Made by a program: the position numbers and the translations under genes. From a virus (taxonomy: Duplodnaviria > Heunggongvirae > Uroviricota > Caudoviricetes): a DNA stretch of 64,000 bases. This document shows positions 1-64,000 of the stretch, in pieces. The notes under the pieces were generated by a model. The model saw nothing but the letters and a program-made list of their open reading frames with translations, had not been told where the DNA came from and did no database searches. Positions within the stretch are counted from its first letter, which is position 1, and the number at the start of each line of letters is the position of its first letter. The stretch is from the IMG/VR virus record IMGVR_UViG_3300037424_001372, positions 204,837 to 268,836 of that record, one strand, 5' to 3'.

Positions 1-150
1 ATTGTTATTAATCAAACTGATGACGATAATAATGATTTAATGAAAGATTTAATTTCTATTATTTATAGTTTTTCTGCCAGAATGTATGGACTTAGACGTA
101 GAAAAAATAAAAAAGATATTATCGAATTTTTGAATACGCAGAAATAATTA
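1..150 (+). CDS. tnpA: IS607-family serine recombinase TnpA, C-terminal fragment (5' part lies outside the window)
   Basis: Frame-1 translation ...DLISIIYSFSARMYGLRRRKNKKDIIEFLNTQK* closely matches the C-terminus of the complete TnpA at 45440..46006. Confidence 0.75.
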
Positions 151-159
151 TAATAACAT

Positions 160-1377
160 ATGCAATTAGTAGAACAACATATAATCAATCATAATTCAAA
201 ATTTTATTCTGAATGTGATTCACTGTGTTTTAAATCTAAAAATTTATATAATAGTTCATTATATTTAATCAAACAAGAATACATTAAAAATAAAATTAAT
301 ATTGTTAATAATTTACATTATTTAGTTAAAAATTCTGAACAATATAAAGAATTGCCGGCTAAAGTATCATCATCGGTATTATTGTCAGTTCAACAAAATT
401 TTAAGAGTTTTTTTAAATCCTTAGAATCATATAATAAAAACAATAATAAATTTAAGGGAAGACCACATTTACCTAAATATTTAGATAAAACAGATGGAAG
501 GTTTATAGTTTCGTATACCAATCAAGCAATATCTAAAAAAATATTTAAAAAATATAATAAAATTAGATTATCTAAAACAAATATTGAATTCAAAACCAAA
601 CTCACTGATTTTAGTGATATTAATTGTGTTAGGATAATCCCTAATTTAGGTTACTTTACAATAGAAGTTGTTTATACCATACCTGACACAAAATTAAAAG
701 ACGATAATAATAAATATATGTCAATTGATTTAGGTGTTAATAATTTGGCAACATTAACAACCAATGTAAAAGGTATTGATCCTGATATTATCAACGGTAA
801 ACCGTTAAAATCAATGAATCAATATTATAATAAAAAGAAATCTCATATTAAATCAATATTAGAAACAAGAAATAAAGCAAAGAAAAGTAAAAAAATAAAA
901 AAATTAGAGCAAAAAAGAAAACAAAAGGTAAATAATTATTTGCATAAATCAAGTAAAATAATAATAAACAAACTATTGGAGAACAATATTAACACTTTGA
1001 TTGTTGGAAATAACAAGGAATGGAAACAAGATGTTAATATTGGGGCAAAGAACAATCAAAACTTTGTATCTATACCACACAGTAGATTTATATTTATGTT
1101 GAAATATAAGTGCGAAAGAAGTGGTATTAACTTTATAACTACAGAGGAAAGCTATACAAGTAAATGTAGTTTTCTGGATCAAGAACCGATAAAAAAACAT
1201 TGTAATTATTTAGGTAAACGAGTAAGCAGAGGTATGTTTCGATCATTAAAAGGATATAATATACATGCTGACGTTAATGGTAGTTATAATATATTAAGAA
1301 AAGCAATTCCTAATGCGTTTTCAGAAGGAATAGAGGGATTAGGAGTAATCCCAAAGATCATAAAAATCTTAAAGTAG
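160..1377 (+). CDS. tnpB: TnpB/OrfB transposon-associated RuvC-like nuclease, A-type copy 1
   Basis: 405-aa ORF about 55% identical to the 44169..45437 copy. It has the RuvC-III-like ADVNGSYNILRKA tail and sits directly downstream of a TnpA fragment. Cysteine pairs for the usual Zn ribbon are absent. Confidence 0.85.
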   Translation: MQLVEQHIINHNSKFYSECDSLCFKSKNLYNSSLYLIKQEYIKNKINIVNNLHYLVKNSEQYKELPAKVSSSVLLSVQQNFKSFFKSLESYNKNNNKFKGRPHLPKYLDKTDGRFIVSYTNQAISKKIFKKYNKIRLSKTNIEFKTKLTDFSDINCVRIIPNLGYFTIEVVYTIPDTKLKDDNNKYMSIDLGVNNLATLTTNVKGIDPDIINGKPLKSMNQYYNKKKSHIKSILETRNKAKKSKKIKKLEQKRKQKVNNYLHKSSKIIINKLLENNINTLIVGNNKEWKQDVNIGAKNNQNFVSIPHSRFIFMLKYKCERSGINFITTEESYTSKCSFLDQEPIKKHCNYLGKRVSRGMFRSLKGYNIHADVNGSYNILRKAIPNAFSEGIEGLGVIPKIIKILK

Positions 1378-1478
1378 TAACGTTTTTACATGTTATTACA
1401 TACTCAAAGGATAAATCAACTAAAGTAGGTGCTGTTATAGTTAAAGATAGAGAAATAATTACTTCAGGTTACAATGGT

Positions 1479-1802
1479 ATGCCAAGAGGTGTTAACGATG
1501 ATTTAGCTTATCGACACGAAAAGCCAGAAAAATATTTTTGGTTTAAACATGCCGAAGAAAATGCTGTTATTAATGCTGCTAGACAAGGTAAAAGTACTTT
1601 AGGTTGCGATATGTATGTCAATTGGTATCCATGTTCGTCTTGTGCCGGAATTATTGTTAATGCTGGCATTAAACGAATTTATTGTGATAAAGAACCCGAA
1701 TGGAATGATGGTAAATGGGGCGAGGAATTTAAAAGGGCACAAACAATCTTAAAAGAAGGTAATGTTGAAGTAATTTATTTAGAATATGATGCACATAGAT
1801 AA
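1479..1802 (+). CDS. dCMP deaminase (cytidine/deoxycytidylate deaminase family), N-terminally truncated
   Basis: HAE and PCSSC zinc-ligand motifs and a GYNG motif. The reading frame is open from 1383 with no start codon, and its first codons are encoded by IS right-end sequence. Confidence 0.7.
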   Translation: MPRGVNDDLAYRHEKPEKYFWFKHAEENAVINAARQGKSTLGCDMYVNWYPCSSCAGIIVNAGIKRIYCDKEPEWNDGKWGEEFKRAQTILKEGNVEVIYLEYDAHR

Positions 1803-2400
1803 AGAAACATATAAAATTTCGGACAATAATTATCATAAGACCAAAACTCTTAAAACACAAATCGTTATAGGGACTACATTACGAAAGAATAATCATCATA
1901 TTACTCGATTAAAACATAAAGATTTGGGGGAATCTACTAAATGGAATACATTTACAATAAATCGTAATGGAGATATTTTTCAACATTATGATGATAAATA
2001 TTTTAGTGATTTCCTTGGGGTTAAACAAGCAGATAAAAGAACAATTTCTATTTTATTGGAGAATATGGGTTGTCTTTTTGAAGATGAGGGTAAATATTAT
2101 AATTGGCTAAATGAAGTTTGTGAAATTGATTCTGTTGTTGAAAAGAAATGGTTTGGATATGATTATTGGGAGAAGGTAACTGAAAACCAAATCAAAAGCT
2201 TAATTGGGCTTATAAAAGTATTATGTAAAAAACATGAAATTCCTAAAGAAATTATTGAATTTCAAAATTTTCATAAAGATACTTCTAAATTCAATGGAAT
2301 CGTATTTAGAAGTAATTACGATAGTAATGGTAGTGATGTTAATCCATTTATAAACACCAATGAATTAAACGAAGAAATTGTATTATATAAGAATATTTAA
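1786..2400 (+). CDS. Amidase_2/PGRP-like protein with catalytic residues substituted (probable inactive paralog)
   Basis: Co-linear similarity to the amidase at 7110..7862, but IVIGTT replaces IVLHHT and the C-terminal Zn-ligand Cys is absent. Confidence 0.4.
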   Translation: MMHIDKETYKISDNNYHKTKTLKTQIVIGTTLRKNNHHITRLKHKDLGESTKWNTFTINRNGDIFQHYDDKYFSDFLGVKQADKRTISILLENMGCLFEDEGKYYNWLNEVCEIDSVVEKKWFGYDYWEKVTENQIKSLIGLIKVLCKKHEIPKEIIEFQNFHKDTSKFNGIVFRSNYDSNGSDVNPFINTNELNEEIVLYKNI

Positions 2401-2450
2401 GTATTTATATACGATAACAAATAATTATAATAAACAGTTGAATAAATTGC

Positions 2451-2969
2451 TTGATTACTATGAAAAACATTAATGATAAAAATACGCCAATTCAAATGCG
2501 AGAATTTATGAAAAGGATGCGTGAAGGTAAGTTTGATACAAATTCAAAACCAACCTCTCAAAAAAATCTTAGTGTTAGAGATATGTTAAAAATTACTCGT
2601 GATATTCAACAAGGTAAGATTAATATTAACGAAGCTGAAAATAAAAAAACTAGTTATGACCAACCTAATGAAGAAGAAAAATTTCGAAATTTCTTTAGTG
2701 ATATGAATGTTAGTATTAAATTCATCGATTTGGAAGTTTATGATAATTTAGTATTTTGGGGAGGTACAATAGATGGTGTGATTCAATTTGTTTATAAAGT
2801 AACTCCTGATGAAAGTACTTCAGGGGTTGAATTTAATTATCTTCCAGATTTTTCGCCAGATAATCCTGAAAATGATGAAATTACTGGTCGAATAGAATCG
2901 TATTTTGATAATTTTTATAAATATTGGAGAGATAATGTTATATCATCTAACATTAATATTAACAAATAA
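2451..2969 (+). CDS. hypothetical protein
   Basis: 172-aa ORF in a co-directional gene block. Confidence 0.5.
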   Translation: MITMKNINDKNTPIQMREFMKRMREGKFDTNSKPTSQKNLSVRDMLKITRDIQQGKININEAENKKTSYDQPNEEEKFRNFFSDMNVSIKFIDLEVYDNLVFWGGTIDGVIQFVYKVTPDESTSGVEFNYLPDFSPDNPENDEITGRIESYFDNFYKYWRDNVISSNININK

Positions 2970-2978
2970 AATACTTAA

Positions 2979-3782
2979 ATGAAAAAAACGATATTAGATT
3001 TTTTAAAAAAAAATAATCATTGGGCTATTGCCTCATTGATTATAGTTATTCTAGTGGGAGGATTAGTATTAAACATACAAAAAAATAGAATAAATAATTT
3101 AAAATATGATTATAATGTTGAAGTTAAATTAAAAAATGCTTTAATTGATAGTGTGTATTATTATTATAATAAAAAAAATCAGTTGGTTGGTGAAAAATTG
3201 ACTTTACAGACAACAATTGATAATCTTAATAATATGTATGATAAACTATCTAATAATCAGAAAGAATTAATTAATTCGATTAAAGAAATTAATAAAAATA
3301 ATATTGTGATTGCAGCAGCTATTATTGAAACTAGAATAAAGGTCGATTCCATTTTACATGGTAAAAATGAGGGCGATTATACTAATATCGATACTGTCAA
3401 GAAAGTAATTTCATTTATTAACCCCAATGGTAAATATTTCCAATATAGTTTTAAAGTTAATAATGTATTACCTGCTTATAAAAATATCATACCATCTTTA
3501 ATAATAGACTCACTGAAATTTTCGAATAAACAATTAATTGATTTTCATTGGAAAGACGATAAAAAAGAAGGTTATCCGATATCATTCAGTGTAACTAATG
3601 ATAATCCATATTTTCAAACGATTAATATTGATAGCTATGCTATTCCAGAATTGGATAAACAAGAATTAAGACCAACATTTGGACAAAAAGTTGGAAAATT
3701 CTTTAAAGAAGGTGGTGGTAATATTGGATATTTTGGAATAGGTACTGCAGTAGGTGTTGGTGCTATTTTATTACTTAAATAA
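2979..3782 (+). CDS. membrane protein (N-terminal TM, Gly-rich C-terminal TM)
   Basis: Hydrophobic stretches HWAIASLIIVILVGGLVL and GYFGIGTAVGVGAILLL. Confidence 0.5.
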   Translation: MKKTILDFLKKNNHWAIASLIIVILVGGLVLNIQKNRINNLKYDYNVEVKLKNALIDSVYYYYNKKNQLVGEKLTLQTTIDNLNNMYDKLSNNQKELINSIKEINKNNIVIAAAIIETRIKVDSILHGKNEGDYTNIDTVKKVISFINPNGKYFQYSFKVNNVLPAYKNIIPSLIIDSLKFSNKQLIDFHWKDDKKEGYPISFSVTNDNPYFQTINIDSYAIPELDKQELRPTFGQKVGKFFKEGGGNIGYFGIGTAVGVGAILLLK

Positions 3783-3868
3783 TTTTTATGTTAAATTATA
3801 AAATAGCGTATTATTTTTTAATTCACTATTTTTGTACCCATATTTTTTTTTAAGTTATTCAAGTATTT

Positions 3869-4096
3869 ATGAATAACCTAGAACATAAAATGGAAGAACA
3901 AAATATTAGAAAAATTGTTAAAGATGAGATAAATAAATTTGTTAATGATTCATTGGATAAGGAAATTAAAAAGTTATTAGCAAAATCAGGCACTTTAACA
4001 AGAGACGAAAATATTACAATAATTAAAAATGCTTTAGATGCAGTATATAAAGTATTATGGACAAAAAAAGAGTTTTGGAAGTCTGATATTAAATAA
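3869..4096 (+). CDS. hypothetical protein
   Basis: 75-aa ORF. Confidence 0.4.
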   Translation: MNNLEHKMEEQNIRKIVKDEINKFVNDSLDKEIKKLLAKSGTLTRDENITIIKNALDAVYKVLWTKKEFWKSDIK

Positions 4097-4208
4097 TTTA
4101 TTGTGAATAAAAATGAATATGATATTATTTTATTAAATCATAATACTAATTTAAAATCATTGTGTTTATATAATAATAGACATATTAAGCGTAATAATAT
4201 TAATTAAC

Positions 4209-6662
4209 ATGGCAGATTTAAAACCAACATTAAGCAAACCAATGAGTACTCAATCAAAAAATTATGAAACTAATTTTAAGGCCACTATGAGTAAAAACAA
4301 TATTCATTTACATGAAAGTAATGATTTTTTAATTGAAATTGATAATAAATTAGATAATGACAAATTTTCCATTAAAAAGAAAATATTTTCATTACCTAAA
4401 ATGGAAAGTTTGGTTTTTTCAGACCCATTATTATCTACAAAATATAATGAAATGAGTGAAGAAGGTTCAAATCGTTGGGGGTATCATTATAATGAAACTG
4501 TGATGAACATATTATTTAATGATTATGTTTTGAATAGTCCTAAATATTTGCAAAAATATAAACAAGCAATCCCAAAAGAAAAAAAGAGAAGAGATAAATC
4601 GGGTATTAATCAGTTAAAAAAAGCTGGTGAAGAAAAAATGAATGTACCGACTAAATCTGTTCAAGAAAAATTTGATGTTGATGAATCTACAACGGCAAGT
4701 AGTGCTGGTGGTGCTGCTGGATATGTTGGTTATGCAGGTCCATCTGCGTGGTCGAAGAAAGGTGAACTTAGTGGTGATTTTAAAAAGAAAAAAGAAACTC
4801 CTATTGCAAATATTTCAACAATTTCTGAAAGTCAATATTTAATAGACCCAAGTGGTTTTGAAAAATATATTCAATCTTTAAATGAGGCAGATACTAGTGT
4901 TATTAGAAATAAAATTCAAGAACAGAATGATGCTGATTATATTCAAAAAAATAGTGAGGCATTTGGTAGTGAGGCCAATAATATGAATCAAAGTAATAAA
5001 GATATTATTGTTAAAGATTTAAAAACAGGTGTGCTTGATAGAGGTAATAATATTAAAGAAACTGATAAAACAAATACTCCATTATACGAAAGATTTGAAT
5101 CAAAAAAACAACAAAGATATTTTTATTATAAAGCAAACGATAATTCATTACCTGCTGAAGAAAGAGCTAAATGGAAAAAAATGGCTCAAGAATTTTCAGA
5201 TAAAACTAATTTCAATAAACTTCCTGAAAAGGTTGATGAGGGTAATAATAGAATAAATCCAAAATATACTCATTTTGCTATATATAAACCAAATGGTAAG
5301 ATAATTAATGGTTGGGAATATGCTGGTTATGACTCAGAAGAACTTAAAATGGAGAAAAAACATTATTTCTTTAATGATATTGTTGATATGGATTTTAACC
5401 CTAAAGACGTTAATATTTTAACAACAAAATCATTGCAGAAACGTGGTATTAATCCATTTGATAATAATAATTGGTATGTTGAAAGATTTAATCCTAAAGA
5501 ACAAATAAATAATATTAAAGAAGATAGTCAAACTATGATAAAAGATAATGGTAGTTCAATGGCGAATAAACAACAGCCAATTGGTGATTTAGGTAGTAAT
5601 GCATCAATGGGTATGCAAAGTAGTGGTGGTATGAATGAAGTAGAATCTTTGTTTGAAACACTTAATAATGAATTAGAGGCATTTGCTATTCACCAAAATA
5701 AATTAAAGGTTATTGCTGAAGATAGAAAACCATCTGCTTTGGTTCTTCGTGATAGGCTTGGTGCCGAAAATGAAAAAAATTTCAAGAGCGATATGAAAAA
5801 TAGTGATACTCAAGAAATTATTAATATTGAAAAAGAATTACAATATAAAGACCAACAAACAAATGTTGGTAACAAACCCGATAAACTAGGTATTGATATA
5901 GAGAAAAAAGCTATTAAAACAGGTGATATGAATGGTGAGGAATCATTTAAAAATGTTGGTGATAGTACTAATGATAAAGGTAATGAAATACCTAAACGTA
6001 ATTTAACTTCAGATGAACAAGAGGAAGTTAATATGTATCGTAATGGTATGCATAGTTTGGTTTATGATAACGAACCTAGTGAACGTTTTGAAGATAGAAT
6101 GAAAGCCGATATGGGTGATAATGTTTATGATATTAGACAAAAACAAATGGATTTCAAAGCTAAAGCACCTATGTATAATAAAGATACACAACCAACTGAA
6201 AATGGGATTGATAAAAGTCAATTTGATAAAAATGAATCTGGTTGGAACAAAAGAGAAGGACTTAAAGAATCTTTAATAACTGGTAGATATTTTAATAATT
6301 TAGGAAAAAGACGTTTAGTTGAATTTAAAGTAAGTGAAGTCGAAAATATTGAAAAAATTGACGAATCTAAATTCAGTAAAATTAATTTTGATGGTTTAGG
6401 TAATTCTTATTATAGTAAAACAATTGACAATAAAGTGGTTATTAATGAAAGTGTTGTAAATGCATTGAAAAATAATGAATATTATACTGATGGTAATAAA
6501 ATTGTTGCAACGAAAAAAACTACACTAAAATTAAATGAAAATACTCAATCAATTGAAAAACCAGTAATGAACGAACAAATAAATAAAATGAAACATTTAT
6601 TAGGTTATAAACCAGAATCATATGTGAGTACTAATAATGTTAAAAACAATAGGGGATTTTAA
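4209..6662 (+). CDS. large low-complexity K/N/E/D-rich hypothetical protein (possible virion-associated protein)
   Basis: 817-aa uninterrupted ORF. Gly/Ala-rich patch SSAGGAAGYVGYAGPSAW. Confidence 0.6.
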   Translation: MADLKPTLSKPMSTQSKNYETNFKATMSKNNIHLHESNDFLIEIDNKLDNDKFSIKKKIFSLPKMESLVFSDPLLSTKYNEMSEEGSNRWGYHYNETVMNILFNDYVLNSPKYLQKYKQAIPKEKKRRDKSGINQLKKAGEEKMNVPTKSVQEKFDVDESTTASSAGGAAGYVGYAGPSAWSKKGELSGDFKKKKETPIANISTISESQYLIDPSGFEKYIQSLNEADTSVIRNKIQEQNDADYIQKNSEAFGSEANNMNQSNKDIIVKDLKTGVLDRGNNIKETDKTNTPLYERFESKKQQRYFYYKANDNSLPAEERAKWKKMAQEFSDKTNFNKLPEKVDEGNNRINPKYTHFAIYKPNGKIINGWEYAGYDSEELKMEKKHYFFNDIVDMDFNPKDVNILTTKSLQKRGINPFDNNNWYVERFNPKEQINNIKEDSQTMIKDNGSSMANKQQPIGDLGSNASMGMQSSGGMNEVESLFETLNNELEAFAIHQNKLKVIAEDRKPSALVLRDRLGAENEKNFKSDMKNSDTQEIINIEKELQYKDQQTNVGNKPDKLGIDIEKKAIKTGDMNGEESFKNVGDSTNDKGNEIPKRNLTSDEQEEVNMYRNGMHSLVYDNEPSERFEDRMKADMGDNVYDIRQKQMDFKAKAPMYNKDTQPTENGIDKSQFDKNESGWNKREGLKESLITGRYFNNLGKRRLVEFKVSEVENIEKIDESKFSKINFDGLGNSYYSKTIDNKVVINESVVNALKNNEYYTDGNKIVATKKTTLKLNENTQSIEKPVMNEQINKMKHLLGYKPESYVSTNNVKNNRGF

Positions 6663-7023
6663 TGTGAATATTACCAAAGAACAATTTGATATTGTATATA
6701 ATCAATATTCACCTAATATGTGGATTAAACTAATATTTAAATATTTTTCAAGTCAAACTGAAATGAAAAATATTGCATTTCAAAAAAATCTTCGAATAAT
6801 ATTGTTGGGAATATTTTTCTGTGGATTATTGGGTACTATATTCAATTTACCTGAAAATTTTATTAAAATTATTACATATTTATTTTCAGCAAGTATTTTT
6901 TTTATTGTTCTATGCCTATTTAGTGCGATTATTATGAATAATTTAAGAATAAAAAAAATTATAAAAAAATTAGGTATTTCTATAAATGAATATAATTCAT
7001 TGGTCGATAAATATTATTGTTGA
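6637..7023 (+). CDS. small membrane protein, holin candidate
   Basis: Two or three predicted TM helices and a charged C-terminus, immediately upstream of the amidase gene. Confidence 0.35.
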   Translation: MLKTIGDFNVNITKEQFDIVYNQYSPNMWIKLIFKYFSSQTEMKNIAFQKNLRIILLGIFFCGLLGTIFNLPENFIKIITYLFSASIFFIVLCLFSAIIMNNLRIKKIIKKLGISINEYNSLVDKYYC

Positions 7024-7040
7024 TAAATATTATAATCAAT

Positions 7041-7080
7041 AAAAAAGTGATGCTAATTTAATTAACATCACTTTTTTTTG
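7041..7080 (+). terminator. rho-independent terminator hairpin
   Basis: AAAGTGATG-loop-CATCACTTT stem followed by a T run. Confidence 0.6.
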
Positions 7081-7109
7081 TTATAGTATTTATGAAAAAT
7101 GAATGACTT

Positions 7110-7862
7110 ATGTTAATGAATTTAAAAAATTACCTGTTTGGTGACGATAGTATTAAACAAGCTGAAAATTTAAAAGTAGTTGAAGCAAATAATTTAAAAA
7201 AATTAAATTTAAATGAAATTATCTCGGTAACATTGCCAGATAATCAATATTTTAAAGAGTCTACCCTCAAAAAGCAAATTGTGTTACATCATACAGTATC
7301 TGGACAAGGTGTTGATGGTGATATTTCATGGTGGAGAAGTACTTCTGATAGAATTGGTACTGTAATTATTGTTGGTTGGGATGGTAAAATTTATCAATGT
7401 TTTTCCAGTCAATACTGGGCACATCATTTAGGTGTTCATGCAGCAAACAATAAAGCCCTAAATATGGCTAGCATTGGCATTGAAATAGATTCTTGGGGTG
7501 GATTGGTTAGAAGTAACGGAATGTGGTATCCAGCTATTTGGGATAAAAATTTGGGACGATATGTTGCAAATACTTCCATAAAACCAATACAAAATGTTCA
7601 AGAATATGAAAAAGGATTTAAGGGTTTTTATGGTTATGAAAAATATACTGATGCTCAAATTGAAGCAGTTCGAAAATTATTGGTTTATTTTGGTGAAAAA
7701 TATAATATTTCATTAGCTTATAATGAAAGTATGTGGGATGTTTCTAATGAGGCATTAAGTGGTAAATCTGGGGTGTGGACTCATGTTAGTTTCCGGAATG
7801 GAAAATCGGATTGTTATCCTGATGAAAGATTGATTGAAATGCTAAAAAATTTAAATAAATAA
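7110..7862 (+). CDS. N-acetylmuramoyl-L-alanine amidase (Amidase_2/PGRP family), probable endolysin
   Basis: IVLHHTVSG motif, conserved Cys in KSDCYPDE, and typical amidase_2 core (GWDGKIYQ, HHLGVHAANN, IGIEID). Confidence 0.8.
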   Translation: MLMNLKNYLFGDDSIKQAENLKVVEANNLKKLNLNEIISVTLPDNQYFKESTLKKQIVLHHTVSGQGVDGDISWWRSTSDRIGTVIIVGWDGKIYQCFSSQYWAHHLGVHAANNKALNMASIGIEIDSWGGLVRSNGMWYPAIWDKNLGRYVANTSIKPIQNVQEYEKGFKGFYGYEKYTDAQIEAVRKLLVYFGEKYNISLAYNESMWDVSNEALSGKSGVWTHVSFRNGKSDCYPDERLIEMLKNLNK

Positions 7863-7933
7863 AAATGATGGTCATTTATTGATAATAGTACATCTATAAT
7901 CAGAACTAATTAAAATGTTGAAATCTTCATAAT

Positions 7934-8362
7934 ATGAAAACGACTGAAAAGAAAAATATTATAATTAAAGACCGTGTTGAAATTTATTATGATTTTACTA
8001 AAAATTTACTTAAATATATTTTTAAATATTATATAGATAGAGAATCTTTGAGCGAATACCAAGACATGAAAAATCATTTTAATTGGTGTTTTAATAAAGT
8101 ATGTGACGAATTTTTGGAAGAAGAGATTAATTTTATCAAAAATAATGAATTAAGAGAATATTTCTTCACTTATTATTATAATCAATTTTATAACGTTTCT
8201 CAAAATAATAATTTGGTTAAAGAATATTATGAATTTTTTTGGGATGAAATTTTTAATATAAAAAATGTAAAAAATAGTAATTATATTAAAATTTTATTTG
8301 AAATATATAATATCTTTGATACATCTATCAATACAAATAAAAATATTTTAGAAATGGTTTAA
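7934..8362 (+). CDS. hypothetical protein
   Basis: 142-aa ORF. Confidence 0.45.
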   Translation: MKTTEKKNIIIKDRVEIYYDFTKNLLKYIFKYYIDRESLSEYQDMKNHFNWCFNKVCDEFLEEEINFIKNNELREYFFTYYYNQFYNVSQNNNLVKEYYEFFWDEIFNIKNVKNSNYIKILFEIYNIFDTSINTNKNILEMV

Positions 8363-8434
8363 ATATGTTTGCAATTGATATGATTATTATATACTTTTAC
8401 AAGTACTAAAAATTACTTTAAATAAAAAATTGTT

Positions 8435-8704
8435 ATGGCAAATTTAAAAGTTGATTTAATCAACAAAATAAACAATGAAAAATATTTCGATGAATTGGAA
8501 TTGGTTCGTTTGGCGCAAGAACCTAATATGAATTTTAAAATCAAAATTAATCAAATGGATGAACTTTTGGATAAAATTGTTAGGGCAAATTCTAAAATGG
8601 AATTGATTGGTCATTATTTTCAAGAACCTGCTCAAACACAACCACCGACACAACAACCAATGCCTCAAACTAGAATTCATCAAGGTCAAAGTCACGGAGA
8701 ATGA
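8435..8704 (+). CDS. hypothetical protein with Q/P-rich tail
   Basis: 89-aa ORF. Confidence 0.4.
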   Translation: MANLKVDLINKINNEKYFDELELVRLAQEPNMNFKIKINQMDELLDKIVRANSKMELIGHYFQEPAQTQPPTQQPMPQTRIHQGQSHGE

Positions 8705-8898
8705 TAATAATATTAAATGAAATATATCAGTTTTTATATATATTGTCTACAACATATTTAATTAGTATAATTGCAGATTTATTAATTAAAATGTATGGCA
8801 GATTTAAATTAAAACACGAATCAAGATTTCAGTTAAATTATTATGAAAAAATATTGCTATGGATTTCTATAGCAATATTTTTCACATATACAATCTAA
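8701..8898 (+). CDS. small membrane protein
   Basis: 65-aa ORF with two hydrophobic segments. Confidence 0.35.
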   Translation: MIIILNEIYQFLYILSTTYLISIIADLLIKMYGRFKLKHESRFQLNYYEKILLWISIAIFFTYTI

Positions 8899-8908
8899 AA
8901 AGTTTTAA

Positions 8909-9418
8909 ATGAAATTAATCGAACAAGCATTAAATGCTACTGGTGGTTATATTAATACAATATCAAGAGATACTGTTCATGGGTGGTGGGTTCTTGAGGT
9001 TGGTTTACCTAAATCATGGGTATATGATAACAATCAAAAAATTGATTGTGAAACTGTTTTTGAAAATGATTTAGGTTGTATGATAAAAATATCACCTAAA
9101 ACAGATGATGTTGTTATTGATGACTTAATTTCTTTTGTTGAAATAATTATTAGTACTAATGAGAAAATTGCTTTAAAAGAAAAGGAATTTACTGATAAAA
9201 TGCAGGAAATGAAAAATGTTTTGGAAAACGAAGCAAAAAAATTTTATCAAGAATTGGACGATTTAAAGGAAAAATCATTTAATGACATTAATAGTGATTT
9301 CGTATCTAATATTGGCATATCCAAATCAAAATCAGGTAAAAAAACAAAAAAAGATGGTATTGATAATAATATCAAAGAAGATGTAGATACTATTGAGTCA
9401 ACCGATGCTACCTCATAA
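8909..9418 (+). CDS. hypothetical protein
   Basis: 169-aa ORF. Confidence 0.5.
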   Translation: MKLIEQALNATGGYINTISRDTVHGWWVLEVGLPKSWVYDNNQKIDCETVFENDLGCMIKISPKTDDVVIDDLISFVEIIISTNEKIALKEKEFTDKMQEMKNVLENEAKKFYQELDDLKEKSFNDINSDFVSNIGISKSKSGKKTKKDGIDNNIKEDVDTIESTDATS

Positions 9419-9426
9419 TCAATAAT

Positions 9427-9780
9427 ATGGAAAATATTAATATTAATGAAATTCCTTACGATGGTGATGAATTAATTGAATATGTTTCATTATCAAAACA
9501 CATTAAAGAAGAAACTGAAAGGAATTTAAATTATTTCGTAAATGATGTTACCGAACACGGTGATTCATATATGAAGGAGCTTGATAGAAAAAAGAAATAT
9601 AAAAAAGTGCTCCAAGAAAAACTAATTCCATATATTTTAAAACATCGAGCTATTCAATATAATGAAGATGAATTAATGTCATATAGTTATGATGATGTTA
9701 AAAAAATTTATGACGAATTGAAACATGAAAAACGTCATTTTTTTATCAAATTTTTTCATTTTCTTTTTAATGTTGAATAA
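9427..9780 (+). CDS. hypothetical protein
   Basis: 117-aa ORF. Confidence 0.45.
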   Translation: MENININEIPYDGDELIEYVSLSKHIKEETERNLNYFVNDVTEHGDSYMKELDRKKKYKKVLQEKLIPYILKHRAIQYNEDELMSYSYDDVKKIYDELKHEKRHFFIKFFHFLFNVE

Positions 9781-9818
9781 TTGTTCTATCTTAGCAAACA
9801 ATTAAAATTTGAAATACA

Positions 9819-10592
9819 ATGGCAGAATTATTTGAAAATGTGTTCAATCCAAGTTCAGTTTACGATATGTTGTTTTTTAATGTGAAAACAGTATTAAAAT
9901 ATCCTACACTTGAAAAATTAGAACAAGAAAATAAACCGCTTTATGATAGGTGGTTATATTTTGAAAAAAAATACCTTGATAAGGAATTAAGTTCTAATGA
10001 AATTTATGAAAAGCAAGCCCCTGATTACCAAGAATTTTCTCAAATTGTTGCGATTACATACGGCACATTGTATTCTGAAAATGGTTCTCTTAAACGTCAC
10101 ATGAAAAAGATTTCTAATAATGATGAATTTATTGTGTTAGCTACTTTCATGGATGAGTTATATCAAATATCTAAAGATGGCGTGGAATCCACTCCAAAAC
10201 ATTTTCCGATATTGTGTGGTCATAATATTATTAGTCATGATATACCGCTTTTAATTAAAAAGTTTATTTATTATCGTGATAAGTTTGATAATGATCAGAA
10301 AATTCCATATATTTTAAAAAACTGTTTAAATCAAAAACCTTGGGAATCAGGTATTATTGATACAATAAATGTATGGAAGTTTAATGGTTATGATAAAATG
10401 TCATTAATGTTAATTGCAGATTATATGGGTTTGAAAAAAACTGTTGATTTATTACCAATTGAAGATGTCTCTAAAAAATATTGGGAATTAATCAATTCTG
10501 AACCAGAAAAAGCATTAGATTTTGTTACACTACAATCGGCAACCCAAACAAATTTAGTCATCCAATTAATGAATGAATTAAGAAAATTATAA
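9819..10592 (+). CDS. DnaQ-like (DEDD) exonuclease-fold protein, probably catalytically degenerate
   Basis: Exo II-like GHNIISHDIPLL motif. The Exo I DxE motif is not recognisable. Confidence 0.3.
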   Translation: MAELFENVFNPSSVYDMLFFNVKTVLKYPTLEKLEQENKPLYDRWLYFEKKYLDKELSSNEIYEKQAPDYQEFSQIVAITYGTLYSENGSLKRHMKKISNNDEFIVLATFMDELYQISKDGVESTPKHFPILCGHNIISHDIPLLIKKFIYYRDKFDNDQKIPYILKNCLNQKPWESGIIDTINVWKFNGYDKMSLMLIADYMGLKKTVDLLPIEDVSKKYWELINSEPEKALDFVTLQSATQTNLVIQLMNELRKL

Positions 10593-10615
10593 TAAACAAT
10601 ATTCTAACTCTCATT

Positions 10616-10653
10616 AATGAGTGAAATCGGTGCATTTCACTCATTTTTTTTGT
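10616..10653 (+). terminator. rho-independent terminator (end of + block)
   Basis: AATGAGTGAAAT-cggtgc-ATTTCACTCATT followed by TTTTTTTT. Confidence 0.65.
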
Positions 10654-10820
10654 TTTTATATTGTGATAGTACAGTAGTTGTGCTGATCATAGTTTGAATT
10701 CGGACAAATGGTTTTGTTAATATCTTTTGTTAGTTTATATAAATAAAAAAGATGTTAAAATTAAATTGTTTTAATATTAAACTAAATAATATATTTGACA
10801 AATATTTGAATAAAATAACG

Positions 10821-10855
10821 ATGCCATTTTAGAATTTAATTATCTAAAATGGCAT
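10821..10855 (-). terminator. hairpin terminator (end of - block)
   Basis: Perfect 12-bp inverted repeat ATGCCATTTTAG / CTAAAATGGCAT in the convergent strand-switch region. Confidence 0.5.
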
Positions 10856-10878
10856 TTAATTAATCTTAGGATGATATT

Positions 10879-11190
10879 TTATTGAGCTAATTTAGATGGC
10901 TCTGTTGTCCAACTTAATTGGTCTGAAAATTTACCGTTAATATGAGAAGCATCATAAATTTTATCAAAATCTTCTTCACTAAGATACGCTCTTTTTGTAT
11001 TAAAGTCTGAATATAATAAATAATCATTCATTTCAATAATTGTGTTGAAAAAAATGTATGTTTTACGATGAAATATATATGTTAAACTATCCACCCTATT
11101 ATTTTCATCATTAAAATTGAGCAACACTCCTAAAATTTTACCATTTACAGAATATTTTTCTTCATGTGCCGTGGTTATAAAAGTTTTCAT
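10879..11190 (-). CDS. hypothetical protein
   Basis: 103-aa ORF. Confidence 0.45.
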   Translation of the reverse strand: MKTFITTAHEEKYSVNGKILGVLLNFNDENNRVDSLTYIFHRKTYIFFNTIIEMNDYLLYSDFNTKRAYLSEEDFDKIYDASHINGKFSDQLSWTTEPSKLAQ

Positions 11191-11308
11191 ATTAAATTAA
11201 TTATTAGTTATTAATGTTAAATTAGCTTGATTGTTTATTATGTTAATATAAAAATAAAAATTAGTATTGTCACAAATACTATTTAAATTTCCAATTATTA
11301 AAATATTA

Positions 11309-12046
11309 TTAAGGGTTTGATTTATTTAAACCAATTTTATTTTTATTAATTAACCTCTTCTCAATTTTATTTGGAGTAAATTGAAATAAATAAGAGTTAT
11401 TTAATCTAATAAATCCACATCTACTTGCAATAGCAAATAATTTATATTCATTCATTTCAACATCGGTTTCATTAAAAAAGCCTTTCAACTCATAATAATC
11501 GGCACCTTGAATTATCATTGGTTTTTCATTCAACTTCTCTTTAACCTCAACAATTTTTTTATTAATAAAAAAATCAGCATCCATTTTATTATTTTGAAAT
11601 GGTTTTACTAACATTAATATTGCTATTTTATCACCAAAATAATCCCTATAAAACATTTCAATTAATTCATCGGTAATACCTTTTTTACGATATTCTTTTT
11701 TTAATAAATATGTGTGAATTATAATTACTTTATTATATTGGTTATAATCAAAATTATTAGATTTTATTAATTTAACCAGTTCACCATAACTATTTTCTAA
11801 ATTATAGGCTTGGATTAATTTATTGATATTAATATTTAATTTTCTACCTAATTCAATATTCCATATTGAAAAAGAATACTCCCCAATTAATTTAGGTAAT
11901 TTATTGTCTTCATATCTTAATTCAGTAATAACACCTTCACATTCAGTTATAATGTTTTCATTGGTGTTAATGAAATCAATATTTTTCCGATATACTAGTG
12001 TTTTAAATGTAATTTTTTTCCACAAATCAAAATTATGTTTGTTCAT
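11309..12046 (-). CDS. GNAT-family acetyltransferase-like protein
   Basis: RKKGIT (R/Q-x-x-G-x-G/A) motif A-like segment. Confidence 0.3.
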   Translation of the reverse strand: MNKHNFDLWKKITFKTLVYRKNIDFINTNENIITECEGVITELRYEDNKLPKLIGEYSFSIWNIELGRKLNININKLIQAYNLENSYGELVKLIKSNNFDYNQYNKVIIIHTYLLKKEYRKKGITDELIEMFYRDYFGDKIAILMLVKPFQNNKMDADFFINKKIVEVKEKLNEKPMIIQGADYYELKGFFNETDVEMNEYKLFAIASRCGFIRLNNSYLFQFTPNKIEKRLINKNKIGLNKSNP

Positions 12047-12094
12047 ATATTATAATATACTCAAATATAAGTAATTTTTTATTAAAATTAAAAT

Positions 12095-12526
12095 TTATAG
12101 TAATTCATATGATTTATTCATTATTTTCAATAAATCTCTATAATATTTTTCAATATCCTTTTCTTGTAAATATTCGTTAGGCTCGAAATTATTATCGACA
12201 TAATTAGTCCAATATAGATCAACACCAAATCTATTCATGTCATTAATAAAATCATTAATTGTTTTAGGTATTGATGATATATATGTTATTGAATTAGGTA
12301 TGTCTTTTTTTACTTGATAGTATGTTGAATAAAATTCTAATGTAGATTTATCGTTATTAAATTTATACCAATTGATCATATCATTACCACACCATCCTTT
12401 AAATAAAATTTCGCAAGAATTATTTACGTTGATTGGATATAACATATCAACCAAGAAAGGTTTGGCTAGAAATTCATTAAACTTCTTACTTCCAATTGTT
12501 TCATTATATGTTGAAACTATTATCAT
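12095..12526 (-). CDS. hypothetical protein
   Basis: 143-aa ORF. Confidence 0.45.
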   Translation of the reverse strand: MIIVSTYNETIGSKKFNEFLAKPFLVDMLYPINVNNSCEILFKGWCGNDMINWYKFNNDKSTLEFYSTYYQVKKDIPNSITYISSIPKTINDFINDMNRFGVDLYWTNYVDNNFEPNEYLQEKDIEKYYRDLLKIMNKSYELL

Positions 12527-13125
12527 TGTTTAATTATTGTGAATTTACTGTTATTAGTTGGAATGAACACATATATAATCCATTTATGTTGATAAATATT
12601 ATCATTTTTCTCTTTTTTTGAATCAAATGGACAAGTAATGCTTTCGCCATAGAAAATTAACATTTTAACATAAATTTTGTTGTCAATTAATTCTATTTTT
12701 GAAAAACCAATGCTATTACGTTCAATATTATTCGAATTTATATCAAGATTTTTATTCTCACAAAAACTTTCATAATACCATTTAACGCCTCTATCTTCTT
12801 CATAAGAAGGAAGTTGTTCATATGTTCTATAATCAGTTCGAATTACATCCGATACAATTTCCCAACGGTTATTTAAACTATTATAATCCTTATCAATAAT
12901 TAGTGGTCTACGATATAAATATATATTTCTTTTAATGATCACATCATTATATTTAAATGGGGTTTCATCATATGCAATTGTATATTCACAATTATTTAGA
13001 CTATCTTTTAAATAATAACTTCGATTATCACTTCTGTTTTCAACTCTTTGTCTAGTGCCTTGCCCAAAACAAGACATACCAACTAACAAAATCAAAATTA
13101 TTGACAAGTTGAATATTTTTTTCAT
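12523..13125 (-). CDS. lipoprotein (signal peptide with lipobox LVGMSC)
   Basis: N-terminus MKKIFNLSIILILLVGMSCFGQG. Confidence 0.5.
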   Translation of the reverse strand: MKKIFNLSIILILLVGMSCFGQGTRQRVENRSDNRSYYLKDSLNNCEYTIAYDETPFKYNDVIIKRNIYLYRRPLIIDKDYNSLNNRWEIVSDVIRTDYRTYEQLPSYEEDRGVKWYYESFCENKNLDINSNNIERNSIGFSKIELIDNKIYVKMLIFYGESITCPFDSKKEKNDNIYQHKWIIYVFIPTNNSKFTIIKQ

Positions 13126-13189
13126 TTTTAATATATTAAATTAGATGTTTATGTTGTATATACGAATAATGTGATGTATTTGTTACATA

Positions 13190-13222
13190 AAAATAAAATA
13201 CGCAAATTTGCGTATTTTATTT
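13190..13222 (-). terminator. rho-independent terminator
   Basis: AAAATACGCAAA / TTTGCGTATTTT palindrome with flanking T run. Confidence 0.5.
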
Positions 13223-13432
13223 CAGTTCATATTCTCCGACAACTAACACCATAATATTTTCAGGATGTTTTTTATTTTTCCATTCATTCGCCATAATACT
13301 GTTTATGGCATTATCTGTCAATAATTCCCCAACATTCATCCATGTTCGGTCTTTTATTTCAAATAGTATTTCATCACTATCTGAATTAACAAATTTAACT
13401 GTTAATCTTGGGGTTGATTTAGTATATCTCAT
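13217..13432 (-). CDS. hypothetical protein
   Basis: 71-aa ORF. Confidence 0.4.
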   Translation of the reverse strand: MRYTKSTPRLTVKFVNSDSDEILFEIKDRTWMNVGELLTDNAINSIMANEWKNKKHPENIMVLVVGEYELK

Positions 13433-13433
13433 T

Positions 13434-13709
13434 TTATGAAATTTCGTTTATGTTATTTTTTTCTTGCTGAAAAATACTACTCGACTGCATCAAAGTAGCT
13501 ACAAGATTAAAGACGTTAAATAATAACATTTTTACAATCCAATATATTCCAGAGATTTGTAAAAATGTTATTTTTATTTGAAATAAATCATATAGTAAAT
13601 ATCTCCATATTAGAGATATTATTAATCCAATGATTAATGATTCTAATGCAAGGTATATCATTATTGGGAAGGTGATGAAGATTCCACTTAATATATTGTT
13701 ATTGTTCAT
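13434..13709 (-). CDS. small membrane protein
   Basis: 91 aa with two hydrophobic helices. Confidence 0.4.
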   Translation of the reverse strand: MNNNNILSGIFITFPIMIYLALESLIIGLIISLIWRYLLYDLFQIKITFLQISGIYWIVKMLLFNVFNLVATLMQSSSIFQQEKNNINEIS

Positions 13710-13744
13710 AATAATTTAAATTATTGATTTAAGAATTGTAAGAA

Positions 13745-14272
13745 TTATGGCAATTTTATACCATATTTTTCGGAAAAATATAGTAATGCCTCAACATTAC
13801 CTTTACAATCATCAATCGGGTGATGCGAATGATTAGTTATGCGATGTTTTTTCCATTTATACCATAAATCTTTTTCTGCACCACAGAATAAATCACCAAT
13901 TCGTCTTGATGACCAACCAAATGGATTATGATTAGTAAATTTATGAAAATAATAATTTAAACATACTCCGAAATCATATCCATTATTATCAGAAATACCA
14001 ATTGGTGAGTTACCGCTATTAATTTTCAACCACTCTGTGAAATTCTCCATCACTTCTTTAGGGTCATCAAATTTTTCGTGTTCTTCTCTACTAAATCCAC
14101 TGATAGCGAGCGCATTTGAATTCCAATTATTTGATATTGGTTTCATTTTACCATAAAATATTTTAGAAATTGTTGGTTCTACAATAATTGCTGAAAAACA
14201 AACAATCGAATAATCCGGCATATAAGGTCCATCAGATTCAACATCGACACAAACTAATTTACTTTTTGACAT
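13745..14272 (-). CDS. DEDDh 3'-5' exonuclease (DnaQ/RNase T-like)
   Basis: Exo I VDVESDG. Exo III HHPIDDCKGN. Confidence 0.65.
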   Translation of the reverse strand: MSKSKLVCVDVESDGPYMPDYSIVCFSAIIVEPTISKIFYGKMKPISNNWNSNALAISGFSREEHEKFDDPKEVMENFTEWLKINSGNSPIGISDNNGYDFGVCLNYYFHKFTNHNPFGWSSRRIGDLFCGAEKDLWYKWKKHRITNHSHHPIDDCKGNVEALLYFSEKYGIKLP

Positions 14273-14273
14273 T

Positions 14274-14819
14274 TTATTGAATATTTAATTTATTATAAAT
14301 TTTAGTACAATATTTTATTTGTAATTTAGCATCATTAATTGGATGATGAATCAATGTGTTATTATTAGCAATTTCATCATATTTTATTTGAGGGGCAAAT
14401 GCAACTAATGTCCTTACATCTCTTTCTTTTGTATAATTCCAAGGTATTTTTAATTTACATGCGATATAAGCATCACTAAGAATACCAATATCAAAACGAG
14501 AACCATTGCCCCATATTTGAATATCTTGAATACTATCATTCATCCATAGACTAAATTCGTGTAAAACATTTTGAATTTCATCGTTGTTCTTATCGCATAT
14601 TGCATCACGAGCATCTTGACTTTGTTGCAACCACCAATAAACAGTACTCGCATCAATTTTCAAACCAAAATCCAAACAAGATTTTAAATTAACTACACGA
14701 TAAAACTCACGACCCGTTTCACCTGTTTCAATATTAAATTCAACAGCACCAATAGAAACAATGGCAGAATTGCTTGTACTTCCCATCGTTTCAAGGTCCA
14801 ACATTACATCTGTAAACAT
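14274..14819 (-). CDS. DEDDh 3'-5' exonuclease (DnaQ/RNase T-like), tandem paralog
   Basis: Exo I LDLETMG. Exo II WGNGSRFDIGIL. Exo III HHPINDA. Confidence 0.7.
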   Translation of the reverse strand: MFTDVMLDLETMGSTSNSAIVSIGAVEFNIETGETGREFYRVVNLKSCLDFGLKIDASTVYWWLQQSQDARDAICDKNNDEIQNVLHEFSLWMNDSIQDIQIWGNGSRFDIGILSDAYIACKLKIPWNYTKERDVRTLVAFAPQIKYDEIANNNTLIHHPINDAKLQIKYCTKIYNKLNIQ

Positions 14820-14831
14820 ATATTATTTTTT

Positions 14832-15371
14832 TTAATAATTATGAATTTCATCAAGCTCTGCCCAAAATTCATTTAATTGTTGCAAATTTAATGAATCTTC
14901 ATACCATTTCAAAGCCATTTTAAAAATAGGTCGCTTGTATTCATATTCTGTGATATATTTTTCATACATAGAACTGCGTGAATCTCTGCTATATGAGGCG
15001 TTTGCTGCAATATCACACATTTTCACAACTATTGAACGATAATCACTAATTGTTTTAGGCATCGTTAACATTTGTCGCATTAATCTGTTTTCGGCAGGTA
15101 CATCAGTAACATTTAATGTAATGCGAGCAACATCTTCATTGGTTTCACATTTAATATCGTTGAATGTTAATTTAGCATCCTCTATCAAATCATGAGTCAA
15201 ACAAGCCATGCTAGAATTTAAATAATCATGGGGATATTTAAAGATTTTACAATATCTTCCCATGTAATTTTTAACCATATCAATATGGGTGAAATAATTT
15301 TTTCCATCATATTTACAATTAGCATCATCATATGCTTTTTGTGCAAAATCATATACATTATCAATATTCAT
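14832..15371 (-). CDS. HD-domain phosphohydrolase (YfbR-like 5'-deoxynucleotidase / dNTPase candidate)
   Basis: H...HD...D pattern: YFTHID then ACLTHDLIED. Confidence 0.5.
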   Translation of the reverse strand: MNIDNVYDFAQKAYDDANCKYDGKNYFTHIDMVKNYMGRYCKIFKYPHDYLNSSMACLTHDLIEDAKLTFNDIKCETNEDVARITLNVTDVPAENRLMRQMLTMPKTISDYRSIVVKMCDIAANASYSRDSRSSMYEKYITEYEYKRPIFKMALKWYEDSLNLQQLNEFWAELDEIHNY

Positions 15372-15382
15372 AATAATTATTT

Positions 15383-15928
15383 TTAATTGTTATAACAAAT
15401 TAGTTTAGCATTTTCTTTACTATATATTTTAATATCAATAAATTTACCGCTCCATAGTTTATTATTGTCATATAGATTTGCATCACCTTTGGTTTGTAAG
15501 AAATCTATTGTATTACGATACCTCTTATTTTTTGTATCGTGAGCGATCCACCAGCCATTAATTTTTTTATTTGAACTTTCAATCCAAATACTATCACCAT
15601 ATTTTATTTTACCTTTGAATAAATTTGACGATTTATCAGATAACAAACTATAACGATATTCACAATCTAACATATCTTGACTAATCGCAATCCAACGGAG
15701 TTCACTGGCAATATCTGGATTAATGATAGAACCATCGCCGGTAATATTTGGCGTGCTGTCACATTGAGCAATTTCTGCGTGATAAATAGTGCCCCAAATA
15801 TTAGAATATAATGGTTGTATTTTAAATACTGTCGTTGACAAACCATTTCTTTCAAAAATATTTATACTTGTTAATATAGAATACAAAATACTGATGAGGA
15901 TTAACATATAATAACGATATAATTTCAT
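15383..15928 (-). CDS. 3D-domain (MltA/YuiC-like) peptidoglycan-binding or lytic protein with N-terminal signal anchor
   Basis: N-terminal TM. TPNITGDGSIINPDIASELRWIAISQD and C-terminal GWWIAHDTKNKRYRNTIDFL resemble the 3D-domain conserved Asp pattern. Confidence 0.45.
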   Translation of the reverse strand: MKLYRYYMLILISILYSILTSINIFERNGLSTTVFKIQPLYSNIWGTIYHAEIAQCDSTPNITGDGSIINPDIASELRWIAISQDMLDCEYRYSLLSDKSSNLFKGKIKYGDSIWIESSNKKINGWWIAHDTKNKRYRNTIDFLQTKGDANLYDNNKLWSGKFIDIKIYSKENAKLICYNN

Positions 15929-15997
15929 TTTATTTTATTTAAATCAGGTTATTTATTTTACTATGATACGAATTTTATTTTAATTTGTTACAAAAAA

Positions 15998-16028
15998 TTT
16001 GTGAATGAAAATAAATCAATTATATTTG
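15998..16028 (+). promoter_or_regulatory. candidate Bacteroidota-type promoter (-33 TTTG, -7 TAnnTTTG)
   Basis: TTTG-19 nt-TATATTTG in the divergent intergenic region upstream of 16110. Confidence 0.3.
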
Positions 16029-16109
16029 CAAAATAATATAATAGGTAAATAGTAACAAAGATTGTTTTGGTTCGTATCAAACAATAATTTTTAAAAACAA
16101 ATTACAATT

Positions 16110-16508
16110 ATGAGACAAATTATTTTTCGCGGCAAATTGTTATATTCTGAAACAGAATGGATTGAAGGTAATTTAATTATTGCAAGAGACGGACAACCAT
16201 ATATTATTCCGTTTGATATATTTGAACCATATGGACATCATTTAATAATTAATTCGGATAATCCGTTTTATGTAAAGCCTGAAACGGTAAGCCAATTTAC
16301 TGGTATGGTTGACAAAAATAATAAATTGATATTTGAAAATGATATTTGTTCGCAAGAACAATCTATAAATGGATTTGTAAGATTTGACCACGGTTGGGCA
16401 ATTGATTACGACACCCATTCTCACGATATGCCCCAGTATTATTGTGATTATCTTGAAATAATTGGTAATAGGTTCGATAATGCTGAAATGCTTGATGATA
16501 ATTGTTGA
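16110..16508 (+). CDS. YopX-family phage protein
   Basis: N-terminal MRQIIFRGK and C-terminal IIGNRFDNAEMLDD resemble the YopX hallmark IGNIYENPELL. Confidence 0.5.
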   Translation: MRQIIFRGKLLYSETEWIEGNLIIARDGQPYIIPFDIFEPYGHHLIINSDNPFYVKPETVSQFTGMVDKNNKLIFENDICSQEQSINGFVRFDHGWAIDYDTHSHDMPQYYCDYLEIIGNRFDNAEMLDDNC

Positions 16509-16732
16509 GTTATAACAGTACATGTATGTTGTAAGTTGGCTGTTAATAGCTGATGGCAAGGCGACCATGTATCGGCTTTCGTTGGATAGTAATTGTAATC
16601 CGAGCAGCTTCCTTCCGTCATTTATTTATAATGGGATTCTGATATAAGTAGTTGCAGTTTTAGAACTACTGACTTTACAATTGTAGAAACTTTAATATTA
16701 AAAACGAAACGAAAAAATAAAACTTAAATGTT

Positions 16733-17341
16733 ATGGCAAAAAAGAAAACTATTTGGGACTACTTTGAAAATAACGTTGATTATCCAAGCGAAGTGGCACA
16801 TAATCCATTACCATACGGAACTGTTTGGTGTTATATTTCATCAACATTTTTGAACGGAATTATAAACTATGTAAAACCAATTAGCTGTTTTGTATTGGAT
16901 AGATATACTGCAGATGATGAAAATGTTGGTGATAGAAATTTTACTGTACGCAACAAAGGCGAATTTGGTAATTGGCATAAATGGGATGGAACAAAAAAAG
17001 AACTAATCAATGCAATTACAAGTGGTGAAAAAGAAATGCATCATACCGATATGAATTGCTTTGGTGATGATATTACATTGCTTGCCGAAATTGAAACTAA
17101 CGAAGATGATAATAAAGGAAGATATATGTTTTTTTGGTTTGATTGTGATGTTTCTGATTGTTGTATAGGGAAATTTGAAACTACTGATACCAAAGAAGAA
17201 GTTATTCAATCAATGATAAACTGGCTTGATGAAAACAAAGAAGAAAACAAAGGAAAAGTGGTTGAAGAAGGACATGATAATGGGATTGTAAACTACTCTG
17301 AACTTCCTATTTGTTTTTTGAAGGGTTGGCTTAAATTTTAA
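16733..17341 (+). CDS. hypothetical acidic protein
   Basis: 202-aa ORF. Confidence 0.5.
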   Translation: MAKKKTIWDYFENNVDYPSEVAHNPLPYGTVWCYISSTFLNGIINYVKPISCFVLDRYTADDENVGDRNFTVRNKGEFGNWHKWDGTKKELINAITSGEKEMHHTDMNCFGDDITLLAEIETNEDDNKGRYMFFWFDCDVSDCCIGKFETTDTKEEVIQSMINWLDENKEENKGKVVEEGHDNGIVNYSELPICFLKGWLKF

Positions 17342-17438
17342 TTGAATTATAATCACAAACCTACTAAAATGGTTGAAATTATAAAAGAAGCGTAAAAATT
17401 TAAAACCTTGTGGTGTAAAGGCGAACCACATATAACAT

Positions 17439-18053
17439 ATGACAAATATACAAAAATTCGCAAAGCAAGAGTTGGATATTCTTGCAGCAACAGTACCTAA
17501 TGCGATTGTAACTCCTTTCGCAAAGGAAATTTTAGCCCTATGTGAAGCATTTGGTAAAAGTGGACAAAGTGGTGGTTCGGCACCTTACACTGCTTCGGCA
17601 ATTGCACGAGCAGTAAAAAAACTTATGTTACATGAACCGATTTGCGATATAACTGGACATGAAAACGAATGGGTCGATGTAAGTGGAATTGGTGACGGCA
17701 CCATTACATACCAAAATAGTAGATGTGGTGCCTTATTTAAGGATGGTATTGATGGAAAGGCACATTACTTTGATGCAATTGTTTGGAAAGACAAAGAAGA
17801 TTGTAACACATTTACTGGTAGAGTTTATATTGACAATAAAAATTTTGAGTTGATCGGAAGTGGTCAATTTGTAAAATTTCCATTTAAACCGAAAACATTT
17901 TATATTGATGTAGTTCGAGTCCCTATTACCAAAGAAGATGCTGAAAAAAGAGATTTGCACTATATTGAAGATAGAAATGGTGAATGTTATTATACTATTT
18001 TGAAAGACCCGAAACAATTAAACAAGGTTTTTAAATATTATTATAAAAAGTAA
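17439..18053 (+). CDS. hypothetical protein
   Basis: 204-aa ORF. Confidence 0.5.
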   Translation: MTNIQKFAKQELDILAATVPNAIVTPFAKEILALCEAFGKSGQSGGSAPYTASAIARAVKKLMLHEPICDITGHENEWVDVSGIGDGTITYQNSRCGALFKDGIDGKAHYFDAIVWKDKEDCNTFTGRVYIDNKNFELIGSGQFVKFPFKPKTFYIDVVRVPITKEDAEKRDLHYIEDRNGECYYTILKDPKQLNKVFKYYYKK

Positions 18054-18069
18054 ATTAATTGTAGGAATT

Positions 18070-18441
18070 ATGAATATCAATAAAAACCCCTTAACAAATC
18101 GGCTTTGTTTCAGAGTTTGGATTGAAAGTCAAAAGTATATGACTACCCAAGGCAATCCTGATTTAGAAACACTACAGTCATTTATGTTTCATTATGGAAA
18201 CGAAGAAAATATAATGCAATACACTGGATTAAATGATATGAATGGTTTAAAAATATTTGAAATGGATATTATCGAATATACTCAGCACCATTTTAATACC
18301 GATATGGTTGAAACCAAACGTAAGCTTGTCAAATGGAAATATGATAAATGGGGTGTTTACGAAACAAATGCCGGCGAAAGTGATGTAAAAGTAATTGGGA
18401 ATATTTTTGAAAATCCAGAATTATTACAGAACGTTATTTAA
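18070..18441 (+). CDS. YopX-family phage protein
   Basis: C-terminal VIGNIFENPELLQNVI matches the YopX hallmark. Confidence 0.65.
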   Translation: MNINKNPLTNRLCFRVWIESQKYMTTQGNPDLETLQSFMFHYGNEENIMQYTGLNDMNGLKIFEMDIIEYTQHHFNTDMVETKRKLVKWKYDKWGVYETNAGESDVKVIGNIFENPELLQNVI

Positions 18442-18541
18442 GCCGTTTGTGAATGTTCCGTTTATTTAGTACGGACTTAGAAGCGCAAAGCATAATTAAA
18501 AGAAAAAAATAGATCGAATTTCTCAAATTTCATTTTTTTAT

Positions 18542-18859
18542 ATGAAAATAAAAACTATGTACAATATTAATAGAAGTATCGGGAAATATATTGGTAAAAG
18601 CAAAATGTATAAAGGAGTTTATATTTATAAACTTAATGGTGGTATATTAGTTTACAGGTGAATAATTGGAAAACGAAGAAGTTGGGATTTTGCGACTGAG
18701 CGAGAAGCTGCTTTGTTCTGCGACAAGGCACTAATAAACCAAGGAAAAAAACCTGTAAATATATTGATTGCATACAACGGTGACGGTAGTAGTGGTGCGG
18801 GCATTAACCCCCCTTCTCTATCAAACCGAACAAATGTAAATAGAACTCAGTATGATTAA
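18542..18859 (+). pseudogene. AP2-domain (homing-endonuclease-associated DNA-binding domain) remnant with in-frame TGA at 18659
   Basis: MYKGVYIYKLNGGILVYR*IIGKRRSWDFATEREAALFCDKALINQGKKPVNIL fits the AP2 pattern (GV..., GKR, F.T.EEAA, AYD-like, ..NF) across the stop. Confidence 0.45.
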
Positions 18860-19177
18860 TCGACCTGTTAATAATAGTATTTTTAAACCTTTATGCGTTG
18901 GGGAACTAAACGAATTAAAGGATGAAATTTACAAAGAACAATTTTTTGATTATGATGAAACCGATGCAAGATGTGGAAACTGTGGACATTGGATTTAAAA
19001 ATGTTTTACTAATGTCGATAATATGAAAATTTGGGGATTACGGGACTGCGATGTGTCGAACGGCACGAAACTAAATGCGAGGGTAATGCTTGGCAAACAG
19101 TTACCGCCCCCAATTTTTTATATTATGTGTTAGGCCAATGCTTATGTACTTTATTATTAATATAAAACATAAATAAA

Positions 19178-19393
19178 ATGTCAAATTTCAAAGTAGGTTG
19201 CTCACCTTTAACAAGCAAGTTGTTTGCTGGAAATGTTTTAAAAAACGGAATGTGGGGCAATACTAAACATGATGTTACCGACAGTGCTGTTGGTGCAGTT
19301 GCTCAACACCTTTTGCAGTTAGACCAAAAAATGCTGTTTAAATATAATGATGAGGAATATGAAATCAAAGTTGTAAAGGTGTCTAATAAATAA
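19178..19393 (+). CDS. hypothetical protein
   Basis: 71-aa ORF. Confidence 0.4.
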   Translation: MSNFKVGCSPLTSKLFAGNVLKNGMWGNTKHDVTDSAVGAVAQHLLQLDQKMLFKYNDEEYEIKVVKVSNK

Positions 19394-19404
19394 AATTTTA
19401 TAAA

Positions 19405-19791
19405 ATGAATACACTTAACAGATTTGCAGAATGTAAGCAATTGATTATACACATTGTTAGCATACGTTTATGTTTTCACAAATATGAGCAATTTAAAGTG
19501 GGTAGATTTCCATTAGTTGCCGCATATTGTCATAAGTGTGGAAAAGTTAAATTCGGAAACTGTGTTTATTATGATGGCACAACCTACCAAAAAACATATA
19601 AAGGAGATGAAGCAATAAATTTTGTAAGAAAATTTTCTGAAGAACTTATATGTAAAAATAAAGTGATAAATGATTTTGAAATGCAAACTGGGCTAAATTT
19701 ATGGGATCACAAAGAACAAATTTACCGAGAAGAACACGAGACGATTGATAAATATAATGAAATAGTTTGTGCGTTAGAAAATTCACGTTAA
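19405..19791 (+). CDS. hypothetical Cys-containing protein
   Basis: 128-aa ORF. Confidence 0.45.
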   Translation: MNTLNRFAECKQLIIHIVSIRLCFHKYEQFKVGRFPLVAAYCHKCGKVKFGNCVYYDGTTYQKTYKGDEAINFVRKFSEELICKNKVINDFEMQTGLNLWDHKEQIYREEHETIDKYNEIVCALENSR

Positions 19792-19913
19792 TGATTGGCA
19801 ATATATGATGAGTAAATTTTTCCTCTAAAAAATAGATAAATGAAAATTTATTTCTTATATTTGTTGTCATAAGTATGCATTATTTTTGTTTTACTTTATA
19901 AAAAAATAAAATT

Positions 19914-20438
19914 ATGGAAAAATTAGAACAATTAAAGAAAGAAATGTTGGATGCCAAAGAAGCATATGATACATTTAAAACGAACAATTCAAGAGTATTA
20001 ACAGAAGAAGAAAGTAATGAACTACAGTTTCCAATATTTGGAATGGGCGTTGAGCAATCTGAAACACGAATGTTCGAACTTATAAAAGAAAATTTTGATG
20101 AAATGAGAAGGCTTGGACAAAATATGAAAGACACACATTCTGTATATGTAAAAAAATATATGAACAACACAAAACAAAAAGAACGACTTGGTTTTATAAA
20201 GGTCGCAAATGACCTAAATCAAGAAATGTGTGAAAAACATGGAGAAACCGAAGATAAATTTTATTATTCAACGGATGGGCATATAGATATTTTCGGATTT
20301 GGTGATAAAATGCTTTGGAATTCTGAAATGGATGACAGAATATTTATCGAAGAGAAAAACGATTATGAAGATTTTAAGCCATTTATTATACAAGTATTTA
20401 ACAATTGGATTGAATCGCTGAATGAGCTGTCATTATAA
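19914..20438 (+). CDS. hypothetical protein
   Basis: 174-aa ORF with a TATTTTTG motif about 30 nt upstream. Confidence 0.5.
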   Translation: MEKLEQLKKEMLDAKEAYDTFKTNNSRVLTEEESNELQFPIFGMGVEQSETRMFELIKENFDEMRRLGQNMKDTHSVYVKKYMNNTKQKERLGFIKVANDLNQEMCEKHGETEDKFYYSTDGHIDIFGFGDKMLWNSEMDDRIFIEEKNDYEDFKPFIIQVFNNWIESLNELSL

Positions 20439-20750
20439 TTGGCACTAACTGTTACAGATATATGTAATTTTTTCTTAAATTGAAATAATAAACAAATAAA
20501 TGAAAACAAAATTCAAATCAAAAATACTTGATGAATATCAAAAATTCTGTGCGTATTTTAAATCAGAAAATTGCGATTCTTTGTGAATAGAAGCAATTGA
20601 ATTATTTGAATGGATTAGAACTTTTAAATCACTTGAAAAGAAACAAAATTATTAGAAATTGGGTCGTCAAATTTCAAGTGAACAATTATGTGAAGGATAT
20701 TCGAATGATAGGGAACGCTGGAGAAGCATACATAAATAAAAAATAACGAT

Positions 20751-21308
20751 ATGAAAGAATTAATGAAAAATAATGAAGATATTGATAAACTAATCAATAA
20801 ATTAGCAAAATATGGTTATGATATGTTTGTTAAAGATAATACGATAACTATTTTATGTGATGGTTATGTTAAAACAACACCATTGGATAATACACTTAAT
20901 TTGTTATACGATGAATTAATGCCAATGACAATAAAAGAAGTTGCGTCATTATTAATAGACCAACATAAGACAAGACGAGATATTGATGAAGGTAAATATG
21001 ATAATTTAGAATCAATGACATCTGAAGAAACACATGATAAATTATCTGAAATTTTTGAAAAAGTAAAAACGAATAATACAACAAAAAAATTATATATTTA
21101 TAGAGAATGGTGTAATTACCATGTTGGTTTTTATGATGATAAAATATGTGTTGCATCAAATATTGATGAAGCATGTAAAATTATTTCTAAAAATATGGAT
21201 GCTAAATTTGTAAATATTAATAATGGATTAGCGACAATAAAAAGTGAAATAAATGAATTTGATTTAGATATTGGAATTAAGAAATTTTGTAACAAAAATG
21301 ATGATTAG
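20751..21308 (+). CDS. hypothetical protein
   Basis: 185-aa ORF. Confidence 0.5.
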   Translation: MKELMKNNEDIDKLINKLAKYGYDMFVKDNTITILCDGYVKTTPLDNTLNLLYDELMPMTIKEVASLLIDQHKTRRDIDEGKYDNLESMTSEETHDKLSEIFEKVKTNNTTKKLYIYREWCNYHVGFYDDKICVASNIDEACKIISKNMDAKFVNINNGLATIKSEINEFDLDIGIKKFCNKNDD

Positions 21309-21470
21309 AACGTATAAAGTAGCATTGTGTATAACGCTAAGTGTAGCATATCGTTGTGGATTTTGAAACACTTAGCTGTTAATTAGTAGCACAAATAATA
21401 ATTAACCCGCCTAACCGGCAATGGATGTTAACACATTGTTAGGGGCCGGCATTTTAAAAACTATGAAAAA

Positions 21471-21740
21471 ATGAATGAATGTGTTAAAGAAAGCCGTCCA
21501 GAATTTGTTGTATTATTGGAGGCATTAAATGAACAGTTGGTTTATATGGATGAAAACTCAAGTATTATTTTTGACAAATTAAACACAATTAAAGATGTTC
21601 GAGAGCTTGAAAATGAAGAATTAAATGATCCAAATTCGGGAGGTGTATTGAATGAGCTTTGGTTGTGTGTGAGTAAGATGAAAAGATATAATTCAACTCT
21701 AAATCAAAGCAAGAAAGCACTTGTTAGATTTTTTGGGTAA
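21471..21740 (+). CDS. hypothetical protein
   Basis: 89-aa ORF followed by hairpins. Confidence 0.4.
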   Translation: MNECVKESRPEFVVLLEALNEQLVYMDENSSIIFDKLNTIKDVRELENEELNDPNSGGVLNELWLCVSKMKRYNSTLNQSKKALVRFFG

Positions 21741-22264
21741 ATTTCATCAGGGCAGGCTGTTCCTATGCTTGCCCCTAACGGTTGCAAATAAAACATCGTT
21801 TTAATGTGTTTTATTTGTTGTTATAGTTGAATTATTGTTTCACAAATTAAAAATAAGAATATGAAAAAAGAAGTTAAATATTTAGGAATTGTTGTTGGTT
21901 ACACATATGATGGACAAATAATAGAGCTTCTTGATAATAAAGAAGCGCAATAAATAAAAGACGATTTAATGAAAGGACACACAATTGGAATCTCATCAAG
22001 ACGAATGGGAACTGTTGATGAGAATGGTAAAGTTAATTATGAAGAGATTACTGAGTATGGTATAATAAATCGTCTTGATCAATTAAAAGATTCGAAACAA
22101 TAATTTAATTAACTATAATGTTAAATGTATGAAATGTAGGTGAATAGGAACTACTGCCTTATCAACCTACAAAAAACTAATAGAAAGTATAAAAGTATAA
22201 ACCTGCACTGAACCGTCCATATTTTATACATATTGTGGCGTATGTGCTTTAATATCTTAAAATT

Positions 22265-22495
22265 ATGTCAGAATTAAGTTGTGAACCACAAGGCTATAAA
22301 AAGCCAGTAATGTCAATCGGTGACGAATTTGTTGTATGGGCAGAACAATATTGGAGAATAGATGAATTATTTGACAATACTGTTAAAGACCCTGCTGAAA
22401 AGGGTGACGAAAAATGCCCATATAGTGCAGTAAAACCAATCTTCATAAAAAAAATAAATGATTTAATTGAAGAAAGAGTTCGACATTATATGTAG
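22265..22495 (+). CDS. hypothetical protein
   Basis: 76-aa ORF. Confidence 0.4.
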   Translation: MSELSCEPQGYKKPVMSIGDEFVVWAEQYWRIDELFDNTVKDPAEKGDEKCPYSAVKPIFIKKINDLIEERVRHYM

Positions 22496-22612
22496 GATGT
22501 TTCTTGCATTACGCCTAACGTTGAGCGTATGTGTAGTGCAACCTTACACATACTTTCAATTTACAACTAACTTATTGGTTGCATTACATATTCGCATTGT
22601 TATAGTGCGTTA

Positions 22613-22831
22613 ATGCTTAAAGCTATGTTAAGAATTTTAAATGACAAATATTCAGATTGCCAACCAGTAATGCCAAAATATAATGCTTTATGCGTGTTTG
22701 ATATTGAGGCAGCTAAATTAGCATTTAATTACTGTGCAGTTGACTTTGTGATAATACTGAATGAAAATACTGGTAAATTCACAAAATGCTTTAGTGTGAA
22801 GGATGTTGAGGACTTCCTTAATGCACTATAA
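22613..22831 (+). CDS. hypothetical protein
   Basis: 72-aa ORF. Confidence 0.35.
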   Translation: MLKAMLRILNDKYSDCQPVMPKYNALCVFDIEAAKLAFNYCAVDFVIILNENTGKFTKCFSVKDVEDFLNAL

Positions 22832-22868
22832 CTATTATATATCAACAATGTCACTCAACTAATTTATT

Positions 22869-23087
22869 ATGAGAAATAAATTTGAATCAAGTTTAGGAAA
22901 ATTAAAAAATTGTCTTAAATTTGTATGCAATATATTTGGTGAAAGTAGTTTTTCTTGTGATTGTGGTGATATTGAGTGTAAAAGAGCATTTAAATCAACA
23001 AATGAAGGAAAATTATATGTCATTAATCATTTCACATGTGGAAAAGTAAAAAAAATAATTAATGATTATAAGGATGTTAAGTTCTAA
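22869..23087 (+). CDS. hypothetical Cys-rich protein
   Basis: 72-aa ORF. Confidence 0.35.
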   Translation: MRNKFESSLGKLKNCLKFVCNIFGESSFSCDCGDIECKRAFKSTNEGKLYVINHFTCGKVKKIINDYKDVKF

Positions 23088-23148
23088 ATCATATGTTATT
23101 GTAGATATGATCAGTGATAATTAAAATTAATTTATAAGAAAAATTAAT

Positions 23149-23337
23149 ATGAAAACTCAAAAAGATTTTGTGAAAGCATGGGCTAAAATGGAATTAAATT
23201 CTTCTTATGGTTTCCCACCAGTATCAGTTATATCAACAATGTATGATGAAAATAAGGTACCTCAAATTACGGAAGAAGGTAAAAATAGATTATGGATAAT
23301 TCAAGAAATGCTAAAAACTGTTTTATATTTGTCATAA
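23149..23337 (+). CDS. hypothetical protein
   Basis: 62-aa ORF. Confidence 0.3.
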   Translation: MKTQKDFVKAWAKMELNSSYGFPPVSVISTMYDENKVPQITEEGKNRLWIIQEMLKTVLYLS

Positions 23338-23696
23338 CAATGAAAAATGATAAGATTATTTTGAATTAATTTTAATTGAAGGATTGAATAAAAAACAAAT
23401 TTGGAAGATTTAAAATCGATAGGAACATTAATTAATATTTAAAAATTATGATTAAGCTTATTAAAAAACTATTTAAAATGTGGCGAGATTGGGAATTTGA
23501 AGAAGTTATAATTGCTTTTAATTCTAACATTATTGTAACAAATAATATTACAATAGAATTTTTTATAATAATTTTTTTAATAATTTTTTTAATAATATTT
23601 TCTATAATTGTGGATTAATTATGATTGTCATATATTAGATTAGTTTAGCAATAAATCCAATAAAACATATGAAAGTAAAAATTTTAAAATTGGTAA

Positions 23697-23963
23697 ATGA
23701 TAACTAAAACCGAACCATTTTTACATCGTGTTGACAATTGCGTGTTATATCATGGTTCTCAGATTAAAATTAAGGATATCGGCATGGCTGCTGGAACCTA
23801 TTTTACTGAAGATATTGATATTGCAAAAGATTATGGTCGATTTGTTTATTCGATTCAATTGGATGATAAATTGAAAAAATATTTCCATTTAGATATTTTA
23901 GGTGAACATTTTATTAGCAATACTTTAATTCCATTATATCTTTTTGAGTTAAATGATTATTAA
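23697..23963 (+). CDS. hypothetical protein
   Basis: 88-aa ORF. Confidence 0.4.
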   Translation: MITKTEPFLHRVDNCVLYHGSQIKIKDIGMAAGTYFTEDIDIAKDYGRFVYSIQLDDKLKKYFHLDILGEHFISNTLIPLYLFELNDY

Positions 23964-24011
23964 AGCGTTGAAATAATGTATGCATATTATTAATTTAAAA
24001 CAAAAGTAAAT

Positions 24012-24260
24012 ATGAAAAATAAAACATCATTTTTAGTAAGAACTTATGCCTTATTATGTATAATGTTTTTTACAGGCTGCAAAACTGCCCACATAAATCA
24101 AAAAGGATTCGTTGTAATAAGTATTCATGCCGACAACTCATTAAAGGACATGTGTGTATATAGTGCGGCTAATTATAATATAAATCCATCGATAAGGATG
24201 ATTGATAGTTGTGGGAAATTTGAAATTGGAGATACGCTGTGGATAAGTAAAAAACATTAA
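24012..24260 (+). CDS. small lipoprotein (lipobox FFTGC)
   Basis: N-terminus MKNKTSFLVRTYALLCIMFFTGCKT. Confidence 0.45.
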   Translation: MKNKTSFLVRTYALLCIMFFTGCKTAHINQKGFVVISIHADNSLKDMCVYSAANYNINPSIRMIDSCGKFEIGDTLWISKKH

Positions 24261-24342
24261 GTATGGCATTTGTAATATGAATTAAAATTAGTGTAACAAA
24301 TTTTGAAATTAAACGTATAGATAAATAGAAAGCACAGTAAAT

Positions 24343-24648
24343 TTGAATCTTAAAATTATGACATTAGAAGAATTAAAACAAACAGATTGGTATAATGAAC
24401 GTCCAGAAATAATTCAACAGGCAATTTGCAAACTACCACCAACACGACTTTATAAGTTTAAAGATAGTGGTAAACAATGTCAAATTTGTTCATTTGAAGA
24501 ACCTGAAAGCGGTAAACTAGAAGACGTTACATGCAGTGTTCGAAAAACTGGGATTGGAGGGGCTATGGCAGATATGGGATTGGATTCATTAAACACAAAC
24601 AATGTATTTGATGTTAAATTAGATGACTTGGAACCGTGGGTTGATTAG
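24343..24648 (+). CDS. hypothetical protein
   Basis: 101-aa ORF. Confidence 0.4.
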   Translation: MNLKIMTLEELKQTDWYNERPEIIQQAICKLPPTRLYKFKDSGKQCQICSFEEPESGKLEDVTCSVRKTGIGGAMADMGLDSLNTNNVFDVKLDDLEPWVD

Positions 24649-24978
24649 TGTTGTACCTAATCGTGAAATTATTTATAATTAAAACATTTGATTTGGAAAA
24701 TAAATTAAGCAAGATGAAACCTGAAAATATTTTTTTCCTCGCTCTTGGGATTGCTGTTTCATTAGGTTTAATCATACCATTAGCCGCATTAATTCTATTC
24801 AGTTACTTATGAAAAATGATATGTTTACAAAGGAAAAATATATGTCCTTTTTAAGAAACGAAAATGAAAATTAATGATAAATGAATTGATTACGTTATTT
24901 ATCAAACATTATATGACAATCTTGATGGTGAGTTTTGGATTATGTATTCCGAAGAATTTTTTAAATTATTCGGTGATA

Positions 24979-25302
24979 TTAATATTCACCAACACCCCAA
25001 TAGTCTCTAATTATTGATATATAATTTTGTGTTGCTGAACGTAATTTTGTTAAACTAGGTGGTATTGGTTGATTATTATTTTTATAATTATACATATCAT
25101 TTTCTAAATAATCTACGAGTTGATGTAACTGAGATAAAAAATCGTCCACAATTTCATTTTGAGAATAACGGTCATGAGCCGTAGACATTTTATCTGAAAA
25201 AGTAGCAGTTGGGTTAAATTCATTTTCATTCAATGGCATACCACCTACTTTATGCATCATTTCAAAAAGATTTTGCTTATTTAGTTTATTAACTTTTTTC
25301 AT
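24979..25302 (-). CDS. hypothetical protein (lone minus-strand gene within a + block)
   Basis: 107-aa ORF. Confidence 0.4.
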   Translation of the reverse strand: MKKVNKLNKQNLFEMMHKVGGMPLNENEFNPTATFSDKMSTAHDRYSQNEIVDDFLSQLHQLVDYLENDMYNYKNNNQPIPPSLTKLRSATQNYISIIRDYWGVGEY

Positions 25303-25443
25303 AAAAATTTAAAATTTAATTATAAATACTGTAACAATTATAAATATTGTTCGTAATATTATAAAAAAAATTGTATGAAAACTAATAAAAATATTAACGA
25401 ATCCCCCTCAAAAGATTTGATTATCGTGAGGGGGATTCCGTAA

Positions 25444-25803
25444 GTGCCGGGGGCAGGTAAATCGACTTTTGCATCATTGTTAGGTAGGGCAATTTGTTCT
25501 GCTGATGATTATCACATTAAGGACGGAAAATATACTTGGAAAGCCGAAAAGGTTGAAAATGCACATGAATGGTGTCAACGTAAGTGTAGATTATTCATGA
25601 AGAAACAAATTGACCGTATTGTGATAGCAAATACAAGCACAACCGAAAGAGAATTAAAACCTTATTATGACTTAGCTAGACAATTTAATTATAGAGTATT
25701 TAGCGTTATAGTCGAGAATCGAGCACTCACTAAAAACATTCACAATGTTCCTAACGAGACTATAGAAAAAATGAAAGATAGGTTCGACATCCGACTTATG
25801 TGA
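25444..25803 (+). CDS. P-loop kinase (AAA_33/polynucleotide-kinase-like)
   Basis: Walker A VPGAGKST at a GTG start. The N-terminal segment MKTNKNINESPSKDLIIVRGIP is encoded upstream (25377..25443) and separated by an in-frame TAA. Confidence 0.55.
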   Translation: MPGAGKSTFASLLGRAICSADDYHIKDGKYTWKAEKVENAHEWCQRKCRLFMKKQIDRIVIANTSTTERELKPYYDLARQFNYRVFSVIVENRALTKNIHNVPNETIEKMKDRFDIRLM

Positions 25804-25839
25804 AATTTTATATTTGTAAAAGAATTATTATATATTAAT

Positions 25840-26403
25840 ATGAATGAGATAAATATTAAACAAATCATAAAACCAGAAAACGGCATCGAAGAAGCAATAA
25901 TCTCCGATGTTGAATTCATTTCAGGCGTTAATTATGGTAAGCCACGTCCGGGACATAAAGAGGGCAAGGTAATTTATCATATTAAAGAAGTATTAGATAA
26001 TATCGATAAGTTTTATGGTGATGATGAAGACCGTTCAAACTTACGATTAATTGCAATCTTACATGATACCTTTAAAAATAAGGTTAATCAAAATCTACCA
26101 AAATCAGGCAATAATCATCATGGCCATATTGCTCGAAGATTTGCTAAGAACTATATTTTAAACAATAATACCGTTTTAAATATAATTGAACATCATGATG
26201 ATGCATATAATGCTTGGTGTAAAGGTGATAGGCATGATAATTGGTTTGATGCAGGAAAACGTGCAAACACATTGATTCGTGGACTTCTTATTGAAGGAGA
26301 TTTGGATTTATATGTTAAATTTTATCGTTGTGATAATGCAACCGGTGATAAGAAACCGGATAGTTACAATTGGTTTAATTGGTTTGTTGAATTAATAAAA
26401 TAA
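25840..26403 (+). CDS. HD-domain phosphohydrolase
   Basis: LRLIAILHDTFK HD motif plus downstream His/Asp residues. Confidence 0.5.
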   Translation: MNEINIKQIIKPENGIEEAIISDVEFISGVNYGKPRPGHKEGKVIYHIKEVLDNIDKFYGDDEDRSNLRLIAILHDTFKNKVNQNLPKSGNNHHGHIARRFAKNYILNNNTVLNIIEHHDDAYNAWCKGDRHDNWFDAGKRANTLIRGLLIEGDLDLYVKFYRCDNATGDKKPDSYNWFNWFVELIK

Positions 26404-26556
26404 ATATTATGTGGTGGTTAGTTGGATTTATATTTTTTATTGGATTTTGTTTTGGAAATTTATTTCAAATAATAATTAGGAAGAAATAGTTGCTTCACAA
26501 CACAGTATTTGTAATATTAATCATTTTTCTTCGTAATTTTAATAAAATTCTAATCA

Positions 26557-26690
26557 TGAAAAAAATTAAATATATTAAAAATATTAAAACAATTCTATGG
26601 CATATTTTTCCTCTTAGTATATTAATTACAATACTATTGATTGGTTTAACTATGGCTGGACTTTCATTAATTAATTTTTTAATGAAATAG
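26557..26690 (+). CDS. small membrane protein
   Basis: MKKIKYIK... followed by a TM helix. The track ORF 26490..26690 begins at a non-ATG codon. Confidence 0.3.
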
Positions 26691-26755
26691 TTGTTTATTA
26701 AAAATGCCCGATACTCCAGATAATATATTTAATTACCATTAAATTTGGAAATAAT

Positions 26756-27031
26756 ATGTTACTACATCTATTGCTTACTCAGGAATTAAAAAATTCAATT
26801 CCCAATACAGTTAAAATAACACGAAATTTTGGAAATATTGAGGTTATATTTCCTAATGATTATGGTGAAGAAGGTCATTTATTTGGCGATAATGTTTTTG
26901 TTGAAGCCGAAATAAATGAAATGATTATGTGGTTAAAACCTTTTAATGATAATCATGGTATTGTTGTTGGTTATGGGGCACCACAAATGGAACAGTTTAG
27001 AATTATGTATATTAAAAACGAATTATTATAA
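26756..27031 (+). CDS. hypothetical protein
   Basis: 91-aa ORF. Confidence 0.4.
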   Translation: MLLHLLLTQELKNSIPNTVKITRNFGNIEVIFPNDYGEEGHLFGDNVFVEAEINEMIMWLKPFNDNHGIVVGYGAPQMEQFRIMYIKNELL

Positions 27032-27045
27032 AATTTTAAAGATAA

Positions 27046-27341
27046 TGGCAATAAGTCGGGTAAAAATATTTGGATATGATTTCACATTTGTTTTTCGACA
27101 TAGATATGAAAAGAATGATGAATCATTAAAACTCATCGATAGATTTTCCATATGGAAAGATTGGAAATTGGGATTTTTTTTCAGACGATATAAGGTTGTC
27201 GGTAGAAAAAATTTTAACAAGCCAAAGGAATGGAATAATAATTTAGTATACGAATATATGATAGGCATCGATTTACTTATATGTAAAACATGGTTTACTG
27301 TTTCAAAAGGTGCAATGGATTCAGAAATTAAAGATAATTAA
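27046..27341 (+). CDS. hypothetical protein
   Basis: ATG-initiated part of track ORF 26946..27341, chosen to avoid overlap with the preceding ORF. Confidence 0.3.
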
Positions 27342-27424
27342 TTACTAAAGAATATAATGTGTTACGGTGTAAAATGTAGTTGGAAAAACCATGACACCGA
27401 TTATCAATTTCCGACATTAAAAAT

Positions 27425-27829
27425 TTGATATTGTATCAATTAACCACAAATAAATTTAGTATGAAAAAAATATTTTCATTTCATAATAATAACAATAAGA
27501 CTTATGATCATATGAATATAAAACCTATTAAACCTGATGAAATGCGGGATAGAAAAAATCAAACAATTCCAAATGAATTGATCCAGTCCATTAATGAATT
27601 ACTTGTGAAAAATTGGGGTGGTAGTAGAGCAGTTTTTAAACAAAGTGATATTATTGATAAATATAATGAATTATGTGACAAGACTCAACCATTATGCTCA
27701 ATATTATTGTCGGATGTTAAAGATGTTTATCGCCAATTGGGATGGATCGTTGACAATCATCTTGATATTGGATGTGATTATGATGAAACTTTTGAAGAAT
27801 ATGTTATTTTCAGTAAAAAAACGAAATAA
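27425..27829 (+). CDS. hypothetical protein
   Basis: 134-aa ORF. Confidence 0.45.
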   Translation: MILYQLTTNKFSMKKIFSFHNNNNKTYDHMNIKPIKPDEMRDRKNQTIPNELIQSINELLVKNWGGSRAVFKQSDIIDKYNELCDKTQPLCSILLSDVKDVYRQLGWIVDNHLDIGCDYDETFEEYVIFSKKTK

Positions 27830-27945
27830 AACATTAGGTTAATTGAAAAATTAATAATATGTTTACAACACTAATTAAACATTAACATTGGTTTTGACTT
27901 TGACCACATATCTTATCATTAGGTGACTTTTTTATATAGGTTATT

Positions 27946-28266
27946 ATGAAAATTTATAATAAATTAAAAAAAATTGCTGTTCATGATGATGTAACCCCTG
28001 AAAGGTTGTTATGTAAATCGACTGAAGAACTTGGCGAATTAGCCGAAGCAATTAATTGGTTTAATAATTATAAAAAAACCGATAAATCACATGATGAAAT
28101 AATTAAAGCATGTCTTGAAGAAGGTGTTGATGTTATGATTTGTGTGATGACAATTTTTGAAAAATTAGGAATTGACGATAATGATATAAATAAAATGTTT
28201 GATAAAAAACTTTTAAAGTATCAAAATAAATTGAAAAAAAATAATAAAATAAAAATTATTATTTGA
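27946..28266 (+). CDS. MazG-like nucleotide pyrophosphohydrolase
   Basis: STEELGELAEAI and EEGVDVMICVMTIFEKLGID match the all-alpha NTP-PPase motifs. Confidence 0.5.
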   Translation: MKIYNKLKKIAVHDDVTPERLLCKSTEELGELAEAINWFNNYKKTDKSHDEIIKACLEEGVDVMICVMTIFEKLGIDDNDINKMFDKKLLKYQNKLKKNNKIKIII

Positions 28267-28285
28267 AAAATGTATAAATATTAAC

Positions 28286-28888
28286 ATGAATAAATTATTA
28301 TTAAAAGAAAACTTTAGTTCAGAGAACTTATGGAAAAAAGTAAATATGTTAACCGAAGAACAGTTAAATAAAATATCTACTGGTTTGGATTGGACTGTAT
28401 CAAATATACCATCTGCTGTTCTTGTGGGTGGAACTGCTGTGATTCATTATATCACTGGTGCGAGAGATTTAACACCAGATTTAGATTTTTTGGTTAAAGA
28501 TATTGATATCGTTAAAAGTAAATTGTCATATGATAACTTACGATTCGGTGAATTAAACCCCGGGTATCACGAACCAATCGGCATTACTGCAGATGATTTA
28601 AATACTGATTATCTTGATCCTGAAGCGGTTAATCCTACATTAAATCGACTTATTTTGCAAACATCGATTAAAGGTGTTGTAGGTGGTCATGGTGTTAATA
28701 TAATCAATCCAGAATTATTGGCAATTCAAAAAATTGATTTGAGTAGGGAAAAAGATGTTAATGATGGATTTAAATTACTTTCCTCAGGAAAAGTTAATCG
28801 AGCTAAGTATGTTTCATATTTGAATCAACTTAAATCATCTTTAAATGATTATGATGGATTGATTTCATATAAAAATTTTATACCATGA
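28286..28888 (+). CDS. nucleotidyltransferase-fold protein (AbiEii/DUF1814-like)
   Basis: VGGTAVIHYITGARDLTPDLDFLV fits the hG[GS]-x(9-13)-DhD NTase motif. Confidence 0.35.
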   Translation: MNKLLLKENFSSENLWKKVNMLTEEQLNKISTGLDWTVSNIPSAVLVGGTAVIHYITGARDLTPDLDFLVKDIDIVKSKLSYDNLRFGELNPGYHEPIGITADDLNTDYLDPEAVNPTLNRLILQTSIKGVVGGHGVNIINPELLAIQKIDLSREKDVNDGFKLLSSGKVNRAKYVSYLNQLKSSLNDYDGLISYKNFIP

Positions 28889-29418
28889 GGATAATTAAAT
28901 ATTCTAAAACAACAACTATTGTTGTCGTTACAAAAAACATCGAATCATTTAGAAAATGGTTGGTAGAAAATGAAAGAATATATGAACATAAACCTTCATT
29001 AATACGTAAAAATACAATAAGAGATTATATATATAAAAATAATAGATATGTTTGTATAACACACCCAAACCACTGTCGTGGTATTAGGGCTCATAAAATT
29101 ATTGATTTATTTGATGCCCATGATAATAAATATTATAATGAAATTCATTATATATTGGAACCTGCAATGGTGATGAAAAAAACAATTATTTTAATGTTGT
29201 TAAATTTTATTTCTAAATATATGAAAAACAAATATGTTTTATTTGCCCTAATACCTTTGGTCAGTCTTATTGAATTGCAATGGTTTTCATACATGGCCGA
29301 ATTAGCAAGACAACCTTCGGATATCGCAGTTTTAGTGGGAATTGTTCTATTATGCTTACTTTTAGCAGGTAATTATTTCTTAATAAAAATTTTAATTTCA
29401 AAATTTAAAACAAAATGA
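28885..29418 (+). CDS. membrane protein
   Basis: 177 aa with C-terminal TM helices. ATGA start/stop overlaps with both neighbours. Confidence 0.45.
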   Translation: MRIIKYSKTTTIVVVTKNIESFRKWLVENERIYEHKPSLIRKNTIRDYIYKNNRYVCITHPNHCRGIRAHKIIDLFDAHDNKYYNEIHYILEPAMVMKKTIILMLLNFISKYMKNKYVLFALIPLVSLIELQWFSYMAELARQPSDIAVLVGIVLLCLLLAGNYFLIKILISKFKTK

Positions 29419-29596
29419 AAAAAACAATTATTTTAATGTTTATGACTGCGATTTTAGCAGTTTCTTGTACTCGAATTGATGCTGGTTATGAAGGATGGAA
29501 CAGATAAAGGCGTACAAGATGCTACTATGGTAACTGGTAGAGTTTGGTACAACCGTTCAAAAAATCCTACTAAATCTTACCAGATTCAATATTGAT
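29415..29596 (+). pseudogene. SPFH/band-7 lipoprotein gene, 5' fragment interrupted by IS element B1
   Basis: MKKTIILMFMTAILAVSCTRIDAGYEGWNR* then, after a frameshift, DGTDKGVQDATMVTGRVWYN..., ending exactly at the IS boundary. Confidence 0.4.
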
Positions 29597-30925
29597 TTTA
29601 TTTCCTAATTCAACGAGTGTGTAATCACTACTCTCCAAAGGCGTTAATTCCCCACAACGGATGGGTACTAATTTCTTTATCATACAATAATCATCTACTT
29701 TTATTTCAGATTTATTATATAATTTTAATCCTTCATTTCTAATATTAATCGCTGCATTTAAATCTCTATCATGGACTTCTCCACAATCAGGACATGTCCA
29801 TATTCTATCTTTAAGACTAAGATTATCATTTTTATATCCACAACAATTACATAATTTACTGCTTGGAAACCATCTATCAATTTGAACTAAATCTCTTCCA
29901 TACCAAATACTTTTATATTTTAACATGGTTTTGAATTTATTTAAACTTAGTTCCTGAATACTTTTAGCTAAATTATGATTTTTCATCATTCCCCTTACAT
30001 TTAAGTTTTCCATTACCATAACTTGATTTTCGTTAAGTAATTGATTAGAAACATTATGTAGATAATTCTCTTTAATGTTGTTTAATTTTTCATGAAATAA
30101 AGCTAACTTAATTCTACACTTTTCTTTGTTTTTACTTCCAATAACTTTTCTTGACAATGATTTATTTAATCCTCTTATTTTTTTCTTATTATTTCTTTTA
30201 ATCTTAATATTTTCAAATATTTCACCTTCTGATGTTATTACAAAATCTTTAACACCTAAATCAATTCCTATAATATTATCTGTTTCAGGCAATATTTTAT
30301 CAATTGGTAAATCAATAAGAATTGATAGAAAATATTTATCTGATTTAGTTTTAGTTAAAGTACCTGACTTAATATTATCTTTAAACGTAGATAAATAATT
30401 ATGATATTTATTAGAACATTTAAACTTAACTTTCTTTAAATCAGAAGTTAATGTTATTTTATAATCAGAATATATATTTTTCTTTGATATTGCATCTAAA
30501 GGAAATCTACAACTTTGATTATTATCATGTTTTGACTTAAATTTAGGAAACCCATTTCTGTCAACAAAAAAACGTTTATAACTATCAAGTAAATTAATAA
30601 CACTTTGTTTCAATACCTTAGTATTGTGTTCTTGCAACCATTTATAATCGGGATTTTTGGTCAATTCTTGATGAAAGAAGTTACCTAATTCTTTCAAGCC
30701 TAAATTAACCTTATCATTTGCATAACTTTTCATTTTTTTATCAAGGCATTGATTATAAACAAAACGATAACTTCCAAGAAGTTTAGAAATATAATCTTCT
30801 TGAGTTTTGTTTGGATACAATCTTATTTTTACTGCCTTAATCATTGAATTAATTATTTTCTTCTGATTTCTTTTTCTTATTTTGATGACTTCTTCTTCCG
30901 TATAATTTACTACTAAAACTTGCAA
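29570..30925 (-). CDS. tnpB: TnpB/OrfB RuvC-like nuclease with Zn ribbon, B-type copy 1
   Basis: CNCCGYKND...CPDCGEVHDRDLNAAINIRNEGL. About 60% identical to 35292..36512. Confidence 0.9.
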   Translation of the reverse strand: MQVLVVNYTEEEVIKIRKRNQKKIINSMIKAVKIRLYPNKTQEDYISKLLGSYRFVYNQCLDKKMKSYANDKVNLGLKELGNFFHQELTKNPDYKWLQEHNTKVLKQSVINLLDSYKRFFVDRNGFPKFKSKHDNNQSCRFPLDAISKKNIYSDYKITLTSDLKKVKFKCSNKYHNYLSTFKDNIKSGTLTKTKSDKYFLSILIDLPIDKILPETDNIIGIDLGVKDFVITSEGEIFENIKIKRNNKKKIRGLNKSLSRKVIGSKNKEKCRIKLALFHEKLNNIKENYLHNVSNQLLNENQVMVMENLNVRGMMKNHNLAKSIQELSLNKFKTMLKYKSIWYGRDLVQIDRWFPSSKLCNCCGYKNDNLSLKDRIWTCPDCGEVHDRDLNAAINIRNEGLKLYNKSEIKVDDYCMIKKLVPIRCGELTPLESSDYTLVELGNKINIESGKI

Positions 30926-31463
30926 TTAATGTCATCATATCGTTAACAAATTCATCACTATCAGAAATATTATTGTTTTCAATTCGTTCAATTTCAACCC
31001 CATAACTATTGAAAAAAGCATTAATTAGGTTATACTGAAATCTTGTTAATCTATCTTTATTTTCAATAACAACTTTAAATATTTTTTTATCGATAACTAA
31101 TTTAATTAAATTAACAAATCCACTTCTTGTATCAGATAAACCACTACCAGTATCTTTTATCTGATAATGAACACTATATTTCTTTTTAGCACAGTATTCG
31201 CTTAAACGTTGTGATTGTCTATCTAAATCACCCTTTTGTTTTTGATCATATGAACTAACACGAGAATATGTTGCAACGGCATCAATAATAATTTCTTTTT
31301 TATATTCTCCAATATAATTCAAAATATCTTCTTCTCGATAACGTCTATGACCACCAATTGTTTTAATTGATTTTAGTTTATCTTCTACATCCCAATTTCG
31401 TAGTGAATGTTTAGACACTCCAAGTATTTCAGATGCCTTATTTAATGATATTAGTTTACTCAT
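30849..31463 (-). CDS. tnpA: IS607-family serine recombinase TnpA (MerR-like HTH plus resolvase catalytic domain)
   Basis: N-terminal HTH (ASEILGVSKHSLRNW), resolvase core (YSRVSSYDQ...DRQ) and 77-nt overlap with tnpB. Confidence 0.85.
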   Translation of the reverse strand: MSKLISLNKASEILGVSKHSLRNWDVEDKLKSIKTIGGHRRYREEDILNYIGEYKKEIIIDAVATYSRVSSYDQKQKGDLDRQSQRLSEYCAKKKYSVHYQIKDTGSGLSDTRSGFVNLIKLVIDKKIFKVVIENKDRLTRFQYNLINAFFNSYGVEIERIENNNISDSDEFVNDMMTLIASFSSKLYGRRSHQNKKKKSEENN

Positions 31464-31674
31464 TTAAATCCTCAATCATTTTTAAAATTATGTTTTTTGA
31501 TGAATTTAATATTTTTTGAAATTCGTCAATATTAATATTTTCATCATCATCAAATTCAAAGGGTATTGGAAATATATCACCATTTTCAAGTTCAAACTCA
31601 TTTTTATCAAAACGAACAACATTTAATTGTTTATTTTTTAAGTTTTCCATAAATTTAATAAATTTTCTTTTCAT
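31456..31674 (-). CDS. small acidic ORF inside the presumed left part of IS element B1 (possible passenger gene)
   Basis: 72 aa, overlapping the tnpA start by 8 nt, between tnpA and the host-gene junction near 31747. Confidence 0.35.
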   Translation of the reverse strand: MKRKFIKFMENLKNKQLNVVRFDKNEFELENGDIFPIPFEFDDDENINIDEFQKILNSSKNIILKMIEDLNE

Positions 31675-31747
31675 ATAAATACTATTAAATTTCTCAAAAG
31701 TATGAAATTATTATTAAATATTGAAAATAAATAGTAATATTTGGTAG

Positions 31748-32257
31748 GTTTATTTAAACCGTCTCACGCCAACAAAAAGTCCTATGATATTTGTTAAATA
31801 TAGAAAGGATATCGATGAATTGCAAGAGACTGTTATTCTTACTTATGTGAAAGATGTTTTTAAAAATGTATTCAACACATATACTACAGATGATATTCTT
31901 TCAAAACGACAAGAATTTGATGCTGAAGTAACAAAATTACTTTCTGATGAAATGATGAAAGAAGGTTTTGAAGTGGGTCAATTAACATTTGGAATGAGAT
32001 ATCCAAATAGCATTAATAAAGCAATTGAATTAAAAACTGCTGCTATGCAGGTTGCTCAACAAAAAGAAACTGAATTAAGAGTCGCGAAAGCAAATGCAGA
32101 TATTTTAATAACTAATGCAAAAGCCGAAGCCGAAGCAAATAAATTAAGGCAACAGACACTTAACACTTTGTTAATCCAACAACAATTTATTGAAAAATGG
32201 GATGGTAAAACGGCAATATATGGCAACGCACCTTCTTTTTTCAAGAGTGTTAATTAA
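31748..32257 (+). pseudogene. SPFH/band-7 (HflK/C-like) protein, 3' fragment
   Basis: Frame opens at 31748. IFVKYRKDIDELQ... and AEAEANKLRQQTLNTLLIQQQFIEKWDGK are typical of the band-7 C-terminal region. Confidence 0.5.
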
Positions 32258-32290
32258 TTTATAATACTAGGATTTTTCTATTTTTAAATA

Positions 32291-32332
32291 AAAAACAGGT
32301 ATGTTATTTAAATAATAATACCTGTTTTTTAT
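32291..32332 (+). terminator. rho-independent terminator
   Basis: AAAAACAGGTAT...ATACCTGTTTTTT. Confidence 0.6.
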
Positions 32333-32497
32333 TTGTAACAAAATCAATATGCTTTCGTAATCATTATATGAAGAATATTGTGAAAATACAATGAGACGAT
32401 TATAAATTCCCATAAATGTTTCATGAATTTTATTTGATAATGATATGGTTATTCATTTATTTTTTATTTAATATTGTAAATTCTAATACACATTAAA

Positions 32498-32821
32498 ATG
32501 AATAGATTTAGATTTTTTATTAACGTAAATTCTCCTAACAACTACGATAGTGAGGAAAAATTGAAATTGTTGACCCAAATTAGGGAAGCGTTACAAGAAT
32601 TTTGTATTAGCAAACCCGAACTGAAAATTAGTATTAGTAATGAACTTACTGATGATAATATTGCTCATAGTCTTAATCTTTTTTGTCATAAAAAGAAAAA
32701 TGATTTAGAGAACGTTAAGTTGTGTAAGTCATATGACTTTGCCCAAGGGAGAAATCTTTGTTACAATACTAAGACCAATAGTAAAACTTGTAATGGTATT
32801 TGTGATTTTTATGATGAATAA
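32498..32821 (+). CDS. hypothetical Cys-rich protein
   Basis: 107-aa ORF. Confidence 0.4.
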   Translation: MNRFRFFINVNSPNNYDSEEKLKLLTQIREALQEFCISKPELKISISNELTDDNIAHSLNLFCHKKKNDLENVKLCKSYDFAQGRNLCYNTKTNSKTCNGICDFYDE

Positions 32822-33226
32822 TGTTTTAAAATAATTATAAAACGATTGAAATAATACTTGACAACAAACTGGAAATATTTAATAATAGCTTTCCTCAATT
32901 TAATTTTTTAATTTATGAAAGAAGATAAAGTAATAAAAGCGATTGAAATTTATATAAGAGAAACAGGTAATAAATATGGTATTAGTAAAATTAAAAAATT
33001 AAATGACTACTTATACCAGATAAATGACCGTGAAGTAAATACTGATACTAATACTATTGGTTATCCTGATATAGAATAAAATTGTTTATAACGGTTGAGA
33101 ATATAAGTAGCAACCGATTTGAAATAAAAAACTTAAAATTAGTATAAATGTTAAACAGAAGTAGTAACTTAAATAAACCACATAACTCGGTTATTACTTA
33201 TATTCTTTGTTATGTAATGTTTTATT

Positions 33227-33484
33227 ATGGAAGAAATATTTAAAAAATCAACATTCTGTTTCACTGATGAAAGTGAATATGAAAAATTTAAGGAAAGTTG
33301 TTTACAAAGGTCGAAAGATTTTTGTGGGTGGGATATTAGAAGCGAATATGATTTAATTGGGTTTAACGAGGAATATCAAAAAGAACATGGTTTTAAATTC
33401 AAAGTTACTTTTGATATGTTGAGGGTAAGTGGTGATGATTTCAATTGGCTTCCAAGAACGAAGGAACTTTTAAATGTTTTATAA
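33227..33484 (+). CDS. hypothetical protein
   Basis: 85-aa ORF. Confidence 0.4.
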   Translation: MEEIFKKSTFCFTDESEYEKFKESCLQRSKDFCGWDIRSEYDLIGFNEEYQKEHGFKFKVTFDMLRVSGDDFNWLPRTKELLNVL

Positions 33485-33650
33485 CGGTCGAGTGTAGCAC
33501 AAGTAAGGGAATGCGGAGTGCAAACCTATCAAGCTACACCGACCAAAAAGCGGGCTACAACGCTTAAAATTTGCAGCAAAACACTTATTGGTGCTACACT
33601 TTGTTACCACCAGTACTTTTTTGATTATTCACTTTAAAAACAAAATAGAA

Positions 33651-33890
33651 ATGATAAAGGAAATTTTAACATCAGAAAACTTAATCGAGATTCACGAAAA
33701 TTTCAATGACTTTGCTAAACACCATCAAAATTTAGGTGGTCAAAAAGCTCACAAAGTAATCAAAGCAATGTGGGATGAAACTAAATCGCAACCACGAGAC
33801 GGAAGTGATGATGCAAGATTGAGAGACGAAGGTTTTGATAGAGCTTTTAGTATTATTCTAAAAGAACTACACCGCCAGTTCGTTCCTTAG
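33651..33890 (+). CDS. hypothetical protein flanked by GC-rich repeat-bearing spacers
   Basis: ATG-initiated part of track ORF 33588..33890. Confidence 0.35.
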   Translation: MIKEILTSENLIEIHENFNDFAKHHQNLGGQKAHKVIKAMWDETKSQPRDGSDDARLRDEGFDRAFSIILKELHRQFVP

Positions 33891-34060
33891 TATTGGTGGT
33901 AACGTTAAGTATATGGCAAGTTGGGGATTAAAATGTGCTACCATATCGAGGTACTGCTCGGAATGGCCTGGCGCAAATACTGCGTAACTCTGATTCCCGT
34001 GCCATTATTGCTACATAGTGTTGTGGCCAGTACGGTTAATTAACTAATAACAATTACAAA

Positions 34061-34423
34061 ATGACAAACGACGAAGCAAGAGAGCTATATAAAGAAAGTG
34101 GAATCACTTATAAAAGCATTGGCTCTAAAGAAATTTCAAAGCTTATTTATTGCATTAAAACTGAACTGCATTGCTGCGACAATGAATTAGAGTTGAAGCT
34201 ATGCCCACTCAGGAAAAATGACATAAATTACAATGAGGATGGCTCAATAAAGAACTGTTATTTAATGGTTGATGGAGACTATTTTAAGCGAAGAGAAGCA
34301 ATTTCATTTAACACTGCCGATATTCATGGAAACGAGTTTATCGGATTTGCCGGATGGGGTGGCACAAAACAACGCGAACCACTCTTAAAAGCATTCGCCA
34401 AGTGGATTAATGAGATGATGTAG
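34061..34423 (+). CDS. hypothetical protein
   Basis: 120-aa ORF. Confidence 0.45.
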   Translation: MTNDEARELYKESGITYKSIGSKEISKLIYCIKTELHCCDNELELKLCPLRKNDINYNEDGSIKNCYLMVDGDYFKRREAISFNTADIHGNEFIGFAGWGGTKQREPLLKAFAKWINEMM

Positions 34424-34846
34424 TATTGACCACAACTACTATATATAAAGTGGTGTGTTTAACTTATTAAAAATCATCGCGTTATATTCACAATTTTTAA
34501 GAATTGAATTTGAATTTATATTTAATAAATTAAAAAAATATGGATTTTAGAAAAATAATAATTGGAATATTAATTATTCTTATAATTGTTGGATATGGTT
34601 TTATTTCACTTGTTAATTGGAATTATCATATCAGTGAATGGAATTGGGTTTCAAAATTATTCTTTGGTTATTTACTATTTAAAAGCATTGGATATGTAAT
34701 AATTAGGAACTAATCAAAGCCGTTACAAGTTATAAAAATAAACATATTATATCGAAATGTAATTGGATTGTTTAACGTAAAATTATTTAATATTTTATGT
34801 ATGGATCGTTCAATTTTAATTATTAAAATCAAATCAAATCTTATTA

Positions 34847-35035
34847 ATGAGAAATCTAGTTAACAGTGAAATCAGGGGTTTAAGAATAAAAACCAACACA
34901 TTTAAAAAGGCTAAATGGAATAATGTTTATTTTGAACATAATGGTCAAAATATTAATATCAGAAATATTGAATATATTAATCTTTCTGATTACGATGCTC
35001 TTCGATTGTTAATGTTTCTTATAACAATTATTTAA
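34847..35035 (+). CDS. hypothetical protein
   Basis: 62-aa ORF. Confidence 0.3.
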   Translation: MRNLVNSEIRGLRIKTNTFKKAKWNNVYFEHNGQNINIRNIEYINLSDYDALRLLMFLITII

Positions 35036-35053
35036 AAAAATTAAATATAAATT

Positions 35054-35278
35054 ATGAAACTAAAAATTGGCAATAGTTGTGGATCATGTGTTCACACTAA
35101 TAAACCTAAAACGCCTCGTGAACATGCTGCTTATTATGAAGTAGCTAAAACCGAACGTTGGTGTTTTAAACATAATTGTCATGTTACTCGTGAAACTACT
35201 TGTGATGACCATGAAGGTATTAATCGAAGTGCTAAAACCTCTTTTCCAAGAATAGAAAAATTCAATAGCAGAGCATAA
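35054..35278 (+). CDS. hypothetical Cys/His-rich protein
   Basis: 74-aa ORF with CGSC and CDDHEG motifs. Confidence 0.35.
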   Translation: MKLKIGNSCGSCVHTNKPKTPREHAAYYEVAKTERWCFKHNCHVTRETTCDDHEGINRSAKTSFPRIEKFNSRA

Positions 35279-35291
35279 AAATCAATAGGAA

Positions 35292-36512
35292 TTAAATCCT
35301 ATTTTCTTTTCTTCCTATTTCACCGACACTTGTCTCCATAGGCGTTAATTCCCCGATACTATCAGGTATTTTATTGTTTATTATTCTTAAACCTTCATTC
35401 TTGATATTTATTGCTGCATTATAATCCCTATCTATTGACATATCACATTTAGGACATTTAAATGTCCTTTCACTCAGTGTCAAATCATTGTTCTTATAAC
35501 CACAACAACTACACAATTTACTGGAAGGATAAAACCTGTCTATTTCCACCAAATCCCTACCATACCAAATTGATTTATATGTCAATATATTCTTAAACCT
35601 ATTTAGTGATAGTTCCTGTATTGATCTGGCTAGTTTATGATTTTTCAACATACCTTTTACATTCAAATCCTCAATCACTATAACTTGGTTTTCGTTAAGC
35701 AATTGATTTGATATGGAATGTAAATAATTCTCTTTTTTATTATTTAATTTCTCATGATATTTAGCTAATTTTATTCTTGCCTTGTTCTTATTATTTGATT
35801 TATTTTGTTTTCTTGATAATGATCTTTGTAATTTACTTAATTTCTTCTGGTTATTCCTTTTAATTTTGATATTCTCAAATACTTTATTATCGGAAGTCAC
35901 AATAAATTCTTTAATGCCCAAATCTAAACCAACAACATTGTTGGTTAATGGTAGGATTTTAGCTATTGAATCTGGTAGATCGATTAAAATCGATAAGTAA
36001 TAATAACCAGATTTAGATTTAGTTAATGTTGCTGATTTAATATTATCTTTATATTCTGACAGATAATTAACATATTTCTTTGATGTTTTGAATTTAATAT
36101 CTTTAATTTGAGTGGTCAACGTTAATTTATTATCTATGAATATATTTTTCTTTGATATTGCTTGTAAAGGGAACCTACACGATTGTTTATTATCATGCTT
36201 AGATTTATATTTGGGAAAGCCATTGCCGTTAACAAAAAATCTTTTGTATGTATCGAGGACATTAATAATTGTTTGGTTCAGGACTTTGGTATTGTGTTCG
36301 TTAAGGAACGAATATTCATCATTTTTCAATAGGCCGTGGAAAAGAAAGTTACCAAGAATTTTGAGGTTAGCGGATTTTTTTGTACATTTGTAATGTTCTA
36401 TTGAAAAATTAAGTGCTTGGTTATACGTAAATCTATATGAACCAAGGAGTTTATTCATATAAATTTCTTGATTTTTATTAGGGTATAATTTAAGTTTTAA
36501 ACCTTTAAGCAT
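35292..36512 (-). CDS. tnpB: TnpB/OrfB RuvC-like nuclease with Zn ribbon, B-type copy 2 (solo, no tnpA)
   Basis: CSCCGYKNN...CPKCDMSIDRDYNAAINIKNEGL. No recombinase gene adjacent. Confidence 0.85.
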   Translation of the reverse strand: MLKGLKLKLYPNKNQEIYMNKLLGSYRFTYNQALNFSIEHYKCTKKSANLKILGNFLFHGLLKNDEYSFLNEHNTKVLNQTIINVLDTYKRFFVNGNGFPKYKSKHDNKQSCRFPLQAISKKNIFIDNKLTLTTQIKDIKFKTSKKYVNYLSEYKDNIKSATLTKSKSGYYYLSILIDLPDSIAKILPLTNNVVGLDLGIKEFIVTSDNKVFENIKIKRNNQKKLSKLQRSLSRKQNKSNNKNKARIKLAKYHEKLNNKKENYLHSISNQLLNENQVIVIEDLNVKGMLKNHKLARSIQELSLNRFKNILTYKSIWYGRDLVEIDRFYPSSKLCSCCGYKNNDLTLSERTFKCPKCDMSIDRDYNAAINIKNEGLRIINNKIPDSIGELTPMETSVGEIGRKENRI

Positions 36513-36540
36513 AATTATGTCTTTAATAGACGATTTATAT
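35310..36540 (-). mobile_element. IS1341-like solo tnpB element B2
   Basis: Shares the right-end block TTCCTATTTCACCGA...GGCGTTAATTCCCC with B1. Confidence 0.5.
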
Positions 36541-36839
36541 ATAAATACTCAATAAATAATGAAATGATAGATTTTTTAATGTTTTAATTAAAAATATTTA
36601 TAAGACAAAAAGAAGTACTTGAGATTATTGAATTGATGGGCGATAAAAAGGTTATATTGAATAATGAAATATATTTTGTTAAAAATGGTTAGATATGTTA
36701 TAGTTATGACGAAGATTATAGTTATGATGAAGATGATTATCTTAGATTTAATATTTTTAAATTAAGTACCAAAAATAGATCATGTGATTATTATTTAAAA
36801 GAAATTCGAAATGCTTTGCAATGAGAAGTCATAAATACT

Positions 36840-37121
36840 ATGTTAGGAATATGTACTTTAATTCAATATAATATGAAACTAGATGATGAAGTAATAATAT
36901 TATTATTTAAAAATAATGAAGGTGAAACTACTGTAATAACTTTAACAATAGATCAACTTTTAGATAAAACAAGAGATGATTTATACGAAATGTTAGATAA
37001 TTCTGAACCTTGCACATGCTCAAGCTGCAATAACGAAAGCCAAAACTTTTGTGATTGCGGCTCTAAATATGAAGATTATGAAATTGTTGAGGTACAGGTT
37101 TCTTGTTATAACAATATCTAA
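36840..37121 (+). CDS. hypothetical Cys-rich protein
   Basis: 93-aa ORF. Its stop codon abuts the mini-IS remnant. Confidence 0.4.
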   Translation: MLGICTLIQYNMKLDDEVIILLFKNNEGETTVITLTIDQLLDKTRDDLYEMLDNSEPCTCSSCNNESQNFCDCGSKYEDYEIVEVQVSCYNNI

Positions 37122-37345
37122 ATACACAGAAAAACCATGAAATTGGTTTACGATTTTAATAATCGATGGGATCGCTGATAATCCCCCCTATCCCATCTGT
37201 GAAAACATTTGGGATTGCTTTTCTTAAAATTAAAAAATAGTAAATTACATTAAAATAATTTACTATTTTTTAATACAGTCTGTAATCAACATGTTAAAAT
37301 ATCGCAATTGTTCAACGAAACCCACATAAAATTATGTAAGTCCCG
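37114..37345 (-). mobile_element. miniature (MITE-like) derivative of A-type IS607: right end fused to left end, no ORFs
   Basis: 37114..37230 matches 44129..44250 (tnpB 3'/right end with GGGAT...ATCCC hairpin). 37250..37345 matches 46070..46120 (left end TTTACTATTTTTAATACAGTSTGTAAT). Confidence 0.6.
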
Positions 37346-37440
37346 ATTTCCTAATTCAACGAGCGCGTAACCACTAACTCTCCAAAGGCTTTAATTCCCC
37401 ACAACGGATGGGTATTTGTTTTAATAGAGTATTTTATATA
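37346..37440 (-). mobile_element. B-type IS right-end remnant, directly abutting the mini-A element
   Basis: TTCCTAATTCAACGAGCGCGTAACCACTAACTCTCCAAAGGCTTTAATTCCCCACAACGGATGGGTA is about 90% identical to 29602..29668. Confidence 0.6.
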
Positions 37441-37591
37441 CTAATTATAAATAGTATGAAATGAAAAAAATGTTATATTTAAAAATAATTTTAACAATAT
37501 ATTTCATTAATTTTGTCTATTTCTCTATAAACTGCCAATAAACCCTGCTCCGCCGGTCACTATAATCATAGCCTGATGCCTTGTAGTATTT

Positions 37592-37825
37592 TCACTTTTC
37601 ATGTTTATGTCTAGGTGTTCCAAGATTCAACTTAAAAATAGTTTGCCCAATAGTTTCATTTAGGCTGGCATTTGTATTTCCACTAACTAAATCATCCAAT
37701 AATGTCAACACATCTTGAGGAGATAAGCTCAACTCTTCGGTACCTAAGCTTCCAGTTAGTAGTACACACGCTTTTGATAGCATTTGTTCTGATTTAGTTC
37801 CAGTTTTTAAATCTTTAAAATTCAT
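37592..37825 (-). CDS. hypothetical protein
   Basis: 77-aa ORF in a GC-richer segment. Confidence 0.35.
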   Translation of the reverse strand: MNFKDLKTGTKSEQMLSKACVLLTGSLGTEELSLSPQDVLTLLDDLVSGNTNASLNETIGQTIFKLNLGTPRHKHEK

Positions 37826-38063
37826 GTTTATTTAAATTAATTTATAATAAAATAATGTTACTAATAATATTTTGTTAAAAGTTGGGCAATAGTTCCCCCA
37901 ACCAGCTAAACAAGGTTTTTTCAAAAGAAATGACAAATTCATTAATATGAAATATATGGTGGCATAATGTTTTAGTTTAAGGCAATTTTCAAATTCCTCT
38001 AAACTTGATTCAGGTTTATTCATTATAATCAATTAGTTAAATGATATTGTTAATATATAACAG

Positions 38064-38372
38064 TTATGAATAATACTTCTTAACATACTCATTGAAGAAT
38101 AGTGAAAATCCTTCGACATCTAACTCACAATCACCCATCATATAATGACTCCACTCAGTACGAAATAATGTTTTATCACTATCATTCATTACTTTACTAA
38201 TTTCATTCCATAGTTTTTTCGCTTTATGTTGATTAGATTCTCTTCTACAAAAAACATTATTTCTAAACTCTGTGAAATTACTATTCATAACATCAGATAT
38301 ATGTAATTTTTTATCTGTGTTATCAAGTTCTATGTTCTTATTAACTTTATTCATTTCCTTTTTAAGTTTCAT
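38064..38372 (-). CDS. hypothetical protein
   Basis: 102-aa ORF. Confidence 0.45.
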   Translation of the reverse strand: MKLKKEMNKVNKNIELDNTDKKLHISDVMNSNFTEFRNNVFCRRESNQHKAKKLWNEISKVMNDSDKTLFRTEWSHYMMGDCELDVEGFSLFFNEYVKKYYS

Positions 38373-38421
38373 GTTTCAATTTAAGAAAAAACTACATATA
38401 CACTCAACCGTTATCGGCAAC

Positions 38422-38772
38422 CTAAGAAACCGCTTCGAGCAAATCTGATTTTGAAAAATAATGTTTTTTTCTATTGCCATAATAGAGTTTCGGAATTAAT
38501 GCATTTATTTTTTCAAAGTCCATATTTTCATTTAGAATTTTCATGATTTTTGAAACTTCATCATCACATCTGTTTTCCGAAAATCTTTCTTCATCAATTC
38601 TCTCAGTTATCCATTCAGCATCAATTTCAACAATTGAATTTAATTCAGAACATTCAACTTCTAATTTAAAGTCATCTGGGTAAGATTCTATTTCTTCCTT
38701 ATCCCAATTGTTATAGTCACAACATTCTGATAATTCAGAATAAAAAATATCATTGTAAAAGAAATTTTCCAT
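38422..38772 (-). CDS. hypothetical acidic protein
   Basis: 116-aa ORF. Confidence 0.45.
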   Translation of the reverse strand: MENFFYNDIFYSELSECCDYNNWDKEEIESYPDDFKLEVECSELNSIVEIDAEWITERIDEERFSENRCDDEVSKIMKILNENMDFEKINALIPKLYYGNRKKHYFSKSDLLEAVS

Positions 38773-38820
38773 TTGTTTTATTTTTTAAGTTTAAAATTAG
38801 ATTGAAAAAGGCAGCTCACA

Positions 38821-39162
38821 CTAATCTTTAAATTTAGCTTTATTTTTATTCCACCAAGTTTTCAAAATTTGCATTGTTTGTTCATCTTCCAACATATCGA
38901 AGTCAGCCCTAAAACATTCGTCTTTAACAAATTTTTGTAATATTTTGAAAACACCATCCAATTTACCATTAAATTTCACATTTACATCGTATGTAGCAAT
39001 TTCGTTTATCTTCTTACCAAATACATCAACACAATAGTTAAAGTTTTCTAATAAAAAATTTTGTTCTTTAATTTTGCTTACATCTATTGTCATTTCACAC
39101 ATCACATCAGATATTTCAACCAAACATATTCTTGAGATGGCTTTTGACCAATAAAACCCCAC
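38821..39162 (-). CDS. hypothetical protein
   Basis: 113-aa ORF. Confidence 0.45.
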   Translation of the reverse strand: MGFYWSKAISRICLVEISDVMCEMTIDVSKIKEQNFLLENFNYCVDVFGKKINEIATYDVNVKFNGKLDGVFKILQKFVKDECFRADFDMLEDEQTMQILKTWWNKNKAKFKD

Positions 39163-39620
39163 GGTTCTGTTTTAAATATGCTAGAAATAATATCCTTAAA
39201 TTCGTTTTCCTCACGATATGTTGCTCCCATACATATCAATCTTTCGGGTAATGCGAAACAAGCATCCACAAATTCATTATCGGAGCTACATTTTTCAAGT
39301 CTTCTTAATTCAGACCTTAACTCTTTTTGTAACTCAGGAAATTTATAATAAGGTAAATCATACTTCAATTCATCCTTAATGTATTTTCGTATATTTTTAA
39401 CGCTTGTTTTAGCATCAAAAACATAGTTTTCACGACACAATTTACCTGCAAAGTAGTCACAGTTAATCGTTTTTAAAAACTCTTCAATCTTTGACCCCAT
39501 TGCTCCCCACGAATAAGTAAATGCACCAACCCAAGGGTCTGAAATTGTTATTTTACCTTGACCTTCTTTTTCAAAGTCCTCAATAAAAATATCAGTTTCT
39601 TTAATTTTTAAGTTTTTCAT
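39102..39620 (-). CDS. hypothetical protein
   Basis: 172-aa ORF. Confidence 0.45.
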   Translation of the reverse strand: MKNLKIKETDIFIEDFEKEGQGKITISDPWVGAFTYSWGAMGSKIEEFLKTINCDYFAGKLCRENYVFDAKTSVKNIRKYIKDELKYDLPYYKFPELQKELRSELRRLEKCSSDNEFVDACFALPERLICMGATYREENEFKDIISSIFKTEPWGFIGQKPSQEYVWLKYLM

Positions 39621-39694
39621 TTTATTATTACTTTTCTGCCACTTGGTAATTTTACTTCTATATTTTCAATAAAAACTTCATTTATTTGTAAACG

Positions 39695-39937
39695 TTAGTG
39701 GCAAGCGTGAAAAAATTCACACGTCATACTAATATATTTATCACCACAGTCATCCAATAAAAAACCTTTTAGCTTATCAGACCATACACCTTTAAAAAAC
39801 TGGTTGTTTTGTGAATAGTGATATCTTTGACCATTCAAAGGTTTTTCTTCTTTAAATGAACGCCAACCACTAACAACAGGTATATTTAATGCCCGTGGTG
39901 TTTGTAGTTCATTCAAATTTTGTTCTTCTGTATTCAT
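39695..39937 (-). CDS. hypothetical protein
   Basis: 80-aa ORF. Confidence 0.4.
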   Translation of the reverse strand: MNTEEQNLNELQTPRALNIPVVSGWRSFKEEKPLNGQRYHYSQNNQFFKGVWSDKLKGFLLDDCGDKYISMTCEFFHACH

Positions 39938-39995
39938 TTTATTTTATTTTAAAAATTAGTAATTCTAATTCCCAAACTGGGCATATCTATAACCA

Positions 39996-40226
39996 TTAAC
40001 TGCAAGGCTCAAAATCATCGCATTCTTTAACTTGGTCTTCTGGTGGTTGTGGTTTAATAAACATTTTCTTTTTCTTGCAATATAGTTCTTTATAAGCAGG
40101 TTCATGTATTCCATCGCCACCAGTGTTTATCATTTCAGGCACTTTGCATGTATCACAAAGCCCAGCAGTTAACAACATATATAAAGCATTATCAACCATT
40201 CTAAATTCACTTTTATCTAAACTCAT
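39996..40226 (-). CDS. hypothetical Cys-containing protein
   Basis: 76-aa ORF. Confidence 0.4.
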   Translation of the reverse strand: MSLDKSEFRMVDNALYMLLTAGLCDTCKVPEMINTGGDGIHEPAYKELYCKKKKMFIKPQPPEDQVKECDDFEPCS

Positions 40227-40356
40227 ATCTTAATTAATGTTTCTGTTACAACACCTAACATGCAATATAAAACATAGACTTTCGTTGTCTTTTTTAGTTC
40301 ATACCAAATTTAATCTTTAGTTCATTCTATTTCGTATATGTTTCAAACATTTAACA

Positions 40357-40695
40357 TTAGACAAAATGTGGAGAATCAATCGGTTCAACATAAAACATTG
40401 TACCCCACATCATTTCACCAAACTTATTTGCCAGTTCTTCGGTTCTAAATACAGCCATTAAAGTATTTTCATTTGCTAAGTCAAAACCTACACTGTCTGG
40501 ATAAACAGCAAAAGCATTTTGCCTAACATTGTGTGTTGCAAATGCCTTTCGTGTTTTTTCGACCCATTGTTCAAAAGATTTTGCTTTTTCGTTATCAATA
40601 TTTTCAGGTTCTACCATGTGTCCAGCAGTTTCTTTATTTATAGAATCAAATAATTTGTCGGCAAAATTTTTCACGTCTTTGTCAGTATCTTTCAT
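40357..40695 (-). CDS. hypothetical protein
   Basis: 112-aa ORF. Confidence 0.45.
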   Translation of the reverse strand: MKDTDKDVKNFADKLFDSINKETAGHMVEPENIDNEKAKSFEQWVEKTRKAFATHNVRQNAFAVYPDSVGFDLANENTLMAVFRTEELANKFGEMMWGTMFYVEPIDSPHFV

Positions 40696-40742
40696 AATTT
40701 TAAATTATCATTATTCATAGTTCTGTGTAAGTTAAACAACAT

Positions 40743-41030
40743 TTAAAGAAAAGATAATGCTCTCTTTAAGCAATCTGGACAGATATTAACTGTTGTACTT
40801 TCATAACCTAATAGAATGGTTGTTTCGCAATCATTGCCACACTCACGGCAAATATTTCTAGTCCATTCTTTATTACCAATAATTTCAGCGATTTCATCCT
40901 CTGTTTTAGGTTTTTCAGCCCTTAATCTATTACCCTTTTCAATTTTATCTTTTTGGGATGTATTTCTATATTGAAAGTCCCATCTTTCAGATACATTTTG
41001 AATAAGATTTGATTTTGTAATGATAATCAT
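40743..41030 (-). CDS. zinc-ribbon protein
   Basis: CRECGNDC...CPDC motif. Confidence 0.4.
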   Translation of the reverse strand: MIIITKSNLIQNVSERWDFQYRNTSQKDKIEKGNRLRAEKPKTEDEIAEIIGNKEWTRNICRECGNDCETTILLGYESTTVNICPDCLKRALSFL

Positions 41031-41353
41031 ATGTTGTTATTTAAGAAATCGTACAATTCTGCAGCAGTAGACATTTTGATTTCTTTGTCATTTTGAGTTA
41101 CTTTTAACCGATAGTTTTCTTGACCGAAATTTAGCTCCCATAAAAAATACTCAATCCAACTTTGTGAATGGTGATCGTTCATTTCTACTTGTAAAACATG
41201 AATTAAAGCATCTTGTAAAAAATGATTTCGAGGCAACAAATTAGCTTCATATGCATCTGGAAAGACTTTCCCTAAATGCCCAGAAACCTCAATATCAAAT
41301 TCAATTTGTTTTTGGATTGCATCAATTGCTTCGATAAACAATTCTTTATTCAT
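41027..41353 (-). CDS. hypothetical protein
   Basis: 108-aa ORF. Confidence 0.45.
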   Translation of the reverse strand: MNKELFIEAIDAIQKQIEFDIEVSGHLGKVFPDAYEANLLPRNHFLQDALIHVLQVEMNDHHSQSWIEYFLWELNFGQENYRLKVTQNDKEIKMSTAAELYDFLNNNI

Positions 41354-41436
41354 GATATTTTAAGTTTAAGATTAATGAAAAATAATGACAAACACAATAT
41401 GATAAAATGTAAGAAATTTTGATAAAAAATTTAACC

Positions 41437-41673
41437 TTAAAAAGATCGATACCATAGCCCTTCTATGTAATTGTCGAGTGTAGTTTTCAGTATAACATAA
41501 TTATCCATAACTTCATAGTTATTAGATAATTCTTCGAGTTGTTCAATTATTTCTTGTTTACGCTCTCTAGCTGCTTGTTCCATTGCCAGTAAACAAATAA
41601 CATTCCATGATTGACAATTATCTTTCGCTGCTTGTTCGAGTACTTCTTTTAAAATTTCTTCAAATGTTCTCAT
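41437..41673 (-). CDS. hypothetical protein
   Basis: 78-aa ORF. Confidence 0.4.
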   Translation of the reverse strand: MRTFEEILKEVLEQAAKDNCQSWNVICLLAMEQAARERKQEIIEQLEELSNNYEVMDNYVILKTTLDNYIEGLWYRSF

Positions 41674-41710
41674 ATTGTTTTTATTTTATACCTAATGATA
41701 AGCAGTCGAT

Positions 41711-42196
41711 TTAAATTGAATTATTTCTTAAATAATCTCTAACTTCCATCAATACTTTCCCCAATAGATTCTGGCCACGCCATTTAGTTTCATCATAAAT
41801 TTCAGGACTATTTTCCTCCAACCCAATACCCCAAATATTGTCATTAGGATTTACTTCAACAAGTATCTTATCTCCTGTCGATAATAATTTAGTTTTTAAA
41901 TCTTCGTTTTGCGTATATTTACAAAGATTTGCTTGAAACATCGCTTGGCATCTAACTTTAGACCATTCCTCGTCATTATAGTTTTTAACTTGTCTTCCCA
42001 ATGCTTTTGCTTCATAAGGAACAGGTGTATTTAATATTTTATTAGCAATTTCGATATCTTCGAAAAATAATGCTTTATGATATATAAACATTTGTTCAGT
42101 ATTTTTGAAAACATTATCATTTGAAAAAATTTCACAATGTTTAAAATTGCTCAGCCATTCTTTTAAAAAGAATATATGCGTGTTTGTTTCTTTCAT
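41711..42196 (-). CDS. NADAR-family protein (YbiA-like N-glycosidase / ADP-ribosyl-DNA hydrolase family)
   Basis: C-terminal NIWGIGLEE...WRGQNLLGKVLMEVRDYL matches the NADAR signature (WG.G...G.N.LG..LM.VR..L). Confidence 0.65.
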   Translation of the reverse strand: MKETNTHIFFLKEWLSNFKHCEIFSNDNVFKNTEQMFIYHKALFFEDIEIANKILNTPVPYEAKALGRQVKNYNDEEWSKVRCQAMFQANLCKYTQNEDLKTKLLSTGDKILVEVNPNDNIWGIGLEENSPEIYDETKWRGQNLLGKVLMEVRDYLRNNSI

Positions 42197-42273
42197 TTTA
42201 ATCTAATTAATATCCAATATTTATTGTAAATACGATGTAAATATGTGTGAAAATAAAAAAATGATGAATAAAA

Positions 42274-43749
42274 TTATGAATCAATTTTAGTGGTTAAAAT
42301 AATTGCAGTATTTGATGGACGACTTAATGCCACATAGCGTAATTTATTTCTTTCAACAATATCTTGATTTAAATTAATATCAATTTCATTAATCACAACA
42401 TTTTGATATGTTGAACCTTGAGCTTTGTGTATTGTGATAAAATAACCATAATCAATGTCTTTTTTTATCACATCATAATTATTTCTATATTGACCATTAA
42501 TATATTTATCGATATCTTTCATTAAAATATTACTTCGTCTAAATTCATAATATCTTTTCCAAAGTTTTTTATTTGATTTTGCTTGGTCTCTTAAAAAATC
42601 ATGCATTTGACCAAATAAATGTAAATTATTATGATTATTAACATCAACAATAAATATGTCTTGAAATTTAAACTGTTTATTATCAATCTCTTCTCTGATT
42701 TTAACTTCAAATCCTTGAATTCCGTATGAATTTTCAATTAGACTTGATTTTTCAACAACAATGTAATCAGCAGAATTTTGAATAATTATTATATTTTGTT
42801 TATCATTTAAGATTGTTCGATATCCTGTGATTAAATCATTTTTTTCAATTATATCCACATCACAACCAAATAATTCATCTCTAATTATTTTATTTGATAT
42901 CATTACTGTATTATTTTTCCAAGCCAACCCTTTCACATAATCAAAATCTTTCTTAAATTCCTCTGATTTAAATTTTTCTAAAACTAATTTTCTAAATTCT
43001 TTTTTATTTATTGTAAATATTACACCATCACCATTATCATTTATATTAGTTTTTCTTTCAAAATTACCACTAATATCTGTCAAACTATTTCTTAAATTAT
43101 CATATAAAAATAATAATGGATTATCATCTTTCTGTCTTTCAACCTTACTTAAATGATATTTTTCAATATCTTCTGAAATAAAAACTGGTGAAATTGTTTG
43201 ATTTATTGGAGGTAATTGTGCTCTATCACCCATAAACAATACTTTTGTCTTAGTTTTTTTTAGTTGTTCAATAATTAAATTAAATAATTCTGAATTTATC
43301 ATAGAACATTCATCAATAATACAAAGAGAATAGTCACCTATCCTTGGCAATGCTATTGGCGCAAATGAGGGGTCATTAGGGTTGTATGATGAAATTTCTA
43401 AATCAGGACGTAGCCCAAGCAACGAATGTAAAGTTTGACTCTGTTTTCTTGTGAATTTATAAATAATTTTACATGCTTTATGAGTAGGCGCACTCACACA
43501 AATTCCAAAACGATATTCATCAACAATTTTTTTAATACAAGTACTTTTACCAACACCCGCAAAACCAGACAACGTAAAAAACTTAGAGTTTTTATTTTTC
43601 AACCACGCTCTTATTTTATTAATTCCCTCATATTGTTCATCATTTAAGGTAATAATCTTACCATTAGATAAAATCATTTGATTATCATCAACCTTAATAT
43701 CGTTTTTAAATTTATGTGAAGGACCTAATTCAGAATCTAAATTAAACAT
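42274..43749 (-). CDS. SF1B DNA helicase, Dda/RecD-like
   Basis: Walker A GFAGVGKST. C-terminal TIHKAQGSTYQNVVI and YVALSRPSNTAII motifs. Confidence 0.8.
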   Translation of the reverse strand: MFNLDSELGPSHKFKNDIKVDDNQMILSNGKIITLNDEQYEGINKIRAWLKNKNSKFFTLSGFAGVGKSTCIKKIVDEYRFGICVSAPTHKACKIIYKFTRKQSQTLHSLLGLRPDLEISSYNPNDPSFAPIALPRIGDYSLCIIDECSMINSELFNLIIEQLKKTKTKVLFMGDRAQLPPINQTISPVFISEDIEKYHLSKVERQKDDNPLLFLYDNLRNSLTDISGNFERKTNINDNGDGVIFTINKKEFRKLVLEKFKSEEFKKDFDYVKGLAWKNNTVMISNKIIRDELFGCDVDIIEKNDLITGYRTILNDKQNIIIIQNSADYIVVEKSSLIENSYGIQGFEVKIREEIDNKQFKFQDIFIVDVNNHNNLHLFGQMHDFLRDQAKSNKKLWKRYYEFRRSNILMKDIDKYINGQYRNNYDVIKKDIDYGYFITIHKAQGSTYQNVVINEIDINLNQDIVERNKLRYVALSRPSNTAIILTTKIDS

Positions 43750-43808
43750 ATTTTAACTATTTATTTTCTTCAGAATTTAATATAATTGATTTTCTATTAT
43801 CATTTATA

Positions 43809-44153
43809 TTAAATTAATGACGATCTAATTATTTCAATTAATTGTTTTAATTGGTTTAAGTCATTAAATTTCACTTCTTCTCTTTCAAAAAATTCAACAG
43901 TATATCCCTCACCATTTTTTCTTTCATCATTGGAGTTTGAAATTAATAAACATTTTCCACCGACAACAAAAGAATAATAATGGAATCCATTTTCTTCAGG
44001 TTCAATTGAAGCATGTTCAATTTCCTTTTTAAAACCCAATTTAATTAAATCGTTGCCTTTAATTTGATTATTTTTCATATCTTTGTCAATAAAATCAATA
44101 ATATATTGAGTGACGGTAGTATGATTTATTTCAGCAACAGTATCTAAAAACAC
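43809..44153 (-). CDS. hypothetical protein (annotated N-terminus derives from IS right-end sequence; the true start is probably an internal ATG)
   Basis: The GTG start and codons LDTV are encoded by the conserved GTATCTAAAAACACAG IS-end block. Confidence 0.35.
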   Translation of the reverse strand: MFLDTVAEINHTTVTQYIIDFIDKDMKNNQIKGNDLIKLGFKKEIEHASIEPEENGFHYYSFVVGGKCLLISNSNDERKNGEGYTVEFFEREEVKFNDLNQLKQLIEIIRSSLI

Positions 44154-44168
44154 AGAAAATCCATGAAA

Positions 44169-45437
44169 TTAGTTTACGATTTTAATAATCGATGGGATTA
44201 CTGATAATCCCTCTATCCCATCTGTGAAAACATTTGGGACTGCTTTTCTTAATATATTATAACTTCCGTTCACATCGGCATTAATTACCTTATCTTCTCC
44301 CTTAATCTTATATAATCCCCTACATTTACGGTAGTCAGAGAACGAAGGTTCTTCGTTTATCTTTCCGTAAATAGGGATGTTATCCATATTAAGAAATGAT
44401 GCTTTAGAGGTATAACTTTCCTCCTGAAGTATAATATTTATTCCAGCTTTTTCGCATTTATAAACAAGCATGTTTATAAATCTACTATGTGGAATGTTAA
44501 CGAAGTTCTGATTTGAGTTTTTACTCATATCTGTGGATTGTTTCCAACCATCGTTCTTACCGATTATCATGGTGTTTGTTTGTCTTTCTTTTGCAATATC
44601 TATAACCAACTTACTTGCTTTATGCAAATAATCATCAACCTTGCGGTTGCGTTTATTCGTCATTCTGCGAGTTCGATTGCTATGTTTCTCTTTATTTCTT
44701 TTTTCTAATATAGAATTATAATGTGCAATTTTTTTATTATAAAACTGATTCATGGATTTTAATGGTCTACCATTAATAATCATAGATTTAATTTCATTAA
44801 CATTGCTAGTTATTGTTGCTAAATTATTCACGCCTAAATCTAAACTCAAATAACGATTATTGTTTTGTAATTTAGATACGTCAGGTATTTGATAAACAAT
44901 CTCTATAACATAGTGATCTAATCGTGGAACGATTCTGACAATAAGTATATTTTCTTTTTTAGTTGTTAATTGTATATTAGTTTTAGATAATGCTAAAATA
45001 CCTTTTTTAAGAAATTTTTTAGAAATGGCACCTTTTTCATAAATGACAATGAATCTACCATCTTTTTTATCTAAATAAGAAGGTAATTTAGGAATGCCTT
45101 TATATTTAGCCGGATTTTTCTTATAATCTCTAATAGAAGCGAAAAACGATTTCCAATTTCTATCCAAAACCATTAAGGTTTGGTTTGAAACCTTAAGTGG
45201 AAGTTGATACATATCGAATTGTTTATCATCTACAAGAAGCCTATTAATATCATTATAATTAAGATAATTAGCAAAGGAACGAGTTCCTTCTTGTTTTTCT
45301 TTTGATGTTTGAATAAATTCTTGTCTAATAATATGATTGGCGTAATTATATAGATTTTTAGATTTAAAACACACGCTATCACATTCAGCGTACAATGCTG
45401 AATTTTTATTGATGATATGTTTTTCTACTAATCTCAT
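44169..45437 (-). CDS. tnpB: TnpB/OrfB RuvC-like nuclease, A-type copy 2
   Basis: 422 aa, homologous to 160..1377, with ADVNGSYNILRKA tail and no Zn-ribbon cysteines. Confidence 0.85.
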   Translation of the reverse strand: MRLVEKHIINKNSALYAECDSVCFKSKNLYNYANHIIRQEFIQTSKEKQEGTRSFANYLNYNDINRLLVDDKQFDMYQLPLKVSNQTLMVLDRNWKSFFASIRDYKKNPAKYKGIPKLPSYLDKKDGRFIVIYEKGAISKKFLKKGILALSKTNIQLTTKKENILIVRIVPRLDHYVIEIVYQIPDVSKLQNNNRYLSLDLGVNNLATITSNVNEIKSMIINGRPLKSMNQFYNKKIAHYNSILEKRNKEKHSNRTRRMTNKRNRKVDDYLHKASKLVIDIAKERQTNTMIIGKNDGWKQSTDMSKNSNQNFVNIPHSRFINMLVYKCEKAGINIILQEESYTSKASFLNMDNIPIYGKINEEPSFSDYRKCRGLYKIKGEDKVINADVNGSYNILRKAVPNVFTDGIEGLSVIPSIIKIVN

Positions 45438-45439
45438 AT

Positions 45440-46006
45440 TTATTTTTCTAAAAATTTAATTATTTCTTCTTTGTTTTTCTTTTTTCTTAAACCATACATT
45501 CTTGCAGAAAATGAATATATGATAGAAATTAAATCTTGCATTAAATCGGTCTTATCATCATCAACTCTATTGACTACTAAAATTTTTTTATTATTTAAAG
45601 TAAGTAGTTTTTCAATATAATTAAACCCGAAACGGGTTAGTCTGTCTTTATTTTCAACGATTAACGCATCCCAATCATTTTGTTGTAAAAGTTTAATAAG
45701 TTTAGGTCTATGGTCGTTAAGACCGGAACCGATTTCTTTAATGTTGTAAATAATATCATAACCATTATTAATACAATAATTAACCATTCTTTCTGATTGT
45801 CTATCTAAGTTATCTTTTCTATCGGAATTAGATACTCTGGAATAAATAGCTGCTTTTTTACCATTATCAAATTCTGGGACTTTAATACAAACATGTCCAG
45901 TTTTATCAATAAAACAATTATCTATTTTTCCTGCCTTATATCTATTCCACGCTGTTCTATATGTGACATTAAATTTTTTAGCGTAGTCTGATAATTTATA
46001 ATACAT
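45440..46006 (-). CDS. tnpA: IS607-family serine recombinase TnpA (MerR-like HTH plus resolvase domain)
   Basis: YSRVSNSDRKDNLDRQ catalytic core with N-terminal HTH. Stop lies 2 nt before the tnpB start. Confidence 0.85.
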   Translation of the reverse strand: MYYKLSDYAKKFNVTYRTAWNRYKAGKIDNCFIDKTGHVCIKVPEFDNGKKAAIYSRVSNSDRKDNLDRQSERMVNYCINNGYDIIYNIKEIGSGLNDHRPKLIKLLQQNDWDALIVENKDRLTRFGFNYIEKLLTLNNKKILVVNRVDDDKTDLMQDLISIIYSFSARMYGLRKKKNKEEIIKFLEK

Positions 46007-46106
46007 TATTTTTATTATTTTAATATAAATAGTTTTTATTTTAAAAAAAGATGTGAAAATTTTAAATTATTTTACTATAATTTACTATTTTTAATACAGT
46101 GTGTAA

Positions 46107-46262
46107 TTAACATAAGTCCATTTCATGTGAGTCAAATCCCCAAGAAATGTTAGGGACTATAATGTTTTGCCTTATGCCGAAATGTTTAGCAATAACCACT
46201 TCAATTTCTGCTGTGGTGATTGGTTTTGGTTTATTTCTATTTCTATTTCCCTTAATGCCCAT
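46107..46262 (-). pseudogene. PD-(D/E)xK nuclease-like gene fragment truncated by insertion of IS A2
   Basis: MGIKGNRNRNKPKPITTAEIEVVIAKHFGIRQNIIVPNISWGFDSHEMD then runs straight into the IS left end. Confidence 0.4.
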
Positions 46263-46527
46263 TTAAACAACCGTTTTTTGGTAAATCAACTACTTGTAAT
46301 TGACTAACAACAACCTTAGTATTTTGTTTGAGAAGTTCCTTTCTTACAACAAATTCTGAATTGAATTTTTCTCTGAAATTTTTTTCACTACCATAATCAT
46401 GAACATCATTTTCCAATTTCATCTCAACTTCAAAACCATTTTCAATAAAAAATCTTTCGAGCAATAATGCCATCGTTGATTTTCCGCTCGCAGTTTCACC
46501 TGCAACAATAATTTGTAGATTTTTCAT
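46252..46527 (-). CDS. small P-loop NTPase/kinase-like protein
   Basis: Walker A GETASGKST. Only 91 aa. Confidence 0.45.
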   Translation of the reverse strand: MKNLQIIVAGETASGKSTMALLLERFFIENGFEVEMKLENDVHDYGSEKNFREKFNSEFVVRKELLKQNTKVVVSQLQVVDLPKNGCLNGH

Positions 46528-46541
46528 ATTATTTTTTATAA

Positions 46542-47126
46542 TTACTTATCAAATATTGATTTAAATATTTTGCGTAAATTATCCAAAGTAATTACCTCTT
46601 TAGTATCTTCATGCAAAACATTGGTATATTTTTTAAATAAAATGTATACTGATTCAGCATAACAATCATCAAACACTTGAATCGATGCATATTTCCAATC
46701 ACGATTTTTATTTGCTTGTGGGTCACTGATAATATCTGCAAGATAATTTAAAGTTACTTTAAGTATATCGGTAATATTAAAATTCTTTGTTTTAAATTTT
46801 TTCCATTCATTTCCGCATTTATTACAATGATTAACTTCCAAAGTATCAATATTCAACGTTGTTTTAATTGTTCCAAATCCCAAATAAAACGTTTCATTGA
46901 CCTTCATATTACCTTGAACTTGTCTAACCTTATCTACGATATTTATTTTACCTGTGTTACATTTAGGGCAATAATTATTATGAGATAATTGATTTTCCTT
47001 TTGTTCTTCAGACTCAATATCAGCTATTTTACCACATCTTTCAACAATAATTTTAACATCGCCAATAAGTTTCTGCTTTTGAATATCGGTAGGTATGTAC
47101 AATAATTTGCGAAAATTCAAATTCAT
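46542..47126 (-). CDS. zinc-finger protein
   Basis: YCPKCNTGK and HCNKCGNEW motifs. Confidence 0.4.
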   Translation of the reverse strand: MNLNFRKLLYIPTDIQKQKLIGDVKIIVERCGKIADIESEEQKENQLSHNNYCPKCNTGKINIVDKVRQVQGNMKVNETFYLGFGTIKTTLNIDTLEVNHCNKCGNEWKKFKTKNFNITDILKVTLNYLADIISDPQANKNRDWKYASIQVFDDCYAESVYILFKKYTNVLHEDTKEVITLDNLRKIFKSIFDK

Positions 47127-47701
47127 TATGCTAATTTTTTATCCATTATCAATTGACGAAGAAATACATTCTTAACTCCACCAATCAATCTTACCCATTC
47201 CTTATAATAATCCGGGAATATTTCTTGTTGTTTTTCAAAACTTTGACTTCTCAACATCAATTCGTTTTCACTTGACATTTCAAGTAATGCTTCTGGTGAC
47301 ATTTTACTCAAAATAAAATCATAAAAATGTGGATATTTTTTATAATTGAAAACCCTTTCATCAACAATAAAACACAATGCAGTTAATGCATCATTTAAAT
47401 CGGGTTCAAAAAAGAAAGAAAATTCAACATCATTTTCTTGAAGTTCATCACCAATTTTATTTAGACTTCCAAAAGGAATTGATTCTAAATCTCTATTACT
47501 ATTAGTTGTTCCACCATTAAGTACAATCCAAGTTTTCCAATTATTAACAAAATCTTGAAATAGTTCAGTGTTACCATATTTATTAGCATACTCAAGAGCA
47601 GCATGTCCACATTGAATACCTTTAGAAATTCCCTGAAGTGAAGATATTACAAAAAAATACATTCTCAATTCCAATTCTTCGTTTTGTTCTATGTTCATCA
47701 T
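47126..47701 (-). CDS. peptidyl-tRNA hydrolase PTH2-like domain protein
   Basis: ISKGIQCGHAALEY resembles the PTH2 GKGK(I/V)AAQC(S/G)HAA motif. Extra C-terminal domain of about 70 aa. Confidence 0.45.
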   Translation of the reverse strand: MMNIEQNEELELRMYFFVISSLQGISKGIQCGHAALEYANKYGNTELFQDFVNNWKTWIVLNGGTTNSNRDLESIPFGSLNKIGDELQENDVEFSFFFEPDLNDALTALCFIVDERVFNYKKYPHFYDFILSKMSPEALLEMSSENELMLRSQSFEKQQEIFPDYYKEWVRLIGGVKNVFLRQLIMDKKLA

Positions 47702-47913
47702 AATTAATTTTCAATTTTACAAATATATGAATTTTGAAATTAAAATCAATATATTATTTATAAATTATTAGTTGAATATTTCATTAAGCTATTAACTACA
47801 TTAGAATTATTAATAATTGTCATTGCTTCAGTTGCTAATGTTAGTTCAGCAATTCTCTATTTAATTTCCTCAGTTTCTTCTAATGATTGAAGATATATTA
47901 ATCTTTTGTTCTA

Positions 47914-48432
47914 TCATATAGTTCGTTCATATGTAGTATGTTTGTAATTCAAACCTTGTGAACTTTTAATCCAAGAACAATCATCAATAATTTGAAAATC
48001 ATGAAATAACTTATCAATCGGGAAGAATTTATCACCCTCTTTAATTAAAATATCAACCCATGAAATAATTGCTTCATTACAATGATCAATTAATTGTTCA
48101 TAAATTTGAGAACCCCCTGCAATATAAATTGTTTTACCATTAAAATCTTCATTAGAATCGAAGTATTCTAACAACTCATTTACTGATGTAAATTGATTTG
48201 GGTAATATTTATCAGAATTAAGATTTCGAGATAACACATAGTATTCACGATTCTTTTTAGCTACTTCTGGTAATAAATCATATGTTTTAGAACTAATTAT
48301 AATGTGATTACCAGTAGTAACACTCTTATAATGATTTAAATCTTCTGGAATATACCAAGGAATATTATTACCTACTCCAATAATACCATCCAAACTTACT
48401 GCTGCGATTATTGATAACTTATACTTTCTCAT
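47914..48432 (-). CDS. dihydrofolate reductase
   Basis: IAAVSLDGIIGVGNNIPW, SSKTYDLLP and YIAGGSQIYEQL match DHFR motifs. Confidence 0.85.
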   Translation of the reverse strand: MRKYKLSIIAAVSLDGIIGVGNNIPWYIPEDLNHYKSVTTGNHIIISSKTYDLLPEVAKKNREYYVLSRNLNSDKYYPNQFTSVNELLEYFDSNEDFNGKTIYIAGGSQIYEQLIDHCNEAIISWVDILIKEGDKFFPIDKLFHDFQIIDDCSWIKSSQGLNYKHTTYERTI

Positions 48433-48434
48433 TA

Positions 48435-48985
48435 TTAATTGTTTTCATTATTAACTATCCAACGATTAAGATGTTGAGCTTCGATTTGAGGCGTAAAATC
48501 AGCATCGCCCATATCTGAAACAGGTATTTCAAAAAATATTGTTTTATATATGATTATTGGTTCAGATTCAACACTAATTTTAGCATCATAATAAGCAACA
48601 CCTTTTCTTATACATAATAATTCTGCTATTGGTTTTTGTTTGTAAAGCAATTTTTTAATTTCAGTTGTTGTCATAATTAATTTGATTTTTTGTTTGTTAA
48701 CATCATTATAAATTGCTGATTTCTTATCAGCACTATATAATATCAAAGTAATTTCATCACTTTGAGTATAACCTATCACAGCATTGGTCTCTTCTACCAA
48801 AAATTTGGTGGTTTCATCATCAAATCGCTCAAATTTTCATCAAACGGACGATTTAAGCCCTTTACATATTGAGAGAAATTGCCGCCATCAAGTCTAATAA
48901 TAACAGGAAGAGTCGGAATCATTACATCTGGTGAAAAGTTTTTTTCTAAAAATTTACACCAACCTCCAAGATTTTTAAATTCCAT
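48435..48985 (-). pseudogene. Thg1-like protein (tRNA-His guanylyltransferase family), split by a frameshift near 48795..48805
   Basis: Upstream ORF has PVIIRLDGGNFSQYVKGLNRPFDENLSDLMMK (Thg1 VVRIDG.NFH.F....F.KP.D motif). Downstream ORF continues with AVIGYTQSDEITLIL (Thg1 IAYGVSDEYSFVF). Confidence 0.55.
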
Positions 48986-49301
48986 AATTTAATTTAATTT
49001 TTAAAATACTATTTTCAATATCATCTAACACAATTTCGCAGTTATTGTAATTTAATTTACTAATATCAAAATAATCAACATCAGCATTACGATACCTTGC
49101 TTTAATTAATATTTCATTAACATAAACTTCAGTATATTTCATTATTTTCTTGTAATACGATTCTTTTGTTGTATGTTTTGGATTACGAATATTCCAAGCA
49201 TCTAACATTGATTTCATGTCAGTAATATTTCCTAATTCAATTACATTTTCAAGAATAATATTCCCAAAATTAATCATATCAGATTCATCATATGTTCTCA
49301 T
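48975..49301 (-). CDS. hypothetical protein
   Basis: 108-aa ORF. Confidence 0.45.
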   Translation of the reverse strand: MRTYDESDMINFGNIILENVIELGNITDMKSMLDAWNIRNPKHTTKESYYKKIMKYTEVYVNEILIKARYRNADVDYFDISKLNYNNCEIVLDDIENSILKIKLNYGI

Positions 49302-49302
49302 A

Positions 49303-49506
49303 TTATTTATTTTTTCCTAAAATATTAAAAATATCTTTAAAATCACCAAGTAAATCACTAAATAAATCATCATTTTTTATTTCTTCAACTTTATGAAAAA
49401 TAATTCGTTTCTCAATCTGTTCATTAGCTTCCTTTTCAGATTTAGCAAGAACAGTTGTTTTCATTTTTCTTCCATAAAATTCAAAAAGTATTTGATATTT
49501 TTTCAT
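49303..49506 (-). CDS. hypothetical protein (start taken at internal ATG; the annotated upstream extension is IS-remnant derived)
   Basis: MKKYQILFEFYGRK... The track ORF start at 49542 is a TTG inside the IS right-end remnant. Confidence 0.35.
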   Translation of the reverse strand: MKKYQILFEFYGRKMKTTVLAKSEKEANEQIEKRIIFHKVEEIKNDDLFSDLLGDFKDIFNILGKNK

Positions 49507-49528
49507 TTTATTCAAATTTACTTTGACA

Positions 49529-49590
49529 GTATCTAAAGACAAAATTAGATTACGATTTTAATAATTGATGGGATTGCTTTTTTTTAAGCG
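49529..49590 (-). mobile_element. degenerate A-type IS right-end remnant with internal deletions
   Basis: GTATCTAAAGACAAAATTAGATTACGATTTTAATAATTGATGGGATTGCTTTT aligns to 44129..44250 with two gaps. Confidence 0.55.
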
Positions 49591-49650
49591 ATGTTTTTTT
49601 TTTAATTATAAGAAAAATTTAAATTATTTTATTATAATTTATTAGTTTTA

Positions 49651-50205
49651 TCACTTCTTTTCAAATGGATCAACACCATCATTTTCCTCACCAGTTTCAA
49701 AAGCTTCTTTAGTTTTAGCACTTGTCACAAGTTTAATTTCCAAATCAGGTTTATTACCAAGAACCAAACTATTAGGAAAAGTAACTTTCATCGATTTAAG
49801 TTCCCTATCAATATCAATTAGTTTCTTTTGTTCCATAGTAAACTCGTTACGACTACCTTCAATAGTATTCATTACGGTTTTAAATAAACTTGCATCAAAC
49901 TCGGGATTTGATTCTGTAATCCATTTCATAAGAGTTTCTTTACCTGCACCAGCATCGTTTTTATAACGAGCATCCATGATTTCAACATAAACCTCTTTAA
50001 AACTTGATTTATATTCGGCAGCAACACCTGCTTGTCCTGAAATTTTCTTCCAAGTGTTATCAAACACTATTTCAGAATTTTTCTGAGCAGCACGACCTGT
50101 TTCAAGTTTCACATTATAGGTGTTTGAAAGACCTATTGCCCAAAAAGCAATAATTGCACCCAAAATACCAATACTAATTAAAGTAATAATTGTACCTTTA
50201 CCCAT
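49651..50205 (-). CDS. LemA-like membrane protein
   Basis: N-terminal TM followed by a LemA-like region with conserved R...ARY segment. Confidence 0.35.
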   Translation of the reverse strand: MGKGTIITLISIGILGAIIAFWAIGLSNTYNVKLETGRAAQKNSEIVFDNTWKKISGQAGVAAEYKSSFKEVYVEIMDARYKNDAGAGKETLMKWITESNPEFDASLFKTVMNTIEGSRNEFTMEQKKLIDIDRELKSMKVTFPNSLVLGNKPDLEIKLVTSAKTKEAFETGEENDGVDPFEKK

Positions 50206-50282
50206 TTTTTTAAATTTTATTTATTTAATTTTAAATTAATACGACAAATATATAAAATTGTTACAATGTCTTACTAAGATAG

Positions 50283-50468
50283 TCAACATTTTTTTTCAGT
50301 ATTATTCATTTCAATTTTTATCAAATCCAATAATGATTTCTTTAAATAAAATTCATTATCTTCATCAAAATATTGTTTGAGCATTACAACTAAATTCATA
50401 GGTGATGAGAGTTTATTACGAATATCGGCCCCAATCTCACCACCATCAAACACATTTAATTCAATCAT
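50283..50468 (-). CDS. hypothetical protein
   Basis: 61-aa ORF. Confidence 0.3.
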   Translation of the reverse strand: MIELNVFDGGEIGADIRNKLSSPMNLVVMLKQYFDEDNEFYLKKSLLDLIKIEMNNTEKKC

Positions 50469-50494
50469 TTCGATATTCGATATTTTTTTTATTA

Positions 50495-51409
50495 TTAATT
50501 AATACGATTACATAAAATACTAACTATGTTTTTATTCTCCCAATATGGAATTTTTAGTAAAGTAATCTCGTGCAATTTACAATATTTATTCTTAATATTA
50601 TCACATTTTTTCTGTGTTTTTAATATGTTTTCATTTGATATGCCTTTTAATACCTTATAATGATATTCACCTTGATATTCGATACACATATTAATATCGG
50701 GCAAATAAAAATCAAAACGTAGATTTTTAATGTTTTTACAATCATTAAACGAATGCTCATAAATGTAATTAATATTGTTATTCTCTAAATAACACTTAAT
50801 AGCATATTCACCTTTAGACATCTTACAATTAGGACATGGAGCATTTCGTTGATTTCGATAATGAACAGATTTTTCCCATTCATGACCACAAGTATTACAA
50901 AGCCACCAAAATTTTTTAGTTGTGTTCGATTGAATGTTTTCAGGACGTATAGGATAATTTCTATCGTAATTCCATTGTTTTGCAATATCTGGATTAATTA
51001 TTAGTGAATTATTGGCTTCATTAACCTTTCTTCCTGAACAATGTGGACAATCAAATAAATTTTTATTAGTAGTATTCCAAGACCTATCAAAAGTATAATT
51101 ACATAATAAACATTGCCATTTTAAATTACCTATCGAATTTTTATATATGTTACTAACTAATTGATACGATTTATTGTTCAATTTACACCAAAGTTTTATA
51201 TTATCAATGGTGTGTGAATTATTTTGACTAAAATAAATTGGCTTAGTGCTTCTAAGAATATTATTTATTCGAGTATTAATATGATATCCGTCAGAATTAG
51301 AAATGGTTATTTTTCCTTCATTGCCAATTGATTCAATACTAATCAAATTATAGCCCAACTGATTAACAACTTCAATAATCTTTTCCTTAGTATATTTATA
51401 TTGTTTCAT
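50495..51409 (-). CDS. tandem treble-clef Zn-ribbon protein with C-terminal DUF559/Vsr-like PD-(D/E)xK nuclease domain
   Basis: Repeated W.C..C...W....R.....CP.C units (WQCLLCNYTF...CPHC; WWLCNTCGHEW...CPNC). C-terminal FDFYLPD...CIEYQGEYH. Confidence 0.45.
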   Translation of the reverse strand: MKQYKYTKEKIIEVVNQLGYNLISIESIGNEGKITISNSDGYHINTRINNILRSTKPIYFSQNNSHTIDNIKLWCKLNNKSYQLVSNIYKNSIGNLKWQCLLCNYTFDRSWNTTNKNLFDCPHCSGRKVNEANNSLIINPDIAKQWNYDRNYPIRPENIQSNTTKKFWWLCNTCGHEWEKSVHYRNQRNAPCPNCKMSKGEYAIKCYLENNNINYIYEHSFNDCKNIKNLRFDFYLPDINMCIEYQGEYHYKVLKGISNENILKTQKKCDNIKNKYCKLHEITLLKIPYWENKNIVSILCNRIN

Positions 51410-51564
51410 TTTAATATGATTTGATTAAAATACTCTTGAAGTAACCAGTTAATTAGTTTAGATTTGTTTATATGTAAATCATTAAGTTGTTTATTAATAT
51501 CAGGATTGATGGTAATGGAAAATTTTATTTTCTTGTCTTCGAGATTCATAGTTTTTCTTGCCAT
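51406..51564 (-). CDS. ribbon-helix-helix (CopG-like) small DNA-binding protein
   Basis: MARKTMNLEDKKIKFSITINPDINKQLNDLHINKSKLINWLLQEYFNQIILK. Its stop overlaps the start of the nuclease gene (ATGA). Confidence 0.45.
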   Translation of the reverse strand: MARKTMNLEDKKIKFSITINPDINKQLNDLHINKSKLINWLLQEYFNQIILK

Positions 51565-51610
51565 AGTACTTGGTTTAACATAAATACTAAGAAAAAATGG
51601 AAAAGTATGA

Positions 51611-51775
51611 TTAATCCGACTTTTTGATCAATTTTTTTATATCTTTTTTATCTAACTTTATCCACTTATCTAATAATGAATTAATTAACTTAGACTTATT
51701 ATATTTCCCCTCCTCAAGTTTATCGTTAATTTCTTTATCGATAGATAGACCAATTTTTGTTTTGTTCTTGCTCAT
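51611..51775 (-). CDS. ribbon-helix-helix (CopG-like) small DNA-binding protein, paralog
   Basis: MSKNKTKIGLSIDKEINDKLEEGKYNKSKLINSLLDKWIKLDKKDIKKLIKKSD. Confidence 0.45.
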   Translation of the reverse strand: MSKNKTKIGLSIDKEINDKLEEGKYNKSKLINSLLDKWIKLDKKDIKKLIKKSD

Positions 51776-51808
51776 AATATAATTTTAATTTACACAAAAA
51801 TATATTTT

Positions 51809-52978
51809 CTATACATTTTCATTTGAAAATCCAAATCCTTTATCTGAATAAACTGGTAATACATCAGATATGTCACAATATTCACCAAATTCTTCATAAC
51901 TTACATTAGCAACACTATCTCCAATTGTAACTGGAATTTTTTCAGGAACTTGATCTAGGCATGTTACTACCAAATGTTTGTTATTAAACAAGTCAGGATT
52001 GTCAAACCTATCACAATTAATAGCATATTTTAGCATATCCAAATCCATCATTGCTTTTCTGAATTCACCTTGAAATCCCAATACATTGGTTTCTAAAGGA
52101 TTTTCTTTAATAAAAGATATATCCATACTTTCATTGCTCAAGAACCCATTACCATGACGAGTTTGATATGCTCTTGTGATGTAATATGTATTAATATTGG
52201 AAATAACACCTTTCAAATTATACTTATCAATGAGTTCGATAGCGTTTTTTGCTACGGTGTTACTTCGAGTAACGTGTGGAAAAAAACCATAATCTTTATC
52301 CAACATAATACCTTGACTACCCTCAAAAATAATGTTATTAAAACCCTTAACAACACTAAAATCATCAACAATTTGATATTTTTTCACCAAATCATCACAA
52401 GCAGTGATAAATTTATGATAAAGTTCATCAGTAATTTTATATTTTGCTTCAAATGGGTTTTTTGGATTGTATGCATGTTGATAATAACTGTTGATTATTA
52501 ATCTTAATTTTTCATTTCTAATTTTAGGATATAACAAATCTCTTGCAAACAAACGAAAATGGTCTTCGTTTCGTTGAATTGTAGTACCAAATCCTACACC
52601 AACACTACCATGTTTAGTAGTATCATCCAATATTCTATTTTTTAGAATATCAAATGGAGTGGTTATCATAGCATTTGAATTAATGAACAATTGAGGTTCA
52701 AAACCAGTAATCCTTAAAATATCGCCCTCACGTTGAATACCAACAGGGTCTAATGTGCAATATTCAGACCAATAAGTTGGAGCATTTTGAAGTGTTCCTG
52801 AACCAAAATTTGAAAATATGTGTCTAGTATCGTCAACAACAACAGTATGTCCGATTTGGTGACCACCACTGAATCTAACTACCAATGGATTGTCTCGTGT
52901 TGAACATAAATAATTGACAAATGAACCCTTACCCTCATCACCGTATAATGCACCGAGTATTATAAAAGCATTTCCCAT
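51809..52978 (-). CDS. adenylosuccinate synthetase (PurA)-family protein, short divergent form (PurZ-like candidate)
   Basis: GDEGKGS P-loop, GGHQIGHT and FEGSQG motifs. 389 aa. The Arg-rich TTGRRRR loop is replaced by GFQGEFRK. Confidence 0.7.
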   Translation of the reverse strand: MGNAFIILGALYGDEGKGSFVNYLCSTRDNPLVVRFSGGHQIGHTVVVDDTRHIFSNFGSGTLQNAPTYWSEYCTLDPVGIQREGDILRITGFEPQLFINSNAMITTPFDILKNRILDDTTKHGSVGVGFGTTIQRNEDHFRLFARDLLYPKIRNEKLRLIINSYYQHAYNPKNPFEAKYKITDELYHKFITACDDLVKKYQIVDDFSVVKGFNNIIFEGSQGIMLDKDYGFFPHVTRSNTVAKNAIELIDKYNLKGVISNINTYYITRAYQTRHGNGFLSNESMDISFIKENPLETNVLGFQGEFRKAMMDLDMLKYAINCDRFDNPDLFNNKHLVVTCLDQVPEKIPVTIGDSVANVSYEEFGEYCDISDVLPVYSDKGFGFSNENV

Positions 52979-53021
52979 ATATTTTTTTAATAAATTTACG
53001 AAAAAAAATAAACTTTGTTAC

Positions 53022-53058
53022 AAAAAAAAAGTGAGTTAAGCAATTAACTCACTTTTTA
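53022..53058 (-). terminator. rho-independent terminator
   Basis: AAAAAGTGAGTTAA-gcaa-TTAACTCACTTTTT. Confidence 0.6.
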
Positions 53059-53075
53059 GAAAACATGTTAGATTA

Positions 53076-53996
53076 TTACAATTTGATGATACCGTGGTCA
53101 TTAACTGATACGATTTCACCTTTGACTACAGTTGCCAAAGCAGTTGTCACAGCACTAGCAATTTTAGAATCAAATTTGCTTGTTACTTTAGCCATATCAA
53201 CACCATGTTGCACAGCAATCAATGTTGCAATGGTAGCACAAATAGCATGATAATCTTCAAGAACAATCAATCTTTCACCAAGCATTTTCTTCCAATAACC
53301 CAAAACTTGAGGGTCATTACGGTAACTTGCCTCATTTACGTGGATATGGTACACGTTATAAAGTCTTTGTGCTTCTTCAAGTAATTGGAAATCACTAACA
53401 TCTTCTGCTTGTGAATAACCTAATATGTCTTTCAAAGAATCTGCATCGACTTTATCCCAAGACATTTCATCACCAATAGTAATTAAAAAACCTTTTTGAT
53501 TACGTTTTTCAAAACAATCGATAGAAGTATGTCTACCACCAATAAGCCAAGCCAATAAGTAACTTTCCATTTTGTTACCGCCGCCACCGCTTTGAATCGA
53601 TACACTTGTTAACCATTTGTCCAATTCCTCGGTACCGCTTTCAAATTGACCTATTTGAAGAGGTGTCCTGATATAACGGTGGTCATTAATTGCACCGAAA
53701 AGAATTTGTGGATGAAGTACACCATTATCAATAATAGTGTTCATTAAAGTAGGAAGTTCGTTTTTAACAATATCTTCTGGAATTCGACCCATACTACCAG
53801 TATCATCCAAGAAAATCGCTACGGCAAGTGATTCAGGATGTGCATCACTATCACGAGATTCTCTTACTGTAATACCAACTGGGAGCATGTCTTTCTTAGC
53901 TGTTTTAGAAAAAATCTTATCAGCACTTTTTGTTGCATAACTTTTACTTGAACTCAAGGAAGCATATGTATCATCAGACCAACCACTATAACCCAT
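53076..53996 (-). CDS. von Willebrand factor A (vWA) domain protein
   Basis: MIDAS motif in VAIFLDDTGSMG (D-x-T-x-S) and vWA-like alpha/beta core. Confidence 0.6.
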   Translation of the reverse strand: MGYSGWSDDTYASLSSSKSYATKSADKIFSKTAKKDMLPVGITVRESRDSDAHPESLAVAIFLDDTGSMGRIPEDIVKNELPTLMNTIIDNGVLHPQILFGAINDHRYIRTPLQIGQFESGTEELDKWLTSVSIQSGGGGNKMESYLLAWLIGGRHTSIDCFEKRNQKGFLITIGDEMSWDKVDADSLKDILGYSQAEDVSDFQLLEEAQRLYNVYHIHVNEASYRNDPQVLGYWKKMLGERLIVLEDYHAICATIATLIAVQHGVDMAKVTSKFDSKIASAVTTALATVVKGEIVSVNDHGIIKL

Positions 53997-54001
53997 AATA
54001 A

Positions 54002-54157
54002 TTAGGCTTTAGCTGTTTCGTCACAAGTACAATCGTCACATTGTTCATCGCAACAATTTTCGGTTATTTCAGTTACTTCAGTTGCTGGTGCAACCGGTGC
54101 ACTCATTTCGCTTTCCATGTCTTCGAAAGACTTAGCATTTGTGTTGTTCATTCCCAT
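54002..54157 (-). CDS. small acidic Cys-rich peptide (51 aa) upstream of the vWA gene
   Basis: MGMNNTNAKSFEDMESEMSAPVAPATEVTEITENCCDEQCDDCTCDETAKA. Not in the ORF track because it is under 60 aa. Confidence 0.4.
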   Translation of the reverse strand: MGMNNTNAKSFEDMESEMSAPVAPATEVTEITENCCDEQCDDCTCDETAKA

Positions 54158-54234
54158 AATAATAAAAATTTAAGTTTTAATAATAAAAATATGTATTCTT
54201 CGAGATACAATGTTACGAAACTAATTTTGATTTG

Positions 54235-54630
54235 TTACAACCTTTTAAAAATTTCTTCAATTCCTTTTTTTATTGCAATTTCTTGTGCTTTATAATATGT
54301 ATCATATTCTTCATCTAAGAAATCGCCATTACAATGTGGTATATAACAATCAATTTCAGATAAACCAATGGCTTTATTAATAAATAAAGGTATTGCCCTA
54401 ACTACAATATTATGATTATCCCTTAACCAATCAATTGCTTGTTGCCAAGTTTGAGCAAGTATTGATAATTCATCTTGCCTAATTGATTTTTTAATATATA
54501 ACGAACCTTCAGTTAAATCATATTTCCATCCTTCTGATGAGATATAATGCCCCAAACATTCCTCATTAAAACCCAATTCTTTTAATGCTTTGGCAATTTC
54601 ATAATTAACAAATTGTTTTTGTGTTTTCAT
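54235..54630 (-). CDS. hypothetical protein
   Basis: 131-aa ORF. Confidence 0.45.
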   Translation of the reverse strand: MKTQKQFVNYEIAKALKELGFNEECLGHYISSEGWKYDLTEGSLYIKKSIRQDELSILAQTWQQAIDWLRDNHNIVVRAIPLFINKAIGLSEIDCYIPHCNGDFLDEEYDTYYKAQEIAIKKGIEEIFKRL

Positions 54631-55511
54631 ATATCTAACGTATAAAATTTCTTCTCAAAATTTTTCTTTAACAATGCACGATATTTTTCATAATCACCAA
54701 ACTCATTCTGATGTTTAGTTAATAAGAACGTTAACATTTCTTGATTAACATCCTTATCTCTTTTCAACGCAGTTCCGCCAGCAGATTTATCACCCAACAA
54801 ATATATTGCAATTTTCTTACATAATTCTAAATCAATATCAGGTGTTGCAATTTTTTGACTAAATAATGTGGTTGGATACCACATTTTATATTTTGCACTG
54901 ATTGTTGTTGCTTTTTCATCCAATGGTGTCATGTGATAAAATGACGTAATAATAATACCGTGGGTTTCAGGAACAACAAAAACTGTTGTGGGATTCATAC
55001 CTATATGAGAATAACCAAGATTTCTAAACCACAACGATACTTCCATCATTCTGCTCATTATCCAATTAACATGTTCTTGTGGCAATTTCAAACCAGTTAA
55101 AGGTATTGAACTGTCTTTAAACTCAACAATTAATAAATCGTTATTAATTTTCATGCTTTCAGGCAAATATTTATGAAAATTAATTGATGTACCATCTTTT
55201 TTAGATTTCAATATTTTGAAATTCTCAAATGATTTCCTAATTAATTCCCTATTAGTATCAGTAATATTAAACACAATTTTTTTATCGAAGACTTTAAAAT
55301 CACCTGATTCGTCAGTTAACACAGTACCGTTTTCAATTAAATCCTTATATTGATTAATCCTTGACATTGCCTCAGCAGCTTTAGGATTTGAATTATAGTC
55401 AGGATGTAATATTTTTGAATAATTAATATAAGTCTTTTTCCAATTATCTTGGAAAATATCTGATGGTTTTTTTGAATTGAGAACATTATCTATTAATTGA
55501 ATATCTGTCAT
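54627..55511 (-). CDS. hypothetical protein with possible N-terminal J-domain
   Basis: YSKILHPDYNSNPKAAEAMSRINQYKDLI contains an HPD tripeptide in a J-domain-like context. Confidence 0.35.
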   Translation of the reverse strand: MTDIQLIDNVLNSKKPSDIFQDNWKKTYINYSKILHPDYNSNPKAAEAMSRINQYKDLIENGTVLTDESGDFKVFDKKIVFNITDTNRELIRKSFENFKILKSKKDGTSINFHKYLPESMKINNDLLIVEFKDSSIPLTGLKLPQEHVNWIMSRMMEVSLWFRNLGYSHIGMNPTTVFVVPETHGIIITSFYHMTPLDEKATTISAKYKMWYPTTLFSQKIATPDIDLELCKKIAIYLLGDKSAGGTALKRDKDVNQEMLTFLLTKHQNEFGDYEKYRALLKKNFEKKFYTLDI

Positions 55512-55739
55512 TGTATTTAAAATGTTTTATGTGTTAAAAATCTTTTTATGTTATAATAAGTAGTATAAACATACTTGCTGACGTTATACAACATAATAAC
55601 TATTATTCCACTTTCGATTTTCTATATAGGTATGTTGGATTTCCTAATAATTTCATTAATGTATTACATCATTTTTTTAACATATTTAATGTGTTTTAAC
55701 ATATTCTCTTATACAATAACTTGACAGTTAAGTAGTCAG

Positions 55740-56147
55740 TTATTGACAATACTGAAACATTGCACTATAAAAAGTCTGTGCCATAATTTCAAATTGTTCC
55801 AACGTAATGTTCTTACTAACAGTTAAATCAATTCTTCCATCAATATCAATAAACATACATTCAAATTGAACTCCAATTCGTTCAGCGATATTAAATTGAT
55901 TTTGATATTTTCTAAAATCATAGAAAAATAAACCAACTTGATAGGCCTTGTTTTCATTTATGTCAAATGATTTCCAATATGCAAAATCTTCATTTTTAAA
56001 ATTTTGATTATATTTCCAATATCCTAATTCTTTTAATGAAGCTTCCGTTTTTTCCAACCATTCATCCCAAGAAGTGCAGCCACTAACCTTAGCTATAAGT
56101 AAGGGCGGGTTTATCGGTAATTGTTGTGTGGTATCTTTTATTGTCAT
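55740..56147 (-). CDS. hypothetical protein
   Basis: 135-aa ORF. Confidence 0.45.
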   Translation of the reverse strand: MTIKDTTQQLPINPPLLIAKVSGCTSWDEWLEKTEASLKELGYWKYNQNFKNEDFAYWKSFDINENKAYQVGLFFYDFRKYQNQFNIAERIGVQFECMFIDIDGRIDLTVSKNITLEQFEIMAQTFYSAMFQYCQ

Positions 56148-56249
56148 TTATGTTAAATTTAATGTAAATTGTTTTAAACCACTTATAGTGGAAAGACTAT
56201 TGCATATAAATTAAATACATTTTTTTACTATCAATAGTTATCATTCTGT

Positions 56250-56699
56250 TTAAAAAGCCTTGCCGTGCTTATGTGGTCGGAGAGAATTATATCTTATTTT
56301 TGCTTTAATATGACTTTCAATGTCAATTTCTTTGAAAGCACATAATTCAAGAACTCGAATAATAACATCCGCAAGTTCATCTTCAAAAGTGTTTTTCACT
56401 CTCTTCTCAAATTGATTTTTAAAAAATTGATCATCGTTAAAAGTCGAACCATAATTTTTATCTGCCATTCCTTTGATAAACCACTTTTGTTCATCAATAC
56501 AATTTGAATAATAGCCATTAGTTCTTACTGCTTCCAGAGCCTCTGATACTTCTGAGTGAATAAGGCAAAGCATTTCACCTAAATTCTTTTCGTTGTCGAA
56601 AAAGCCTTTTGATTTAGCGTTTTCGTGAATTTGTTTCGATAATTCGTTTAGCATATCTATTTGATTTAAAAAGTAATTAGCCAAAACCTCCATACTCAA
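56250..56699 (-). CDS. MazG-like nucleotide pyrophosphohydrolase (dimeric all-alpha NTP-PPase)
   Basis: LCLIHSEVSEALEAVR and EDELADVIIRVLELCAFKEIDIE motifs. Confidence 0.55.
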   Translation of the reverse strand: MSMEVLANYFLNQIDMLNELSKQIHENAKSKGFFDNEKNLGEMLCLIHSEVSEALEAVRTNGYYSNCIDEQKWFIKGMADKNYGSTFNDDQFFKNQFEKRVKNTFEDELADVIIRVLELCAFKEIDIESHIKAKIRYNSLRPHKHGKAF

Positions 56700-57000
56700 C
56701 TTGTTTATTTAATTCTTTATGGCAAATTTTACATACAGTTATTATGATATATTCCGATCTATCTAAATATCCTCCTTCAATATATTCTTCTTTTTTAATT
56801 GTTTCATCATGTATGCAAATTTGTTTCAGTTCAGCCTTTTTTGTATTTATTTCATTTATTAACCTACCCAGTCTACGCTCTAAACGGTTGATGTGGTTGT
56901 GTAAAACCAATGCCTCACCATTTTCTTCGTTAATAAGTTTGTCTGTTTTAGTTTTAATATGTGTATTCATTTGATTATGTTCGTGTTGACAACATTTCAT
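56677..57000 (-). CDS. hypothetical Cys/His-containing protein
   Basis: 107-aa ORF. Confidence 0.4.
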   Translation of the reverse strand: MKCCQHEHNQMNTHIKTKTDKLINEENGEALVLHNHINRLERRLGRLINEINTKKAELKQICIHDETIKKEEYIEGGYLDRSEYIIITVCKICHKELNKQVEYGGFG

Positions 57001-57011
57001 ATCCTCAACAG

Positions 57012-57230
57012 TTAATGCAAATTTTCTTCAGTATCTTTAATGTAAACTTCCATAAAAAATTGAAGTTCTGCTCTACTAATATATTCAGGTAATCCCTTTT
57101 CAACCTTTTTATCTAAAAATTGATGTAGGACTTTCAAACTTTCTTTCATTCCTAATACAATTCCATCATTTACACATGAAAGTGCAAACGAAGTATTGGC
57201 GTTATTGTTATTCTCTAATGCGTTTTCCAT
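57012..57230 (-). CDS. hypothetical protein
   Basis: 72-aa ORF. Confidence 0.35.
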   Translation of the reverse strand: MENALENNNNANTSFALSCVNDGIVLGMKESLKVLHQFLDKKVEKGLPEYISRAELQFFMEVYIKDTEENLH

Positions 57231-57311
57231 AATTTTATATTAAATAAGTTCTTGTTCGATTGGATATAACGAACCTTTTGCACATCTATTTTATCTATGG
57301 GAGAAATCATT

Positions 57312-57728
57312 TCAAGGTTTCCAATTTGGTGGGTGTTTATTAAACTTATTAAAGTATTCTGCATCAAGTTCATCTAATAATCTAAAACATCTATTTTTCA
57401 ATATTGAATATGGATGGTGTAAACTATCATAATGGTCAAGCCATATCTTTTTACATAATTCAGGTGCTTTAATATACTTCATCTTATACATTTCCTCAAG
57501 TTCATTTTCAATATCGAAAACAGACATTGAGAGTCTTCCAACATAATCAAGTATTTTAATGATATGTTCATAATACCTTAAATGCAGTTCATTGTTGATT
57601 GATTTTTGTTCTTTAATTATTAATAATTCCTCTTTAAATTTTTCAATGACTTCTTCTGCCTCAAACAATTCATTTTCGTGATTAGGTAGGTTAAAGTCGT
57701 GTACAATGTAGTTTTCTTTATATAGCAT
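57312..57728 (-). CDS. hypothetical protein
   Basis: 138-aa ORF. Confidence 0.45.
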   Translation of the reverse strand: MLYKENYIVHDFNLPNHENELFEAEEVIEKFKEELLIIKEQKSINNELHLRYYEHIIKILDYVGRLSMSVFDIENELEEMYKMKYIKAPELCKKIWLDHYDSLHHPYSILKNRCFRLLDELDAEYFNKFNKHPPNWKP

Positions 57729-57812
57729 GTGACTTGGTATTAGTTATTATTGGGTTATTTTTTAATATTCTGGACATTATCTTATTGTTCATATGAATAA
57801 TTTTTAGATTCA

Positions 57813-58268
57813 TTATTTTAAATCGTAAACAGTAACATCTACCTCTACAACTTCTTTAATAATTGATTCAATAACATTCCAATCTCCACCACTTAAACCT
57901 GCCCCAAATCTGGGACAATGTATTGTTGCGTTATTCTTTTTAGCTTCCTCGTTAACTTTTTGTAAACAATTTTTAATTGCATCATATCTTACTGGTGGAA
58001 TACCGTTTATTGATCTAATATCATGTTGTCCAATCATATTAACTACAGTAATATCATTTTCTACAGGAACATATTGGACATTGCCCAAAATCATTTCTTC
58101 ATTGGACATTGCTCTATATGCTTTTTCAGGAGCAGCCCATTTTCTACTTAGCGATAATACGAAACCTGCGCCCCAACCACGAACATTATTACATATGTGC
58201 AATATGTATTTTTTTCCATCGCCTTGTGGATTTGTTGCATCACCAATTACATAAATTATTTTTTTCAT
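57813..58268 (-). CDS. macro-domain protein (ADP-ribose binding/hydrolase fold)
   Basis: IIYVIGDATNP...ILHICNNVRGWGAGFVLSL and ATIHCPRFGAGLSGGDWNVI fit macro-domain motifs. Confidence 0.5.
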   Translation of the reverse strand: MKKIIYVIGDATNPQGDGKKYILHICNNVRGWGAGFVLSLSRKWAAPEKAYRAMSNEEMILGNVQYVPVENDITVVNMIGQHDIRSINGIPPVRYDAIKNCLQKVNEEAKKNNATIHCPRFGAGLSGGDWNVIESIIKEVVEVDVTVYDLK

Positions 58269-58284
58269 GATATGTTATATTATA

Positions 58285-58824
58285 TTATAGTGTATCAATA
58301 TATTTATCAAATTTTTTAAGATGATTACTAATTGCCACAGATAATTCGAAAGCATCTACTTGACCAGTTGGTAATATATCATACAAATTATTTCTAATAT
58401 CAATAATTTCGTTCTTAATATCACGATTAATTAGTCTTATAATTTGATTTGATAGGGCATTACCACTATCTTTTTTCTGAATTGAAACAAGTACAATCTC
58501 TTCTGTTTCATTACCTTTATCATCTTTTTTTATTCTAACAATGGGTGTTGGGCTATACTTACGTACATTCTTACTTAATTTATAGTTTGAATTCGTGTTA
58601 TGTGACATCACAAAACCACCTACACATTTTTCTTTGAAAGAGCAACATTCTTCACGTTCAATCGCTTGTTCAATTTCCACAATAATGGCTCGATATGTGG
58701 CACTTGTTGTTAATAATCTTTCCTTTCTTAACATATCGTGCATACCACCATTATTTGTGTTCTTATCAATCAATTCATTAATTGATTTCAATTTCCTTTG
58801 ATAGTCATCTAATAATATTTTCAT
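58285..58824 (-). CDS. hypothetical protein
   Basis: 179-aa ORF. Confidence 0.45.
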   Translation of the reverse strand: MKILLDDYQRKLKSINELIDKNTNNGGMHDMLRKERLLTTSATYRAIIVEIEQAIEREECCSFKEKCVGGFVMSHNTNSNYKLSKNVRKYSPTPIVRIKKDDKGNETEEIVLVSIQKKDSGNALSNQIIRLINRDIKNEIIDIRNNLYDILPTGQVDAFELSVAISNHLKKFDKYIDTL

Positions 58825-58897
58825 GGTCGGATTTCAGTTGTATTTAATTTGCTCACACTTATCATTATAAATTGTAATTGTCGTTAAAAATCCCATT

Positions 58898-59161
58898 TTA
58901 TTTTAAATTTATTTTTTGGTTAAATAAATCGCCTTGTTGATATGGTGAAAGACTTTTGATATGTTTTTCAATACAGATTATCATTTGAAGATATTCTTCT
59001 ACATCATCATTAATTGGTGTCGCATTATTCACAAAAATAATATTGGGATATTTTTCGCTCAATTCTTTTGCTCTTTTGATGATACGATTATCAAGGGCAT
59101 TTAGTTTATTCACCAACTCCTTACGTTCATTAGTAAGTTCATTACCTGATTTTCTACTCAT
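58898..59161 (-). CDS. hypothetical protein
   Basis: 87-aa ORF. Confidence 0.4.
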   Translation of the reverse strand: MSRKSGNELTNERKELVNKLNALDNRIIKRAKELSEKYPNIIFVNNATPINDDVEEYLQMIICIEKHIKSLSPYQQGDLFNQKINLK

Positions 59162-59167
59162 AATTTA

Positions 59168-59524
59168 TTAGTATAATTCAGTATGAGCTAAATAAAATTC
59201 GGCAAAATTAACTGCAAATTGCCAAACGATTTCAATATTTTCGCTAATCGGAAGTTTAATTACACAATTGACTCTAATTTCATCAACACTGTAATCTGCA
59301 CTTGATTTATGTGGAATGACTTTTTTAATTTTTTGAATCACAGACATCAATTCATTCCAATCAGATTGATATTTAAATTCTGATATATCTAACCTTTGAC
59401 CACTACTAACAATAACTGTATCGTTTTGAACATCATTGCCCATAAATTCACAAAGAATTTTGTTCTTATCGTTATAATAATCTAATGATTCTTTCATGTT
59501 AAAGTGTTTTTTAGTTTGTTTCAA
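59168..59524 (-). CDS. hypothetical protein
   Basis: 118-aa ORF. Confidence 0.45.
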   Translation of the reverse strand: MKQTKKHFNMKESLDYYNDKNKILCEFMGNDVQNDTVIVSSGQRLDISEFKYQSDWNELMSVIQKIKKVIPHKSSADYSVDEIRVNCVIKLPISENIEIVWQFAVNFAEFYLAHTELY

Positions 59525-59738
59525 TATAATCTTTTATTAAAAAACTGATTTGTTGTAGTTCATCCTTTAAATTAGTATCATAAATAATCTTATTATATAA
59601 TAAAATATAATCATCATCAAATGTTATAATAATATCAACATTAATATCAACATTTCTTAATTTTTCAATATCAAAATTATTTTCCAACATAATAATTAAT
59701 TTTTATGATATTTATCTTTATAAAAAACTTTTATATTT

Positions 59739-59987
59739 TTATCGATTAAACAACCTTTTAAAAAAATTCTTTTTAATTATTTTAGGATTATCAATGTCAT
59801 ACCATTTATTAAATAATTCGTTCAATTTATTAGCATCAACAACATTCATTGATAATCTAATGTACATTTCATCATTTCCAACATTACATGGATTTTGTAA
59901 AAATCTTGTTGTTGGTAAATAATTTTTAATAAAAGTTTTTAGTTCATGTAATCTATGTGATTTAATGTAAAACGATTCTTGTACCAT
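59739..59987 (-). CDS. hypothetical protein
   Basis: 82-aa ORF. Confidence 0.35.
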   Translation of the reverse strand: MVQESFYIKSHRLHELKTFIKNYLPTTRFLQNPCNVGNDEMYIRLSMNVVDANKLNELFNKWYDIDNPKIIKKNFFKRLFNR

Positions 59988-60036
59988 GTGCTTAATTTAA
60001 TTCGTGTTAAAATTCTACGATAAATTATCATAATTG

Positions 60037-60345
60037 TTACATATCACGGGTTTTAATCCCCAATAAATTTGCAATTTCATATTGTTTTTGTATGAAAGTA
60101 TTTAAATTACAATCAGTATCAAATTCAAAAAAATCTGATAATAAATTATAGTCGTCACCACAATAATCAATATTTATGGTAGGTTCATCATGAGATGAAC
60201 TATTTGAGAAAGATAATTGTAAACAATATTCAATATTTTCGCTATATCCTTCTTTACCAATATCACATCTTTCAACTAAAATTTCTTCTGGGGTTAAATC
60301 TAAGGTAGTTGGAAGAATAACGTCTAAAGAAATTGGCTTTTTCAT
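60037..60345 (-). CDS. hypothetical acidic protein
   Basis: 102-aa ORF. Confidence 0.4.
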   Translation of the reverse strand: MKKPISLDVILPTTLDLTPEEILVERCDIGKEGYSENIEYCLQLSFSNSSSHDEPTINIDYCGDDYNLLSDFFEFDTDCNLNTFIQKQYEIANLLGIKTRDM

Positions 60346-60418
60346 TTTAATTATGATTTTAATTGTTTAAATATCTAAAGAAATTGATTTTTTATTTAAA
60401 AAAACCGAAATTGTGAAA

Positions 60419-61189
60419 TCAATTTAATTTATCTGTCATTTCATAAACTTTTTTCATGCATTTATGACACATAGTTGTTACTGTAAATAATCCTTCGCCT
60501 CTTATGTCATAAAGCTTTTCATTACCCATGCAAAAATTACATTGAGAATAGATTTTTGTATTTTTCTCAACAATTAATTTAGGTGTTTCAAACATAACGG
60601 GTTTAGGATTTTCACAAATAACTTTTTTTTCGATCATATCTTTTAATTTAATTTGAGCTCTATTGATTTTAGATAGGTGAGTATAGTAATTATCACCTCC
60701 TTTACGTTTCAAATTAACATTAATAAATTCTGGTAATTTACCATGTTGATTATAATGAAAAGCTAAATATCGCATCGTTTCAGGAGCTATTTGCGGCAAA
60801 TAAACCCCATCAAAATGACTTTGAAATGGTTCTAAAGGCAATTTATTTGTATGTGCAAATACCTTATGTATTTTAGAATGTGTCGTCTTATCGGTAGCAG
60901 TAATTAAACAAATATTCCTTTCTCTTTGTTCGACAATCATTAAGCACTGATACAACTTCAATAAATTATTGTTTGTAGAAATAAAATATTCATTAGGATT
61001 AATTAAATTAGAATTAAATGCATCATCACTAATTAATGCAATGTGGAATACATCATATCTCGTTGCAAATCTACGGGCTTCAGCATCGGTATGGAATTGT
61101 TTTAATTTTAAATGTTTATCCAATCCAATACAAAAATGATTAACATCATTAGATGTTGCGGGAATTAATATTGGTTTTAATTGTTGCAT
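60419..61189 (-). CDS. hypothetical protein with C-terminal Cys cluster
   Basis: 256-aa ORF. CNFCMG...CHKC. Confidence 0.45.
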   Translation of the reverse strand: MQQLKPILIPATSNDVNHFCIGLDKHLKLKQFHTDAEARRFATRYDVFHIALISDDAFNSNLINPNEYFISTNNNLLKLYQCLMIVEQRERNICLITATDKTTHSKIHKVFAHTNKLPLEPFQSHFDGVYLPQIAPETMRYLAFHYNQHGKLPEFINVNLKRKGGDNYYTHLSKINRAQIKLKDMIEKKVICENPKPVMFETPKLIVEKNTKIYSQCNFCMGNEKLYDIRGEGLFTVTTMCHKCMKKVYEMTDKLN

Positions 61190-61281
61190 GTTAATTGTTT
61201 TATTAATATTACGAAATAATCCCTTGTAATGTTACAAGGGATTGCTCACTTTAAATACACGAGATGGTGATATTAAACTAT

Positions 61282-61857
61282 TTAATCCAAGGAATTGAAT
61301 TTAAATTCTAAATCGCGACAATCTACTTTTTCTTCAACTCCGTTAGGTTTTTTTATTAATACTGAATGAAAATAATCCGGTGAATCAATTCCTTCCGAAT
61401 CGTAATTTGTTTTAATTATCTCAACACTTTCACCATCAAACAATGCTGTTTTATGCATGATTTGAGAATTGTATTCAATTTTATATGTGTCTTTAATTTC
61501 AGCATCAAGACCTTCAAGTAGTTCATATTCAGTCGCATCATCGTTTATAAGCGAACGTAAATAATCTTTGACTTTAATAGCGATTTCTTGTGATACGAAA
61601 CCAAAATCTTCGTGATATTTTCTACCTACTTGATGTGATAATGCAACAAATTCACCATCAAGAAAATATGCCCTAATTCCAACATAACTATCGGTACAGT
61701 AATGAACTTTAATAAAATAAGCCGTTAATCGTTCATCATCAGAGTCAATAAAATTAAATAAATCAAAAACACGACCAAGACCTTCCCAATCAGGAGTTAT
61801 TTTTAATTTAGTATTGTTGAAATCTATTTCACCAATAAGTTTTCTGAATGTTGTCAT
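61282..61857 (-). CDS. hypothetical protein
   Basis: 191-aa ORF. Confidence 0.45.
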   Translation of the reverse strand: MTTFRKLIGEIDFNNTKLKITPDWEGLGRVFDLFNFIDSDDERLTAYFIKVHYCTDSYVGIRAYFLDGEFVALSHQVGRKYHEDFGFVSQEIAIKVKDYLRSLINDDATEYELLEGLDAEIKDTYKIEYNSQIMHKTALFDGESVEIIKTNYDSEGIDSPDYFHSVLIKKPNGVEEKVDCRDLEFKFNSLD

Positions 61858-61945
61858 AAGATGATTATTAAAAATTTTGAAGTGTATTTATATCAATCTA
61901 AAATCTACTTCTTCTTATTTCTACTAATTACTAAAATCAAATGTT

Positions 61946-62137
61946 TTATAATATGAAATTTATTGAATATCTAAGAAATTGACGAATGATTGGATAACCA
62001 ACGCTAATTATTGTTGCAATCAAAACTATTCGAAAATATTTATTTCTGATTTTAAGATATAATTTCTTATATAAAAACCAGCTAATAATGACCATTATAA
62101 AAACTGTCACAATTCTGACTAAATTATAATTTTCCAT
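61946..62137 (-). CDS. small membrane protein
   Basis: 63 aa with two TM helices. Confidence 0.35.
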   Translation of the reverse strand: MENYNLVRIVTVFIMVIISWFLYKKLYLKIRNKYFRIVLIATIISVGYPIIRQFLRYSINFIL

Positions 62138-62189
62138 ATCACTCTATTATTTTTTTCATATTCTACGAAAAACTTGTTTAATTGTTACA

Positions 62190-62218
62190 AAAAAAAGAGG
62201 TTGCTAACCTCTTTTTAA
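62190..62218 (-). terminator. rho-independent terminator
   Basis: AAAAAGAGGTT-gct-AACCTCTTTTT immediately 3' of the exon-2 stop. Confidence 0.6.
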
Positions 62219-62223
62219 TCTTT

Positions 62224-62590
62224 CTAGTCTTTCACACGTTCCATTTGTTTGGATAGTGGATTGAAACGTCTTTGAATGCCTACGTAGTAAATACCTTTAG
62301 GAATTACAGAACTCCTATGGTCACGCATGGGCAATTCTAGTGGCTTTCTCCAAGCATCATCGGTTAATAAATTCTTGTCTGTGTGATTTAAAACACAATC
62401 TTCATGTACGTCAATAACAAAACCATCGTCATAAGAATACATGTCATAGTTACCTGATAAGGCATGAACGTTTCCGGTTTTTTCAGATGCAGCAATAAAC
62501 TGTTTATCGGCTTTTACTGCGTTTGAAGGGATTGTATCAATGGTAAACCACTGCGTGTCCAATAAGTCAATATTAACCGTCACATTAATA
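62224..62590 (-). CDS. 3' exon of an intron-interrupted gene (product unidentified)
   Basis: Frame opens just after the predicted intron 3' end and continues to the stop at 62224. The annotated first codon is GTG, not ATG. Confidence 0.5.
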
Positions 62591-63870
62591 TCCGTTTATA
62601 AAAAACTGCTGATTATCACTAATCAGATAAGACTATATCTTCAACCTAATATTTTTATAGGCAGCTCCCCATTTCCACTACCATTAAATGACTTGTAGTG
62701 TACACCCCATCACAGGTTAGTCGTTGAACCTTCACCCAATATGTTAAATTGGCTATTTAATTTTGTAAATAGAGAATCGACTGTTTACGATTCAAGTTTG
62801 GCTGCTGATTGACTAATACCGTGGTTTATAGTATTAGTGTTTCCAGCAATTAAAGGAGTTTTTCGATATGTGTTACCACATAAAGGGGCAATCATTTACC
62901 CTGATGTCCGATTTGATTTAAAATTTTCATAATTTTCATAATTTAAAGTTAATTTATTTCTTTTATCTCCTTCATTATATTTACAAATAATATTGTTTTC
63001 AATATAATAATTTTGTATTTTAATTTTAATTTTTTGGTATTCATTATATTTACGCTCTAAATAAACATTAGAATTTTGATAAATAATATCAAGAATTAGT
63101 TTACTTATTTGTTGCGGGAATCTTATTGCATTATTTACTGAATCATCATTATTTCTTATTTCATAATATTGGGGTATTAATAAATAATCTAAATATTTTA
63201 AAAATTCATTATATGTGTTATAATTAAAACACATGATTAAATTAGATGTATTAATATGTCCATCACCATCAATATAACCTCTCCAAAAATCCTTATGTAA
63301 ATCATATGGTATTTTACTTAAATCAGCAAATTGACCACAATATGTTTTATTGGAAATTATATTTAATTCATTTAGTTGTTCTTTTATGGATTTACTACTA
63401 AATCTTAATAAACATGTTTTATTATATTTTCCTTTTCTTAGACGTTTTCTGAATTTTATTTCAGTATCCACACCAATAAATTCTTTAAATTTATTTAAAT
63501 GTGAGACATCTTTTATTGATAATTCTAATAATATTTCATTCTTTACAATAGAACCATCTGCCATGAAAAAACCAATCCAATATGCTTTAAACTCAGTATC
63601 AATTATTTTGAAAATATCTGAAATAAAACCTGTTTTTATTTTGCTTTTATATTCAGGATATTTTTTATTAATTATCCCACTTAAAGAACTACCTTTTTTT
63701 CTTAATGTTTTACCACTAATTAATGGAGAAATATTTAATTTATCAATTATTTGAGAATATGACATTCCCTCGTCTCTTAAACGGAGAATGTCATATAAAT
63801 AAGATTCTATATTAGATGTCTTAAACATTTGACAAAATTAATAAAATTCTTTTAATAATCCAATCAATTA
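62591..63870 (-). ncRNA. group I self-splicing intron (boundaries approximate) carrying a LAGLIDADG homing endonuclease ORF
   Basis: On the minus strand, in order: P-like AATTGCTGGAAA, Q-like AATCAGCAGC, R GGTTCAACGACTAA and S AAGATATAGTC (P7 GACTA/TAGTC), then a P9 hairpin CTGATTA-gtga-TAATCAG. Confidence 0.7.
62896..63828 (-). CDS. LAGLIDADG homing endonuclease (two-motif, monomeric type), intron-encoded
   Basis: Motifs WIGFFMADGSI and WRGYIDGDGHI. Confidence 0.8.
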   Translation of the reverse strand: MFKTSNIESYLYDILRLRDEGMSYSQIIDKLNISPLISGKTLRKKGSSLSGIINKKYPEYKSKIKTGFISDIFKIIDTEFKAYWIGFFMADGSIVKNEILLELSIKDVSHLNKFKEFIGVDTEIKFRKRLRKGKYNKTCLLRFSSKSIKEQLNELNIISNKTYCGQFADLSKIPYDLHKDFWRGYIDGDGHINTSNLIMCFNYNTYNEFLKYLDYLLIPQYYEIRNNDDSVNNAIRFPQQISKLILDIIYQNSNVYLERKYNEYQKIKIKIQNYYIENNIICKYNEGDKRNKLTLNYENYENFKSNRTSG

Positions 63871-64000
63871 TTGAAAGAATTAAAATCATATTTCAATTCT
63901 ATTGGTATTGATTGTGGACGATGGAATTTGCACGCTTCAATAGCATCTTTGAAATGTGCTGATGTAGCGATTAAATATTTACTTCCTGTAGAAGGACAGG
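63848..64000 (-). CDS. 5' exon fragment of the intron-interrupted gene (continues beyond the window)
   Basis: Minus-strand frame ...PSTGSKYLIATSAHFKDAIEACKFHRPQSIPIELKYDF is open to the window edge. The exact 5' splice site was not determined. Confidence 0.35.

Follow-up and report, generated by a model that had tools for sequence, protein, structure and literature searches.

The DNA analyzed here, a window of 64,000 nucleotides, is very probably part of a jumbo phage genome in which no fewer than four IS607/IS1341-type insertion sequences have accumulated independently of one another, along with three derivatives that are decayed or miniature, all stemming from two published TnpB clades, the typical (DRDXN) and the derived (NADXN). 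PHROG matches identified a Dda-like helicase, an endolysin, HNH nucleases and a PurZ-like enzyme as phage neighbors. Four intact tnpB open reading frames lie at 160..1377 (+; A1), 44169..45437 (-; A2), 29570..30925 (-; B1) and 35292..36512 (-; B2), where a first-pass annotation of the sequence had placed them, and all four match the Pfam families OrfB_IS605 and Cas12f1-like_TNB. The proposed division into two classes is borne out by amino-acid identities of 52% between A1 and A2 and 62% between B1 and B2, against approximately 25% between the classes.

Genes and ends of the elements

The A2 element is a complete IS607-type element of 1973 bp (44137..46109, -), with limits set where the similarity of A2 to two gene-less relatives (mini-A and a decayed mini-A, described below) stops; since its two ends share the core dinucleotide, their positions are fixed only to within about 2 nt. 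Its order is left end, tnpA, tnpB with the omega-RNA, and right end. The left end comprises the 103 nt upstream of tnpA (46007..46109, -) and is 85% identical to the mini-A left end (37234..37292), and tnpA (45440..46006, -) encodes a 188-aa serine recombinase (Pfam Resolvase, 1e-16). Records of the A2 protein come from one JGI contig only, of 324,744 bp. At the window start, the C-terminal fragment of a second TnpA (A1; 1..147, +), already noticed in the first pass, ends at a TAA stop (145..147). In tblastn, residues 143-186 of the A2 TnpA align with 1..132 at 73% identity, and the remainder of the A1 gene lies beyond the window.

A2 and B1 had been described as having an adjoining serine-recombinase tnpA in an overlapping arrangement, of which the adjacency holds and the overlap does not. 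The A genes abut, with 2 nt between tnpA and tnpB in A2 and 12 nt in A1. In B1, an overlap of 77 nt arose because an upstream TTG (30925) was taken as the start of tnpB. The true start is likely the ATG at 30842..30844, as Pfam HTH_OrfB_IS605 begins at residue 28 of the reading frame and residue 1 of B2 aligns to 30844; this start gives a tnpB gene at 29570..30844 (-) and leaves a gap of 4 nt. B1 tnpA (30849..31463, -) encodes a 204-aa serine recombinase with a MerR/HTH_17 N-terminus (Resolvase 1e-18, HTH_17 3e-8, MerR_1 3e-7). The MerR-type helix-turn-helix that had been assigned to both TnpAs was found by Pfam in B1 alone; the A2 TnpA gave no domain other than Resolvase at E≤0.01.

By sequence, B1 and B2 are typical TnpBs with a DRDXN motif and a C4 zinc ribbon, the latter as proposed earlier and readable in the proteins as CNCC...CPDC (B1) and CSCC...CPKC (B2). 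B2 (406 aa) is solo, as first described, with no accompanying tnpA. In phmmer searches against the PDB, the B class matched ISDra2 TnpB (PDB 8bf8, 8exa, 8h1j) at 2.3e-51 and ISFba1 TnpB (PDB 8iaz) at 1.7e-43. TnpBs of the ISFba1 IS607 type are experimentally RNA-guided nucleases with a RAGATH-18-derived guide RNA (Ren et al., Cell Res 2024, PMC11061315), and the predicted B guide-RNA core seems to resemble RAGATH-18 as well. Matches to Rfam RF03064, both below the gathering score of 44.9 bits, fall exactly at the 3' end of B1 (29602..29641, -; 27 bits, E 0.005 in a 401-nt search) and in a B-type right-end/omega-RNA remnant that adjoins mini-A (37346..37414, -; core at 37348..37388, 24.7 bits) and is 93% identical to 29600..29667. 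The internal stem is also shorter than in the ISFba1 type, from which the A class is excluded.

An A-class TnpB without a zinc ribbon

The A1 protein (405 aa; OrfB_IS605 1e-21, TNB 5e-12) and the A2 protein (422 aa) both read INADVNGS in RuvC-III. NADXN defines the derived major clade of TnpB (Altae-Tran et al., PNAS 2023, PMC10691335), to which the A class would accordingly belong, a placement made by motif rather than by phylogeny. Like members of that clade, A-class loci have a serine recombinase in some cases and are solo in others. Both the clade and the loss of the zinc finger in large TnpB branches had been described in that study, which the first-pass annotation had missed. We considered RIIIr-4, the clade explicitly called zinc-finger-less there, and rejected this assignment because the RuvC-III Asp is canonical in the A class.

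A phmmer search of the PDB with the A class returned no match at E≤1, including to ISDra2 TnpB. In the HMM comparison and structural prediction proposed in the first pass, the A-family profile reached Cas12f at 3e-8, hhalign aligned the A class with B2 at a probability of 97.4%, and AlphaFold2 predicted a confident TnpB/Cas12f fold for A2 (pLDDT 89.4). Foldseek matched this model to AsCas12f (1.5e-15), ISDra2 TnpB (1e-13), ISFba1 TnpB (1.3e-12) and mimivirus Fanzor2 (3.3e-11). Judged by sequence and predicted fold, the A class is a TnpB that has diverged strongly in sequence yet remains intact. The proteins do not end with ADVNGSYNILRKA, as had been stated; 24-26 further residues follow it.

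The absence of cysteine pairs held for A1 and A2, neither of which contains a CxxC. As the first pass had allowed for a zinc ribbon in a different register, we surveyed approximately 220 relatives from phages, cyanobacteria and other bacteria. Between RuvC-II and RuvC-III, CxxC occurred in none of 109 homologous proteins with a delimitable region and in none of 110 related loci, 75 of which lacked any cysteine there, and an alignment of 50 family sequences had no conserved Cys or His column in this region. In profile alignments, the CxxC pairs of B2 and Cas12f face non-cysteine residues (e.g. TSQ-CSFC versus TSK-ASFL). At this position, between RuvC-II and RuvC-III, the A class has a short cysteine-free beta-hairpin in place of the ribbon.

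The loss of a conserved structural motif, together with the lack of an adjoining tnpA in most relatives, could mean that the A class has decayed or been domesticated, for example into nuclease-dead RNA-guided regulators such as TldR. We regard this as highly improbable. D200, E339, E340, D388 and N390, that is, the D-E-D triad and neighboring motifs, are invariant in the 50-sequence alignment, and the catalytic triad of A1 and A2 is intact. Moreover, the clade is very large, with many copies (at least 7,991 clusters at E≤1e-5, with at least 519 viral and at least 574 genome stretches confirmed), and 16 of 49 viral loci retain an adjoining tnpA. The predicted RNA also stops at the transposon boundary, which points to a flank-derived guide rather than a fixed promoter target.

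A conserved RNA structure at the A-class right end

The first-pass annotation had reported a hairpin, GGGATTA-N4-TAATCCC, in both A genes and two remnants, at the position expected for an omega-RNA scaffold. We found exact copies at 1335..1352 (A1) and 44194..44211 (A2) and a copy with two mismatches at 37168..37185; three matches compare with 0.29 expected, and this number was reached in none of 100 shuffles. The observation is real with small corrections, and the interpretation is supported, with the hairpin embedded in a more extensive conserved structure whose end is the transposon right end. It had been overlooked that the hairpin appears to be only the second of five helices (HP1 to HP4, the last in two parts) in a predicted RNA of approximately 113 nt. 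This RNA would begin just past the RuvC-III codons, cover the last ~27 codons (~80 nt) of tnpB and extend ~30 nt beyond the stop codon to end in ...ACTNT. In A2 (44137..44249, -; 113 nt), the helices are HP1 GUCCCA/UGGGAU, HP2 GGGAUUA/UAAUCCC, HP3 CGAUU/AAUCG, and outer (CUAA/UUAG) and inner (CAUGG/CUGUG) HP4, followed by the tail AUACUGU. In A1 (1297..1406, +), the scaffold covers the last 81 nt of tnpB, the reported hairpin is again HP2, and the 3' tail ends in ...CATACTCA at the right end.

A1 and A2 fold alike into a series of hairpins despite only ~66% DNA identity in this region. Single-sequence folding gave z = -3.1 for A1; for A2 it was no better than shuffles (z = -1.2), and the structure therefore rests on comparative evidence. 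Covariance analysis of the right ends, as suggested in the first pass, showed that the helices stay paired across 36 to 148 loci through compensatory changes, in phages, cyanobacteria, Chloroflexota and others. In a MAFFT alignment of 36 loci, 77.5% of cells were paired, and sliding the 3' partners by one to three columns lowered this to 34-47%; the covariation score was 0.333 versus at most 0.13, and none of 500 shuffles reached 0.333. When 148 loci were aligned by codon with the proteins as anchor, HP1 was paired in 92% versus at most 56% when shifted, with CG/UA/GC swaps. A covariance model (R1) gave sense-strand matches at the 3' end of tnpB in 89 of 100 searched loci, approximately 30 of which had gone into building it, and the alignment fitted to it was 82.8% paired versus at most 50%. 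The scores of A1 (96.3 bits), A2 (109 bits) and mini-A (90.9 bits) are not independent, as all three copies are in the R1 seed. HP3 (61-75% paired) and the two innermost pairs of HP2 are weak outside the A1/A2 sub-lineage.

We also asked whether the hairpin is a by-product of the conserved C-terminal peptide GIEGxxVxP, with codons that are self-complementary by chance and no selection at the RNA level. The outer G-C pairs do derive from conserved Gly and Pro codons, and two HP2 pairs hardly or never vary. Nevertheless, this account is extremely improbable, given the loss of pairing on sliding and the joint change of the variable pairs on both sides: pairs three to five of HP2 show GC, UA, AU, CG and GU/UG, synonymous third positions match the second position of the partner, and some compensations change the amino acid (L/F with I/N, I with Y/C, V with H). 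In HP1, a swap from Pro...Gly to Gly...Pro keeps the pairing (UUGGA/UCCAA for UCCCA/UGGGA). In addition, the helices extend beyond the stop codon with HP4.

The helices might instead be inverted repeats of the IS607 right end that act at the DNA level and are bound by TnpA. IS607-family ends are generally known to bear several TnpA binding motifs (PMC10690162), and the excess of G-U over A-C that would mark an RNA is 2:1 in the MAFFT alignment, 3:1 in the model-fitted alignment and absent in the codon-anchored alignment (95 vs 91), so that the comparative data alone do not prove a sense-strand RNA over a DNA-level palindrome. We nonetheless consider binding sites very unlikely. Five separate helices covary freely over ~110 nt, whereas protein binding sites keep specific bases, and the structure is kept where no tnpA adjoins (33 of 49 viral and 51 of 59 genome loci). 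Its location and its end at the transposon boundary also fit characterized omega-RNAs, including that of ISDra2, which likewise overlaps the 3' end of tnpB, although ISDra2, which belongs to the IS605 elements, uses a Y1 transposase and possesses a C4 zinc finger. The omega-RNA reading is thus well supported yet ordinary: the hairpin would be one conserved guide-RNA stem of a branch without a zinc finger. Neither the window nor a set of 20 related loci gave an Rfam match at gathering level, and the only model touching the A2 omega-RNA region is IS605-orfB-I (RF03065; 44134..44285, 14.6 bits versus a gathering score of 94.2, E 0.73), which ends near the right end.

Both A-type remnants are gene-less mini-elements made of a left end plus a right end, which had likewise gone unnoticed. 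Mini-A (37111..37292, -), which in blastn matches the 3' end of A2 at 92% and its left end at 85%, fuses its left end to a right end with an intact scaffold (37111..37224), in which HP2 has one wobble pair and one mismatch. The decayed second mini-A (49526..49650, -; blastn 90-92% over pieces of 37-39 nt; R1 21 bits, E 0.07) combines a left-end remnant with a right end that lacks HP1, HP2 and inner HP4. The hairpin claimed for both remnants is thus present only in the first, as a deletion has removed its 5' arm and the preceding helix from the second.

Predicted guides and a possible mechanism

The right end is a conserved AACT(A/G/C)T, directly after which similarity among loci stops. From this boundary and the workings of characterized TnpB systems, we predict guides of ~20 nt in the right flank, at 1407..1426 (+) for A1 and at 44117..44136 (-; TGCTGAAATAAATCATACTA) for A2, where the similarity of the three copies stops at 44137. 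The A1 guide would sit within a dCMP-deaminase gene that the A1 element splits; the split reading frame covers only positions 44-100 of the 102 in the Pfam profile. To pin down the junction, we looked for homologues of the A2 target gene without an interruption and found none. In 19 of 20 elements, the same nucleotide fills the N position of RT-N-T at the left junction and of CT-N-T at the right end. The resulting left-end and TAM assignment is only suggestive, RTAT being frequent by chance in this AT-rich DNA.

By analogy with characterized IS605 and IS607 systems, we propose that the A-element RNA is transcribed and processed into the ~113-nt scaffold with the flank-derived guide. TnpA would excise the element by crossover at the matching cores of both ends, so that the left flank with its terminal [A/G]T-N-T is joined again to the right flank. 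With the omega-RNA bound, TnpB may then recognize this joint (a TAM of approximately RTNT plus the guide match) and cut it, and the element would be restored by recombination with a copy that still carries it, for example a phage genome replicating alongside. The occupied site would be spared because the scaffold ends in CTNT, not RTNT. The Clostridium botulinum IS607 element CboIStron, in which TnpB prevents transposon loss, has a TAM of TGGG and a scaffold end of TCGG (Zedaveinyte et al., PMC10690162), so that there too the scaffold end is one base off the left-flank motif. CboIStron also shares with A2 the order left end, tnpA(Ser), tnpB with omega-RNA, right end, and with the A elements core nucleotides that match at both ends. 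It differs in TnpB clade and motifs, and A2, with a left end of only 103 nt and no Rfam intron match, lacks its group I intron.

With both ends and an intact omega-RNA, mini-A could be moved by the A2 TnpA and protected by the A2 TnpB in trans. Gene-less IS605 elements with omega-RNAs acting in trans have been noted (Meers et al., PMC10055086). Mini-A resembles these PATE-like elements in combining a left end and a right end, an intact omega-RNA and no open reading frame. Unlike them, it goes back to a serine-recombinase element of the IS607 family and resides in a phage genome.

Two TnpB clades in one phage region

We found the four tnpB open reading frames at the positions claimed in the first-pass annotation, namely the A-class genes A1 (160..1377, plus strand) and A2 (44169..45437, minus strand) and the B-class genes B1 (29570..30925, minus strand) and B2 (35292..36512, minus strand). 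All four proteins score above the Pfam gathering thresholds for OrfB_IS605 (the TnpB RuvC domain) and Cas12f1-like_TNB, the N-terminal HTH_OrfB_IS605 domain was found in the B pair only, and tblastn recovered no further full tnpB in the window. The division into two classes is supported by amino-acid identities of 52% (A1/A2) and 62% (B1/B2) within a class vs ~25% between A and B (tblastn within the window). Serine-recombinase tnpA genes lie upstream of A2 and B1 on the same strand (Pfam), and the window starts inside a third tnpA that precedes A1 and is 73% identical to the A2 TnpA (tblastn), all as originally annotated; B2 stands alone, in the manner of IS1341-like elements. The proposed overlap of tnpA and tnpB was not found: the genes abut, with gaps of 2 nt in A2 and 12 nt in A1, and the apparent 77-nt overlap in B1 is the product of an upstream TTG, the start of this tnpB being placed at the ATG at 30842..30844 (Pfam and alignment to B2). 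The MerR-like N-terminal helix-turn-helix attributed to the TnpAs was detected in that of B1; the A2 TnpA yielded the Resolvase domain alone (Pfam, E<=0.01).

Judging from their RuvC-III motifs, the two classes correspond to two published TnpB clades. Altae-Tran et al. (2023; PMC10691335) define 'typical' TnpBs by DRDXN and use NADXN for another major clade, the 'derived' TnpBs. B1 (HDRDLNAAINI) and B2 (IDRDYNAAINI) carry the DRDXN motif, which the A class lacks; A1 and A2 both read INADVNGS, which is the NADXN motif, and their relatives have NADxN or NSDxN, making the A class a putative member of the derived clade. Against the PDB, B1 and B2 match ISDra2 TnpB (2e-51) and ISFba1 TnpB (2e-43), with the alignment covering the catalytic regions of ISDra2 TnpB, and the B class is most probably TnpB of the typical DRDXN, ISFba1-type IS607 kind. 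A RAGATH-18-like core (RF03064), found at the expected place and below threshold in B1 (27 bits) and in a B-type 3'-end remnant (24.7 bits, vs a gathering score of 44.9), may link the B class to characterised ISFba1-type IS607 TnpBs (PMC11061315); an Rfam E-value search gave no RAGATH-18 match for B2. The A-class clade is very large, comprising at least 7,991 clusters at E<=1e-5, and tblastn confirmed at least 519 A-class stretches in viral contigs and at least 574 in bacterial genomes, the best matches among those listed coming mostly from huge phages and filamentous cyanobacteria. Proteins of this clade measure 405-430 aa, and a tnpA is adjacent at 16 of 49 viral loci and 8 of 59 genome loci.

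Profile comparison and structure prediction, both suggested at first pass, agree in placing the A class with TnpB and Cas12f. No PDB chain is similar to A2 at E<=1 (phmmer); the A-family profile (50 sequences) reaches Cas12f at 3e-8, and hhalign aligns the A class with B2 at 97% probability. The AlphaFold2 model of A2 (pLDDT 89.4) predicts the bilobed TnpB/Cas12f fold, with Foldseek matches to AsCas12f (1.5e-15), ISDra2 TnpB (1e-13), ISFba1 TnpB (1.3e-12), and mimivirus Fanzor2 (3.3e-11), and a TM of 0.55-0.60 to Cas12f and TnpB. Fanzors are marked by DPG in RuvC-I and by a RuvC-II glutamate in a shifted position (PMC10711439, preprint). We rejected this identity for the A class, which has no DPG in RuvC-I (IDLGVNN) and a canonical RuvC-II Glu (EESYTS); the A2 model is structurally no closer to Fanzor2 than to TnpB or Cas12f (Foldseek). 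A nuclease-dead TldR repressor was also rejected, the D-E-D triad (D200, E339/E340, and D388) being intact and invariant in the A family (50 sequences), as was an IStron for A2, whose left end is too short for an intron and in which none was detected.

The A class had been described as lacking a zinc finger, and this stood when a ribbon in a different register was looked for. In the B class, CxxC...CxxC lies upstream of RuvC-III in both B1 and B2. No CxxC occurs between RuvC-II (EESYTSK) and RuvC-III in any of the 109 top A-class homologues in which this region could be delimited, nor at any of 110 related loci on contigs of viruses and bacteria, and the interval is wholly devoid of Cys in 76 of the former and 75 of the latter. 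The 50-sequence A-family alignment has no conserved Cys or His column there, and in profile alignments the Cas12f TSQ-CSFC lies opposite the A-class TSK-ASFL, and both CxxC pairs of B2 lie opposite non-Cys residues of the A class. Together, these observations rule out, at the sequence level, a zinc ribbon in another register. The A2 model has short beta strands at the zinc-ribbon position (pLDDT 83-88). An A class without a C4 zinc finger still fits TnpB, since this feature, kept by most TnpBs, has been lost in some branches according to PMC10691335; such loss is thus already described and not new. The clade explicitly called zinc-finger-less there, RIIIr-4, was rejected for the A class because the RuvC-III Asp is canonical in NADVN, with no rearranged residue.

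A predicted omega-RNA at the A-class tnpB 3' end

The hairpin GGGATTA-N4-TAATCCC, which the first-pass annotation had taken to mark the omega-RNA scaffold, occurs exactly at 1335..1352 in A1 and 44194..44211 in A2 and with two mismatches at 37168..37185, i.e. three matches in the window vs 0.29 expected; the 3' parts of A1 and A2 share only ~66% DNA identity. Both fold into a common series of helices: HP1, HP2 (this hairpin), HP3, and a longer, two-part HP4 past the stop codon. HP1 differs between the copies in a compensatory manner, pairing GUCCCA with UGGGAU in A2 and AUUCCU with AGGAAU in A1. Because RNAalifold recovered HP1 alone from a gappy 90-sequence MAFFT alignment, we based the named structure on the A2 fold, which by itself is no better than shuffles (z = -1.2), and then tested it with controls.

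The covariance analysis of right ends proposed at first pass was run across genomes on three alignments. HP1 is 92% paired vs at most 56% with its partner shifted in a protein-anchored codon alignment of 148 loci. In a plain MAFFT alignment of 36 loci, the helices are 77.5% paired vs 34-47% when slid, with a covariation score of 0.333 vs at most 0.13, and none of 500 shuffles attains the observed values. A model-fitted alignment of 91 matches, which favours structure by construction, gave 82.8% vs at most 50%. The three differently built alignments agree. The excess of G-U over A-C expected of a sense-strand RNA reached 2:1 in one alignment; a second showed none. Most lineages form HP2 with 5 bp, its two inner pairs being specific to the A1/A2 group, and its third to fifth pairs are seen as GC, UA, AU, CG, and GU. 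The covariance model R1 matched 89 of 100 searched loci (about 30 of them used in its construction), exactly at the tnpB 3' end and on the sense strand, and in a 90-locus alignment similarity breaks off sharply at the right end, after a conserved AACT(A/G/C)T. Thus, the hairpin is conserved in homologues from other genomes and occupies the place expected of a scaffold, within a structure that overlaps the tnpB 3' end and terminates where the element does, at its right end. We propose that this structure is the omega-RNA of the A-class TnpB. No Rfam family reached threshold on the window (whole-window gathering-level search) or on 20 related loci, and IS605-orfB-I (RF03065) was rejected for the A2 RNA at 14.6 bits vs a gathering score of 94.2, with no match in the 20 related loci.

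Three and a half of the helices sit within the tnpB reading frame, so that compensations are visible in the protein. One lineage has exchanged the Pro and Gly codons of HP1 to Gly and Pro while keeping the stem, and residues 3 and 6 of E-G-x-x-V-x-P are coupled, L/F occurring with I/N, I with Y/C, and V with H. These Pro/Gly swaps and the Leu-Ile, Ile-Tyr, and Val-His pairings suggest that the last ~27 residues (the GIEGxxVxP tail) would be shaped mainly by RNA pairing and less by protein function, which would make this dual coding a clear example of RNA pairing governing amino-acid choice in a protein tail.

Gene-less copies, element ends and a possible homing cycle

Searching the window with R1 (filters off) returned four copies: A2 (44137..44249, minus strand), A1 (1297..1406, plus strand), a third at 37111..37224 (minus strand), and a decayed fourth at 49526..49583 (minus strand), the three strong copies being seed members of the model. 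Just upstream of the third and fourth lie A2-type left-end pieces (37234..37292 and 49612..49650) with no ORF (blastn), and we interpret both copies as gene-less mini-elements, mini-A and a decayed one. Of the two remnants said to conserve the hairpin, mini-A does; the other (49526..49650) has lost HP2 by deletion, together with HP1 and inner HP4. Similarity among A2 and the two mini-elements delimits the A2 element to 1973 bp (44137..46109). The B-type remnant (37346..37414) adjoins mini-A. An inverted duplication has turned the left end of mini-A (about 37233..37292) into a perfect 16-bp palindrome, and a weak B2-upstream-like piece lies at 37420..37494, with transposon debris accumulating across 37110..37500. 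Outside the window, a second phage contig (340 kb) has an omega-RNA copy without an ORF (5008-5111), several huge-phage contigs have two A-class copies, another locus has two A-class tnpB genes in tandem (5-1156 and 2501-3688), and at a further one a tmRNA gene begins directly after the element right end (3795-4162).

For IS605, gene-less copies that use TnpB in trans are on record (PMC10055086), and the left-end plus omega-RNA mini-elements of huge phages may provide extra trans guides for a resident TnpB in a multi-guide arrangement. The omega-RNA is perhaps an uncurated family, given that no Rfam model matched at threshold and no protein relative has a sequence-detectable solved structure. 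That all three readings hold jointly (an uncurated or uncharacterised RNA family, an RNA-shaped protein tail, and mini-elements as trans guides) seems to us rather unlikely.

In 19 of 20 related tnpA elements, an [A/G]T-N-T upstream of tnpA has the same N as the right-end CT-N-T, in AT-rich DNA where chance matches are common; the classes are GT, AT, and CT. This left/right match is only suggestive of a shared core and of RTNT as a candidate target motif (TAM). In CboIStron, an IS607 element studied by experiment, the TnpA target and the TnpB TAM are both TGGG, and the occupied site is spared because the scaffold ends in TCGG instead (PMC10690162); TGGG/TCGG there parallels the candidate RTNT/CTNT here. 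By analogy with CboIStron, TnpA would excise the A element and rejoin the flanks, TnpB with its omega-RNA would cut the empty joint, read as RTNT plus a ~20-nt flank match, and recombination with an occupied genome would bring the element back. The predicted 3' part of the A2 omega-RNA is the right-flank sequence TGCTGAAATAAATC..., and the predicted insertion-free sites read GGACTTATGT|TGCTGAAAT. A search for an uninterrupted homologue of the A2-split gene, which would fix the exact junction, returned the same contig alone.

Zinc-finger-less branches, the NADXN clade, omega-RNAs overlapping tnpB 3' ends, and gene-less derivatives have all been described previously, and the first-pass observation and its interpretation were essentially right; current understanding of the TnpB family is unchanged by our results. 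What we add for this abundant, experimentally untouched clade is a tested scaffold structure (~113 nt, five helices), the right-end boundary, and RTNT as a short candidate TAM, which are prerequisites for testing the clade as compact genome editors. Huge phages gather several independent TnpB elements together with gene-less derivatives, and this build-up fits the idea of such nucleases as homing elements among co-infecting phage genomes.

Genomic surroundings of the elements

The source genome is that of a jumbo phage. For the A2 protein there is one recorded source, a JGI contig of 324,744 bp, and the products encoded in the window (26-27% G+C, no tRNA) include a Dda-like helicase, an endolysin, HNH nucleases, and a PurZ-like adenylosuccinate synthetase. 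No close relative is present in the GenBank phage collection, which returned only distant tnpB matches in Lak megaphage and Bacillus phage G.

Each A element lies within a gene on its own strand, in the 5' part. A2, seen at its two ends (44110..44160 and 46100..46260, minus strand), occupies the junction of two small genes. The 52-aa ORF upstream terminates at a TAA that the first left-end bases supply, and the 114-aa ORF downstream (43809..44153) is missing its first 5-6 codons, which remain on the left flank (MKWTYV), and is kept open by an in-frame GTG from the A2 right end (44151..44153). As the upstream ORF gains a stop and the downstream one stays open, the insertion may be nearly neutral. 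A dCMP deaminase gene forms the right flank of A1 (1407..1802, plus strand). Its called ORF spans no more than Pfam positions 44-100 of 102, and in-frame codons extend back to the A1 right end; the gene appears to have been split by A1, its N-terminus lying beyond the window start.

For the largest ORF of the window (4209..6662, plus strand, 817 aa), neither Pfam nor PHROG gave a match. The PurZ-like gene (51809..52978, minus strand; phrog_1211, PF00709 at 1e-41) hints that the phage may have 2-aminoadenine (Z) DNA. The HNH/homing-endonuclease-like and endonuclease ORFs at 50495..51409 and 62896..63828 (both minus strand; phrog_559 and phrog_4645) are candidates for further selfish elements of this phage region.

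Follow-up and report, generated by a model that had tools for sequence, protein, structure and literature searches.

Two protein-less derivatives of TnpB-carrying IS607-type insertion sequences with omegaRNA-like modules in a phage genome

What remains of an insertion sequence once both of its genes are gone, and could such a remainder still serve its intact relatives? The question is raised by positions 37111-37494 of the 64-kb stretch of DNA analysed here (the window), part of a phage genome of ~325 kb. ORF translation shows no TnpA or TnpB coding capacity in 37111-37494, so its contents are derivatives rather than autonomous IS607 members. A giant eukaryotic virus carrying Fanzor was considered as the source and dropped, given an endolysin amidase and PHROG hits in the window and rIIB just beyond it.

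Very probably, two different IS607-type insertion sequences with TnpB have each left a protein-less deletion derivative at the locus, in tandem on the minus strand. Each derivative has lost its genes through internal deletion and has kept its entire structured right-end RNA module, the omegaRNA/reRNA scaffold. The A-type miniature element (A-mini) also retains both transposon termini; in the B-type relic, the promoter-proximal left end is fused straight to the RNA module, the GG terminus is mutated and the outer left end is unrecognisable. The features of the locus and its neighbourhood are as follows.

36840..37121, plus strand: small conserved phage gene (CNNESQNFCDCG motif), whose reading frame ends 11-12 nt inside the A-type right end
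37087..37110, minus strand: flank that would supply the guide of the A-mini omegaRNA (UAUAACAAGAAACCUG...); in all A-type copies this position directly follows, on the 3' side, the conserved ...ACUGU terminus
37111..37227, minus strand: A-type right-end module, an omegaRNA-like scaffold of 117 nt with four hairpins, ending ...UUUAGAUAUUGU (alignment to A2; R1 covariance model)
37228..37233, minus strand: deletion joint between left and right end, about 1.8 kb with tnpA and tnpB having been lost (aligned to A2 and L007)
37234..37291, minus strand: A-type left end of 58 nt, with outer terminus TGTTGATTACAGACTGTATT and then an AT-rich, near-perfect palindrome of 46 nt (match to A2)
37292..37306, minus strand: 15-nt spacer UGCGAUAUUUUAACA, between the end of the R2/R3 models (37307) and the A-type left-end boundary (37291)
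37307..37416, minus strand: B-type right-end module, complete at 110 nt and omegaRNA-like, its core resembling RAGATH-18 (R3 and R2 covariance models)
37417..37494, minus strand: inner (promoter-proximal) B-type left end with a conserved TATTTATAAT box at 37444-37453 (matches to the B2 upstream region and L031)
37525..37569, minus strand: 14-codon stump of an SDR epimerase/dehydratase (MIIVTGGAGFIGSL, then stop), bordering the B-type relic (translation)

The other copies in the window with which the two relics are compared are these.

29552..31463, minus strand: B1, a B-type IS607 element with TnpA (30849-31463), TnpB (29570-30925) and RNA module (29552-29669), mapped leftward as far as 31463
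35268..36603, minus strand: B2, a solo tnpB of B type (35292-36512); its RNA module is at 35268-35370, and the region upstream of the gene resembles a left end (covariance models)
44137..46112, minus strand: A2, an intact A-type IS607 element with TnpA (45440-46006) and TnpB (44169-45437) (boundaries from comparison with L007)
49526..49650, minus strand: second, degraded ORF-less A-type copy (R1 29.9 bits, E 4e-4)

Anatomy of the two relics

Pairwise alignment, proposed in an initial annotation of this DNA as a check on the locus, returned three matches when run with blastn within the window: 91.7% over 121 nt between 37110-37230 and the A2 right end (44136-44255, E 1e-44), 84.7% over 59 nt between 37234-37292 and the A2 left end (46056-46113, E 5e-12), and 92.8% over 69 nt between 37346-37414 and 29600-29667 (E 7e-23); each of the three outscores 1000 dinucleotide shuffles. 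The A-type right-end similarity, first put at ~85%, is therefore real and higher than stated, and the GGGAT..ATCCC hairpin seen in it is stem 2 of the four-hairpin structure. A-mini itself runs from 37291 to 37111 (181 bp), its 58-nt left end fused to the 117-nt right end. Its description as an ORF-less miniature IS607 derivative is supported: both outer boundaries coincide with those of intact A2 and of L007, an independent full copy from another metagenome, and the left-end similarity of the three starts at the same base in all three contexts. No ORF of at least 25 aa with TnpA or TnpB similarity was found in 37111-37291. A-mini is thus short, ORF-less and in possession of both parent ends, and to this extent the analogy with a MITE is apt; the label is a loose one, as terminal inverted repeats are absent from IS607 elements. 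The two A-type ends share no inverted repeat, the only one lying within the left end, and judged from these ends A-mini is not a MITE in the strict sense.

The right-end module of A-mini scores 118.3 bits at full length against the R1 covariance model, whose training set included this sequence, and the A2 module (44137-44252) scores 131.9 bits. It keeps 27 of the 29 consensus pairs; about 10 substitutions in 117 nt separate it from A2, four of them at paired positions and two of these pair-breaking. At the very tip a C has become T (GATATTGT; unmutated form GATACTGT). In the left end, an inverted copy stands where the second ATAGTAAA direct repeat would be, and the palindrome (37229-37274) matches itself at 91.3% over 46 nt. 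TGT, not the GG core dinucleotide canonical for IS607, stands at both junctions of A2, A-mini, L007 and L012, and at the right-end side, the one mapped, in L008 and L010. No target-site duplication is visible; on excision, the predicted donor joint is ...ATATTTTAACATGT/TATAACAAGAAACC and the predicted circle junction ...TAGATATTGT/TGATTACAGAC. With regard to the length of the RNA, an extended A-type alignment predicts an additional 5-bp long-range helix, which lacks covariation and whose 5' strand is absent from A-mini; at about 150 nt, the ISXfa1 reRNA (PMC10711439) is longer than the 117 nt that A-mini keeps. A comparison of synonymous sites in tnpB (A2 versus L007 and L001) gave no clear signal of a 5' limit. 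That such an RNA would read on into the flank as its guide is drawn from ISDra2 and ISXfa1 (PMC8612924, PMC10711439). The flank at 37087..37110 overlaps the 3' end of ORF 36840-37121 and has no second match within the window.

This plus-strand gene has been altered at its end. Its closest homologues terminate in ...YEIVEVLVS at 76 aa, and the window copy in ...EVQVSCYNNI; in the comparison with L078, DNA homology (82%) ends at 37104, and the TAG of L078 corresponds to TGT here. The degraded A-type copy consists of a right-end part (49526-49586) with hairpin 3 and the terminus only, and of an inner left-end part (49612-49650) that is missing the outer approximately 20 nt; 49542-49578 matches 44166-44202 of A2 at 92%, and 49612-49650 matches 46055-46093 at 90%. 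Its would-be guide, taken from its flank, has one 15/16 match in the window. The 64 kb thus contain one intact and one eroded ORF-less A-type copy, with different internal junctions.

Comparison with foreign copies changes the picture of the second relic. The initial annotation had read 37250..37345 as the A2 left end with a 37-nt insertion; the left end is indeed present, at 37234-37291, and the claim fails beyond 37291, where the similarity between A2 and L007 stops. There is no insertion: 37307-37345 belongs to the B-type module, as its 3' hairpin and terminus. Likewise, of the stretch 37346..37440, reported as ~90% identical to a B-type right end, the part up to 37414 bears this out, and 37415-37440 belongs to the promoter-proximal left-end region. 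The segment of B1 chosen as that right end was misplaced, since 29600-29667 is still tnpB coding sequence of B1, 30-98 nt ahead of the stop codon, and the terminus is at 29552. A second-family remnant does adjoin A-mini, as was claimed; far from a small scrap, it carries a full 110-nt module.

Against R3, a covariance model built from eight foreign sequences only and from no window sequence, the module scores 115.8 bits (E 9e-24) over model positions 1-110, with all 27 pairs canonical; against R2 it scores 123.4 bits. The modules of B1 and B2 reach 97.5 and 52.6 bits with R3, and by this model the relic's module is structurally more canonical than those of the intact copies. It is 83% identical to L074, a foreign phage copy, 75% to B1 and 59% to B2. 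The Rfam model RAGATH-18 (RF03064) gives 24.7 bits at 37348-37388 and 27.0 bits at 29602-29641, below its gathering threshold of 44.9, so that by the Rfam threshold the B module is not a RAGATH-18 member; no Rfam family reaches threshold anywhere in the window. The left-end region 37417..37494 abuts the module directly because tnpB has been deleted, and places the TATTTATAAT box about 25 nt upstream of it. This region is 72.6% identical to that upstream of B2 (36522-36603; E 5e-5) and 74.7% identical to L031 upstream of its tnpB (E 2e-5); none of 1000 shuffles reaches the score of the region.

The B-type relic does not keep both ends in recognisable form: its right-end tip is mutated, and a nhmmer profile of six foreign left ends did not detect its outer left end. 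B-type relatives have ends that fit GG, (T)GGG/TT at the left and GAACGG/T at the right; the relic has AA in place of this right-end GG, its module ending in GAACAAU against GAACGGU in the family. A MAFFT alignment offered GGG/TTTATTGGCAGT as a tentative start of the outer left end; the nhmmer profile misses this site, which also codes in frame for a GAGFIGS Rossmann motif. The neighbouring SDR stump aligns with positions 1-12 of Pfam Epimerase at E 0.43, being too short for significance. The two relics lie head-to-tail on the same strand, 15 nt apart, and not one inside the other as had been proposed. By its position, the spacer UGCGAUAUUUUAACA flanks A-mini on the left and would at the same time serve the B-type module as guide.

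Partner proteins and RNA structure

By sequence family, both parents, A2 and B1, are IS607 elements with a serine-recombinase TnpA. The two TnpA proteins match Pfam Resolvase, B1 also a MerR HTH, and pass the NCBIfam model NF033518 (IS607 family transposase; cut-off 110) with 159.5 bits for A2 and 178.6 bits for B1. The count of four TnpBs in the window was accurate, all four ORFs passing guided_TnpB at curated cut-offs (161.5 bits for A2), as do both TnpA for IS607 transposase. In A2 TnpB, D200, E339/340 and D388 are invariant in the family alignment; B2 TnpB aligns with ISDra2 TnpB (8EXA, E 2e-51) and with 8IAZ (E 2e-43), and has the DLG, EDL and DRD motifs. A2 is the likely source of TnpA and TnpB acting in trans on A-mini. 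The suggestion that all four TnpBs could use the relic RNAs is too broad, judging from module identities: the A module is close to A2 only (91.7%, against about 76% for A1), and the B module is no closer to B1 and B2 than given above. No close relatives of B1 were found by protein in IMG/VR, and those used here were taken from a JGI contig scan.

The right ends had been expected to carry an omegaRNA scaffold, and both do hold structured, covarying modules. In the A-type family, 29 pairs are formed with 93% of cells paired and 11 pairs showing double changes, a result reached by none of 500 shuffles, against 24-46% pairing in slid controls; in the B-type family, 27 pairs are formed with 94% paired and 15 pairs showing double changes, again in none of 500 shuffles. 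In every full copy of either type the module reaches to the element terminus, at the right end and the 3' end of tnpB. On location and covarying structure we call the modules omegaRNA-like; a flank-derived guide and TnpB binding would follow by analogy with ISDra2 (PMC8612924), ISXfa1 (PMC10711439), CboIStron (10.1101/2023.11.20.567912) and ISFba1 (PMC11061315).

Competing readings of the locus

Our best explanation joins this anatomy to a function, and we give it as a whole about an even chance, weighing an anatomy that is very probable against the production and use of at least one relic RNA, which is possible and on balance doubtful. By analogy with related systems, the RNAs could plausibly be used in trans by the TnpB of intact copies nearby, whose dependants the relics would then be. 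Transcription from the B-type promoter region would cover the B module and might run on into the A module; the cognate TnpB, that of A2 for A-mini and, less certainly, that of B1 or B2 for the B-type relic, would load these RNAs in trans, with 16-20 nt of 3' flank (UGCGAUAUUUUAACA..., UAUAACAAGAAACCUG...) as guides. The loaded complex would cut the unoccupied allele of the locus in a co-infecting or sister genome, and recombinational repair would then copy the relics in. Cut-and-copy homing of this kind has been shown for IS605 and IS607 TnpB, the latter driving retention by cutting the donor joint (10.1101/2023.11.20.567912). A2 TnpA could also excise and move A-mini, and probably not the B-type relic. 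We count for RNA use that pairing in the B-type relic is intact while its DNA-recombination signals have decayed, that the A module keeps nearly all of its pairs, that the TATTTATAAT box stands upstream of the B module, and that catalytic motifs are intact with partner TnpB and TnpA present. Against it, the AT-rich palindrome and T-run of the A-mini left end stand between the modules and could terminate read-through; the intact pairing of the B module could predate the deletion; and its recognition by a cognate TnpB is uncertain because of its limited identity to B1 and B2. The A-mini substitutions are compatible with neutral decay. A distinctly unlikely extension makes the relics the smallest possible RNA-guided selfish elements, guide-only genes of about 110-180 bp that would have discarded transposase and nuclease alike, live in a phage population as hyperparasites of the TnpB of intact IS607 copies and spread by homing during co-infection. 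The B-type relic would then be a guide gene held purely by selection on its RNA, and the placing of two guide genes of unrelated origin one after the other under a single promoter would amount to a primitive array-like arrangement.

Searches for siblings, empty sites and targets gave no further support. Exact and degenerate pattern scans of IMG/VR and JGI metagenome contigs found no real sibling with the A-mini junction, a weak negative, since the scanned collections hold neither the parent contig nor that of L007; the one IMG/VR match (L016) was discarded, sitting inside an unrelated 709-aa ORF. BLAST gave no DNA match in GenBank phages. Logan contigs with window genes contain no empty site, being 100% identical to the window and hence the same phage, which DNA run SRR12684511 assembles, and IMG/VR homologues of the 93-aa gene revealed none either, their loci sharing no neighbouring genes. 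The nearest homologue (82% DNA identity) offers no clean empty site: its homology stops at the stop codon, 6 nt before the right-end boundary, and its contig ends 39 nt past the gene. The 77-aa neighbour gene has no relatives in IMG/VR, and the predicted guides of the two relics have no trans targets elsewhere in the window. In a sigma-70 pattern scan, promoter-like sites were not above shuffles (7 versus 5.0 +/- 2.4).

A simpler reading is an inert graveyard, in which deletion remnants decay in a plastic, insertion-prone stretch with neither usable RNAs nor mobilisation, their preservation reflecting recent origin; this is a serious possibility, if somewhat short of even. Decay does surround the relics (the SDR stump, the replaced stop codon of the plus-strand gene, the eroded copy at 49526-49650), the B terminus has gone from GG to AA beside an unrecognisable outer left end, the A-mini substitutions are indistinguishable from neutral, and neither a promoter excess nor siblings in public collections were found. 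What sits less well with it is that neither module is truncated and that 27/27 pairs (B) and 27/29 pairs (A) persist, when the other A-type relic exemplifies what decay does; that the RNA part of the B-type relic is intact and its transposition signals are not; and that a conserved promoter box is kept directly upstream. We consider it unlikely that A-mini is an active, MITE-like transposon, excised and re-inserted by A2 TnpA, with 49526-49650 as an older sibling. Both termini are retained to the base, the 58 nt of left end take in the stretch, about 20-60 bp in from the tip, whose repeats are bound by TnpA in IS1535 (PMC6188088), an engineered IS607 mini-IS is excised in trans (10.1101/2023.11.20.567912), and the right-end parts of the two ORF-less copies in 64 kb start at the same position. 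However, these copies differ in their left-end-side junctions and are not clearly one family, the second ATAGTAAA repeat is inverted and the right-end tip mutated, and neither an empty site nor a further copy was found in a search limited to 64 kb of the 325-kb genome.

The remaining readings concern the left end and the matches themselves. Its palindrome and T-runs might have been exapted as a bidirectional terminator between 36840-37121 (plus) and the minus-strand genes, the RNA modules being passengers. The palindrome dominates the predicted A-mini fold (z -5.3), is more perfect here than in A2 or L007, and lies ~110 nt past the stop of the plus-strand gene; yet a terminator pattern scan found none, the stem is A/T only, and the preservation of modules of 117 and 110 nt would go unexplained, which makes this very unlikely. 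Nesting, with an A-type element inserted within a B-type right end, a 37-nt insertion in the A left end and a B scrap beside it, was suggested by the closeness of the two homologies and by BLAST against window copies alone, which shows just 69 nt of B similarity. It is highly improbable, as foreign B-type relatives extend the module to 37307 with a normal terminus motif, the A left end begins 15 nt beyond it, and nothing B-like resumes past the far side of A-mini. Chance matching of AT-rich, low-complexity DNA, named at the outset as what would undo the interpretation, is a natural concern in a genome of 26% G+C with weak AT-rich matches to many places. It can practically be set aside: E-values run from 1e-44 to 5e-12 without a low-complexity filter, covariance-model scores exceed 110 bits, and module G+C is 34-41% against the 26% background. 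The A right end, the A left end and the latter's non-AT-rich outer 26 nt alone each score above all 1000 dinucleotide-preserving shuffles in local alignment.

Relation to known systems and meaning

ORF-less guide-RNA remnants are of a kind already known, both as natural PATEs and as engineered IS607 mini-elements working in trans. PATEs of Geobacillus stearothermophilus often carry omegaRNAs that depend on TnpB made by other copies (PMC10055086), and the relics resemble them in being short and ORF-less, in keeping ends and an omegaRNA gene, and in relying on the TnpA and TnpB of other copies. They differ in descent, since PATEs are hairpin-ended IS200/IS605 elements moved as single strands by a Y1 transposase, whereas the relics derive from serine-recombinase IS607 elements without palindromic ends; moreover, they lie in a phage genome as one copy each plus one eroded copy rather than as a multi-copy family, and their mobility is putative. 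The engineered mini-IS of CboIStron, an IS607-family element, resembles A-mini in combining a left end with an omegaRNA-bearing right end and in lacking both genes; TnpA_S excises it in trans, and the omegaRNA it carries works fully when TnpB is supplied in trans (10.1101/2023.11.20.567912). That construct is laboratory-made, with a group I intron, GG core ends and a TGGG target, while A-mini is natural and has TGT at both junctions. RAGATH-18-type reRNAs guide IS607 TnpBs such as ISFba1 (PMC11061315); the B module shares the CCU.UGGAG...CG.UGAA..AGGAA core and the position at the 3' end of an ISDra2/ISFba1-like TnpB gene, and B-type relatives have the G-rich motif (TGGG) at the left flank. 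In contrast, the copy at 37307-37416 has no tnpB upstream and scores below gathering.

Progressive gene loss from IS605/IS607 elements is common. B2 lacks tnpA in the manner of solo-tnpB (IS1341-type) elements, and L076/L072, on a 173-kb viral contig, keep TnpB residues 280-394 with the RNA module; in the B-type relic, unlike these, deletion is complete: nothing of tnpB is left ahead of its final 30 or so codons, which overlap the RNA. If the relic RNAs are not used, the locus would be part of an ordinary IS decay series, and still a worked example that comparison with window copies alone under-calls a relic. In practical terms, the window offers two small scaffolds backed by covariation (117 and 110 nt) together with cognate nucleases, the clade of one of which has no solved relative by sequence. 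If the RNAs are used, TnpB homing would act on non-coding passengers in phage co-infection, and the locus would show that guide RNA genes have parted from their nuclease genes in nature, within the IS607 family and within a phage, a step assumed in models of TnpB modularity toward CRISPR-Cas12-like arrangements.

Resident TnpB elements of the phage genome

The window, with a G+C content of 26%, is part of a 324,744-bp JGI metagenome contig and encodes an amidase endolysin, HNH and LAGLIDADG homing endonucleases, and a PurZ-like synthetase; since rIIB also lies just past its end, it is a piece of a huge phage genome. Huge phages are already known to carry TnpB genes. The synthetase (51809-52978, minus strand; 389 aa) is homologous to adenylosuccinate synthetase (Pfam 1e-41), with the PurZ-type synthetase family as its best PHROG (7e-48); judging from this homology, the phage may substitute 2-aminoadenine for adenine. 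Logan contigs of SRR12684511 were 100% identical to the window. Four TnpB genes of two kinds, termed A-type and B-type, are present:

160-1377 (+): A1 tnpB, A-type; its tnpA is cut off by the window start
44169-45437 (-): A2 tnpB, A-type, preceded by an IS607-family serine transposase gene
29570-30925 (-): B1 tnpB, B-type, preceded by an IS607-family serine transposase gene
35292-36512 (-): B2 tnpB, B-type, solo

The A2 and B1 transposases both pass NCBIfam NF033518, and TnpA and TnpB genes of the cognate type are intact in the window, with conserved catalytic residues. Both A-type TnpBs (405-422 aa) pass NCBIfam guided_TnpB and have no N-terminal HTH match; sequence search gave no relative of solved structure, the alignment shows no obvious CxxC zinc ribbon, and relatives, at 46% identity or less, occur in Lak megaphage, Bacillus phage G, Staphylococcus and Nodularia phages, and others. 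The B-type TnpBs (406-451 aa) are ISDra2-like (8EXA, E 2e-51). In a foreign 128-kb contig (L013, about 1800-1900), a tRNA-like sequence lies immediately upstream of an A-type solo tnpB.

Anatomy of two gene-less relics

The DNA matches at the relic locus are real. In window-internal blastn with the complexity filter off, 37110-37230 matched 44136-44255 (91.7%, E 1e-44), 37234-37292 matched 46056-46113 (84.7%, E 5e-12), and 37346-37414 matched 29600-29667 (92.8%, E 7e-23). The observed local-alignment scores of the A-type right end, the left end, and the outermost 26 nt of that left end taken separately (a stretch not made up of A and T alone) were reached by 0 of 1,000 dinucleotide-preserving shuffles, so the similarity is not merely low-complexity AT-rich sequence. 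The right-end similarity to A2, initially put at about 85%, is thus genuine and somewhat closer. Logan contigs of SRR12684511 break within the 3' end of A2 tnpB (44196-44488), beside the shared repeat 44136-44255.

The boundaries of A-type elements are fixed by L007, a full A-type IS607 copy in an unrelated context (TnpB 89% identical): similarity between A2 and L007 ends at 46112 (left) and 44136/7 (right), and the miniature A-type derivative (A-mini) loses similarity to both at the equivalent bases, 37291 and 37110/1. Its parts are:

37291..37234 (-): left end, beginning TGTTGATTACAGACTGTATT, then an AT-rich palindrome
between left and right ends (-): joint of 6 nt
37227..37111 (-): right end, ending ...TTTAGATATTGT

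At 181 bp, and with no coding capacity found, A-mini is, as the initial annotation proposed, an ORF-less derivative with both ends joined, and it is shown to have arisen by internal deletion. The right end adopts a four-hairpin fold; across eight family members its 29 pairs are 93% paired and 11 of them show compensatory double changes, values reached by none of 500 shuffles (slid controls, 24-46% paired). A-mini retains 27 of the 29 pairs. TGT stands at both junctions of A2, A-mini, L007 and a further foreign copy (L012), while L008 and L010 were mapped at the right end only; left ends read TGT(T/A)(A/G)ATT... and right ends ...ACTGT, followed across the junction by T (44137/46112, 37111/37291, L007 2325/4302). 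The canonical IS607 core dinucleotide is instead GG (PMC6188088), which suggests that the A-type TnpA clade uses a different crossover or target motif.

Compared with window copies alone, the B-like stretch spans only 69 nt. Foreign B-type relatives, taken from a scan of JGI contigs, define a right end composed of a first hairpin, a RAGATH-18-like core (GGGGAATTAACGCCTTTGGAGAG...CTCGATGAATTAGGAAAT), a variable hairpin and the terminus TTGAACGGT, and 37416..37307 contains every one of these parts. What had been read as a short right-end remnant is therefore a full-length module, and the supposed 37-nt insertion in the A2-like left end is its variable hairpin and terminus; the left-end match holds for 37234-37291 and ends there. 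Likewise, the B-type right-end match stands for 37346-37414 and not further upstream, 37417-37494 being a B-type upstream region. A covariance model built from eight foreign sequences and no window sequence (R3) aligned to the module at full length with 0 non-canonical pairs (115.8 bits, E 9e-24; E-values of these models are rough); the modules of the intact copies scored lower, at 97.5 bits for B1 and 52.6 bits for B2. Of the 27 pairs in the family structure, 15 show double changes, and 94% of the cells are paired. The module shares 83% identity with its counterpart in a 148-kb viral contig (L074), 75% with B1 and 59% with B2, which makes it a descendant of a third B lineage. The tip of the module reads GAACAAT, the family GG, where IS607 transposases recombine (PMC6188088; 10.1101/2023.11.20.567912), being mutated.

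Immediately upstream of the module, 37417-37494 is similar to sequence preceding solo tnpB genes, with a conserved TATTTATAAT box (B2 upstream, 72.6%, E 5e-5; foreign locus L031, 74.7%, E 2e-5). As this region directly abuts the module, the deletion took out tnpB and brought its promoter-proximal leader up against the RNA module. At the relic, a profile built from the outer left ends of B-type elements did not detect the family's outer left-end motif. It weakly matched (E about 0.3) the reverse complement of right-end tips at 29550-29579 and 37305-37339 (+), so B-type ends probably bear a short imperfect inverted repeat, AAC.GTT.AAAAA. The neighbouring feature is:

37525-37569 (-): SDR epimerase/dehydratase stump of 14 codons (MIIVTGGAGFIGSL, then stop), ending where the B relic begins

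This stump is unusually G+C-rich for the genome, and its bases align loosely with the beginning of the left end in B-type relatives.

Contrary to the first description, the relics are not nested but lie in tandem on the minus strand, head to tail, with 15 nt between the B module end (37307) and the A left end (37291). This spacer, UGCGAUAUUUUAACA, is the left flank of A-mini and would be the start of a B guide. Both relics are shown to be internal-deletion products with intact RNA modules, and we regard the anatomy described here as very probably correct.

Flanking gene and further decay stages

The reading frame of the plus-strand gene 36840-37121 (93 aa) enters the A-mini right end by 11-12 nt and reads ...EVQVSCYNNI before the stop, where its nearest homologues end ...EVLVS; DNA homology to the locus of its nearest relative (L078) stops at 37104. 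A G+C-rich motif, TTGCATTACGCCTAACG, follows small-gene stop codons at 22504-22520 (gene 22266-22496) and at L078 1359-1383, and is a candidate conserved 3' intergenic signal that the relic cluster may have displaced at 37104.

Another copy illustrates the appearance of an older relic:

49526-49650 (-): ORF-less A-type copy (A-type model R1, 29.9 bits, rough E 4e-4)

R1, like the B-type model R2, includes window sequences. This copy lacks the outer left end and hairpins 1, 2 and 4; hairpins 1 and 2 were lost in a deletion bounded by two AATCCCA repeats. Its right-end part and that of A-mini share a start position, but the left-end-side junctions differ, so a common mobile ancestor is not demonstrated. 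At 24333-24348 (+), 15 of 16 positions match the 16 nt after the eroded right end at 49525 (about 0.03 expected by rough estimate), with TGT absent upstream. A 173-kb IMG/VR contig (L072; L076 3046-3448) shows an intermediate step in this series of decay: all that remains of TnpB upstream of its B-type module (90.9 bits) is residues 280-394.

Possible activity and relation to known elements

OmegaRNAs begin within the right end and continue into flanking sequence, directing TnpB to unoccupied sites that are then repaired from a copy carrying the element (PMC8612924, PMC10055086, 10.1101/2023.11.20.567912), and IS607 TnpBs are guided by RAGATH-18-type reRNAs (PMC11061315). TnpA acting in trans excises IS607 mini-elements that lack genes, and the omegaRNA of such elements also functions in trans (10.1101/2023.11.20.567912). 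If active at all, the relics would most likely serve as guide genes, A-mini relying on A2 and the B relic on B1/B2, and A2 TnpA may also move A-mini.

Several observations argue against such activity. A pattern scan found no promoter-like sites in excess of chance at the locus, and a possible terminator-like palindrome lies between the two modules. The substitutions in A-mini look neutral, and its RNA would be without a predicted, non-covarying 5' helix; the B module, for its part, shares only 75% and 59% identity with the RNAs of B1 and B2. No empty allele was found in the public collections searched, from which the parent contig is absent; 64 kb of the genome was read. On balance, we consider it somewhat doubtful that at least one relic RNA is currently active.

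No Rfam family reached threshold here, the B core scoring 24.7-27.0 bits against RAGATH-18 (gathering score 44.9). Exact copies of the 22-nt B-type core GGGGAATTAACGCCTNTGGAGA occur in 28 contigs from MAGs of Methanosarcinales, Methanoperedens and ANME, and also in a single cyanobacterial MAG, a striking cross-domain nucleotide conservation; where enough upstream sequence is available, the core follows a full-length TnpB with about 30% identity, and several matches lie at contig ends.

Literature searches on IS607 MITEs and non-autonomous derivatives turned up no natural ORF-less IS607 derivative with an omegaRNA. Natural PATEs often contain omegaRNAs (PMC10055086), and the concept of ORF-less omegaRNA carriers is already established by IS200/IS605 PATEs and engineered IS607 mini-IS; to this concept, the relics described here add natural IS607-derived examples.

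Follow-up and report, generated by a model that had tools for sequence, protein, structure and literature searches.

A jumbo phage encodes two predicted single-domain ADP-ribosyl hydrolases whose base specificities would be complementary, namely a NADAR protein and a macrodomain protein. In the 64-kb stretch of DNA that was analysed (the window), both genes are intact, begin with ATG and lie on the minus strand where an earlier sequence-only reading had placed them. Their products belong to defined families and subclasses and conserve residues of known function, and the pair recurs in other large phages. Both enzymes would independently erase base-linked ADP-ribose (ADPr) from phage nucleic acid, which would counter DarT1- and DarT2-like toxins; a probability of approximately 0.6 is given to this interpretation. 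Phage NADARs (AdfN), a phage macrodomain (AdfM) and the co-occurrence of NADAR and Macro genes have all been published, so the pair is a new example and not a new mechanism. The sole, modest new element is a phage-encoded macrodomain of the SCO6735-like Gln type.

Table 1. Features of the 64-kb window considered in the text
Feature	Coordinates	Strand or location	Supporting matches
Stand-alone NADAR (YbiA/Glu-type), predicted ADP-ribosyl N-glycohydrolase, 161 aa	41711..42196	-	PF08719; phrog_1017; PDB 8bau
Stand-alone macrodomain, ALC1-like class, SCO6735/BT1257 (Gln-type) subclass, 151 aa	57813..58268	-	PDB 2fg1/2afc, 5e3b; phrog_335
Homologue of Tad3, an inhibitor of ThsB (Thoeris TIR protein)	17439..18053	+	Pfam PF25185, 3.8e-23; PDB 9b7d_B "Tad3", 3.8e-29
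Dda/PIF1-like SF1 helicase	42274..43749	-	Pfam AAA_30, 1.5e-20; AAA_19; PIF1; UvrD_C_2
PurA-like gene	51809..52978	leftward block 35292..63828	
MazG-like gene	56250..56699	leftward block 35292..63828	
Conserved helical protein gene, 138 aa	57312..57728	downstream of the macrodomain gene	AF2 pLDDT 92.8
HD gene	25840..26403		

The exact products of both genes are present on a 324,744-bp JGI contig and also on Logan contigs (run SRR12684511), and the source of the window is an uncultured, AT-rich jumbo phage of approximately 325 kb with T4-like features. The G+C content of the window is 27%, and that of each of the two genes is typical of it. A megablast search with 20 kb against 50,697 phage records returned no match, which indicates that this phage lacks a close relative in culture. 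The standard genetic code applies, as alternative codes brought no improvement, and no tRNAs were found in the window. A Shine-Dalgarno core is found for only 4 of the 108 genes. Sparse Shine-Dalgarno cores are a mark of Bacteroidota-type translation initiation, and their scarcity here hints at a Bacteroidota-like host; the cluster names carried no information about the host. The nearest relatives of the NADAR protein (72-75% identity) are encoded by a 640-kb and a 422-kb contig. A relative of 340 kb encodes a macrodomain of 67% identity approximately 2.4 kb downstream of rIIB, and rIIB there follows a 781-aa gene, possibly rIIA; in the window, rIIB is located approximately 10 kb upstream of the macrodomain gene.

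The NADAR protein matches the Pfam model PF08719 with an E-value of 3.2e-47 (161 bits, cut-off 35), and the match is full length, aligning residues 13-157 with profile positions 11-163 (of 163). The motif by which the family had been recognized from the sequence alone, NIWGIGLEE...WRGQNLLGKVLMEVRDYL, is present in the product. In a search of solved structures, the top match is the NADAR:ADPr structure from P. nicotianae (PnNADAR; 8bau, E=2.4e-23); E. coli YbiA (2b3w) is matched more weakly (E=4.5e-7), and the structure of the DarG1-type NADAR of G. lovleyi (8BAT) was not among the matches at E<=0.01. The ADPr-contacting and catalytic residues of PnNADAR (E43, K50, K75, R79, Y84, W89, R93, E125, D130 and W133; PMC11543638) were mapped onto the window protein, and all ten are identical (E34, K41, K64, R68, Y73, W78, R82, E114, D119 and W122). 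A NADAR alignment of 16 sequences shows four of these (E34, K41, R68 and W78) to be invariant. The catalytic residue of the last strand is Glu in the YbiA subfamily, Asp in BC4488/DarG1 and His in T4 gp30.3 (PMC11543638, PMC11125620). The window protein has Glu at this position (E114, in the motif "ILVEVNPND"), and the same column of the alignment holds His in T4 gp30.3. On the basis of E114 and the alignment, the protein is thus classified as a Glu-type NADAR of the YbiA family that lacks a basic N-terminal extension.

NADARs hydrolyze guanine-ADPr (G-ADPr; PMC11543638). Every NADAR subtype tested cleaves G-ADPr and none cleaves T-ADPr (PMC11125620), and activity on cytosine is possible (PMC12945103). 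The window NADAR is predicted to act on G-ADPr and possibly also on cytosine-linked ADPr. The ten identical residues and the Glu-type signature constitute its likeness to 8BAU and YbiA (PMC11543638, PMC11125620). Among phage proteins, NADARs of the AdfN class, including the Bas60-62 type, overcome DarTG1, and AdfN of Bas60-62 neutralizes DarT1 and rescues three phages from DarTG1 (PMC11825919). The window protein is a phage-encoded orphan NADAR homologous to this validated AdfN, and it shares a stand-alone organization with the NADARs of Bas60/61/62, Bas32/33 and T4 (gp30.3; PMC11825919). The Bas62 protein bas62_0106, which is of the AdfN(Bas60) type, aligns with it end to end (33% identity, 99% of the length, E=5e-21), and E34, K41, R68, W78 and a Glu in the E114 column are common to both. 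In contrast, T4 gp30.3 is 21% identical and has His in place of Glu114. The window NADAR also differs from the AdfN set in that its source is an AT-rich jumbo phage unrelated to theirs, and its anti-DarTG1 role is a prediction only. E. coli YbiA and T4 gp30.3 both cleave G-ADPr in vitro, yet neither alone rescues cells from DarT1 (PMC11125620), which indicates that intact residues are no guarantee of antitoxin function. The possibility that the protein is itself a DarG1 antitoxin was considered and rejected. DarG1-type antitoxins have the Asp, a basic N-terminal extension and an adjacent darT1, whereas the window protein has Glu, is 161 aa long without the extension, does not match 8BAT and has no ADP-ribosyltransferase (ART) or DarT gene in the window.

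The second protein carries the macrodomain motifs GDAT, HICNNVRGWGAG and HCPRFGAGLSGG, as the sequence-only reading had noted. Its match to the Pfam Macro model (PF01661) covers the C-terminal part only and remains below the cut-off (E=0.025; 15 bits, cut-off 22); this model is insensitive to the SCO6735/BT1257 subclass, and a check by Pfam alone would therefore have missed the macrodomain. The sequence search against the PDB resolved the assignment, with matches to BT1257 of Bacteroides thetaiotaomicron (2fg1/2afc, 5e-48), SCO6735 of Streptomyces coelicolor (5e3b, 3e-37) and human ALC1/CHD1L (5e-11), whereas the matches to an ADP-ribose-1''-phosphate phosphatase (6lfu, 5e-4) and to TARG1/OARD1 (0.014) are weak. 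The protein also matches phrog_335 (2.9e-27), a family annotated as "phosphatase". Cellular homologues of up to approximately 55% identity occur in many phyla, and metagenomic phage-like relatives reach 68%. Metagenomic homologues number in the hundreds to thousands for both the NADAR and the macrodomain, and by sequence comparison both family matches are far beyond chance. The profile searches, the sequence searches of solved structures and the residues of both proteins agree with the families first proposed; neither open reading frame was placed in an unrelated family, and the catalytic residues are present.

The window macrodomain is 48% identical to SCO6735 and 54-55% identical to BT1257 over the full length. 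In an 11-sequence alignment of the subclass that includes both solved members, H24, N27, Q81 (Gln85 in SCO6735) and G124 (Gly128) are invariant, and importance in SCO6735 has been shown or proposed for each of them. SCO6735 represents a subclass of ALC1-like macrodomains that lack the catalytic Lys of DarG and TARG1; it removes thymidine-linked ADPr, neutralizes DarT2 and rescues cells from DarT, for which Gln85 is needed, and it also hydrolyzes Glu/Asp-linked mono-ADPr on PARP1 (PMC9411070). Additionally, SCO6735 removes U-ADPr from RNA, whereas NADARs do not (PMC13036486). The mobile loop of the SCO6735/BT1257 subclass is approximately five residues longer than that of DarG/TARG1; the segment after Q81, the presumed site of this loop, was compared with SCO6735 and has the same length in both. 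Unlike SCO6735 and BT1257, the window macrodomain is phage-encoded, and it has Ala34 in place of the DNA-positioning Lys34 of SCO6735 and Arg85 in place of Lys89. From these relationships, the protein is predicted to remove ADPr from thymine or uracil, and it may also act on Glu/Asp-linked proteins. Nothing points to SOS/RecA-type regulation of its gene.

The one phage macrodomain with a proven function against DarTG2 is AdfM (PhiKZ gp104), a DarG2-like protein of a chimallivirus (PMC13309987). The window protein resembles AdfM in its size and in its stand-alone organization, and it shares the invariant Asn (N27; N23 in AdfM) and the glycine-rich phosphate loop. However, the two are only 22% identical, AdfM has the Lys of the DarG type where the window protein has Gln81 of the SCO6735 type, and the window shows no phage-nucleus context. 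The low identity and the Lys/Gln exchange suggest that, if the role is the same, the window macrodomain was recruited independently of AdfM. An assignment as DarG, the DarTG2 antitoxin, was rejected, as the protein is a single 151-aa domain without a DarT-binding fusion and no ART domain is encoded by its neighbours.

In the proposed mechanism, the NADAR would grip ADPr through E34, K41, R68, Y73, W78, R82, D119 and W122, and E34 and E114 would cut the N-glycosidic bond that joins the ribose to the exocyclic amine of guanine, or possibly cytosine, in single-stranded DNA. In the macrodomain, Q81, which takes the place of the catalytic Lys of DarG/TARG1, would position the substrate for a water-mediated cleavage, and the target would be ADPr linked to N3 of thymine or to uracil. 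Jointly, the two enzymes would clear from phage DNA the replication-blocking marks left by host toxins that resemble DarT1 (on guanine) and DarT2 (on thymine). The de-ADP-ribosylation of guanine by NADARs and of nucleic acid by macrodomains, on which the sequence-only reading had relied, fits the experiments on homologues (PMC11543638, PMC11825919, PMC9411070, PMC13309987), and we infer from homology that the window proteins are active enzymes with DNA as a substrate and a counter-defence role, as well as the timing of their expression. Two features of the proteins stand against this reading: the NADAR is a "naked" protein of YbiA size without the basic N-terminal extension of the DarG1 type, and the macrodomain has Ala34 where SCO6735 has its DNA-positioning Lys34.

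Both genes are located downstream of rIIB in a leftward, non-structural gene block (35292..63828) that also contains many small open reading frames without annotated function, DHFR, a LAGLIDADG endonuclease and TnpB/IS607 elements. A distance of 15.6 kb, occupied by approximately 30 genes, separates the two; they do not form an operon, and co-regulation is not demonstrable. A scan for sigma-70 promoters found 138 sites where 139 were expected, which is chance level and uninformative. The helicase gene directly upstream of the NADAR gene, across a 77-nt gap, is context only. The earlier interpretation of the two genes as a counter-defence toolkit is supported by homology, with toolkit meaning that the same phage carries both; they do not constitute a unit.

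The joint carriage has parallels elsewhere. NADAR homologues are present in 923 and macrodomain homologues in 143 of the 50,697 phage records, and independence predicts approximately three records with both. At least three (Emma1919, A150 and cardinal) have both among the matches listed, which are 90 per protein (the 30 best and 60 spread), and with approximately three expected in all records this implies an overlap far above chance, by a rough comparison that clade structure confounds. A longest-contig value of 15,260 that a macrodomain entry (P0020) and a NADAR entry (P0238) have in common is coincidental, as the contigs differ. The two genes are 14 kb apart in Streptomyces phage Emma1919 and approximately 20 kb apart in the phi92-like genomes A150 and cardinal, whereas in two IMG/VR loci (L018 and L019) genes for NamPT, NADAR, a Nudix hydrolase and a macrodomain are found within 4 kb. 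Co-occurrence of Macro and NADAR above chance has been reported for DNA viruses (Iyer et al. 2022, PMC9503650). The window matches that pattern in being part of a large myovirus-like genome with a stand-alone Macro and a stand-alone NADAR gene in non-structural regions. However, the published sets include Nudix and SLOG genes, and in the 64-kb window no Nudix, NamPT, SLOG or ADP-ribosyltransferase (including DarT) genes were found and no DUF4326 gene was seen; additionally, the window genes are dispersed instead of clustered or fused.

In one alternative, the substrates are soluble. Both enzymes may degrade NAD-derived immune messengers or toxins such as gcADPR (the Thoeris signal), His-ADPR or N7-cADPR, or else ADPr breakdown products, with the NADAR cutting N-glycosidic ribosyl linkages and the macrodomain acting on O-linked or 1''-substituted ADPr. 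Iyer et al. (2022, PMC9503650) argue that most Macro, NADAR, SLOG and Nudix genes of phages have this role, and the clustering of NADAR and macrodomain with NamPT and a Nudix hydrolase in L018 and L019 places them in a context of NAD metabolism. The window also encodes a homologue of Tad3, whose function is the inhibition of the Thoeris TIR protein ThsB (PMC13402655, PMC13243611), which indicates that TIR/ADPR signalling is a relevant threat to this phage. By its sequence matches, the Tad3 homologue is a third gene directed against NAD-derived immunity, not linked to the other two. Its presence also counts in favour of the preferred counter-DarT reading, as it shows investment by the phage in countering NAD-based immunity. 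However, no report was found of a NADAR or an ALC1-like macrodomain that degrades Thoeris signals, the nearest characterized homologues all act on base- or protein-linked ADPr, and the NamPT, Nudix and SLOG genes of the clustered loci are absent from the window. Degradation of soluble signals is therefore considered rather unlikely, although it survives better than the other alternatives.

A function in RNA repair or protection is slightly less probable again. The substrate would then be the ADPr-1''-phosphate or Appr>p produced by tRNA repair of the Tpt1/KptA type, or ADP-ribosylated RNA bases, with the macrodomain removing U-ADPr and the NADAR G- or C-ADPr. The homologues of the NADAR and the macrodomain in Emma1919 and on an ENA contig have RNA ligases, Thg1, polynucleotide kinase and tRNAs as neighbours, which favours a role in RNA repair or on small molecules. 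The "phosphatase" label of phrog_335 and the weak match to 6lfu (5e-4) are consistent with this role, as is the activity of SCO6735 on U-ADPr of RNA (PMC13036486). The window itself contains a frameshift-split Thg1-like gene and a pair of genes for an AAA_33 kinase and an HD phosphohydrolase, but neither the NADAR gene nor the macrodomain gene adjoins any of these, and the searches of the window revealed neither an RNA ligase nor a KptA/Tpt1 gene. Furthermore, the macrodomain is far nearer to SCO6735/BT1257 (1e-37 to 1e-48) than to the Poa1-type phosphatases (5e-4).

Control of protein ADP-ribosylation is an improbable role. The enzymes would reverse the attack of host ARTs on phage proteins or tune phage ADP-ribosyltransferases of the Alt/Mod type, and two observations agree with this, namely the cleavage of Glu/Asp-linked mono-ADPr on PARP1 by SCO6735 (PMC9411070) and the location of the T4 NADAR gene 30.3 approximately 3 kb from the ADP-ribosyltransferase gene alt. 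However, an ART domain was not detected in the window, and no report was found of a protein substrate for NADARs. It is highly improbable that the NADAR is an auxiliary metabolic gene product, a YbiA-like N-glycosidase that detoxifies intermediates of the riboflavin pathway: the Glu-type (YbiA family) signature, the YbiA-like size and the frequent annotation of homologues as "GTP cyclohydrolase II" or "ribA/ribD-fused" point that way, but the window has no riboflavin genes, the match to PnNADAR, a G-ADPr hydrolase, is far closer than that to YbiA (2e-23 against 4.5e-7), YbiA itself cleaves G-ADPr (PMC11125620), and the NADAR of Bas60-62, likewise of the Glu type, has been proven to act against DarTG1 (PMC11825919).

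The preferred reading, removal of base-linked ADPr from phage nucleic acid, can be extended. The two enzymes may form a base-complementary set, with the NADAR for G/C and the macrodomain for T/U; the macrodomain may represent a second, independent phage origin of anti-DarT2 activity apart from the Lys-type AdfM; and together with the Tad3 homologue the phage may be armed against DarTG1, DarTG2 and Thoeris. This extended version is proposed tentatively, at somewhat less than even odds. If the reading is true, the AdfN and AdfM classes of counter-defence are extended to an uncultured lineage of AT-rich jumbo phages, and a macrodomain of the SCO6735/BT1257 type, so far studied only in bacteria, is a phage weapon against thymine ADP-ribosylation. 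The NADAR and the macrodomain are also a natural pair for asking whether phages need both base specificities against DarTG1 and DarTG2. The pair does not settle a long-standing question or open a new mechanism.

The presence of PurA-like, MazG-like and HD genes raised the possibility of a 2-aminoadenine (Z) genome, which would tie the NADAR to an N2-amino purine. This possibility is not supported. The best PDB matches of the PurA-like protein are cellular PurA proteins (approximately 1e-21), and none of the PDB matches carries the label PurZ. Among phage sequences, the closest are "PurA-like" genes from mycobacteriophages and from phages of Rhizobium and Vibrio. For the HD and MazG-like proteins, the PDB gave no match.

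Downstream of the macrodomain gene, the gene for the 138-aa helical protein also follows the macrodomain in related loci (L003, L004, L005, L026/L027 and L115/L116). The two were considered as a functional module, but the 138-aa gene is present without a macrodomain in L114, and the arrangement is read as synteny with what is probably a core gene and not as a functional partnership. The protein is uniform and highly conserved. A comparison of its predicted structure with chain 4zwt_F gives TM-scores of 0.56/0.60, with an hhalign E-value of 0.29, and the 138-aa protein may be UvsY-like.

Tad3 is a phage-encoded inhibitor of ThsB, the TIR protein of Thoeris, and the Tad3 homologue found here is a third gene of the window directed against NAD-based immunity. 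This gene is flanked on both sides by YopX-domain genes, as listed in the table below.

Features of the window discussed in the text
Feature	Coordinates	Strand	Remarks
TnpB (OrfB_IS605 / Cas12f-like TNB)	160..1377	+	
YopX-domain gene	16110..16508		
Tad3 homologue	17439..18053	+	204 aa; Pfam PF25185, 3.8e-23; PDB 9b7d_B, 3.8e-29
YopX-domain gene	18070..18441		
HD phosphohydrolase	25840..26403	+	
TnpB (OrfB_IS605 / Cas12f-like TNB)	29570..30925	-	
TnpB (OrfB_IS605 / Cas12f-like TNB)	35292..36512	-	
TnpB (OrfB_IS605 / Cas12f-like TNB)	44169..46006	-	
IS607-type serine recombinase	45440..46006		
Thg1-like gene (tRNA-His guanylyltransferase / 3'-5' polymerase)	48435..48985	-	two ORFs; Thg1 profile
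Thg1-like ORF	48794..48985	-	profile positions 9-51
Thg1-like ORF	48435..48800	-	profile positions 58-98
DUF4379 treble-clef zinc-finger protein	50495..51409	-	leftward gene block
PurA-like adenylosuccinate synthetase	51809..52978	-	phrog_1211, annotated '2-aminooxy adenylosuccinate synthetase'
MazG-like pyrophosphatase	56250..56699	-	
All-helical protein	57312..57728	-	138 aa; AF2 pLDDT 92.8; no Pfam family
LAGLIDADG homing-endonuclease-like gene	62896..63828	-	leftward gene block

NADAR genes are present in other phage contigs as well. The IMG/VR contig of L021:10001-11901 is 639,979 bp long, which is the size of a megaphage; its NADAR, with 75% identity to that of the window, is followed directly downstream by a TnpB gene, and no further gene resembling any window gene is observed within 10 kb on either side. 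Because this NADAR adjoins a TnpB gene in surroundings otherwise unlike the window, the comparison suggests that the NADAR gene has moved horizontally between very large phages, possibly with IS elements. In two further phage loci from IMG/VR (L018:40-3963 and L019), a NADAR of 166 aa belongs to a compact NAD/ADP-ribose cluster. The cluster also encodes a NamPT-like protein of 531 aa, a 141-aa Nudix hydrolase and a 149-aa macrodomain, together with a membrane protein, an ORF of 104 aa and a GIY-YIG endonuclease.

The four TnpB genes in the 64 kb fall into two pairs of paralogues, with 52% identity between the members of one pair and 62% in the other. Two of the four have an IS607-type serine recombinase upstream, one inside the window and the other immediately left of its edge, where it is visible in L023. 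This density of IS605/IS607 elements is unusually high for a phage, and the LAGLIDADG-like and DUF4379 genes add to the selfish and mobile-element load of the leftward gene block.

The 138-aa gene is kept directly downstream of the macrodomain gene in five related phage loci, but in L114 it is present without the macrodomain; its 193 metagenomic homologues are uniform in length. The AF2 model superposes on T4 UvsY (4zwt_F) with TM scores of 0.56/0.60, and the two proteins have an LDYxxGR motif in common, so the 138-aa protein may be a UvsY-like recombination mediator, but the hhalign E-value of 0.29 speaks against a firm match.

The genes for the PurA-like synthetase, the MazG-like pyrophosphatase and the HD phosphohydrolase correspond to the trio that one would expect in a 2-aminoadenine (Z) genome cluster. 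A Z genome is not supported, because the top PDB matches of the PurA-like protein are cellular PurA and, among phages, it best matches 'PurA-like' genes whose carriers are not known to have Z genomes.

The Thg1-like gene appears, from its profile alignments, to be broken into two ORFs with a 7-nt overlap. The break could be due to a frameshift or to programmed recoding, the gene could be a pseudogene, or the assembly could be wrong at this point.

The window has a G+C content of 27%, its genes suit the standard genetic code, and no tRNA genes were found in the 64 kb. A Shine-Dalgarno-like core is present upstream of only 4 of the 108 called genes, and the overall pattern would be typical of phages whose hosts lack Shine-Dalgarno-led initiation, such as Bacteroidota.

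Follow-up and report, generated by a model that had tools for sequence, protein, structure and literature searches.

The window analysed here is a stretch of 64,000 nucleotides (27% GC) that forms part of a 324,744-bp JGI contig, and its minus strand carries two overlapping open reading frames (ORFs) in different frames. The first, ORF-U (48985..48794), opens with an ATG and encodes 63 residues, MEFKNLGGWCKFLEKNFSPDVMIPTLPVIIRLDGGNFSQYVKGLNRPFDENLSDLMMKPPNFW, before a stop, and the second, ORF-D (48800..48435), encodes 121 residues, begins with ..VEETNAVIGYTQSDEITLILY and lies in the -1 frame relative to ORF-U. The earlier note on this DNA had recognised the Thg1 hallmark PVIIRLDGGNFSQYVKGLNRPFDENL in the upstream ORF and its continuation AVIGYTQSDEITLIL in the downstream ORF of another frame, and both strings are found exactly there; IMG annotates the 63-aa stub as 'tRNA(His) 5'-end guanylyltransferase'. 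The locus is indeed Thg1-like and frame-disrupted, as the joined translation matches the Pfam Thg1 family PF04446 (65.6 bits against a cut-off of 29.2, E 5e-18) and PHROG 4717 (tRNA-His guanylyltransferase; E 9e-28) far beyond chance. The corrected translation aligns with the Thg1/TLP families as had been anticipated, but only through the N-terminal part of the profiles, at positions 9-98 of 130 in PF04446 and 4-113 of 250 in PHROG 4717.

A search of 5.8 billion proteins with the Thg1 query found 872 homologues. Among the 120 matches listed, most proteins have lengths of 266-303 residues (255-310 for 111 of them); they share 60-79% identity with the N-terminal part of the query and align only to its residues 1-101 to 1-137. 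At the DNA level, window positions 48999..48685 are 71-75% identical to the intact genes of four loci on viral contigs, L001-L004 (blastn). The first stretch of homology, codons 1-56, lies in the frame of ORF-U at 48818..48985 and carries R31 and D33 within an RLDGGNF motif, with 68-75% amino-acid identity to intact homologues (tblastn); the second, codons 58-101 (ETTKFLVEETNAVIGYTQSDEITLILYSADKKSAIYNDVNKQKI), lies in the -1 frame at 48684..48815 and carries D77, E78 and K100. The family is not as rare in viruses as the earlier note had supposed, since a tblastn match was obtained in 150 of 50,697 phage records.

Between these two stretches, the DNA alignment with the four intact genes contains a single 1-nt gap column in the window, and it falls in codon 57, of which only AT is left at 48816..48817, against ATT or GTT in the intact genes. 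The sequence at this place is TTG ATG A-T GAA ACC ACC AAA TTT TTG GTA in the window and ATG [A/G]TT GA[A/T] ACN ACN AAG TT[T/C] in the intact genes. In the protein alignment, the homologues keep LM[IV][ED]TTKFLVEETNAV across the break (that is, LM[IV][ED]TTKFLVEE), and of this conserved stretch, LM[IV][ED]TTKFLVEETNAVIGYTQSDE, the window encodes 'DLM' in the first frame, with 'ETTKFLVEE' following in the second. The frame change had been placed by the earlier note within a quoted string around 48795..48805; it does fall inside that string, at 48817-48816 and upstream of the T-run, 11-17 nt upstream of those coordinates, and the run AAATTTTTGG that occupies 48795..48805 is not the lesion site in the DNA alignment. 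Beyond the lesion, ORF-U continues out of frame through KPPNFW, where homologues read TTKF, to the TAG at 48796-48794, and this tail (48794..48815), judged by the alignment, is not ancestral coding sequence in the first frame. The Thg1 reading frame is interrupted by the codon-57 deletion, and the first frame ends at the TAG. Exact-pattern scans of metagenome_contigs and viral_contigs for the lesion returned 0 matches, whether or not the pattern included the missing base.

Overlapping ORFs, of which the second lies in the -1 frame, are also the layout of programmed -1 ribosomal frameshifting, for which the A_AAA_AAG site of dnaX and the G/GT pair of phage tail assembly chaperones are familiar examples. 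The locus resembles such sites in one further respect, namely that the ORF overlap contains a canonical X_XXY_YYZ heptamer, A_AAT_TTT (48806-48800), which is in the zero frame and precedes the TAG by two codons; slippage there would yield one 183-aa fusion of the Thg1 fragment with a small protein. For the 85 nt downstream, the predicted fold is somewhat more stable than that of shuffled sequence (-18.7 kcal/mol, z = -2.8), with local hairpins only. However, a shift at the heptamer would give PPNF, whereas the -1 frame specifies the near-invariant TTKF from upstream of the heptamer onwards; the conserved frame changes at codon 57, which lacks a slippery sequence, and ETTKF, encoded upstream of the heptamer and across it, corresponds to codons 58-62. 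At the intact loci that were read, a single ORF encodes the homologue without a shift, and neither the shift site nor the two-ORF layout is kept in homologues, the broken relatives differing in both the position and the type of their lesions. Unlike at genuine recoding sites, the joined product here completes no family's protein: ~63% of the enzyme would be missing from it all the same, and its last 79 residues are those of an autonomous gene family. We therefore judge the heptamer (48800..48806 in the first frame) coincidental and recoding at this locus highly improbable.

The second departure from an intact gene is a truncation. Thg1 homology, at both the DNA and the protein level, stops abruptly at 48684/48685, after codon 101 (..NDVNKQKI) of ~270, so that the Thg1-derived sequence comprises only 48985..48684 (302 nt) and ~63% of the enzyme is gone. 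The C-terminal ~170 residues were absent from the 64-kb window in a tblastn search with six intact proteins (best E about 1). From the end of the homology, a 9-nt junction, AAATTAATT (48675..48683, minus strand), leads to the ATG of the next gene, and similarity in the alignment is lost after column 307; judging from the sequence, this junction would be the breakpoint of a 3' deletion. An exact-pattern scan for the join between Thg1 and the small gene gave 0 matches in metagenome_contigs and viral_contigs. A 14-nt direct repeat with 13 of 14 positions identical was also observed near this point, at 48633-48646 and 48687-48700; the copy in the small gene encodes ..YKQK.., the one at the extreme end of the Thg1 remnant ..NKQK.., and the remnant's unusual V96 and N97 substitutions raise the similarity of the two copies. 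The repeat may be chance or a trace of rearrangement; as it is not at the breakpoint, microhomology at the deletion junction was rejected as its role and it was treated as chance.

Nine bases past the end of Thg1 homology, the ATG at 48674 opens a reading frame (MTTTEIKKLLYKQKPIAELL...) that proves to be an intact 79-aa gene of 240 nt, MTTTEIKKLLYKQK... (48435..48674, minus strand), belonging to PHROG 20427. The downstream ORF had been taken as the continuation of Thg1, but two thirds of it are this unrelated small gene with its own ATG. The product aligns Met1-to-Met1 with an 89-aa standalone ORF on a 362-kb viral contig, L005 (55% identity, BLASTP E 4e-25), and in L008 and L011 the standalone ORFs, 68-70 aa long, share the MTTTEIKK start. 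A database search found 86 homologues, nearly all of 66-105 aa, at a coverage of 89-100%, and the match to PHROG 20427 has an E of 8e-4 for the window protein and 3e-7 for the L005 homologue. Residues 1-79 of the 48674..48435 product thus align with the standalone members of PHROG 20427 at full length and from start to start, and the difference is that only the ORF call in the window has a 42-aa N-terminal extension, which consists of Thg1 debris and a 3-codon linker. Because the remnant is in frame with the 79-aa gene, ORF finders fuse the two into the 121-aa ORF. One stretch that had been considered as diverged Thg1, residues 125-147 (ELL..VA.FDA.I), belongs to the 79-aa family (E 4e-25), and its match to Thg1 lacks significance (E 0.05).

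An AlphaFold2 model of the 79-aa protein (pLDDT 90, pTM 0.78, from a 57-sequence alignment) predicts a compact alpha/beta unit that would fold from residue 1; a Foldseek search of the model against PDB and BFVD gave nothing at E <= 0.001, and a Pfam search of the protein gave no match. In relatives, the 79-aa gene stands in varied contexts and not beside Thg1. For instance, in L020 (2152-2979) an IF3-like gene is followed by the 79-aa family gene, a 59-aa ORF and a cREC_REC-domain gene (Pfam), and in L008 (4001-4643) the family gene is directly followed by a 146-aa ORF, MKIKTLLWLDDY..., that looks REC-like by eye; a functional link with these neighbours is conceivable. On the strength of these alignments, the 121-aa 'hypothetical protein' should, for annotation, be taken as the 79-aa gene starting at 48674.

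The single-base break might alternatively be a sequencing or assembly error, in which case the true gene would be a 184-aa ORF made up of Thg1 codons 1-101, the 3-codon linker and the 79-aa protein. The lesion is indeed one base, the small gene continues the frame of the remnant, and the DNA is a metagenomic contig known here from its assembled consensus. However, the base is missing from a TT dinucleotide (ATT to AT) and not from a long homopolymer, and a second assembler gives an identical sequence: the Logan assembly of SRR12684511 is 100% identical to window positions 44488-58800 (14.3 kb) and includes both lesions, although the two assemblies may share reads. The identical short-junction join in both assemblies also speaks against a chimera. 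Restoring the base would leave the truncation at codon 101 in place, and therefore a base-calling error alone provides no explanation of the locus; we consider an error behind the frame break very unlikely.

Despite the break, the alignments show that the three active-site carboxylates, D33, D77 and E78, are kept in the remnant. In the TLP of Bacillus thuringiensis (BtTLP; PDB 4KGK/4KGM) the active-site carboxylates are D30, D75 and E76, and in hTHG1 they are D29, D76 and E77 (PMC3701042). The remnant retains, as R31, D33, D77, E78 and K100, the equivalents of BtTLP R28, D30, D75, E76 and K99. Loss of the catalytic carboxylates from the frameshift-corrected translation had been named as the observation that would speak against a Thg1 assignment; they are present and the assignment stands, but their presence is insufficient, as the rest of the catalytic core is missing. 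In BtTLP, R131 contacts the incoming NTP (PMC3701042), and its equivalent, with everything else past residue 101, is absent from the remnant. An intact homologue, P0030, aligns with the BtTLP structure 4KGK over residues 5-211 (E 1e-41), which indicates that the full catalytic core needs ~210 residues. Thus, whereas BtTLP has the complete core, the remnant comprises 101 of ~270 codons, is broken in frame at codon 57, and has neither the R131 equivalent nor the C-terminal half. On this comparison, 3'-5' nucleotidyl transfer, that is tRNA 5'-end addition, is predicted to be absent at the locus.

The constraint on the remnant was assessed over the first 101 residues, at the 48 positions where 111 full-length homologues show a conservation of at least 98%. 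Four of these near-invariant positions deviate in the remnant (G35, V41, V96 and N97), against a mean of 0.25 deviations and a maximum of 3 among the 111 homologues. This would amount to a modest relaxation of constraint, in the direction expected for a recently inactivated gene. The remnant is otherwise still well preserved, at 65-79% identity to homologues and free of additional stops in both used frames; its decay is therefore a recent one, or else the signs of relaxed constraint are modest. The retention of R31, D33, D77, E78 and K100 could also be read as the mark of a functional 'mini-Thg1', or of a split enzyme whose other half is encoded elsewhere, but no C-terminal half occurs within the 64 kb, the fragment is itself frame-broken, the R131 equivalent and all residues after 101 are missing, and drift has begun at near-invariant positions, so that we regard a working fragment as scarcely conceivable.

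The surroundings of the locus are those of a large phage rich in mobile elements. The window encodes a Dda-like helicase, an amidase endolysin, an endonuclease (PHROG 4645), an HD-domain protein, an adenylosuccinate synthetase and a DHFR. Two further genes are candidate counter-defence genes, namely a homologue of Tad3, the type I Thoeris inhibitor (17439-18053, plus strand; Pfam E 3.8e-23), and a NADAR-domain protein (41711-42196, minus strand; E 3e-47). Four TnpB genes (OrfB_IS605 plus a Cas12f1-like TNB domain) lie at 160-1377 (+), 29570-31463 (-), 35292-36512 (-) and 44169-46006 (-), a high density for 64 kb of phage DNA; two of the four are IS607-type elements, as they adjoin a serine-recombinase TnpA (Resolvase, in one case with a MerR/HTH domain).

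A repeat with a 37-nt core, whose copies differ by 3-4 mismatches, was observed at 49542-49578, 44166-44202 and 37140-37176 (plus-strand coordinates). The copies at 44.1 kb and 37.1 kb share ~100 nt, including a GATGGGAT..ATCCCATC hairpin, and since the 44.1-kb copy overlaps the 3' end of tnpB (44169-45437), it is probably an element end or a guide-RNA region. The shortened copy is intergenic, ~560 nt upstream of the Thg1 remnant. Rfam gave no match in the window, the repeat included, and a scan for promoters and terminators gave nothing above shuffled expectation. Two genes downstream of the remnant lies a 191-aa protein (47126-47701, minus strand) that matches PHROG 3668 'hydrolase' (E 2e-19) and has no Pfam match; its motif GISKGIQCGHAAL resembles peptidyl-tRNA hydrolase 2, a likeness seen by eye only.

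The earlier note had further suggested that the locus forms an RNA-repair module with a P-loop kinase and HD pair at 25377..26403. This is not borne out, as the pair lies on the opposite strand at a distance of 22 kb, its kinase ORF contains an in-frame stop, and no RNA ligase is detectable in the window, which also contains no tRNA genes. In the kinase ORF itself (25377-25803, plus strand) the stop is a TAA at 25441-25443, located just before the P-loop (..LIIVRGIP*VPGAGKST..), and when this codon is passed over the ORF matches AAA_33 at E 2e-7. Just upstream of this TAA lies a perfect 12-bp GC-rich inverted repeat, GAATCCCCCTCA / TGAGGGGGATTC (25400-25411 and 25428-25439), unusual for a genome of 27% GC. 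The kinase ORF may be a second disrupted gene, or it may restart at a GTG at 25444.

Based on these findings, we propose that the locus is very probably a non-functional pseudogene remnant of a bacterial-type TLP gene in an AT-rich jumbo phage of ~325 kb. Three options had been offered for the break, a sequencing error, a programmed frameshift and recent pseudogenisation, and it is the last of these that the evidence favours. Two lesions are visible. A 1-nt deletion in codon 57 shifts the frame by -1, and a deletion or replacement probably removed everything after codon 101, ~170 codons including the equivalent of BtTLP R131 and the entire C-terminal half. That function was lost is inferred, as are the order in which the two lesions arose and their mechanism. 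By coincidence, the truncated remnant stands in frame with the next gene, the 79-aa gene with its own ATG. From such a locus, at most a 63-aa peptide and an independent 79-aa protein would be made. An intact second TLP copy is possible in the contig's ~260 kb outside the window, and the status of this locus would be the same either way. The locus is thus not to be annotated as a Thg1/TLP enzyme, nor to be listed as a candidate recoding site, and it illustrates that two ORFs carrying one family's motifs in different frames can hide a truncation and a neighbour gene.

Searches for the closest relatives of this region gave little: no match to 47000-50500 among INPHARED phages (blastn), no related loci via the DHFR, no homologue of the upstream 108-aa protein but itself, and no synteny with the viral contigs that carry intact TLP genes. 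Thg1 is sporadic in jumbo phages, where it is part of phage RNA-repair toolkits (PMC7824862). The window gene belongs to the same family (PHROG 4717) as the Thg1/TLP genes of Pseudomonas phage 201phi2-1, Caulobacter phage CcrColossus and Pectobacterium phage CBB, with 32-46% identity (tblastn), and likewise resides in a large phage, but it differs in being a decayed fragment in a window with no RNA ligase or tRNA gene. Among the loci with intact genes, L003 has an HNH-RNA ligase directly upstream of the TLP gene, and in L004 the TLP gene lies between an Rnl1-type ligase on its upstream side and an HD_4 protein on its downstream side, with another ligase close by; such neighbourhoods fit the published RNA-repair-toolkit view (PMC7824862).

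The TLP gene is highly conserved, at 60-79% identity across many uncultured large phages, and yet it has been broken independently in at least six lineages. Besides the window, these are L012-L015 from four samples (codon 138, one C added in a C-run), L016 and L017 (codon 149, a 2-nt deletion), L026 (codon 113, one C added), L025 (codon 218, GAG to TAG) and L018 (an in-frame internal deletion of about residues 130-213), and two of the relatives' lesions recur across several samples. As the lesions differ in position and type, they indicate recurrent decay and not a conserved recoding site. This suggests that the TLP gene is often gained and lost in related phages, and the independent lesions fit the reported sporadic distribution of Thg1 in jumbo phages (PMC7824862). 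The repeated loss might even reflect selection against the gene rather than mere dispensability, which we think unlikely; a possible cause would be that a host defence senses or exploits the TLP product or its activity. If so, a conflict over the repair of tRNA 5' ends would still be under way, and the window's remnant would be one of its traces.
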